From a virus (taxonomy: Duplodnaviria > Caudoviricetes): a stretch of DNA of 26,142 nt. Below, in pieces: positions 1 through 26,142 of this stretch (positions are counted from its first letter, which is position 1; each line of letters begins with the position of its first letter). A model generated the notes under the pieces. That model was not told where the DNA came from, searched no databases, and saw only the letters and a list, made by a program, of their open reading frames with translations. The DNA lies in IMG/VR virus record IMGVR_UViG_3300031837_000049, positions 1 through 26,142 of that record; one strand, given 5' to 3'. The translations under genes and the position numbers were made by a program.

Positions 1-1
1 C

Positions 2-118
2 ACGATCGAATGGTGGAGAAAAAACGGAGAAACTTTGGGCAAAAAAGAAGGGTACAGCGCAGAGGAAATAGCCAATGACCGAGTTCTTTTTGAGGATTTG
101 GTCAAAGGGGAAGAATGA
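2..118 (+). CDS. 3' end of a phage hypothetical protein (partial; ...TIEWWRKNGETLGKKEGYSAEEIANDRVLFEDLVKGEE*)
   Basis: Manual translation of frame 2 is open from the window start to TGA at 116-118, which overlaps the next ATG (ATGA coupling). Confidence 0.6.
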   Translation, partial: TIEWWRKNGETLGKKEGYSAEEIANDRVLFEDLVKGEE

Positions 119-468
119 ATCAGATCATGATACTCACTCCCTACAAGTTCCACGGGCAATGGGTATTCGACGATGAATCGACAGGACTTAATCGAGAAGC
201 ATTTGTCGCTGGAATTGATACGATGTTGGATATTCTGACGAGAGAAATTCCAAATGCCCATAAAGGCGTGACGCTCCTATTCTCTCACGCTCCCTTTGTC
301 GGGAGCCAGATTCGGCTAGACTGGGTTAGAGGAGATCAAGGGGGCAATTGGTATCGATGCGAGGAATATAGAATGGATGGCTGGCTGTGCCCAGCCTTAT
401 TCAAATACTTCGATGAGGCTCCAGAGCAAATCTACGCACAGACCAAAAAAAGGACTGAATGGGATTGA
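115..468 (+). CDS. Conserved hypothetical protein, DUF6717-like
   Basis: Pattern PYK..GQWVFDD..GL..E.FV.G.D ... GGNWY ... GWLCPALFKYF..AP..IY recalled for this family. Confidence 0.7.
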   Translation: MNQIMILTPYKFHGQWVFDDESTGLNREAFVAGIDTMLDILTREIPNAHKGVTLLFSHAPFVGSQIRLDWVRGDQGGNWYRCEEYRMDGWLCPALFKYFDEAPEQIYAQTKKRTEWD

Positions 469-490
469 CGCCACAACGCAAAAGCGTACT

Positions 491-817
491 ATGGAAACTG
501 TGAAACGAAAAGATAAGCCAGACTGGTTTGCGCTGATGGATCGGGTGAAGGCCATTTGCAATATCATGGCCGTGGAAAGAGAGCGGCAAGAAAACGGACA
601 GTACATTGCCTCGGAGCCATCAGGACTATCCAGTCTGGCCAAAGCTATCCGCTCCAATGCCCAGCGCGTGCACGAATGGACATCGTTCAAGCGCGAGCCC
701 AAAGCTCAGACCGTCCTGAAGATAATGGAATGGGTACGAGACCAGGAACAGGCGATCAGAACCAAAGGGAATCTCAAGGCTTACGCTGCGGAAGTGGAGA
801 GGATTTCTAAGCTGTGA
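491..817 (+). CDS. Hypothetical protein, possible HTH DNA-binding protein (start ATG 491 or GTG 500)
   Basis: LSSLAKAIRSNAQRVHEW...EP resembles an XRE-type HTH. The stop overlaps the next gene. TTGACG at 465 is upstream. Confidence 0.5.
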   Translation: METVKRKDKPDWFALMDRVKAICNIMAVERERQENGQYIASEPSGLSSLAKAIRSNAQRVHEWTSFKREPKAQTVLKIMEWVRDQEQAIRTKGNLKAYAAEVERISKL

Positions 818-1443
818 ATAAGGAACAACTTTTTGAATCAGGGCTTTCGTTGGCGGAGGAGTTCTGCGCAGTCAACGCCATTACCATGCCGAAAGTGATT
901 AAGCTCTTCAAGGATCATCCCGACTCTCTGATGCGCCGCTACTACGCCTGCATTGGGACGTGCGCCTTCTACCGCCCCACAACGATTCATATCGCAGTCA
1001 GCAAATGTGCCACGCCTGGAATGGGCGGCAGGGCATGGAGCTGGCCTGCCTACGCCATTGATCGCACGCCCTATGGCGTGATCCAGCATGAGTTAGGGCA
1101 TCACATTGACCATTTAAAATCCGCACCAGAGTTGAAAGACAAGGAAGACTTGTTCTCTTACCGCATTTGGCTCCAATCGAAAGAGGAGCCTTTAACGGGA
1201 TACCTCGGGACGGACGGCGAGAGCCAAACCTACTTCAAAGAATGGTTCGCGGAAAACTTCCGTCTTTTTGTAACCAACCATGACCTATCGGCGCGTCTCC
1301 GACCCAAGTTCCACCGGGCACTTTCCAAGGAATTGATACCCATCAGTGACGAGGACAAAAATTTTGAGACTGTCTTGAGGGAGCTAAGCGCGACAGATCG
1401 GATCATTGCTCAAGCGTGGAAAAAAGTCGAGGCCGCGAAATGA
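814..1443 (+). CDS. Zincin-like (HEXXH) metallopeptidase
   Basis: HELGHHIDH motif plus downstream EWFAENF, the E-x-F-A-E signature of lethal-factor-like/phage MPTase zincins. Confidence 0.75.
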   Translation: MNKEQLFESGLSLAEEFCAVNAITMPKVIKLFKDHPDSLMRRYYACIGTCAFYRPTTIHIAVSKCATPGMGGRAWSWPAYAIDRTPYGVIQHELGHHIDHLKSAPELKDKEDLFSYRIWLQSKEEPLTGYLGTDGESQTYFKEWFAENFRLFVTNHDLSARLRPKFHRALSKELIPISDEDKNFETVLRELSATDRIIAQAWKKVEAAK

Positions 1444-1446
1444 ACC

Positions 1447-1734
1447 ATGCGCCCCAATGAAATCCCAATCCGCGAATGCCCCGAAGGCTACTGTAAGACC
1501 TGCTGGAATCGCTGGGGCCGATCACTCAGGGGCGAGAGCCTACCTGAATGCGAAACAAGTGAAGGAGCTTGCCAAGGCCTCAATCTTAACTGGAGAGGGC
1601 CTATGCGTCCCGGCGAGACGATGGAAGAGCTTCGAATGATCAAAAAAAGAGCTTTAGAGGAATACGAGGAACGGAAACACAAAATTCAACCAACAAAGAA
1701 GGCGAGATTATCGCCGGATGGGCCGTTGTTTTGA
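1447..1734 (+). CDS. Hypothetical Cys-rich protein
   Basis: ORF fits the tight gene packing. Contains CPEGYCKTC...C...C. Confidence 0.5.
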   Translation: MRPNEIPIRECPEGYCKTCWNRWGRSLRGESLPECETSEGACQGLNLNWRGPMRPGETMEELRMIKKRALEEYEERKHKIQPTKKARLSPDGPLF

Positions 1735-1949
1735 GCGGCCAAAAAGTCGACCCGAGTCCGTTCGGCTGGAATCGGTGTCAAGAGAGCGCCACGAAAGAAA
1801 TTGGCATCGAAGAAGATAAGGCTGAAAAGCTTTTTTACAAAAGCAAGTGGCCCACTCAGTTTAATAACTTGGAAGATATATCCGAAGAGTCAGCCTCATT
1901 GGCCATCGCCCGAATTGATCACTTTATTGCAACAGAAGGAAAAGAATAG
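1731..1949 (+). CDS. Hypothetical phage protein
   Basis: TTGA overlap with the previous stop; protein-like sequence (AEKLFY..WP.QF...AIARIDHFIATEG). Confidence 0.5.
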   Translation: MSGQKVDPSPFGWNRCQESATKEIGIEEDKAEKLFYKSKWPTQFNNLEDISEESASLAIARIDHFIATEGKE

Positions 1950-1982
1950 ATTTCCCGATAAAGGGAGAAAGACAAATACAAC

Positions 1983-2171
1983 ATGAAAATAAAAACTCCA
2001 AAGATCTACTTGGAATGGGCTGGTTTCCGTCGCATTGGATTGATGACGCGTCAAATTACAAGTTGGGATTCTCGCCGGGATGCTGTTTACTCAAAGGTGC
2101 GCCGCATAATGCAAGGCGAACGAGATCACGTCAAATATCGCGCCTACAACCTGAAATCGAGGATAGCGTGA
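1983..2171 (+). CDS. Small basic hypothetical protein
   Basis: ATG after an A-rich leader; the stop is coupled to the next start (TGATG). Confidence 0.5.
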   Translation: MKIKTPKIYLEWAGFRRIGLMTRQITSWDSRRDAVYSKVRRIMQGERDHVKYRAYNLKSRIA

Positions 2172-2857
2172 TGAGCGCCGAACTTCTAATCGAGCGGGAC
2201 GAACTCTTCACTGAGTTTGTAAAACCAACGCAGGACGGCCTAGGCGTCACCATAAGCCCTGACATCCCATGGGACGCATGGGTGGCAGCAGTGCAAGGTT
2301 ACGGCGCAGCCTGGAGGCATCTAGGGGCCAAGCGTGAGATCATCCAATTCATCCTTGGAGACTTGTACATCGCAGGGGAAAAGAGCTTCGGCCAGAACTT
2401 CAGCCAAGCTTTCGACGTCGAGAACATCGATGACAAGCTGCTGACCCGCGTGCTTTGGGTCTGCAAAGAGATCGAGCCGGCCAATCGTCACCCGGCCCTG
2501 AGCTTCAGCCATCACGAAGCCGTCGCAGGAGTCAAGGACCCCGAGATCCGCGAGGAGCTGCTCAAGACCGCAGAGGCCGATAAGCTCACAGTCAAAGAAT
2601 TGAGCGAAGTTCGCAACGAAAAAGTTCCGAAGAAAAAGGGCAAGAGCAAGCCGGCGAAGGCCAAGGCCGAAAAAGTCAGCATCACCGATGAAGCCAGCGC
2701 ATTGCAGTTTGGGCATCAAGTGATCGCTTTTCTTGAAAAGGCTGAAGCTGATGAAGCGTTCCGCAAGTGGCCCAAAGAACGACTGGCGAAGTGGGAACCG
2801 ATACTTTCAACCATCGTCAAAATCGCTCGAAGGAGCGTCATCAAAACGCACGCATGA
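2171..2857 (+). CDS. LmbU-like putative DNA-binding/regulatory protein
   Basis: W..W....G ... F.LGDL...GE..FG ... WV...I....R...LSFSHH..VA ... LL..AE...LTV.EL matches the LmbU-like pattern. ATG 2171 is coupled to the upstream stop and preferred over 2015. Confidence 0.6.
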   Translation: MSAELLIERDELFTEFVKPTQDGLGVTISPDIPWDAWVAAVQGYGAAWRHLGAKREIIQFILGDLYIAGEKSFGQNFSQAFDVENIDDKLLTRVLWVCKEIEPANRHPALSFSHHEAVAGVKDPEIREELLKTAEADKLTVKELSEVRNEKVPKKKGKSKPAKAKAEKVSITDEASALQFGHQVIAFLEKAEADEAFRKWPKERLAKWEPILSTIVKIARRSVIKTHA

Positions 2858-3120
2858 ACTTTATTTCCTTAATCTATCTCTTTTCCCTCGTGGAATTCAT
2901 CTGGTCCACATGCTGCTTGGATAGAGCAAGCAGCGATCATCACCTACTCAATGCCACAACTTTGTTAGTAGTGGCGAACATGCTCAGAGCGAATCGCGAA
3001 AAGAAAGAATCGCTCGAAAAGAAGGAAACGAATGATCACAAACTCCATCATCATCCTCCTCTTGCTCACCTACATCGCAATCGATTGCATTGCCCTCTGG
3101 TAAGTGAAGATAGCAGCTAA
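2854..3120 (+). CDS. Hypothetical protein with hydrophobic N-terminus
   Basis: ATGA overlap with the previous gene. The 3' part looks non-protein-like and overlaps a small hydrophobic ORF at 3032-3103 (MITNSIIILLLLTYIAIDCIALW). Confidence 0.3.
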   Translation: MNFISLIYLFSLVEFIWSTCCLDRASSDHHLLNATTLLVVANMLRANREKKESLEKKETNDHKLHHHPPLAHLHRNRLHCPLVSEDSS

Positions 3121-3123
3121 AGA

Positions 3124-3240
3124 AGCCAATAGGAGAGCCAATAGACTCCGACAATAGAAACCACAAGAGCCAACACAGGAGCCTACGGACGCCACTAATG
3201 GAAGCCATGGCCACCAATAGCAGCGGTATAGGGAGCCTAT
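3124..3240. repeat. Degenerate short direct repeats (AGCCAATAG / CCAATAG / GAGCC) upstream of the small terminase
   Basis: AGCCAATAG at 3124 and 3136, with variants ACAATAG, AGCCAACACAG, GAGCCTA and ACCAATAG further along. Confidence 0.45.
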
Positions 3241-3317
3241 AAGACATCTATTTGACCATCCTAAAAAAGCTAATGGTTCCGCGTCGCCTTATTTAGCTAT
3301 GGGACAAGGATTTAAAA

Positions 3318-3779
3318 ATGAAAACCACATCAAAATCGCGCAAGAAGGGCCCTGCAAGGCATCTGAAGGGCTTCTGGTATGATTCCCGCAGACTGTTCTG
3401 CGCAGCGACAGGGAAGACTGTTGAGGACGTAAAGCGGGCATCCCTGAATGCAGAGACGGCGAAGTGGTTCAAGAACGCCCGGATCAATTCGTTGCTGTCG
3501 AAATGGATCGATGACCATCCCATCGTACCCGGCGAATACAAGCCGATGGTCTCGGAGAAGGAGCAGCGGCAGGCTGACAAACTCGCCAAGGAAAATCGAA
3601 AGCTGGACTTTGAATTTGCTGTAGCGCAAAAGGAATACGTCAAGGTCGACACGGTCAAAGGCGCATGGTCCCAGGCATTGGAAGTGATCATGGACGCTAT
3701 GAAGGCCGGGATGACGCGCGAGGATTACAATGCAGCGATTAAGAGGATTAAAGCAAAATTGAAGGAATTGGACTTGTGA
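3318..3779 (+). CDS. Terminase small subunit (Nu1-like)
   Basis: Directly upstream of, and overlapping, the large terminase. Basic N-terminus, coiled-coil (KLAKENRKLDFE) and a C-terminal 'EYV.VD.V...W' block typical of Nu1/DUF1441-like proteins. Confidence 0.75.
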   Translation: MKTTSKSRKKGPARHLKGFWYDSRRLFCAATGKTVEDVKRASLNAETAKWFKNARINSLLSKWIDDHPIVPGEYKPMVSEKEQRQADKLAKENRKLDFEFAVAQKEYVKVDTVKGAWSQALEVIMDAMKAGMTREDYNAAIKRIKAKLKELDL

Positions 3780-5632
3780 CATGGATCACAGAATTTCTTT
3801 CCGATAGCCTGCGCGAACAAACTGGCCAGGACATCGCCTCATGGGCAGACGGCTACCTGAAGATCCCGCAATCTGTCCGTTACCCCATCTTTATCGCAGA
3901 TGAGGCTCCTTGGCTTCTGGAGCCACTCAGGGCGCTTTCCGATCCTGGAATAAGCCAAGTAGACGTTCGGATGCCTGCCGGTGCCGCCAAGTCGCTTATT
4001 GGCGAGATTTTTATTGCATGGGTGCTGTGCCACGAGCCAGGACCGCTCTACTACGTTTGGCAATCGGACGAAGATGGTAAGGACGCGAAAGAAGATCGTC
4101 TCGAACCCATGTTTGAGGCCAACGACTTCATTTACAAAAAGATGCCCACAGATCGGCACAAGAAGCGGCAATCAAAGATCGTGTTTGCCCACATGCCCCT
4201 TTACATCGTCGGGGCCAACTTGAACGCAGCGCAGTCGAAGCGCATTCGCTATCTTCTCTTCGAGGAGCCCCATCTTTACAAGGCGGGCATGGCGAGTGCC
4301 TTCAAAAAGCGCATGGAGGGCGTCAGAGGACCAAAGCTACTCACACTCTCGACCGGGAGCATCCTGGATGATGAAAGCGACAAAGACTTTAACGACGGAA
4401 GTTGCGAGGAATGGGAGGTGCCTTGTCCCTCCTGCGGATTTTACCAGAAGATGACAGATTCCCCAGATCGCCTCCGATGCGACAAAAACAAGGATACCGT
4501 TGACGAAAACGGCTCCATCATCTGGCATAAGCTGCTTCCAACCGTCCGATACAATTGCGAATCGTGCGGAGTCGATTGGCCTATAGATCAAGCCTTCAGG
4601 CGTGAACAAAGCCAGAGCGGACGCTACAAGGCCACAAATGCGAACGCCAGGGCCGATCACAGGAGTTTTCATTGCGAGGCGGCGGCAATCCACTGGATTG
4701 AGCTTTCGACGATCTTGGAAGAGAAATTGAAGGCGTCGGCAGCATCTCGCCGTGGTTCCATCGAATTGCTCAAAGATTACGTTCAGAAGCGGAAGGCAGC
4801 GCCATGGGATGAATCACCACCAGATGATACTAAGGTGGACATTCAGCGGATGACAGGATTTTACATCAAGCGCGATCCTGTCACCGATGAAATCGCCCGG
4901 TTCTTCACTTTGGACAATCAGCGCGGTAAAGCGCGGGAAGGCGAGGGGGAACATCGATGGTTCGTCTGCAGGTCCTACAGTGAAACCGAAAGCAGGCTGA
5001 TCGATGAAGGAAAGATCGACACTTGGGAAGAGGTTGAAGAGTACCGAATCAAGTTGGGAGTGCCTCCTCTTCAGACTTTGATCGACATCGCCTACGACAC
5101 TCCGAAGGTGCAATCCATGTGCCTACGCTACGGATGGCAAGGGCTCTGGGGTGACATGACCCAAAAGCAGAGCTTCCCGCATCACGAGATCATCGGGGGC
5201 AAGAGAGTCACCCGAAACCTGCCCTTCAGCACGCCGCAGCTTGGGAACCGCATGGATGATGGAAAGGGAGGCTTCAAGCAAGCCCGCTATTTCTGGTGGT
5301 GCAACCAGCCTATTGCCGACATCTACCACCAGATCAAGGATGGGCTGGCCAGCTATCGAATGACCATTGCCCAGGATACAAGCGAGGACTACAAAAAACA
5401 TACGGCAGTCGAGTACAAAGGACGGATCATCGGCAAGAACGGAGTCGCCCGCTGGGAATGGCGCAGAGCCAAGAGCAAGGCCGATCACTTGCTTGATGCC
5501 GATCAAATGAATCTCGTAGCCGCTCTGATGCATCCCCGCTTAAGGCAAATCCTTTACACGTTCAAGGATGAAGTCCAAGATGTTCGAGAAGGGGAAGTCG
5601 AATACGTTTTAAGGAGTTTGACGCCACAATGA
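3776..5632 (+). CDS. Terminase large subunit, lambda GpA family
   Basis: 618 aa. WAD..L.I, APWL.EPL.AL.DP, Walker A-like PAGAAKS, GAN....QS, Walker B-like YLLFEE, STG, W.VPCPSCG and Y.CESCG Zn motifs, RSFH, nuclease acidic residues (TLDNQ, LIDIAY, DHLLDA). Confidence 0.92.
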   Translation: MTWITEFLSDSLREQTGQDIASWADGYLKIPQSVRYPIFIADEAPWLLEPLRALSDPGISQVDVRMPAGAAKSLIGEIFIAWVLCHEPGPLYYVWQSDEDGKDAKEDRLEPMFEANDFIYKKMPTDRHKKRQSKIVFAHMPLYIVGANLNAAQSKRIRYLLFEEPHLYKAGMASAFKKRMEGVRGPKLLTLSTGSILDDESDKDFNDGSCEEWEVPCPSCGFYQKMTDSPDRLRCDKNKDTVDENGSIIWHKLLPTVRYNCESCGVDWPIDQAFRREQSQSGRYKATNANARADHRSFHCEAAAIHWIELSTILEEKLKASAASRRGSIELLKDYVQKRKAAPWDESPPDDTKVDIQRMTGFYIKRDPVTDEIARFFTLDNQRGKAREGEGEHRWFVCRSYSETESRLIDEGKIDTWEEVEEYRIKLGVPPLQTLIDIAYDTPKVQSMCLRYGWQGLWGDMTQKQSFPHHEIIGGKRVTRNLPFSTPQLGNRMDDGKGGFKQARYFWWCNQPIADIYHQIKDGLASYRMTIAQDTSEDYKKHTAVEYKGRIIGKNGVARWEWRRAKSKADHLLDADQMNLVAALMHPRLRQILYTFKDEVQDVREGEVEYVLRSLTPQ

Positions 5633-5820
5633 AAATTTCACGCGAAGGACTTGCCCGAATCGAAAGCCACATAGAAGGCATCCTTGAAAAGCTCAATCGC
5701 TATGCAGGAATGACCAAGCTCGATTCCCGTCAAAGGGAAGATTTCAGGGATTTACAGGAACAACTCAGGACCGCGCAACGGCAACGGCGAGCTTTCGGCG
5801 ACTCCGATGCGGGTAAATAA
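5629..5820 (+). CDS. Small helical hypothetical protein
   Basis: ATGA coupling with the terminase stop; amphipathic sequence. Confidence 0.55.
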   Translation: MKISREGLARIESHIEGILEKLNRYAGMTKLDSRQREDFRDLQEQLRTAQRQRRAFGDSDAGK

Positions 5821-5858
5821 ATCTTTACATGAAAGAGGTTGTTTGATAAACCGCTTCA

Positions 5859-6011
5859 ATGAGCAAAAACGAAATTAAAAAATACCTTTCGGAGTTAGGG
5901 AAAAAAGGCGGCAAATCGAAAAGCCTCGCCAAACTGGCAGCGGTCAAGAAAAACAGGGAAGCGTATCAGGCCAAAGTGAGGAAGGCCCTCAAACTATTGG
6001 AGGGCAAATGA
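5859..6011 (+). CDS. Small basic KGG-motif protein (50 aa; MSKNEIKKYLSELGKKGGKSKSLAKLAAVKKNRE...)
   Basis: Below the ORF-track cutoff, translated manually. LGKKGG motif, stop coupled to the ParB start, candidate promoter TTTACA-17-TAAACC upstream. Confidence 0.65.
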   Translation: MSKNEIKKYLSELGKKGGKSKSLAKLAAVKKNREAYQAKVRKALKLLEGK

Positions 6012-6688
6012 CGCTTGAAGATCATCCTATAGCAGCTTGTTGGCCGATGATGTCGGACGCGCAGATGGCCGAACTAACCGATAGCATCAAAAAAAACGGG
6101 CAACGGTTGCCGATCACCATCCACGAAGGAAAAATCCTCGACGGAAGAAACCGCTATCGAGCCTGCCTATCGGCCCACGCGAGGCCGATGACGGTGCAAT
6201 TCGATGGAACAGACCCCGTCCAATTCGCGAAGGACATCAACGAGAATCGCAGGCATGAGACGCCATCGCAGCGGGCGATGATCGCAGCCAAATTGGCGAA
6301 TATAAAGCTGGGCGACAACCAGCATAAAAAAGAGGGTCAACCAATTGGTACACCCTCAACACTGGTTTCCAGAGAAAAAGCAGCGACGGTCATGCAAGTC
6401 GGTGAGGCATCGGTGGGGCGAGCCAAGACCATCCTGGCCCAAGCCTCACTCGAGGTCATCAAACAAGTCGAACAGGGAGAGATCAGCGTGAATGCAGCTT
6501 ATGAAGAAATTAAAGAAAAGGCCCCCGCGAAGACAAAATCAATTTTCGCTCATGCGGAAAAACACTGCGAGGCGGCGAAAAGAGAATTGGACAAAATCAA
6601 AGACATGGACCCAACCCTTCAGCCTGAACTCAGGAAGATAATCAAATATTGTCAGAACCGGATCGAACTCAACAAACCTACAAAATGA
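6008..6688 (+). CDS. ParB N-terminal domain protein with HTH
   Basis: HP.A...P.MS.....L..SIK.NG...PI ... ILDGRNRYRAC ... N..RRH.T.SQRA, then an HTH-like REKAATVMQVGEASVGRAK. Confidence 0.85.
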   Translation: MTLEDHPIAACWPMMSDAQMAELTDSIKKNGQRLPITIHEGKILDGRNRYRACLSAHARPMTVQFDGTDPVQFAKDINENRRHETPSQRAMIAAKLANIKLGDNQHKKEGQPIGTPSTLVSREKAATVMQVGEASVGRAKTILAQASLEVIKQVEQGEISVNAAYEEIKEKAPAKTKSIFAHAEKHCEAAKRELDKIKDMDPTLQPELRKIIKYCQNRIELNKPTK

Positions 6689-7461
6689 AAAACAAAAAAT
6701 CTCACATAATTGAATGCACCAACAATTACCAATTGTTCGTTGCTCATAAAAACCAGCAAGCCATTTCCCCGAAGCACGTGAAAGCTTTGGCGGCGAGCAT
6801 CAAAGAAAATGGATTTCTCCCGTCTAAGCCAGTTCAGGTTTGGAGAGATAAGGTAGGTAAGCTTAATGTCATTGACGGACATCACCGAGTGGACGCAGCG
6901 GCCAGCGTTGGAAGCTTTATTTATTTTGTCGTCGAACCTCAAGAAAACGCTGGCCTGATCGGGACGGAAAATATCATAGTTCGCACTTGGGCGATTGAAT
7001 CGTTCGTGAAGCTCTATGCATCAAATGGAATCGAGGACCACAAGGCGCTTTTGAATTATCGGATGAGAGGACTTTCGATCCCATTCGCCATCGCCGTACT
7101 GTCTGGACACGTATCATCGTCGGAGAGTGTCAATCGATCCGTGAGGGCTGGAAACTTCAAAGTCAAAGAAACGAAAACAGCGGAACTCATCGTTCACATG
7201 CTCGAAGAGATTGAAGACGCATGCCCGGAAATCAAAACCCAGACATATCTCTACGGAATCGTCATGATGCTTCCTCTGAAGGAATTCCATCTCAAAACAT
7301 TCATTCACAAAGCCAAAGGGAATCCATTGGCCATCGTCAAGTGCGCATCGAAAGATCAGGCGCTTCAAGTCATTGAGGAGGTATATAACTTTCGTTCATC
7401 GGTGAAGCCGAACTTGGCGTACATGGCAAAAGATGCCGCTCAGGCCAGAAAGTTTCAGTAG
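6685..7461 (+). CDS. ParB/Srx-like domain protein
   Basis: HVKALAASIKENG...PV.V...VIDGHHRVDAA. ATG 6685 is coupled to the previous stop. Confidence 0.8.
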   Translation: MKNKKSHIIECTNNYQLFVAHKNQQAISPKHVKALAASIKENGFLPSKPVQVWRDKVGKLNVIDGHHRVDAAASVGSFIYFVVEPQENAGLIGTENIIVRTWAIESFVKLYASNGIEDHKALLNYRMRGLSIPFAIAVLSGHVSSSESVNRSVRAGNFKVKETKTAELIVHMLEEIEDACPEIKTQTYLYGIVMMLPLKEFHLKTFIHKAKGNPLAIVKCASKDQALQVIEEVYNFRSSVKPNLAYMAKDAAQARKFQ

Positions 7462-7472
7462 CCATCAAAAGC

Positions 7473-7501
7473 TTGAATAAGCCTGCGGGTTGTCCTAGAG
7501 T
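7473..7501 (+). promoter_or_regulatory. Putative sigma70-type promoter TTGAAT-17-TAGAGT, 8 nt before ATG 7510
   Basis: Sequence match and spacing in a short intergenic gap. Confidence 0.5.
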
Positions 7502-7509
7502 GCTGTCAA

Positions 7510-7827
7510 ATGGCAGTACAAGGACAACTCGTAGGTCTTTCGGCCTCTTCTCTCCAAACCATCATATCGGCAGCGGAGCAGGGCATTGTTGCAAATGCGG
7601 TTAGAGGCATCAGCTACAGCATCGCCGGCCGAAATTTTGGCTTCGCGACGATGGATGAGCTGCGCCAGACCCTGCTCGAGGCCAACTACGCCTTGGGCCT
7701 GTTGACGGGACAACGCTCCATGACCGTTCGGGCGAACTTCAATCCTGCCCTTGGTCGCAATCAGGGAGGACAGACCGGACTTCAGACCTCACCCCCTTAT
7801 GTTGGCGGTGACGGGAACGCCAGCTAA
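7510..7827 (+). CDS. Head-tail adaptor / gpW-like head completion protein
   Basis: Position before the portal as in lambda W-B; SYSIAGR.F....MDELR motif. Confidence 0.7.
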   Translation: MAVQGQLVGLSASSLQTIISAAEQGIVANAVRGISYSIAGRNFGFATMDELRQTLLEANYALGLLTGQRSMTVRANFNPALGRNQGGQTGLQTSPPYVGGDGNAS

Positions 7828-10076
7828 TGAATATCAAACATTTCGATCCCGAGAACTGGACGCCATCGCGATTTACGCGGGCGATGCGGTACGTGCTGCC
7901 AGGATACGCCTTCAAGCGGATGAAGCACGAGTTTGCTTATGATGCGGCTCAGGCCACGACAAAGCGCAAATACGCACCGCAGAACATCAACCCGAACGAT
8001 TACCAGACGCAGCGGGACAGGCTTCAGTTGATGCGAGAAGCTTTCGATCTTGAAAAGAACTTTGCGCCAGCGAAAGCCATCAACCGCAAGCATGCCCTTT
8101 TCTCATCCCCAACAAGCTACTATGCCCAAACGGGTGATTCCGTTCTATCCAAGGAAGTCGAAGAATATCTGCACGAAGACTGGTTTCAGAACTGCGACAT
8201 TTCCTGCCGGTACGACTTTTTCGAAATGATGCGTTTTGGCATTCTGGGCATGAACTCAGGAGGCGACTACGGATGGGGCTACGTTCGTCCAGGAGCGACT
8301 GAAGACATGGACATGGAGGATTTAGTCAAACTCCCTCTCATGATCCAAGGTGTCGAACCTGATCGCATTGGAGGCATCTATCAGAACGTCGTCAGCAACG
8401 ACTATGTGGCAGGTGTGATCATTGGGGAGTATGGCCAGCCCACGCACTACCGGATTTTCAAGCGGTCTCTCGTTGTCTCGCAATATACAGACCCCATCGA
8501 CGTTCCAGCGAATCAGTTTGTCCACATGACAGATCCCATGCGGATCGACACGTACCGGGGAGTAAGCAAGCTGGACGTGGGAAGCGCGAACGCCCGAGAT
8601 TTCTACGAGACTTGGGATGCCATGAGGGGAAAGCAGAAGCTCGCTGCGTCATTGACCGTTTTCACGAACAGCAACGGAGCCGTAGCAGGACAAGGCACGC
8701 TTGATCCCTACGCCACCGCACAGGCTGCTTATGGCTATACCGGGATGCAACAGGACATCCATCAGAACATGATCAATCACTTAACAGGAGGAAGTGAGAT
8801 CAAATTTCCTGAGACGGCCACGCCGGGAGGTGAGGGTCAATATCTTCTCACGCTCGGATTGAAGTTTCTGTCGCTCTGTTACGATCTCCCCTATTCCTTC
8901 GCTCTTGATGCAACCGATCTTGGAGGCGTTTCGACCCGGCTCGAGAGTGAGATTGCCAAAGCCGAATTTCAGCGGACGCAAAAGATTATCACGCGCAAGG
9001 CGAATGTCCTGAAGAACGCTGCCATCCTCGATGCTTGCGCCAAGGGAATCTTCCCGGCGAAATACTACACGCGATTGATTAAAGGTCGATGGGGCTTCCG
9101 TCCGCATCCGCAGCCCGATCTTGGGAAAGAAGCTCAGGCCGCTTCCGCGCTACGCCAGCAGGGGCTTTTGTCCGAACCTCAATACGTGATCGAAAATTAC
9201 GGCGACGTGAAGGCATGGGCCATGGAAAAAGATCGCTTTGTTAGCGACTGCAAAGAAGCCCTCTCTGGAGACAACACTTTTGAGGAGGTCTTTGGCTCAG
9301 GCCCGATCCCGCAGGGAGCCGCTGCATCAAAGGATAAATCCAATGATGGAACTGGCGAATCCACTGCAAAAAAAGAAGCTGGAAGCAGAGACGTGAAAGA
9401 GTTTGCGACCGACGTCTCAAGCGAAGCCCGAGATGAATCGGGAAAATGGACCAGTGGGGGAGGGCAGGGTAAAATGGTATTGCACCATGGAACGAGGAAC
9501 AATAATCCTCCTGAAAATTTTGATTACGACAGGATAGGAGATGAAAACGGACATACTTATAATCCCCAATTTGGGTATGGAATATATTTTTCAAATCATG
9601 ATGCAGCCCTAGCTTACGCAGGCGGGAAAAAAGAGAGAGTAGGACATTACGAAGTTGACATCAAAAACCCTCTCAAATGGAATGAGCCGGCCGATGTAAC
9701 AATGGTTGAAAAGATAAGAGGAAAATTAAATCCTAAACAAAGAGAAGAATTTGATCGTCAATGGAGGCGGGAATCGAATAATGGCGATCAAGGAGACGTA
9801 TACAGGATTCTTACTTATCTATATAATGGAAAGGAAGAAGACGGGAAAGCAAGCGGAACGGCATCTGATAGATTTGCTACTCAAAAGCTGATAAGGGCCG
9901 GTTTTGATGGTAGTATTGTGGGATCTCCTAATGACGTTGACTATGAAGTAGTTGCGTTTAAACCGGAACAAATTAAAAAAATAAGTAATGATGGAACTTC
10001 TGGAACTGGCGAAGTTGCGAACAATTCTTCGACAAAAAGCGAAAAGGGAAATGCAGAAGAGAAAAAGATCGAATGA
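7827..10076 (+). CDS. Portal protein (lambda family) fused to a C-terminal ADP-ribosyltransferase-like domain
   Basis: N-terminal ~490 aa: YDAA, R..L..EA.DL..N, GD.G, L.IQ.VEPDRI, GV...EYG.PT.Y.I, V.A.QFVH..DP.R...YRGVS, S.RL, D.GKE..A. C-terminal (from ~aa 550): HHGT...F ... GIYFS...A..YA ... I.NPL ... GFDG ... EVVAF.PEQIK. Confidence 0.9.
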   Translation: MNIKHFDPENWTPSRFTRAMRYVLPGYAFKRMKHEFAYDAAQATTKRKYAPQNINPNDYQTQRDRLQLMREAFDLEKNFAPAKAINRKHALFSSPTSYYAQTGDSVLSKEVEEYLHEDWFQNCDISCRYDFFEMMRFGILGMNSGGDYGWGYVRPGATEDMDMEDLVKLPLMIQGVEPDRIGGIYQNVVSNDYVAGVIIGEYGQPTHYRIFKRSLVVSQYTDPIDVPANQFVHMTDPMRIDTYRGVSKLDVGSANARDFYETWDAMRGKQKLAASLTVFTNSNGAVAGQGTLDPYATAQAAYGYTGMQQDIHQNMINHLTGGSEIKFPETATPGGEGQYLLTLGLKFLSLCYDLPYSFALDATDLGGVSTRLESEIAKAEFQRTQKIITRKANVLKNAAILDACAKGIFPAKYYTRLIKGRWGFRPHPQPDLGKEAQAASALRQQGLLSEPQYVIENYGDVKAWAMEKDRFVSDCKEALSGDNTFEEVFGSGPIPQGAAASKDKSNDGTGESTAKKEAGSRDVKEFATDVSSEARDESGKWTSGGGQGKMVLHHGTRNNNPPENFDYDRIGDENGHTYNPQFGYGIYFSNHDAALAYAGGKKERVGHYEVDIKNPLKWNEPADVTMVEKIRGKLNPKQREEFDRQWRRESNNGDQGDVYRILTYLYNGKEEDGKASGTASDRFATQKLIRAGFDGSIVGSPNDVDYEVVAFKPEQIKKISNDGTSGTGEVANNSSTKSEKGNAEEKKIE

Positions 10077-10092
10077 TGAAAGTGCACAAATG

Positions 10093-10121
10093 TTGACTTT
10101 CCCGATAAAGGGAAGTAAACA
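10093..10121 (+). promoter_or_regulatory. Putative late promoter TTGACT-17-TAAACA with a TCCCGATAAAGGGA site filling the spacer
   Basis: Intergenic gap between portal and protease. ATG lies 35 nt after TTGAC; the recurrent 14-mer is at 10100-10113. Confidence 0.55.
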
Positions 10122-10127
10122 AAATGC

Positions 10128-11249
10128 ATGGCATCCCGAGCTTATGAATTCTCCATTGAAGAATCAAAAGTAGACGCTCCAAACGGAACAATCCGTCAAG
10201 TCTCCCTTATCTCCCTAGGCCGCGCCAAGGGCCACCAGACAGATGATGGAGAGCAAATCTGGGTTGATGGCAAGACCCTGGATCAAATCTTCGATTGCCT
10301 CACTGAGCTCGGAACGCTCAAACTCAAGATCGATCACGGCTCAGGAGTGATGAGCACGGCAGGATGGTTCGATCAATTCGAGAAGACGAGCAGCAAGATC
10401 CTCGGCGACATGCACGTTTACGATGCAGAGCCGGAACGCAAGCGCATGTTCGAGATCGCCCAAAAGAATCCCGATCATCTTGGTCTCTCGCTCGAATTCG
10501 AAGGGGATGATGAGGTCATGGGCAACAAAGCTTTCGCTCGTTGCGATGAAGTTTCTGCAGCTGCGCTAGTTTCAGAACCAGCCGCGAATAGCAGTCTTTT
10601 TGAAAAAAATAAAGATGGTGTTGACAAAAAGGACGCAAAAGTGCACAAAGTCACCATGGCCAATAAAACGAAGCTCGTCGCCGCCGAAGCTGCTGGCGAT
10701 CCGATTGCCGAAATGTCGAAGAAGTTCGGCGACTTTTGCAAGCAATACTCTGACGACAAAAAGGCGCTCGATGATCGAATGAAAAAGTTCGACGACTTTT
10801 TGACCAACGATGATGGCGAGGGTGCAATCGATGGCGATGGCCGCAACATTGACCCGAACGTCACGCCCGTTGTTACTAACGACGATAAATCGTCCGAAGG
10901 GAAAAACAACGAGATGAGCGATGATGAGAAGGACGAGGATATGAAGGACGACGACAAAAAGGACGACGAGGTGAACAAGTCCGCGCTCGAGGCGATGGAA
11001 ACCCGGATTACGAAAAAGCTCGCTGCCTCGCTCGGAACTAAGATTCCGCCCGCTGGCGTCGGCCCCGGCATCACTGGCGGCAAGACCGCCAAGAAAGAAT
11101 TTTCAGCCATTGTCGAAGAACGAACCAAGGAACTCAAGGGTAACAAGGTTCAAGCCATGCTCGAATGTCTCAAGGAATTCCCCCAGGAATACGCCGAGAG
11201 TCGAAAGAAGATTCTGACGGTTAACCCGAAGGCAACCCGCTACCTCTAA
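10128..11249 (+). CDS. Prohead protease with C-terminal scaffold domain
   Basis: G.AKGH, KIDHG...GW, GLS.EF and ALVSEPAAN..LF protease motifs, followed by an acidic low-complexity scaffold-like tail. Lies between portal and capsid. Confidence 0.85.
   Translation: MASRAYEFSIEESKVDAPNGTIRQVSLISLGRAKGHQTDDGEQIWVDGKTLDQIFDCLTELGTLKLKIDHGSGVMSTAGWFDQFEKTSSKILGDMHVYDAEPERKRMFEIAQKNPDHLGLSLEFEGDDEVMGNKAFARCDEVSAAALVSEPAANSSLFEKNKDGVDKKDAKVHKVTMANKTKLVAAEAAGDPIAEMSKKFGDFCKQYSDDKKALDDRMKKFDDFLTNDDGEGAIDGDGRNIDPNVTPVVTNDDKSSEGKNNEMSDDEKDEDMKDDDKKDDEVNKSALEAMETRITKKLAASLGTKIPPAGVGPGITGGKTAKKEFSAIVEERTKELKGNKVQAMLECLKEFPQEYAESRKKILTVNPKATRYL
10656..11249 (+). CDS. Putative nested in-frame scaffold protein (MANKTKLVAAE...)
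   Basis: In-frame ATG just after the protease domain, 35 nt downstream of TTGACA (10621). Analogous to lambda C/Nu3 and Mu I/Z. Confidence 0.6.
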   Translation: MANKTKLVAAEAAGDPIAEMSKKFGDFCKQYSDDKKALDDRMKKFDDFLTNDDGEGAIDGDGRNIDPNVTPVVTNDDKSSEGKNNEMSDDEKDEDMKDDDKKDDEVNKSALEAMETRITKKLAASLGTKIPPAGVGPGITGGKTAKKEFSAIVEERTKELKGNKVQAMLECLKEFPQEYAESRKKILTVNPKATRYL

Positions 11250-11254
11250 AAATC

Positions 11255-11626
11255 ATGTCCTCACAATCTGATCTTGGCTTTGTCTCACTACTCGTCACCC
11301 CCGCCGCGGGCATCTCCGCTTGGACAGCCGTCAGCCTTCAATCTGACGGTTCTATTTCTCCTACCAGCGATGGGACGCGCGGTTATGGCGTAACGCAGGA
11401 AGCGGCCATTGCGGGTCGCTATGTGAATGTTAAACTCTGGACAGCCCCCGGCACTTGGGACATCATCGTCTCGCCTGGTTTAGTTGTCACTCCCGGCAAC
11501 GCCTACAGCATCTCGAACGGTTACGCTGTTGGAACTGGAACGACTGGCGCGACCACTCCAACTCTTATCGCCGCTCAGGCCGGCGTCTCTGCTTCAGGAA
11601 TTGTCCTCCAATTCGCCAAAAACTAA
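11255..11626 (+). CDS. Capsid decoration/cement protein
   Basis: Small Gly/Ala/Thr-rich beta protein immediately before the capsid gene; GVTQEA...G..V.V pattern. Confidence 0.75.
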   Translation: MSSQSDLGFVSLLVTPAAGISAWTAVSLQSDGSISPTSDGTRGYGVTQEAAIAGRYVNVKLWTAPGTWDIIVSPGLVVTPGNAYSISNGYAVGTGTTGATTPTLIAAQAGVSASGIVLQFAKN

Positions 11627-11632
11627 AATCTT

Positions 11633-12619
11633 ATGCCCTACACAAACGCGCAAGCTACTCCCCGGTCCGACATCTTCGCCCTGATGATGCAGGCGAATAC
11701 GGACTTCAACAAGATGTTCATTGGGGAAGACGTGTTTCCCGTCAAGACCGAAGATGTCAAACGAGGCATCTACATGCGGGCGAATCTGGCCAACGCCCAG
11801 CTTTTGAACGCCGACGCAGTTCCCCGCGAATCAGGCGCATCCTATCAGCGTGTCAATCGCGAGTACGATGTCGATCAGTTCGACTGTCAGGAATACGGCC
11901 TCGAAGCCGTTATCGATGACAGTTACGAAGAGGAAGTCGACCGCTTCATGAACCTCGAGGCGACGGAAGCGATGTTGCTCGAGCGGTCCCTTCGAATCTC
12001 CTACGAGCTTCGCATCAGCAACGCTTTCAATACGACCAATTTCACGACTACGCCGATCACCCCTGCTGCGTCTTACGTCAAGGCGAATCAGACTGGCACT
12101 TCAGGTCTGGTCGATCCTTGTGGCGATGTGGACACCGCAAAACTGGCTCTGGCCAAGAACGGCTATATCGCCAACTCGGTGATCATGTCCGCGAATCTGT
12201 TCTATTTCGTTCGTCGCTGTCAGTTGCTGCAGAACCAGGTTTACGGCGTGGTTCCTCGCGTGGCCGGCCAACGGGCTCTTCCCGCTGAAGAAGATGTTGC
12301 TCGCGCTTTCGGCGTGGATAACCTTTTCATCGGAAAAGCTCCCTATAACGGGAATCAGCAGGGCCTCTCCTACTCTGGCATCTTCATCTGGGGCGACACT
12401 TACATTTGGGTTGGTGTTGTCCAGGGCGGCGAATACCAGGCAGGTGGCGCAGGCCGCACCATTCAGTGGAGCAAGGATACGACTGGCCTCTTCACTCCCG
12501 AGACCTACCGCTCTGATGAACGTCGCTCGAACATTCTTCGCGTGCGTCAGCACACCGCCGAGAAGGTTATCGATCCGCTTGCCTTTGTCGCGATCACAAC
12601 GTCCTATACTGGCTCTTAA
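11633..12619 (+). CDS. Major capsid protein (HK97 fold, gpE-like)
   Basis: 328 aa. FIG..VFPV, R..G..Y.R, F.C.EYGLE..IDD, E.R, DP..DV, A..FGV..L.IG.A, RVRQ...EKVI. Confidence 0.88.
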   Translation: MPYTNAQATPRSDIFALMMQANTDFNKMFIGEDVFPVKTEDVKRGIYMRANLANAQLLNADAVPRESGASYQRVNREYDVDQFDCQEYGLEAVIDDSYEEEVDRFMNLEATEAMLLERSLRISYELRISNAFNTTNFTTTPITPAASYVKANQTGTSGLVDPCGDVDTAKLALAKNGYIANSVIMSANLFYFVRRCQLLQNQVYGVVPRVAGQRALPAEEDVARAFGVDNLFIGKAPYNGNQQGLSYSGIFIWGDTYIWVGVVQGGEYQAGGAGRTIQWSKDTTGLFTPETYRSDERRSNILRVRQHTAEKVIDPLAFVAITTSYTGS

Positions 12620-12645
12620 GCTTTCCCGTTAGTTCCTCCTCGTTG

Positions 12646-12683
12646 GCCCCTATCGTCTGAAAAGGCGGTAGGGGTTTTCTCTT
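12646..12683 (+). terminator. Rho-independent terminator after the capsid gene
   Basis: CCCCTATCGTCT-GAAA-AGGCGGTAGGGG forms a 12-bp stem with two G-U pairs, followed by TTTTCTCTT. Confidence 0.8.
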
Positions 12684-12721
12684 GACGCAATAGCGTAAGA
12701 TGGTAGAACAAAGAAAGATTT

Positions 12722-13684
12722 ATGAGATACATCGTCTACCGCAATGCATGGGGCGACGGCATCCAAGCCGAGACCAGCATCGTTCCTGAGCTCTGCTACC
12801 CCTTTGGGGAAATGAAATCCCGATGCCGGGAAAAGCTTGGTGTAGAATTCATCACCCTCGATCAGGTGAACGAGGGCATGGACATCCTCGCGGCCTTCTT
12901 TATCGATCCACCTCCCGTTGACGATCCGCTTCTGAAGATGTGGGTTCATCGCGGCATCCCACATCTGTTCCTGATGGTCTGCGAAAATCTTTTCCTTCAG
13001 CCCAACAAGACCTATGCGGGAGTCGCTCCTTTTGCCCGGACCATTTTCTCTTACGAGATGCGGCCGCCCATGCCAGAGAAGACGGTCAGACTGCGCTATC
13101 CCGCAGATGTCCGGGGCGGCATGGAGGCGCGAGCGGCGGGGCAGTACGTTCGCCGTCCCTACCAAGTCGGCATGATTTCATCCTGCAAATTCCAACAGAT
13201 GCCAGGGGAGCTTTACTCCAAACGCTACCACTACTCCTACACGTTCCTTGATGCCTTAGGCGAGGCGTTTGCGCTTTGGGGGCATGGATGGCCGCACGGC
13301 GGGAAGGGGCCTCTTCCCTGCGGTCCTGAAGCGAAGCACGCGGCATATCGGCAATGCGAGTTTGCCCTAGTCATGGAGAACTGCCGGAGCATCCCCGGTT
13401 ACATCACAGAGAAGGTCTTCAACGCCTTGATCGCGGGCTGCCTCCCGATTTACGAATACTGCGACACGGCAGAGGGTGCTGACATCCCGAAGGATTGCTT
13501 TGTCAACGCCGCCGCTTTCCAGAATCCCATGGAGTGCCTTGAATTCATCAACAGCATGAAACAAGAGGAAAAGACAGCCATGTTCAACGCGGGAACGTCC
13601 TTCCTGGCCAGCAAAGAAGTCGAGAAGTATTCAGTCGAAAATTACGTTAAAACCATCTACCAAGAAATTGCCGCGATTGTATGA
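12722..13684 (+). CDS. Glycosyltransferase, GT10 (alpha-1,3-fucosyltransferase)-like
   Basis: K...YRQCEFALVMENCRSIPGYITEKVFNALIAGCLPIY matches the GT10 donor-binding motif (F.L.FEN....Y.TEK...A..AG..PIY); IP.DCFVN follows. Confidence 0.85.
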   Translation: MRYIVYRNAWGDGIQAETSIVPELCYPFGEMKSRCREKLGVEFITLDQVNEGMDILAAFFIDPPPVDDPLLKMWVHRGIPHLFLMVCENLFLQPNKTYAGVAPFARTIFSYEMRPPMPEKTVRLRYPADVRGGMEARAAGQYVRRPYQVGMISSCKFQQMPGELYSKRYHYSYTFLDALGEAFALWGHGWPHGGKGPLPCGPEAKHAAYRQCEFALVMENCRSIPGYITEKVFNALIAGCLPIYEYCDTAEGADIPKDCFVNAAAFQNPMECLEFINSMKQEEKTAMFNAGTSFLASKEVEKYSVENYVKTIYQEIAAIV

Positions 13685-14013
13685 ACAACGAAGAAAGAAA
13701 ACGGTTAGTGGAGGACGCGGCATTATTCCTAAAAAGAAAAGAGCGTCATCTCCGATTGAAAGCGATAAGAATTGGCGATGATCACTTCTGTATGCTTTTG
13801 GCCAATCACCACAATTTGAAATGCTTCCAACTCTGGCTTTTGGATGGAGAGTGCTTGCCTAAAGATGCTTTCATTCGATCCGTCAATTACCAACCTGAAT
13901 GGCGGGGATGGTTGGTTGTTTTCGAAAGCGATAGCTTCGCGCCAGTTGAGCCAGGACATGCGATTCCGATTATGGATTCGAAATGGAATCTTCACGCCGT
14001 GGAGATCAAATGA
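13681..14013 (+). CDS. Hypothetical phage protein
   Basis: ATGA-coupled at both ends; LPKDA...V.Y...FESDSF.PV.PG..IP. Confidence 0.65.
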   Translation: MNNEERKRLVEDAALFLKRKERHLRLKAIRIGDDHFCMLLANHHNLKCFQLWLLDGECLPKDAFIRSVNYQPEWRGWLVVFESDSFAPVEPGHAIPIMDSKWNLHAVEIK

Positions 14014-15716
14014 CTAAGCCCCTGATCTGTCTTTCAATGATCCTCGGAAACGAGGAAGCCGTGATCGAGCGATTCCTTCGTTCTTTCGAGCCCGCCGTTG
14101 ACTTCGCTGTTTTCGTCCAGGCGATCGGCACTCAAGACCCTGACAGGACGATGGAAATTGTCGGAAGGGTCTGCGAAGAACTCGACTTGCCTTACGTCCG
14201 GCAAATCTACTTCAACGACAAGCAATGGCCCCATGTGGACAGCTTCGCCAAGGCGCGACAGAAGGCATGGGAAATTGCAACAGAGACCAAGGCCAGCTAT
14301 CTGCTCTGGGCCGATGCTGACGATTTGCTAAAGGACGGAGCCGCAGAATCTCTTCGAAAAGCTGCTCAATCGGGAGAGAAAGACGTTTACATGGCCCCCT
14401 ACCACGTCAGAGGAGATAAACAAATCTCGTGGCGGGAACGGCTCATCAAAAATGCGGGCTTCTCTCATTGGATCAAGCCGATCCATGAAGTCCTGACCTT
14501 CACTCGAACGGTGGAGACGCGGAATCTTCACGATGCCATTTTCGTTCATTCACCTTTGGCAGGCCGGAAAAACTCAGCAGAGCGGAATTTTCGAATCCTG
14601 GAAGCGGAAGTGGAGCAGGGCGGTTCCAACCTCTTCTTCTTGGCCCAGGAGGCTGCAAGCCTTGGCGACAGAGATACCTACCTGCGCTGCGCAAAGGCCG
14701 CTCTTGCGCATCCATGCACTCAAATCCTCGATAAGTACGAGCTTCACCTGATGCTGGCCCAATCGGAACCTGTCTGCGAAATAGCCAAAAGCCACGCCAG
14801 CCGTGCCTACGACTTGATGCCGCAACGCCGGGAAGCATTGGCTCTGCTCGCGTGCTACGCTCTTGTCGACGGAAGAAACGAAGAAGCTTACGAGATGGCC
14901 AAGCACATGATCACCATCGGCAAACCAAAGCTGGGCTATTACTCGCTCAACCACGAGTGGTACGATTGGAAAGGCTTTTATCTCTTCACGCAAACCCTTC
15001 GGGCAATTGGAAAACATGAAGAGGCTTTGCGGTTGGAAAACGAGCAATTCCAAAAGAACGGGGCAATCTTTTCCGTATGCCATCCTACCTATTTGCGCCC
15101 AGAACAAGCTGCCGCGGTTCGCGAGCTTTACCTGTCCGCCGCGAGCAACCCCATGGGAATCGAGTACATCTTCGGAATCCACCATGACGATGAGAAGAGC
15201 CTAGCCTTGCTCTCAGGATACCGCCATACGATCACGGACAAGGAAGGATGCTGTCCTAACACTCTGGAACCGCTGAAGGCCTCTACGGGCAAGTTCATCA
15301 TGGTGATCGCTGACGATTTATTCCCGTCGCCAGGATGGGATGAACAGATTATCGCCACGCTTCGCGATCAAGACAAATGGGATGAAAAGAAAATCGTTCT
15401 TAACTTCGCCGACGATCTTCGTTCACGAGGCCGAGGCGGGGAACATCTCTGCCATGGCTTCATGACGCGTCCATGGCTTGAAGAGATGCTGAAAGATCCT
15501 TGGCCGGGAACAGGAATTTACTCTGATAACGAGTTTACCCATCGCGCAAGGAAGGCAGGTGTGATCATCGATGCTCCCAACGTTTTTTTCGAACATCGCC
15601 ACTTCACAACGGGAAAGATGCCTTGTGACGCGACATATCAGGACCAGAACAAGCCGGAAAATTACAAGGAAGGGCGAAGGCTCTTCGATGAACGCAATCC
15701 CGACTATCGGGATTAG
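14010..15716 (+). CDS. Multidomain glycosyltransferase: GT2 + TPR + second GT-A domain
   Basis: ICLSMI..NEE..I.R.L.S, SFAKARQ, LWADADD (DxD), RERL, W..PIHE, ERN.RILE; TPR-like helices (P.RREAL); second domain HPT.LRP, IEYIF.I..DD, VIADDL.P..GWD, YSDNEFT.RA, FEH.H. ATG 14010 is coupled to the previous stop. Confidence 0.88.
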   Translation: MTKPLICLSMILGNEEAVIERFLRSFEPAVDFAVFVQAIGTQDPDRTMEIVGRVCEELDLPYVRQIYFNDKQWPHVDSFAKARQKAWEIATETKASYLLWADADDLLKDGAAESLRKAAQSGEKDVYMAPYHVRGDKQISWRERLIKNAGFSHWIKPIHEVLTFTRTVETRNLHDAIFVHSPLAGRKNSAERNFRILEAEVEQGGSNLFFLAQEAASLGDRDTYLRCAKAALAHPCTQILDKYELHLMLAQSEPVCEIAKSHASRAYDLMPQRREALALLACYALVDGRNEEAYEMAKHMITIGKPKLGYYSLNHEWYDWKGFYLFTQTLRAIGKHEEALRLENEQFQKNGAIFSVCHPTYLRPEQAAAVRELYLSAASNPMGIEYIFGIHHDDEKSLALLSGYRHTITDKEGCCPNTLEPLKASTGKFIMVIADDLFPSPGWDEQIIATLRDQDKWDEKKIVLNFADDLRSRGRGGEHLCHGFMTRPWLEEMLKDPWPGTGIYSDNEFTHRARKAGVIIDAPNVFFEHRHFTTGKMPCDATYQDQNKPENYKEGRRLFDERNPDYRD

Positions 15717-15732
15717 CCTGGAAAGAATAATC

Positions 15733-15903
15733 ATGAAAATCACTGAAATCAGAGAAGCTAAAAAAGGGGCAAGCGAGGCCAACGAACTGCTTAAGGACGG
15801 ATGGGAATTGCTCCATGTCGTTCCCCTTCCACACGCGGTCATTTATGTGATGGGCAAGCGGGAGGAATCGGGAATCAAAATGGACGTGAAAAAGGCAAAA
15901 TGA
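15733..15903 (+). CDS. Small hypothetical protein (N.LL.DGWELL motif)
   Basis: ATG 15733 after an A-rich leader; stop coupled to the next gene. Confidence 0.55.
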   Translation: MKITEIREAKKGASEANELLKDGWELLHVVPLPHAVIYVMGKREESGIKMDVKKAK

Positions 15904-16184
15904 CCACCGATCAAGAAATCGGGAGATTGCAAAGTCTCCAAGCTTTATTAGATGCATCTGCTTTTGATCCTTTGCCGAGGCAAGCGCCGCCAGTGTTTTC
16001 ATCGGAAATGAGACAGGTGGATGCGCGAATTGTTGAAATGTGGCACAATGAAGCTTCCCGGGCGACAGAAGCACGCTTTATACTTCGCAATGGCGAAACG
16101 GTTCGAGGTCGGCTTTGTTGGAACGGAGACTACTATTTTCAAATTGATCCGCAGTCACACAAAGAAATGGATTTTGCAAAATGA
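15900..16184 (+). CDS. Hypothetical protein
   Basis: ATGA coupling at both ends. Confidence 0.55.
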   Translation: MTTDQEIGRLQSLQALLDASAFDPLPRQAPPVFSSEMRQVDARIVEMWHNEASRATEARFILRNGETVRGRLCWNGDYYFQIDPQSHKEMDFAK

Positions 16185-16501
16185 GTGAAATTCCCATCCT
16201 TGGGACCTCCGAAAAGCCGGAGGAGAAGCCCATTGTCCGTGACAGACTCAAGAGTCTCAGGGACGAACCGAAAAGCGGCTATCCCCCAAGCCAATGCCAA
16301 TGGGGTCTGATTCAAGAGCTTGTTGCTCGCGATGATCAACGCCTTGCCGCCAAGATTGGAGCGGCCTTTTACGAATTGAAAAACATCCTCCTGAAAAAAG
16401 GGTGCAAGGTGAATCCTCCTGAAGTCTTTCCCGTTAACGAGAGATCGTGCCTTGTCCTCGTTACGGGTTGGACTCCTGAAACCATCGTGATAGAGTCCTG
16501 A
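16181..16501 (+). CDS. Hypothetical protein
   Basis: ATGA coupling; fits the gene packing. Confidence 0.55.
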   Translation: MSEIPILGTSEKPEEKPIVRDRLKSLRDEPKSGYPPSQCQWGLIQELVARDDQRLAAKIGAAFYELKNILLKKGCKVNPPEVFPVNERSCLVLVTGWTPETIVIES

Positions 16502-16502
16502 C

Positions 16503-16823
16503 ATGGCCCAGCCTCCTATTATCGACATGCGCTCTTTCATGGGGGCAGATTTGGCGGGAGTCTTCACTTACGATTTCCCAGATACGATTCTTTATCTGAA
16601 CATCCCTTACCCCGCGATCATCAAGGATCGAGTGATCGAAGAGCTTGACGAGTTTGGAGGCCCCATCCGCATCAACCTGCTTGAGATCCACGTCCAGACT
16701 TCCAAGCTCGCCGGCATCCCACAGGGAGCCATTCTCACCGCCAAGGGCGATACGAAAGAAGTGAAATCCTCTATGCTTTCGGATGATGGAAATGAACTGA
16801 TCATTTACGCGAAGGCCGCATGA
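16503..16823 (+). CDS. Head closure / head-tail joining protein (FII-like)
   Basis: About 106 aa beta-rich; E.GG, P.G..LT..G...EV....DG pattern; neck-module position. Confidence 0.6.
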   Translation: MAQPPIIDMRSFMGADLAGVFTYDFPDTILYLNIPYPAIIKDRVIEELDEFGGPIRINLLEIHVQTSKLAGIPQGAILTAKGDTKEVKSSMLSDDGNELIIYAKAA

Positions 16824-17083
16824 CCTATCTCATTGAAACGAAGAAGAGAAACTTCTTTATTGTCGATGCCGACGATTTCTATCAATACGGCAGCGCAACG
16901 GACACTTTTGCTTTCGTGGAACACTCAAAATCATTCTGGAAAAACACAGAAAAGCGGGTGGCGCTCGTGGCAGACGTGAAGACGATCTTTCCTTTCCCCT
17001 GTCCCCGAGGAGGTCAATTTACGGACAAGGGAGATGGCACTTGGCAATGGAAAGGGACGCACAAAATGGGGGAGGCCGAATGA
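16820..17083 (+). CDS. Hypothetical protein
   Basis: ATGA coupling at both ends. Confidence 0.55.
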   Translation: MTYLIETKKRNFFIVDADDFYQYGSATDTFAFVEHSKSFWKNTEKRVALVADVKTIFPFPCPRGGQFTDKGDGTWQWKGTHKMGEAE

Positions 17084-17514
17084 TTCCCAACACCATCCTC
17101 AACGTCGCAGAAAGAGCCTTGCGGGAAGCTCTCCAAAATCAGATATACGCGATCATCCCTAACCTCCCAATCTATCGCAGCGACGAACTTGCGCAGAAGG
17201 ATGTCCAGCCCTACATGATCATCCATTGCGAGGAAGCGGCGGAAACCATTGGCCCAGGTTCGGGCATCTACGAGATCCCCGTTGAAATCATCTTCCGGAG
17301 TCATGTCAAACCAACATCTCCCGATCAAAGGGATGCGGTAATAGCGGCAATCAACAATTTCGTTTATTCCAACCCTGCTCAAGTCCTAAGCCAGACGCAG
17401 GGATTCCATTGCTACGGATTCAAGAGTTACGAGTACATCAATCAATTCGGACTGGTTGCCATGCCCACAGACGACATCGTGAACGGCGTCAAAGTCACGA
17501 ACTCCCTTCCCTAA
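17080..17514 (+). CDS. Putative tail terminator/completion protein
   Basis: 144 aa immediately before the tail tube genes; helix-PY.II.C-beta-helix pattern; GGAGG upstream. Confidence 0.6.
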   Translation: MIPNTILNVAERALREALQNQIYAIIPNLPIYRSDELAQKDVQPYMIIHCEEAAETIGPGSGIYEIPVEIIFRSHVKPTSPDQRDAVIAAINNFVYSNPAQVLSQTQGFHCYGFKSYEYINQFGLVAMPTDDIVNGVKVTNSLP

Positions 17515-17558
17515 CAAAGCATTGTTGACTTCTGAGCACTTTTTGCTTAGAAGGAATC

Positions 17559-17936
17559 ATGTCTGTTATCACCGCTGGCCAATCAGGAGCAACGTGGGGC
17601 ATGGGTCCCGAAACTGGCGTCATCGCTCAGGGCCTCGGATTCAAGGTTAATCGGGAACTGAAAGAGGAAAAAGGACCGCAGGGCGATGCGGCTTTGCTCG
17701 CATTCTTCAACGCCAAGGGCAAGTACAACGGCACGGGCGTGATTGTTGGAAGCGGCGGATGGGCGGCAGCGGCTCCTGGCGTTGCTCTCGTGATCGCTAA
17801 TGATCCCCAGACAGGCAGCACTTATGGGATCACAGCGGCGAATTCCATTTACGTCGATGACGCGGAGATTCCGCAGGCCAACGTCGAGTTCAAGAAGGTT
17901 TCGTTTAACGGCACCAAGTACGCCAATATCGCTTAA
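17559..17936 (+). CDS. Tail tube-like protein, copy 1
   Basis: Position, beta-rich composition, G.....A.FN and F.K.S..GT.Y pattern. TGTTGACT lies 34 nt upstream. Confidence 0.65.
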   Translation: MSVITAGQSGATWGMGPETGVIAQGLGFKVNRELKEEKGPQGDAALLAFFNAKGKYNGTGVIVGSGGWAAAAPGVALVIANDPQTGSTYGITAANSIYVDDAEIPQANVEFKKVSFNGTKYANIA

Positions 17937-17963
17937 CGGTATGGCCCCAACTAGATTTATTTT

Positions 17964-18311
17964 ATGTCTGTTATCATCGTAGGCCAAACCGGAGCCACAT
18001 GGGGCCTGAGCCCTCAACTCGGCATGATCGCTCAAACGAGCGAAGCCGACGCCACCATTGATGAAAATCCCAGCGAGAATGCTGATGGAGAAGTTGAAAT
18101 GACTTCCTTTTTTAATCCCACACGGACAGTCGAAATAGGAGGCATCCTTCTTGGCGGTGGGTATAGCCTAGGCGCGGCGATGTCGGCGGCAGCGGCCATC
18201 CTATTGGGGAGTCCGTCGGGAACGATCTGGTGTACTGGAGTGCGTACTACGGGCCTGAATACGGGCTTCTTCGGATTCCACATCAGGGGCAAGCAATACG
18301 ACTTATTTTAA
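17964..18311 (+). CDS. Tail tube-like protein, copy 2 (paralog)
   Basis: N-terminus MSVIIVGQTGATWG versus MSVITAGQSGATWG in copy 1; shared G.IAQ, FFN and C-terminal F....G..Y. Confidence 0.65.
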   Translation: MSVIIVGQTGATWGLSPQLGMIAQTSEADATIDENPSENADGEVEMTSFFNPTRTVEIGGILLGGGYSLGAAMSAAAAILLGSPSGTIWCTGVRTTGLNTGFFGFHIRGKQYDLF

Positions 18312-18313
18312 CC

Positions 18314-18781
18314 ATGAACCATTTTTATCACACGATCGACATCAAGCTTGCCTCCTGCCTCGATTCTTTGGGCATCCCCTTCCGCAAAAGCGATCCTGTC
18401 ACCAAGGTTCAGCAGGATAGAAACGGCAGAAGTTTCGAGCAGTGCACATTCTGGTTTGATACCACCGATGAAACGAACCGCCAAAACTGCGCCATCATCG
18501 AAAGGGCTTACGAGAGAGCCAAGCCTCTCTTCAAATGGAAGCAGGACGTGCGGCTAGATCGAGCGGACGCCAATTTCCCGCCAAAGGGAGATTATTACGA
18601 GCTAGGAGAAGAGCATCCGCTTTATTATGAGATGGACGTTCTTTTTCTGCGGGAAGTCTGGCTGGATTGGCTTCGCAATGGAGCCGATACCCGCAAGATC
18701 ATTCAAGAGGGAAAAAAGACAGTGAACATTTCCACGCGAGCCAGCCAAGCAACCAAAGACCTGATCAAGAAATATCTATGA
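18314..18781 (+). CDS. Hypothetical protein in the tail module
   Basis: ATG 18314 follows the previous stop; ATGA-coupled to the next gene. Confidence 0.65.
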   Translation: MNHFYHTIDIKLASCLDSLGIPFRKSDPVTKVQQDRNGRSFEQCTFWFDTTDETNRQNCAIIERAYERAKPLFKWKQDVRLDRADANFPPKGDYYELGEEHPLYYEMDVLFLREVWLDWLRNGADTRKIIQEGKKTVNISTRASQATKDLIKKYL

Positions 18782-19170
18782 GCGATAAACCCAACCTTTA
18801 CCATTATGCCGATGCGGAGTTTAAGGGCCGCGTCATCAAGCCCAGCAAAGGGCGGATCGACTTCGCTTTTGCTGCCGGCCTTCGGGCGGGAAATCAAGTC
18901 AGCCAGGTGGACATCCTGATTCTGATATTCGCCTGCCTCTGCGATGAGGGCACCCTCATGCTGGCCCAGCGCGATCCCGACAAGTTCCTGAAAGCCATGA
19001 TGGATTGGCGAGAGCAGGAGGTTACAGATCAAGACTTCGGCTTCCTCGCCAGCATCGCCAAGGAAATCTTGGAGACCTCCAATGCCACTAAGGCCGAACC
19101 GATTGCGGATAATTCCGACATGAGCCAATTGGAGGACCCCAACCCAAACTTGCCGAGCCCGACGATCTAG
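18778..19170 (+). CDS. Tail assembly chaperone (gpG-like)
   Basis: Acidic helical protein upstream of the tape measure, with slippery C-CCA-AAC near its 3' end. Confidence 0.75.
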   Translation: MSDKPNLYHYADAEFKGRVIKPSKGRIDFAFAAGLRAGNQVSQVDILILIFACLCDEGTLMLAQRDPDKFLKAMMDWREQEVTDQDFGFLASIAKEILETSNATKAEPIADNSDMSQLEDPNPNLPSPTI

Positions 19171-19352
19171 CGGGCTATACCATGTTAATCGCGAAGCATA
19201 CCGGATGGTCAGAGCACTTCATTATCTGGGATCTTCCACTGGCTCGCGGAAATGCCTACTGTCATGCCATCATGCGATTGAACAACGTGAAAACGGAGTG
19301 GGCTAAAGAGGGAAGCAAAGAGAACATCAGAAAGGCTATCGATGCGCTTTGA
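19143..19352 (+). CDS. -1 frameshift extension of the chaperone (gpGT-like; ...LAEPDDLAGYTMLIAKHTGWSEHFIIWDLPLARGNAYCHAIMR...DAL*)
   Basis: X-XXY-YYZ heptamer CCCAAAC at 19143-19149 is in the correct phase. The -1 frame is open to TGA at 19350-19352. Not in the ORF track. Confidence 0.75.
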   Translation, partial: PKLAEPDDLAGYTMLIAKHTGWSEHFIIWDLPLARGNAYCHAIMRLNNVKTEWAKEGSKENIRKAIDAL

Positions 19353-19800
19353 ACATTCTGCTTTATCGAATTCCCTTTATCGGATGCGGAAGAGTGCCGA
19401 GAAGGAGAGCCGCAAGCTAGCAAGGAGCCAAGGAAACTTCTTTGTTCGCATCGCCCGAAAAATAAGCCTACTTCACGCTCCTGATCCGATTGAAATCCTC
19501 GATCTTCCACAGAAGCTTCATGGCCACATCAAGCGTAAGCCAGGGGTGACGATTGAGCAGGAAATCGGACGGAGAATTTTGCAGATTGGCTTGCTTGCGA
19601 AGAACTGGCGATTTTGGAAAGTGGAAGAAACGACCGGGAGGACTCGGGTATGGATTCGGGATATGGTCAACTACTCAAAAACAGTTGACGACAAACAAGG
19701 TCTTTCCAAGCAAGCTACCCAAATCGCGAGCAAATCTCTGAAAAAGGGAACTGACAAGGTGATGAAAAAAACCGTGAAAGACTTCAACAATGGGCGCTGA
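19342..19800 (+). CDS. Basic virion morphogenesis protein (possible HK97 gp10-like tail completion)
   Basis: Very basic; G.L..NW and D.V.Y pattern; lies between chaperone and tape measure. Confidence 0.45.
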   Translation: MRFEHSALSNSLYRMRKSAEKESRKLARSQGNFFVRIARKISLLHAPDPIEILDLPQKLHGHIKRKPGVTIEQEIGRRILQIGLLAKNWRFWKVEETTGRTRVWIRDMVNYSKTVDDKQGLSKQATQIASKSLKKGTDKVMKKTVKDFNNGR

Positions 19801-21214
19801 AAATAAAGCCGTAGCCTATCTGGAAATTAATTCCAAGCAGTGGGACGATGCCCTTGCGGCGGCAGGGAAAGCTCTTACCGTCTTCGCGGTTGCATTGGCA
19901 GGAATTAAAGTGGGCGACTTTTTCAAAGAGGGAATCGAGAACGCTATCAAGTTCGGGAATGAAGCCTACTTCGCCGCGCAGAAGCTCAATGGTTATGATC
20001 CCGGCAAACTTTTCGTTGTTCAGAAGGCTCTTCAGGCCAGCGGTCTTTCGGCTCAGGAAGCGCGACAGGACATCGAAGAGTTCGCTCAGGCTGGCCGTCC
20101 CTTGGAACAAATGTTCAAGGGAGGGCAGGCGGGCTTTGCCGACTCCCTAACGCGAGCAGCGAGGGAATACGGAACGCAGGCGGCGGTCCTGTCCAAATCG
20201 GCAGAGGAATTCGCTTATGTGCAAATGCAGATCGATAACGTGAGCACAAAGCTTCAAGGCTTCTTCGTCGGGCTCGCGGACAAAGTCCTCCCCCCTTTAT
20301 CGGGACTCATCTCTGAAATTGACAAGGTGGACCTCGTTGGCATGGGCGAAAAGTTCGGAGGCTATATCGTGGATGCAGTGAACACGATTCGTGGGCTTGT
20401 TGCGAACGGCAACCTATTCGACGTTCTCAGCGCAGGATTAAAGCTTGGCTTTCAAGAGGCTGTCAATTATCTGGCAGGGGCATTGACCTCTGCAATCTCT
20501 GTTCTAAGCCAAGGCAGTCTATGGGAAGGGATCGCGCAAGTAGCCATTGGTGCCCTTGCTGTTGTCGGAACCTTTCTGACGCAGATGATTCTAGGAATCG
20601 GGAAGCTTCTTATTGCGACAGTCGAGGCGGCTTTTGAGCAACTAAGGCAGAAGTATGCCAAATATCTGACCGCTATCGATCCGACGAACTCAGTTATGGC
20701 AGTGCTTGCTTATGGGGGGCCAAGCGCATCTACAGATGTGGGAAAGAATTTGAAAAATATTGAGAATGGGTCGCTTATCCAATCTCAAGAAAAGGGAGCA
20801 TCTCAAATTCAGAACACGGCAATCCAAACGGCGGCGGAGGGCCTGAAGAAGCTGGGAGGAATAAAGATAGAATTTCAGAAGGGCAACGTCTACGACACAA
20901 CCGAACTTGCCAGCCAATTTCAGAAGGCCATCGAGGCCGCAAATAAAACGGGAGCTTCCCTCGCCACCAATCCAGGCAGAATGAATCCCATCTTCTCCGA
21001 AAAGGCCGATCCCTTCCACGTCATCGCAGATAGCCTCGCCCGAGTCGGCGGCGGCGGGCGCTACATTCAGACGGGGCTTGGCATTGCGCAGAAAGCAGCA
21101 CTTGACACAGCCCGCAACACAAAACAAATGGCTGATTACATGAAACTTCTCGTCAAAAGCAATAGCGGGGGATCATCCGGGGCGCTAGCTGGCGCAATGG
21201 CGGGGGGCTGGTAA
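19790..21214 (+). CDS. Tape measure protein (474 aa)
   Basis: Ala/Gly-rich helical protein with a hydrophobic middle segment, DSLARVGGGG motif near the C-terminus, downstream of the chaperone. Confidence 0.85.
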   Translation: MGAENKAVAYLEINSKQWDDALAAAGKALTVFAVALAGIKVGDFFKEGIENAIKFGNEAYFAAQKLNGYDPGKLFVVQKALQASGLSAQEARQDIEEFAQAGRPLEQMFKGGQAGFADSLTRAAREYGTQAAVLSKSAEEFAYVQMQIDNVSTKLQGFFVGLADKVLPPLSGLISEIDKVDLVGMGEKFGGYIVDAVNTIRGLVANGNLFDVLSAGLKLGFQEAVNYLAGALTSAISVLSQGSLWEGIAQVAIGALAVVGTFLTQMILGIGKLLIATVEAAFEQLRQKYAKYLTAIDPTNSVMAVLAYGGPSASTDVGKNLKNIENGSLIQSQEKGASQIQNTAIQTAAEGLKKLGGIKIEFQKGNVYDTTELASQFQKAIEAANKTGASLATNPGRMNPIFSEKADPFHVIADSLARVGGGGRYIQTGLGIAQKAALDTARNTKQMADYMKLLVKSNSGGSSGALAGAMAGGW

Positions 21215-21215
21215 C

Positions 21216-21962
21216 ATGGCTGTCTCAATCAAAAACGCCCAGCTTCTCAGGACATGGGAAGACTCGGGAGCCATTCTGCCGGATGGTAGCGCAGAATTTG
21301 TGCTTAAGCAGCGCGTGCCATGGAACCAGCTTTTTCTTTATGTGCCGTCACCCCTCCAACCTCATCCTGATTTTCCCGCTCTGCTTTATTACGATGGCGA
21401 AGTGCAGCATGAAAAGGGAGGCATGGGCAATCTCATCTCCCGATATAGGGGAATCTTTGCATCAGATCCCACGCTACTTGAACAGGTAGACGGATCAATT
21501 TCAACGACCTCGGAGCCGATTGAAACAACTCCCAAGTTTGCAGGCCCTCCGGGAACCGACCCCGATGCATCGCCCGTAACGCGGAGCGATATAGCGACAG
21601 TGGGAAACGCCCTCGCCAACAATTCGCCGCCCTCTAGTGTCGATCCTCTTTTGAGTGGACCTGCTGCCATTCTTTATTACACAAAGAAGTTACGCGGTAT
21701 TGATTCATTCTATCGCACAGGCTTTGTATGGCGTAGGCATTACGCTGCGTCTGCAGTTCCAACTTATACAAATCTCGTCGGATACATCGTCATCCCGCCA
21801 TCAACACCTTATGCCCCTCCGACTCCGCCGGCAGGCCAGAATTATCTCTTTACGGGTATTTCATGGCGCCAGCAAGGCGGAGTTGTAACCGTTGACGAGG
21901 AGTACCAGCTTTCGGGCCCTGGAGGCTGGGACATCGATCTTTATACCTATCCCGGACCATGA
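21216..21962 (+). CDS. Tail tip / distal tail hub-like protein
   Basis: First gene after the tape measure; HPDFP.L, EPIET.P.F and E.Y.LSGPGGWD.DLY. Confidence 0.6.
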   Translation: MAVSIKNAQLLRTWEDSGAILPDGSAEFVLKQRVPWNQLFLYVPSPLQPHPDFPALLYYDGEVQHEKGGMGNLISRYRGIFASDPTLLEQVDGSISTTSEPIETTPKFAGPPGTDPDASPVTRSDIATVGNALANNSPPSSVDPLLSGPAAILYYTKKLRGIDSFYRTGFVWRRHYAASAVPTYTNLVGYIVIPPSTPYAPPTPPAGQNYLFTGISWRQQGGVVTVDEEYQLSGPGGWDIDLYTYPGP

Positions 21963-22549
21963 ACACCAAGCCTGCTCCCTTTGAGGCTGGAAGGCCGATC
22001 AAGGGTCAAATAACGGAAAGGCGCATGAACTCCATCGTGCGGAGTATTCCACGGATGCGCTTTTCTGGTGGTGGCGTTCGAGTCAGCTATTTGGGCGATC
22101 AGGTTTTTGTCGAGTTCCCTACGCAAAAATTTCCCAATCCGCAGCTTCACGCCTATTGGGTAGCCGATGCCACGGCAGGAGGCGGAAGCCCGAAGATCAC
22201 CGTCACACCAGGAACACATAACGCATCGATCACACCGACGATTTCTGGAACCGCGCTGACGGTAATTCCTCCACCGACCTTGACGCTTGGAACGAGCGAT
22301 ACCCTTGTCTATTTTCAAATCGATTATAATTCATCCAACATCGCGACAACGATTGAAATTAAGAGCGGAACATCGCTACCAACGGCGACAATCGTTGTGG
22401 GAACTGCGGGATCTGATTATAAACTTCTTTCGACCATCGCAATTACAGCAGTGGGCAGCACCTACACGGTGAACTGTTTCAATGATGCGGTGAGCGGCCC
22501 TCAGCAATATTTGCAGTGCGGAACAACCTCGACAAGTACACTGACATGA
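21959..22549 (+). CDS. Minor tail protein
   Basis: ATGA-coupled; Thr-rich beta C-terminal domain. Confidence 0.6.
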   Translation: MNTKPAPFEAGRPIKGQITERRMNSIVRSIPRMRFSGGGVRVSYLGDQVFVEFPTQKFPNPQLHAYWVADATAGGGSPKITVTPGTHNASITPTISGTALTVIPPPTLTLGTSDTLVYFQIDYNSSNIATTIEIKSGTSLPTATIVVGTAGSDYKLLSTIAITAVGSTYTVNCFNDAVSGPQQYLQCGTTSTSTLT

Positions 22550-23205
22550 TCACTCCACTTCCCTCTGAAATATGGCCAGGACCTTGTGCGGATGGACTAT
22601 CCGATGCATTCGGGGGAACTGCGACGATTACGGCTTCTATGGCTTACTCGTGGACTGCCGGGGATCCCTTGGGAGCCACTAATCCTTGCGCCGCTGATCC
22701 TGGCGTTGCAGGAACCTCGTATGATATTTCGGCATCTGCCAGTATTACCTTGGCTCAAATTCCTTACGCCAGCGGACCGCCTGGAGTAAATCAATTCACC
22801 GCTGTCATAATTGGCTGTTGTACGGGAGAGGCGCAATTCAATCTTGGCCCAATTTCGCAAACAGGAAGTTTAATAGAGATTCTGGCTGGTTGCGACCCAT
22901 GCAGTGCTACCACACCGTTTACACTTGGCTTGGTTGTATCTAGCTCATGGCTTCCAGGAGTCAGCAACACTGTCGAAATTGGAAACAATCCTCTGCCATT
23001 TCAATGCATTGGATCAGCGCCATGCACCGAAATGATAGACACGATTTCCGCAACATTAGCCGAGTTTCAGGCAGGAATCATGCAAACGGTTGATTTTCCA
23101 GTGGGAGGCAGCTCATGCTGCTTGTCAGCGGGCTATAACAACTATGGGACCAAGACATGTAACATGGCAGGAAATGCTACTTTTAAAGCTCAATTAAATG
23201 TATAG
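22546..23205 (+). CDS. Cys-rich minor tail protein
   Basis: ATG 22546 coupled to the previous stop; 11 Cys including two CC pairs. Confidence 0.65.
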   Translation: MITPLPSEIWPGPCADGLSDAFGGTATITASMAYSWTAGDPLGATNPCAADPGVAGTSYDISASASITLAQIPYASGPPGVNQFTAVIIGCCTGEAQFNLGPISQTGSLIEILAGCDPCSATTPFTLGLVVSSSWLPGVSNTVEIGNNPLPFQCIGSAPCTEMIDTISATLAEFQAGIMQTVDFPVGGSSCCLSAGYNNYGTKTCNMAGNATFKAQLNV

Positions 23206-23365
23206 AAAATACATTGGAGGAAAGTTGGTGTACGAAGGTAAAGAGCATCCTCTTTTTAGAAAGCCGATTGATCAAATGTCGTCGGAAGAATTGTCCAAAG
23301 AATTTCGCCGTAGAGCAGCAGAATGCGGAGGCTGTAACAGATCAAAAGACATTAGTCAAAAGTGA
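23198..23365 (+). CDS. Small protein with CGGC motif (55 aa; MYRKYIGGKLVYEG...ECGGCNRSKDISQK)
   Basis: Manual translation. Overlaps the previous stop and has a better start than the TTG ORF at 23214. Confidence 0.5.
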   Translation: MYRKYIGGKLVYEGKEHPLFRKPIDQMSSEELSKEFRRRAAECGGCNRSKDISQK

Positions 23366-23406
23366 ACTTTTGTTGACAAAATCAAAGTACTTGTAAAGAC
23401 TTGGGA

Positions 23407-25311
23407 ATGCCTTCGGCCTCCGCTTTAAGCCTGATTATCGACATCACGAATCCCGGCAAACAAGGGATCATTCAGAGTTTTCAGAACAGGCTACCTGCTC
23501 AAATCCCCGAACTGATTCGGAACGATGTTGAGACGGTCTCTCTTCGTTTCGTTCAACCGTCAGCGACAACTTCCCGGCCTTGGGATGATGTCGATTATAC
23601 CACAGCCCAGACGATCATGGGTTTGGGCGATTTGGACGCCGTCCCGTCATCGGGAACTAACACCTTTCAGGCAGGACCGATCACGACCGGAACCTACACC
23701 AATGCATCAACCTCCGTCACAGTGGCAAGTGCGGCAAGTATCACGAACGGAATGCTTGTTAGTGGGGCGGGAATAGTTCCGGGAACGACCATAACGATTT
23801 CCGGCACCACCGTTACCCTTTCCAATGCCACGACATCAGCGGAGACCGGCGCACAACTTTTCTTTTACAATGAAACAGCGGGTATCTCCACAGGAGCAAT
23901 CGCATCAGTTGTGTCGACGGCAGTAAATGCTCTAGCCTCTGTTATCGCCGCAGGCGGCGTAACGGTTTCGAATCCTGAAGCGGGAGCATATCTTTTTGTT
24001 CTTCCGGCAGGAGTTACAGCGATTTACTTTTCAGGCAATCCCGCTGGTTTGAATCCAATTTCCTCACTTGTCGTTTCGCAGGTTGTGGTGGGCGCGGTGG
24101 GAATTTCGAGTGAGCAGCTCATGGAGATTTTCGTCAATCCGTATGCTCTCAATGAAACGTGGACTGATTTCCCGGCAGCCAGCGCAACGGTCGCAGCAGT
24201 GGCAACTGGGGCGTCCTATACGCCGACAGGCAACAACACTCTAGGTCAGGATACAATTACGGGGCTATCGAGCACGACGGGATTAGTGGTCGGCATGGCG
24301 GTTTCGGGGGTGGGCATTCCAGCTAATACGGCCTTGCTCGCAGTGGTGGGCACAACCGCTACTCTTTCGAATATCACGACTGCGGGCGGTGCTACCGCAA
24401 ACTATACGTTCACCACGCCTAGCGTCCAAACGATCACACTCACCTCTGGCGCTTATGATGGATCATTCACCATCTCGACGCCGCTAATCACGACGCAAGC
24501 CATCGCCGCCACGATCTCGGGCACGACAGCAATAGCCGTTACCAATGCCCTGAATGCATTAGGCGCGAATTACATTGTCTCGGGCAATGCTGGTGGCCCG
24601 TTCACGATCACAGACCCAACGGGTAATAATACACCCTTCACGGTCAATGTGGCAAATCTCATTGTGCCGATTGGATTAACAGGCTCTCTCAATCTCTCGA
24701 CATATTCAATGCTACAACGATTTATTTCGGCGGGAACCGGAATCAATCAAATCACATTGGAATTGGAAATTCAGGTTACGCCAAGCGGTGGAGGGCAATC
24801 GACTCCGTTGCAACTCAATGTCAACGTTAATAAAAACGTTATCAATCTGTCTCAACTTGTCCCGGCCCCGCAATATAGTTACATCACAGAAGCCCAGGCT
24901 GATGCCCGTTACGCCAAGCGGGCCAGCAACCTATCCGATCTCGCCAGCGTCTCCACCGCACGAACGAACCTCGATCTTGCCACAGCCAGCGATGCGCCTA
25001 GTTTGACTGCTACAGGCTCGATCGCACTTAACCGGTTAGGTATCATCTCCCATCACAATCTCGCGCCTGCGTCGGGAACATCGGGCAATACGTCGATTGC
25101 GGAACTCTCCCCCACGAACGCCCGCGATGGCGATACGGCTTTCGTTTATTGCGCCATCCCCGCTGTTGCTGGTCAAATCTTCGAACTCAAAGACAACACA
25201 GGAACAGTCATTGCAACTGTCTCGTCATCGGGAACCGCTTTCACTTCCACCATGATCGCTTTCTATTGGGGCACAGTCTCGAAATGGATTTGCAACTTCC
25301 AATCTGCATGA
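23407..25311 (+). CDS. Tail fibre / baseplate-associated protein
   Basis: Thr/Ala/Gly-rich; two G.M.VSG.GI...T modules; ADARY and NLSDLAS.STARTNL fibre motifs. ATG 23407 lies 34 nt after TTGACA. Confidence 0.75.
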   Translation: MPSASALSLIIDITNPGKQGIIQSFQNRLPAQIPELIRNDVETVSLRFVQPSATTSRPWDDVDYTTAQTIMGLGDLDAVPSSGTNTFQAGPITTGTYTNASTSVTVASAASITNGMLVSGAGIVPGTTITISGTTVTLSNATTSAETGAQLFFYNETAGISTGAIASVVSTAVNALASVIAAGGVTVSNPEAGAYLFVLPAGVTAIYFSGNPAGLNPISSLVVSQVVVGAVGISSEQLMEIFVNPYALNETWTDFPAASATVAAVATGASYTPTGNNTLGQDTITGLSSTTGLVVGMAVSGVGIPANTALLAVVGTTATLSNITTAGGATANYTFTTPSVQTITLTSGAYDGSFTISTPLITTQAIAATISGTTAIAVTNALNALGANYIVSGNAGGPFTITDPTGNNTPFTVNVANLIVPIGLTGSLNLSTYSMLQRFISAGTGINQITLELEIQVTPSGGGQSTPLQLNVNVNKNVINLSQLVPAPQYSYITEAQADARYAKRASNLSDLASVSTARTNLDLATASDAPSLTATGSIALNRLGIISHHNLAPASGTSGNTSIAELSPTNARDGDTAFVYCAIPAVAGQIFELKDNTGTVIATVSSSGTAFTSTMIAFYWGTVSKWICNFQSA

Positions 25312-26142
25312 AAATACTATCCTTAATTCTCGCTCTTACAGTACCCGCCCTTGGGACTACATATCCCTCGCTTCAGATAAATCCTGCTAATGGACAGCCT
25401 GCTAATGCTCCACTTATTACCGGTGTTCCAACGCTCGATATGAGCGGCCTAACTTTTAAACTCGGCACGGTTTCGGGCGCACCGACTTTTTCAACCATCA
25501 ATGGCAATACGATCACAACCGGAACGGGAACTCTGACTCTAGGCGCGGGGAAAACTTTCACGTCGAGTAATACGCTGACCCTTGCGGGTACGGATGGATC
25601 GACGCTGCATATCGGCGCGGGTGGGACGCTTGGAAGTGCCGCCTATACATCGGCGTCCTCTTACCAACCCTTTCTTACACTTACCACGACCGGCACAAGC
25701 GGAGCCGCGACTCTATCAGGATCGACTCTCAACATTCCTCAGTATAGTGGGGGCGGAAGCTCCTACACCTCAAGTGGAGGCATCACCCTTACGGGTTCCA
25801 ATTTTGCGCTTGGGCCTCTCGATAATTATGGAATTGCGCAGGCTTTCACAATTCCCGCTGGAAGCATTGGGGTGATTCTTGGTGATTCCATTTCGGCGGG
25901 AGTCGGCGGTGGTACTCCGCCTGGGGAACTTATGTCAGGCTTGCCTCAATGGGCCAATATTCCCATTTATGTTTTTGCGATCAGTGGCTCAACTTCTGGC
26001 CCGACAAGCTCCCAGTTAAACAGCGGCCTTCAGCTTATGGCCGGAGGAACCTATAACTATACAAAATATGTAAATGGAGCCTCCTCTGCCACTGGAACGG
26101 CGACGGTTGCCTCCATGTATTCTCTGCTTTCTGGATCGGGCA
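25308..26142 (+). CDS. Tail fibre/spike-like protein with signal-peptide-like N-terminus and SGNH/GDSL domain (3' partial)
   Basis: Manual translation is open to the window end: MKILSLILALTVPALG-, TLTLAGTDGSTL.IG.GGTLGSAAY, LTTTGTSGAATL.G.TLNIPQY, then ILGDSISAG (GDS at 25881) and AISGST. Confidence 0.75.
   Translation, partial: MKILSLILALTVPALGTTYPSLQINPANGQPANAPLITGVPTLDMSGLTFKLGTVSGAPTFSTINGNTITTGTGTLTLGAGKTFTSSNTLTLAGTDGSTLHIGAGGTLGSAAYTSASSYQPFLTLTTTGTSGAATLSGSTLNIPQYSGGGSSYTSSGGITLTGSNFALGPLDNYGIAQAFTIPAGSIGVILGDSISAGVGGGTPPGELMSGLPQWANIPIYVFAISGSTSGPTSSQLNSGLQLMAGGTYNYTKYVNGASSATGTATVASMYSLLSGSG

Follow-up and report, generated by a model that had tools for sequence, protein, structure and literature searches.

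The window considered here is the whole 26,142-nt stretch of viral record IMGVR_UViG_3300031837_000049. It belongs to an uncultured phage around whose ~40-kb genome 15 to 18 copies of one 14-bp palindrome (hereafter, the word) are found, the number depending on the site list. The dyad has the consensus TCCCG-(A/T)(C/T)(A/G)N-(A/C)GGGA, abbreviated TCCCG-N4-MGGGA, with one copy per about 2.2–2.7 kb. The copies in the window, together with the genes and promoter that bear on them, are:

291..304, minus strand: site TCCCGACAAAGGGA, inside the DUF6717 gene (115-468)
1187..1200, minus strand: weak near copy (PWM 11.2 bits), inside gene 814-1443
1953..1966, plus strand: intergenic site TCCCGATAAAGGGA, followed after 16 nt by gene 1983 and after ~200 nt by the gp2171 gene
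2171..2857, plus strand: gene for gp2171 (228 aa), the proposed reader of the word
5725..5738, plus strand: site TCCCGTCAAAGGGA, inside a 63-aa gene (5629-5820)
5859..7461, plus strand: accessory cassette of a KGG-type small gene, a ParB-CTPase-HTH gene (6008-6688) and a ParB-N gene (6685-7461)
10093..10121, plus strand: sigma70-like promoter TTGACT-17-TAAACA (consensus match only), before the head protease/scaffold gene
10100..10113, plus strand: site TCCCGATAAAGGGA, intergenic, occupying the spacer of the 10093 promoter
12340..12353, minus strand: site TCCCGTTATAGGGA, inside the major capsid gene, coding for APYNGN
12818..12831, minus strand: site TCCCGGCATCGGGA, inside glycosyltransferase gene 12722
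16192..16205, plus strand: weak TCCC-N6-GGGA that lacks the inner G, close to where a gene starts
16429..16442, plus strand: near copy TCCCGTTAACGAGA (PWM 15.4 bits)
17319..17333, plus strand: 15-bp variant with one extra base
18576..18589, plus strand: site TCCCGCCAAAGGGA, in a lineage-specific in-frame insertion of gene 18314-18781, coding for FPPKG
19372..19385, minus strand: near copy ATCCGATAAAGGGA, near a gene start
20292..20305, minus strand: site TCCCGATAAAGGGG, inside gene 19790-21214
21438..21451, plus strand: site TCCCGATATAGGGG, inside gene 21216-21962
23572..23585, plus strand: weaker copy TCCCGGCCTTGGGA, inside tail-region gene 23401-25311
23642..23655, plus strand: site TCCCGTCATCGGGA, inside the same tail-region gene
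25220..25233, minus strand: near copy TCCCGATGACGAGA

An earlier note on this DNA had described six exact copies of the word and several near relatives. All six were confirmed in position and strand, with 0 matches in 100 dinucleotide shuffles. The near copies were likewise recovered at 1187, 19372, 20292 and 21438, and so was the 15-bp variant at 17319; if the distance between half-sites is important, this last one is unlikely to be a site. Two copies had been placed 14–16 nt upstream of start codons, and indeed the 1953 copy ends 16 nt and the 10100 copy 14 nt before one; the latter also fills a promoter spacer, as had been claimed. Altogether two of six promoter-like elements hold the word in their spacer, the one at 10100 (head genes) and one before a holin-like gene at 28117 of G001, a 40.6-kb sequence of the same phage which differs from the window by a 39-bp indel and two substitutions. 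The remark that the copies lie mostly inside coding sequence is true, but this is expected in a genome that is 96% coding; there is a mild excess of intergenic copies (3 of 18 sites vs 2.9% of positions, p 0.015), and all three fully intergenic copies equal the consensus word.

In the window TCCC-N6-GGGA occurs 10 times against 0.70 expected, and it ranks first among the gapped 4-mer palindromes tested (p 4e-9; runner-up 2e-3). The concern that the motif had been defined post hoc is answered by the 14 kb of G001 beyond the window, a held-out test that yields six further copies, three of which fit the exact pattern of the earlier note. Enrichment over codon-preserving shuffles, a check which that note had proposed, held up as well: 16 copies were observed against a mean of 5.0 and a maximum of 10 in 1000 shuffles, a conservative null because the intergenic copies were held fixed. 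The 14-bp dyad array of this phage is a real signal, and the suggestion of a protein-binding site used genome-wide is well supported.

The sites are spread round the 40 kb and not clustered at one centromere locus, the largest gap being 4.4–9.5 kb by list. Evenness of spacing varies with the site list (P 0.004 for 18 PWM sites vs 0.04–0.10 for four other lists). Of the 18 sites, six have a gene boundary within 25 bp (p 0.03) and the other 12 are far from gene ends; some copies stand 5–16 nt before start codons. Twelve sites are on the plus and six on the minus strand, with all genes on plus. The loop of the word is fixed at 6, and some copies extend into longer stems. Among 15 sites the first half-site CG is present in all, whereas the second is CG in only three and AG in ten. 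Two in-gene copies fall in insertions absent from homologues, which suggests selection on the sites and is counted in support of the explanation given below; FPPKG, encoded by the copy at 18576, is retained in two close protein variants. A close capsid variant, P0143, has lost the Gly codon required for the 12340 copy.

Gp2171 possesses long N-terminal helices, a ParB/Noc-type HTH domain with a recognition helix at about residues 88–100 (including K89), a Lys-rich linker and a C-terminal two-helix domain. No CTPase domain was detected by model, fold search or profile search, only the DNA-binding domain. Its match to the NCBIfam LmbU profile (NF038070; E 2.7e-14) scores 53.5 bits, below the curated cut-off of 125, and on plasmids 15 of 16 tblastn matches are annotated as LmbU, the other being unannotated. 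A Foldseek search with the model (pLDDT 77.6) placed Noc and ParB DNA-binding domains on top, with E-values of 0.03 or worse. The predicted dimer scored 0.60 vs 0.00 for the best control; the mark applied is one that 20 of 30 solved pairs attain, as does 1 of 23 single chains. At least 70% of contacts are common to the runs, pLDDT is at least 76, and the interfaces comprise residues 17–108 (core contacts 37–66) and 172–224 with a flexible linker between them. Gp2171 is thus predicted to form a two-ended homodimer through its N-terminal helices and C-terminal domain, as in ParT. A dimer that looks like solved ParB-family pairs may attain the mark through structures the predictor has already learned.

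Four viral loci with a gp2171 homologue were found, two being this phage itself and two belonging to other records, G007 and G008. In these two, TCCCG-N4-CGGGA occurs 4 (0.28 expected) and 3 times (0.21 expected). A pattern built from the majority bases of G001, yet fixed after the matches in the other two were known, occurs 15 times in G001, 6 in G007 and 5 in G008 (0.08, 0.17 and 0.13 expected), and was absent from 20 other whole or partial records. An earlier test with TCCC-N6-GGGA gave 7 copies in G007 and 5 in G008, with 0 and 0 in the reversed controls, but is weaker because other spacers reach 5 and 3. The full CG-N4-CG is present in 10 of the 11 G007/G008 copies. Those in G008 are not genome-wide, one being inside the gp2171-homologue gene itself and four within 2.4 kb. 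Both records have a GC content of 63–67% vs 52% in this phage; blastn of G001 against them returned nothing, and of its 61 proteins gp2171 alone has a tblastn match in either. Four whole genomes related by capsid (G002–G005) carry neither an LmbU-like gene nor the word. LmbU-like genes in general are poor predictors of arrays (9 of 100 loci vs 5 of 54 in a comparison set), with one clear long array among eight such genomes chosen blind.

In 38 of 95 distinct LmbU-like phage genes a perfect 14-bp palindrome with the geometry of the word is found at the same codon, where synonymous recoding predicts 1.1. The gp2171 gene, on a long branch of the family tree, has none: at the family position 2 of the 7 pairs are palindromic. 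Gly in the column of K89 is associated with an A as the third base of the site (10 of 11 vs 1 of 14, p 3.5e-5), the best column in a test that spanned about 100, with seven changes on a poorly supported tree. Gln, His or Arg in this column is accompanied by C, G or T, and gp2171 combines Lys here with C as the third base of its site. LmbU itself binds CGCCGGCG, which has, in the portion of PMC6510168 consulted, a comparable CG-N4-CG centre.

The earlier note had named the LmbU-like gp2171 merely as a candidate for EMSA; on the sequence comparisons above it is the best-supported reader, and we consider it likely that it reads the word. A gp2171 dimer would bind each 14-bp site, load there as a CTP-free clamp and then slide along the DNA, as its architecture alone suggests. 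Transcription of the head, packaging and lysis genes might in this way be held down, and the circular, integrase-less genome might be kept evenly covered. The copy at 1953 may be an autoregulatory operator of gp2171. Given gp2171 as reader, the sliding clamp and the late-gene role are rather probable; for the complete explanation, in which gp2171 docks at the array, loads as a CTP-free clamp, coats the genome and covers late promoters, the prospects seem about even. Gp2171 would not partition DNA because both ParA and a basic N-terminal peptide are absent: no ParA (PF13614) was found in any of 4 records, G001 among them, with a control positive in 14 of 14, and the first 25 residues have a net charge of −1 to −7 in all six close homologues.

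All the evidence from co-occurrence and from the family code also supports a gp2171 that remains bound where it docks, as a conventional dimeric repressor or a roadblock. It would block the promoters whose spacers hold a site, and the copies inside genes would stall RNA polymerase or be sinks, a role put forward for stoperators. LmbU is, in the part of PMC10763038 available, a promoter-bound activator and repressor, and the consensus intergenic copies, the two filled spacers and the six sites near gene boundaries are consistent with such a role. We regard static binding as unlikely, though a serious possibility, since 12 of the 18 sites lie well away from gene ends, sites occur in both orientations but genes in one only, and the predicted dimer is ring-like, with two separate interfaces and a flexible linker. 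The suggestion that the copies are parS-like sites for the ParB proteins at 6008 or 6685 is disfavoured, and we give it very little probability. Gp6008 has a confident model (pLDDT 90) matching Spo0J, ParB and KorB, an intact DGRNR motif and HTH, and a copy of the word 120 nt upstream of its cassette; KorB of RK2 uses scattered OB sites for loading and exerts its silencing over a distance, according to the sections of PMC11790492 seen. Yet long-palindrome arrays occur at 0 of 65 phage loci with 6008 homologues, the word itself appears twice vs 1.0 expected over 77 such loci, and many homologues are methyltransferase fusions. The cassette is missing from a ~93% relative, in which contigs from two runs of one study join 5762 to 7505; G007 and G008 have the word and no 6008 homologue, and G002 has a 38% homologue of gp6685 and no copy of the word.

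In its 4-6-4 layout the word matches an operator of the phage 434 type. Gp491, which as a model is similar to Cro/CI HTH clusters (by query, TM about 0.5) and whose gene has a copy of the word 186 nt upstream, might on these grounds be the reader. This is highly improbable: G007 and G008 have the word and no gp491 match, and the gp491 promoter carries another palindrome, ACGCAAWAGCGT, whose four occurrences are all at promoters and which would be the more natural operator. It seems similarly improbable, if very slightly less so, that a host protein reads the word or that the ribosome-binding site is masked by an RNA hairpin, with UCCC paired to GGGA. No prophage was found in GTDB genomes, and the copies shortly before start codons and those with longer stems would suit a hairpin, but 6 of 18 copies are antisense and the loop length is always 6. 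The word is missing from the phages related by capsid, whose hosts are probably of the same group, while G007 and G008, for all their difference in GC content, have gp2171 as sole common protein.

Reports of palindrome arrays spread over phage genomes go back to the Cluster O mycobacteriophages, none with an established binder or role. Three otherwise unrelated phages with one word and one protein reduce the question to a single EMSA. If it is true that gp2171 slides like ParT without ParA, CTP-free clamps would be useful beyond plasmid partition. The in-gene palindromes provide dozens of natural protein–site pairs in which a specificity switch can be seen; these could help in following target change by ParB-type domains and serve as a source of orthogonal DNA-binders. 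We advance only tentatively, as rather doubtful, the idea that phages have turned an LmbU/ParT-type self-targeting protein into a ParA-free, CTP-free sliding-clamp, phage-specific chromatin that shields or silences the whole replicon, the ancestral own-gene site being lost and copies written every 2–3 kb, even by in-frame insertion, and that the arrays of the Cluster O mycobacteriophages and many uncultured-phage dyad arrays are the same device, with a protein–DNA code readable at one helix residue.

No description of a palindrome array with an LmbU-like reader was found in the papers searched. With LmbU regulators, as far as the excerpts of PMC6510168 and PMC10763038 extend, gp2171 shares a homologous HTH region (E 2.7e-14), and the sites are palindromic in both cases, the CG-N4-CG centre being complete in most G007/G008 copies and in few of the 15 sites of this phage; gp2171 differs in being phage-encoded and below the family cut-off, and its putative 14-bp site has an A/T-rich centre and lies mostly in genes rather than in a few antibiotic-cluster promoters. 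Cluster A stoperators, as described in the relevant part of PMC4351075, likewise exist in many dispersed copies, some at gene junctions, but are asymmetric and oriented with transcription; the earlier idea of stoperator-like sites fails on both points, the present dyads facing both ways. No integrase was present among the 61 proteins scanned, and gp491 is Cro/CI-like by model only. KorB/OB of RK2 resembles the candidate reader in being a ParB-family protein with dispersed palindromes near and far from promoters, while KorB requires CTP and KorA, in the available text of PMC11790492, and gp2171 has neither a CTPase domain nor a known co-repressor. A type I ParABS system is not indicated, the proposed reader being CTPase-less, ParA absent and the sites dispersed; gp6008 has a CTPase but is unlinked to the word.

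An architectural parallel is ParT of the ParATS system of Streptomyces plasmid SCP2, which in the accessible part of PMC12260392 has no CTPase, a long N-helix gate, a constitutive C-domain dimer, a site in its own gene and NTP-free sliding. Gp2171 is predicted to share the CTPase-less ParB-type domain, the self-pairing long N helix and the C-terminal dimer domain. The parS of ParT lies inside its own gene, as does the palindrome of the 38 LmbU-like phage genes, though the gp2171 gene has none. ParT has one 18-bp site, works with a ParA and bears a basic peptide at its N-terminus; the phage has neither such a partner nor such a peptide, and its 14-bp sites are spread over the whole genome. Among arrays, Cluster O mycobacteriophages such as Corndog carry 34 copies of a 17-bp dispersed inverted repeat, TGTTCGG-N3-CCGAACA, whose function is given as unknown, with three untested candidate readers, in the sections of PMC4351075 seen. 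There, too, an A/T-rich-centred dyad lies in and between genes with little orientation bias, in phages that lack integrase and parAB yet have virion glycosyltransferases and a gene of ParB type. The two arrays differ in sequence, length (17 vs 14 bp) and copy number (34 vs 15–18), and where the Cluster O account offers three candidates, a specific reader is here named through co-occurrence across genomes.

The window covers two thirds of a tailed-phage genome, with genes for a lambda-type terminase, portal, capsid, two glycosyltransferases and tail. G001, a fuller record of the same phage (40,638 bp) near-identical to the window, carries in its extra 14 kb Erf, a resolvase, an O-like initiator and DnaB. 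Comparison of G001 with itself revealed that its end overlaps its own start, indicating a genome of about 40.25 kb, circularly permuted or circular. Every called gene lies on the same strand, no integrase was detected among the 61 proteins scanned, and no ParA is encoded. Every sequencing run with at least half of the phage is a peat metagenome; no RNA runs were listed among those containing it, and no prophage form was found in GTDB genomes. Among cultured phages the best terminase matches are Verrucomicrobia phage P8625 (22.8%) and, further down, an Akkermansia phage, too weak for naming a host, and the capsid has no match. A 58-amino-acid early gene gave no match in an Atlas search. Other features are as follows (window coordinates unless stated).

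12722-15716, two glycosyltransferase genes directly after the capsid gene, the second with matches in 86 related loci; by analogy with the proposal for Corndog, virion glycosylation is possible
7827-10076, portal gene with an ART-PolyVal (ADP-ribosyltransferase-like) domain at the C-terminus (residues 550-722); a contig of a ~93% relative skips 9341-9987
814-1443, gene encoding a zinc-protease-like HELGH motif, with a weak match to the Pfam family ATLF (E 0.047, below cut-off), not in the ~93% relative
17413-17424, 39 bp of G001 missing; run X20 likewise has extra letters there, so that window gene 17080 may reflect the assembly or a strain difference
G001 (reverse) 35656-36606, protein of tandem AAWDA-type repeats, encoded by repeated DNA

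The dispersed palindrome is a real feature of this genome. All six exact copies of the 14-bp motif reported in the earlier note lie where it placed them, and shuffles never yield one. The form TCCC-N6-GGGA occurs 10 times in the window (0.70 expected); spacers of 4, 5 and 8 between TCCC and GGGA do not occur and a spacer of 7 occurs three times. Six further copies are found in the 14 kb of G001 outside the window, and the motif thus survives a held-out test. In the comparison with codon-preserving shuffles proposed at the outset, which permuted synonymous codons and kept protein sequences and intergenic copies fixed, 1000 trials averaged 5.0 copies and never exceeded 10; 16 are observed. With a weight matrix at 14 bits or more, 18 sites were recovered (shuffled mean 5.4), 12 in plus and 6 in minus orientation, with the consensus TCCCG-W-Y-R-N-M-GGGA. 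Three sites lie wholly between genes (p 0.015). The 18-site list is more evenly spaced than chance would give (P 0.004), four other lists being only borderline (P 0.04-0.10). The 14-bp dyad form would argue against readings as Chi, KOPS or a restriction site.

Two in-gene copies lie inside in-frame insertions without counterpart in homologues: one adds about 15 residues to gene 18314 and is missing from nearly all of the 14 homologues shown (of 21 distinct), the other adds about 10 residues to DnaB and is missing from both homologues. Two close variants of the gene 18314 protein keep the FPPKG encoded by the site while residues around it differ; in a close variant of the capsid, the Gly required for the 12340 copy is gone. 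Relatives by capsid or terminase, 53-71% identical, have no such array. In viral contigs TCCCGATAAAGGGA occurs at 119 loci, of which, beyond this phage, only one unrelated locus reaches three TCCC-N6-GGGA copies.

The encoded ParB proteins (gp6008 and gp6685, from genes at 6008 and 6685) had been put forward as readers of the word, and gp6008 does have a proper ParB fold, with CTPase motif and HTH. Long-palindrome arrays were found at none of 65 phage loci with gp6008 homologues, and the word itself occurs 2 times in 77 such loci (1.0 expected). In the ~93% relative, seen in contigs of two runs from a single study and showing 737 differences, position 5762 is joined to 7505, hence genes 5859, 6008 and 6685 are missing; genes 491 and 2171 are retained. 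On this evidence the ParB proteins are unlikely readers. Whole genes or cassettes are skipped in the relative at 818-1447, 5762-7505, 13669-14006 and 16819-17080, and these are, judged by sequence comparison, accessory modules.

The best candidate reader on present sequence evidence is gp2171, an LmbU-like protein. Its match to the LmbU family (E 2.7e-14) stays under the family cut-off; the best structural matches of its model are the DNA-binding domains of Noc and ParB, and neither model nor fold search revealed a CTPase domain. A search with the gp2171 family found only two viral records beyond this phage, G007 (71 kb, 63% GC) and G008 (48 kb, 67% GC), which were selected by protein and not by motif. 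TCCC-N6-GGGA occurs 7 times in G007 and 5 times in G008 (reversed controls 0), and TCCCG-N4-CGGGA 4 and 3 times (0.28 and 0.21 expected). The G001-majority pattern has 15 matches in G001, 6 in G007, 5 in G008 and none in a further 20 records, whole or partial, of which 16 have LmbU-like genes that are more distant and four are capsid relatives without one; the p-values of 3e-8 and 3e-7 are optimistic since the pattern was fixed after the G007 and G008 matches were seen. Of the 61 proteins of G001, gp2171 alone has a match in G007 or G008. Copies are dispersed in G007, while G008 has one in the gp2171 homologue gene plus four within 2.4 kb.

Two pattern scans yielded 125 loci with LmbU-like genes. 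After exclusion of five non-homologous pattern matches and duplicate peptides, 38 of 95 distinct LmbU-like phage genes (L337-L461) contained a perfect 14-bp palindrome six codons before L-x-[FW]-x-HH, against 1.1 expected under synonymous recoding. It mostly encodes S-R-R-R-[DE], both arms covary, and ten have the form of the array word, TCCCG-N4-CGGGA. LmbU itself is reported to bind CGCCGGCG, the centre of such palindromes (PMC6510168). Among 25 genes with TC-N-CG sites (L367 and L373 excluded for a garbled helix), Gly at the column of gp2171-K89 is paired with A at base 3 in 10 of 11 cases and in 1 of 14 otherwise (p 3.5e-5); of about 100 columns this one did best, and the Gly/non-Gly label switches 7 times along a tree with weak support. 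This column may represent a switch in the recognition helix, as part of a family-wide code. In gp2171 position 89 is Lys, invariant in six close homologues, and base 3 of its word is C.

The in-gene palindrome is absent in gp2171 and in the homologues of G007, G009, G010, G013, G014 and G024, genomes which carry dispersed arrays; G009, G010, G013 and G014 were chosen because an array was already visible. The arrays in G010, G013, G014, G024 and G009, listed together, are:

TTCCCGCCAGCGGGAA, 8 copies (in 41 kb)
CTCGC(C/G)GCGAG, 10 copies
GTTGCGTCAACGCAAC, 6 copies
TCTTGTTRACAAGA, 4 copies
CCGATATCGG, 7 copies

A rule that an LmbU-like gene means an array is unsupported, arrays being present at 9 of 100 LmbU-like and 5 of 54 comparison loci (loci under 8-10 kb were excluded from palindrome counts). 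Longer palindromes are clustered in G011 (172-1700, TATGCG-N6-CGCATA) and G012 (11988-14430, ATATGGG-N5-CCCATAT), whose LmbU-like domains are near-identical; these may be sites of another protein family. Strong dispersed palindromes unrelated to the word were noted in L073, L121 and L108 (TGAC-N2-GTCA, 10 copies; CAAACGTTTG, 6; GCGATCGC, 6).

Two promoter-like elements have their spacer filled by a site: the head genes are preceded by TTGACT-17-TAAACA, a holin-like gene by TTGCCC-16-TAAAAG. The sigma70 scan is overall at chance (11 vs 10.2), so these promoters are consensus matches only. A second palindrome, ACGCAAWAGCGT, has four copies in 40 kb, each in or beside a promoter-like element:

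window 476-487, ACGCAAWAGCGT
window 12685-12696, ACGCAAWAGCGT
G001 (reverse) 28089, ACGCAAWAGCGT
G001 (reverse) 30944, ACGCAAWAGCGT

One copy is at the promoter-like element of the Cro/CI-like gene 491, and ACGCAAWAGCGT is likely a classical operator. A search for gp491 homologues gave 14 unnamed proteins. In L229, the closest structural relative, TTTACGCAAAA-N2-CGTAAAA-like words, which resemble the ACGCAAWAGCGT motif with one extra spacer base, occur at five places, several within promoter spacers:

L229 4521, 6528, 8413, 14824 and 20312, TTTACGCAAAA-N2-CGTAAAA-like words

A gp2171 homodimer was predicted with a score of 0.60 (best control 0.00), with contact agreement of 70% or more and pLDDT of 76 or more. 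Among solved pairs 20 of 30 attain the score mark, among single chains 1 of 23. The predicted interfaces, formed by long N-terminal helices and a C-terminal domain, flank the HTH and a flexible linker. ParT is reported to be a ParB-like protein without CTPase whose long N helix shuts a gate after binding a site within its own gene; it then slides without nucleotide and serves ParA via a basic N-terminal peptide (PMC12260392). The modelled interface layout of gp2171 matches that reported for ParT, whereas its N-terminus is acidic and the phage has no ParA. We propose that gp2171 would load at sites about 2.5 kb apart, spread between them and cover the promoters of the operon that contains it (1953), of the head genes and of a lysis-region gene, which would keep late expression low while the genome persists or replicates in circular form. 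In the main rival gp2171 is still the reader, binding without sliding.

Literature searches covering titles and abstract starts found no description of a phage LmbU-like reader. KorB is reported to read dispersed operators and to require CTP (PMC11790492). Cluster O mycobacteriophages carry 34 copies of a 17-bp dyad of similar distribution, with no known binder (PMC4351075). When tested for membership, the array and gp2171 together fall outside ParABS, ParATS, the LmbU cut-off and stoperators; by analogy, the system would act as a cross between ParT and the Cluster O array.
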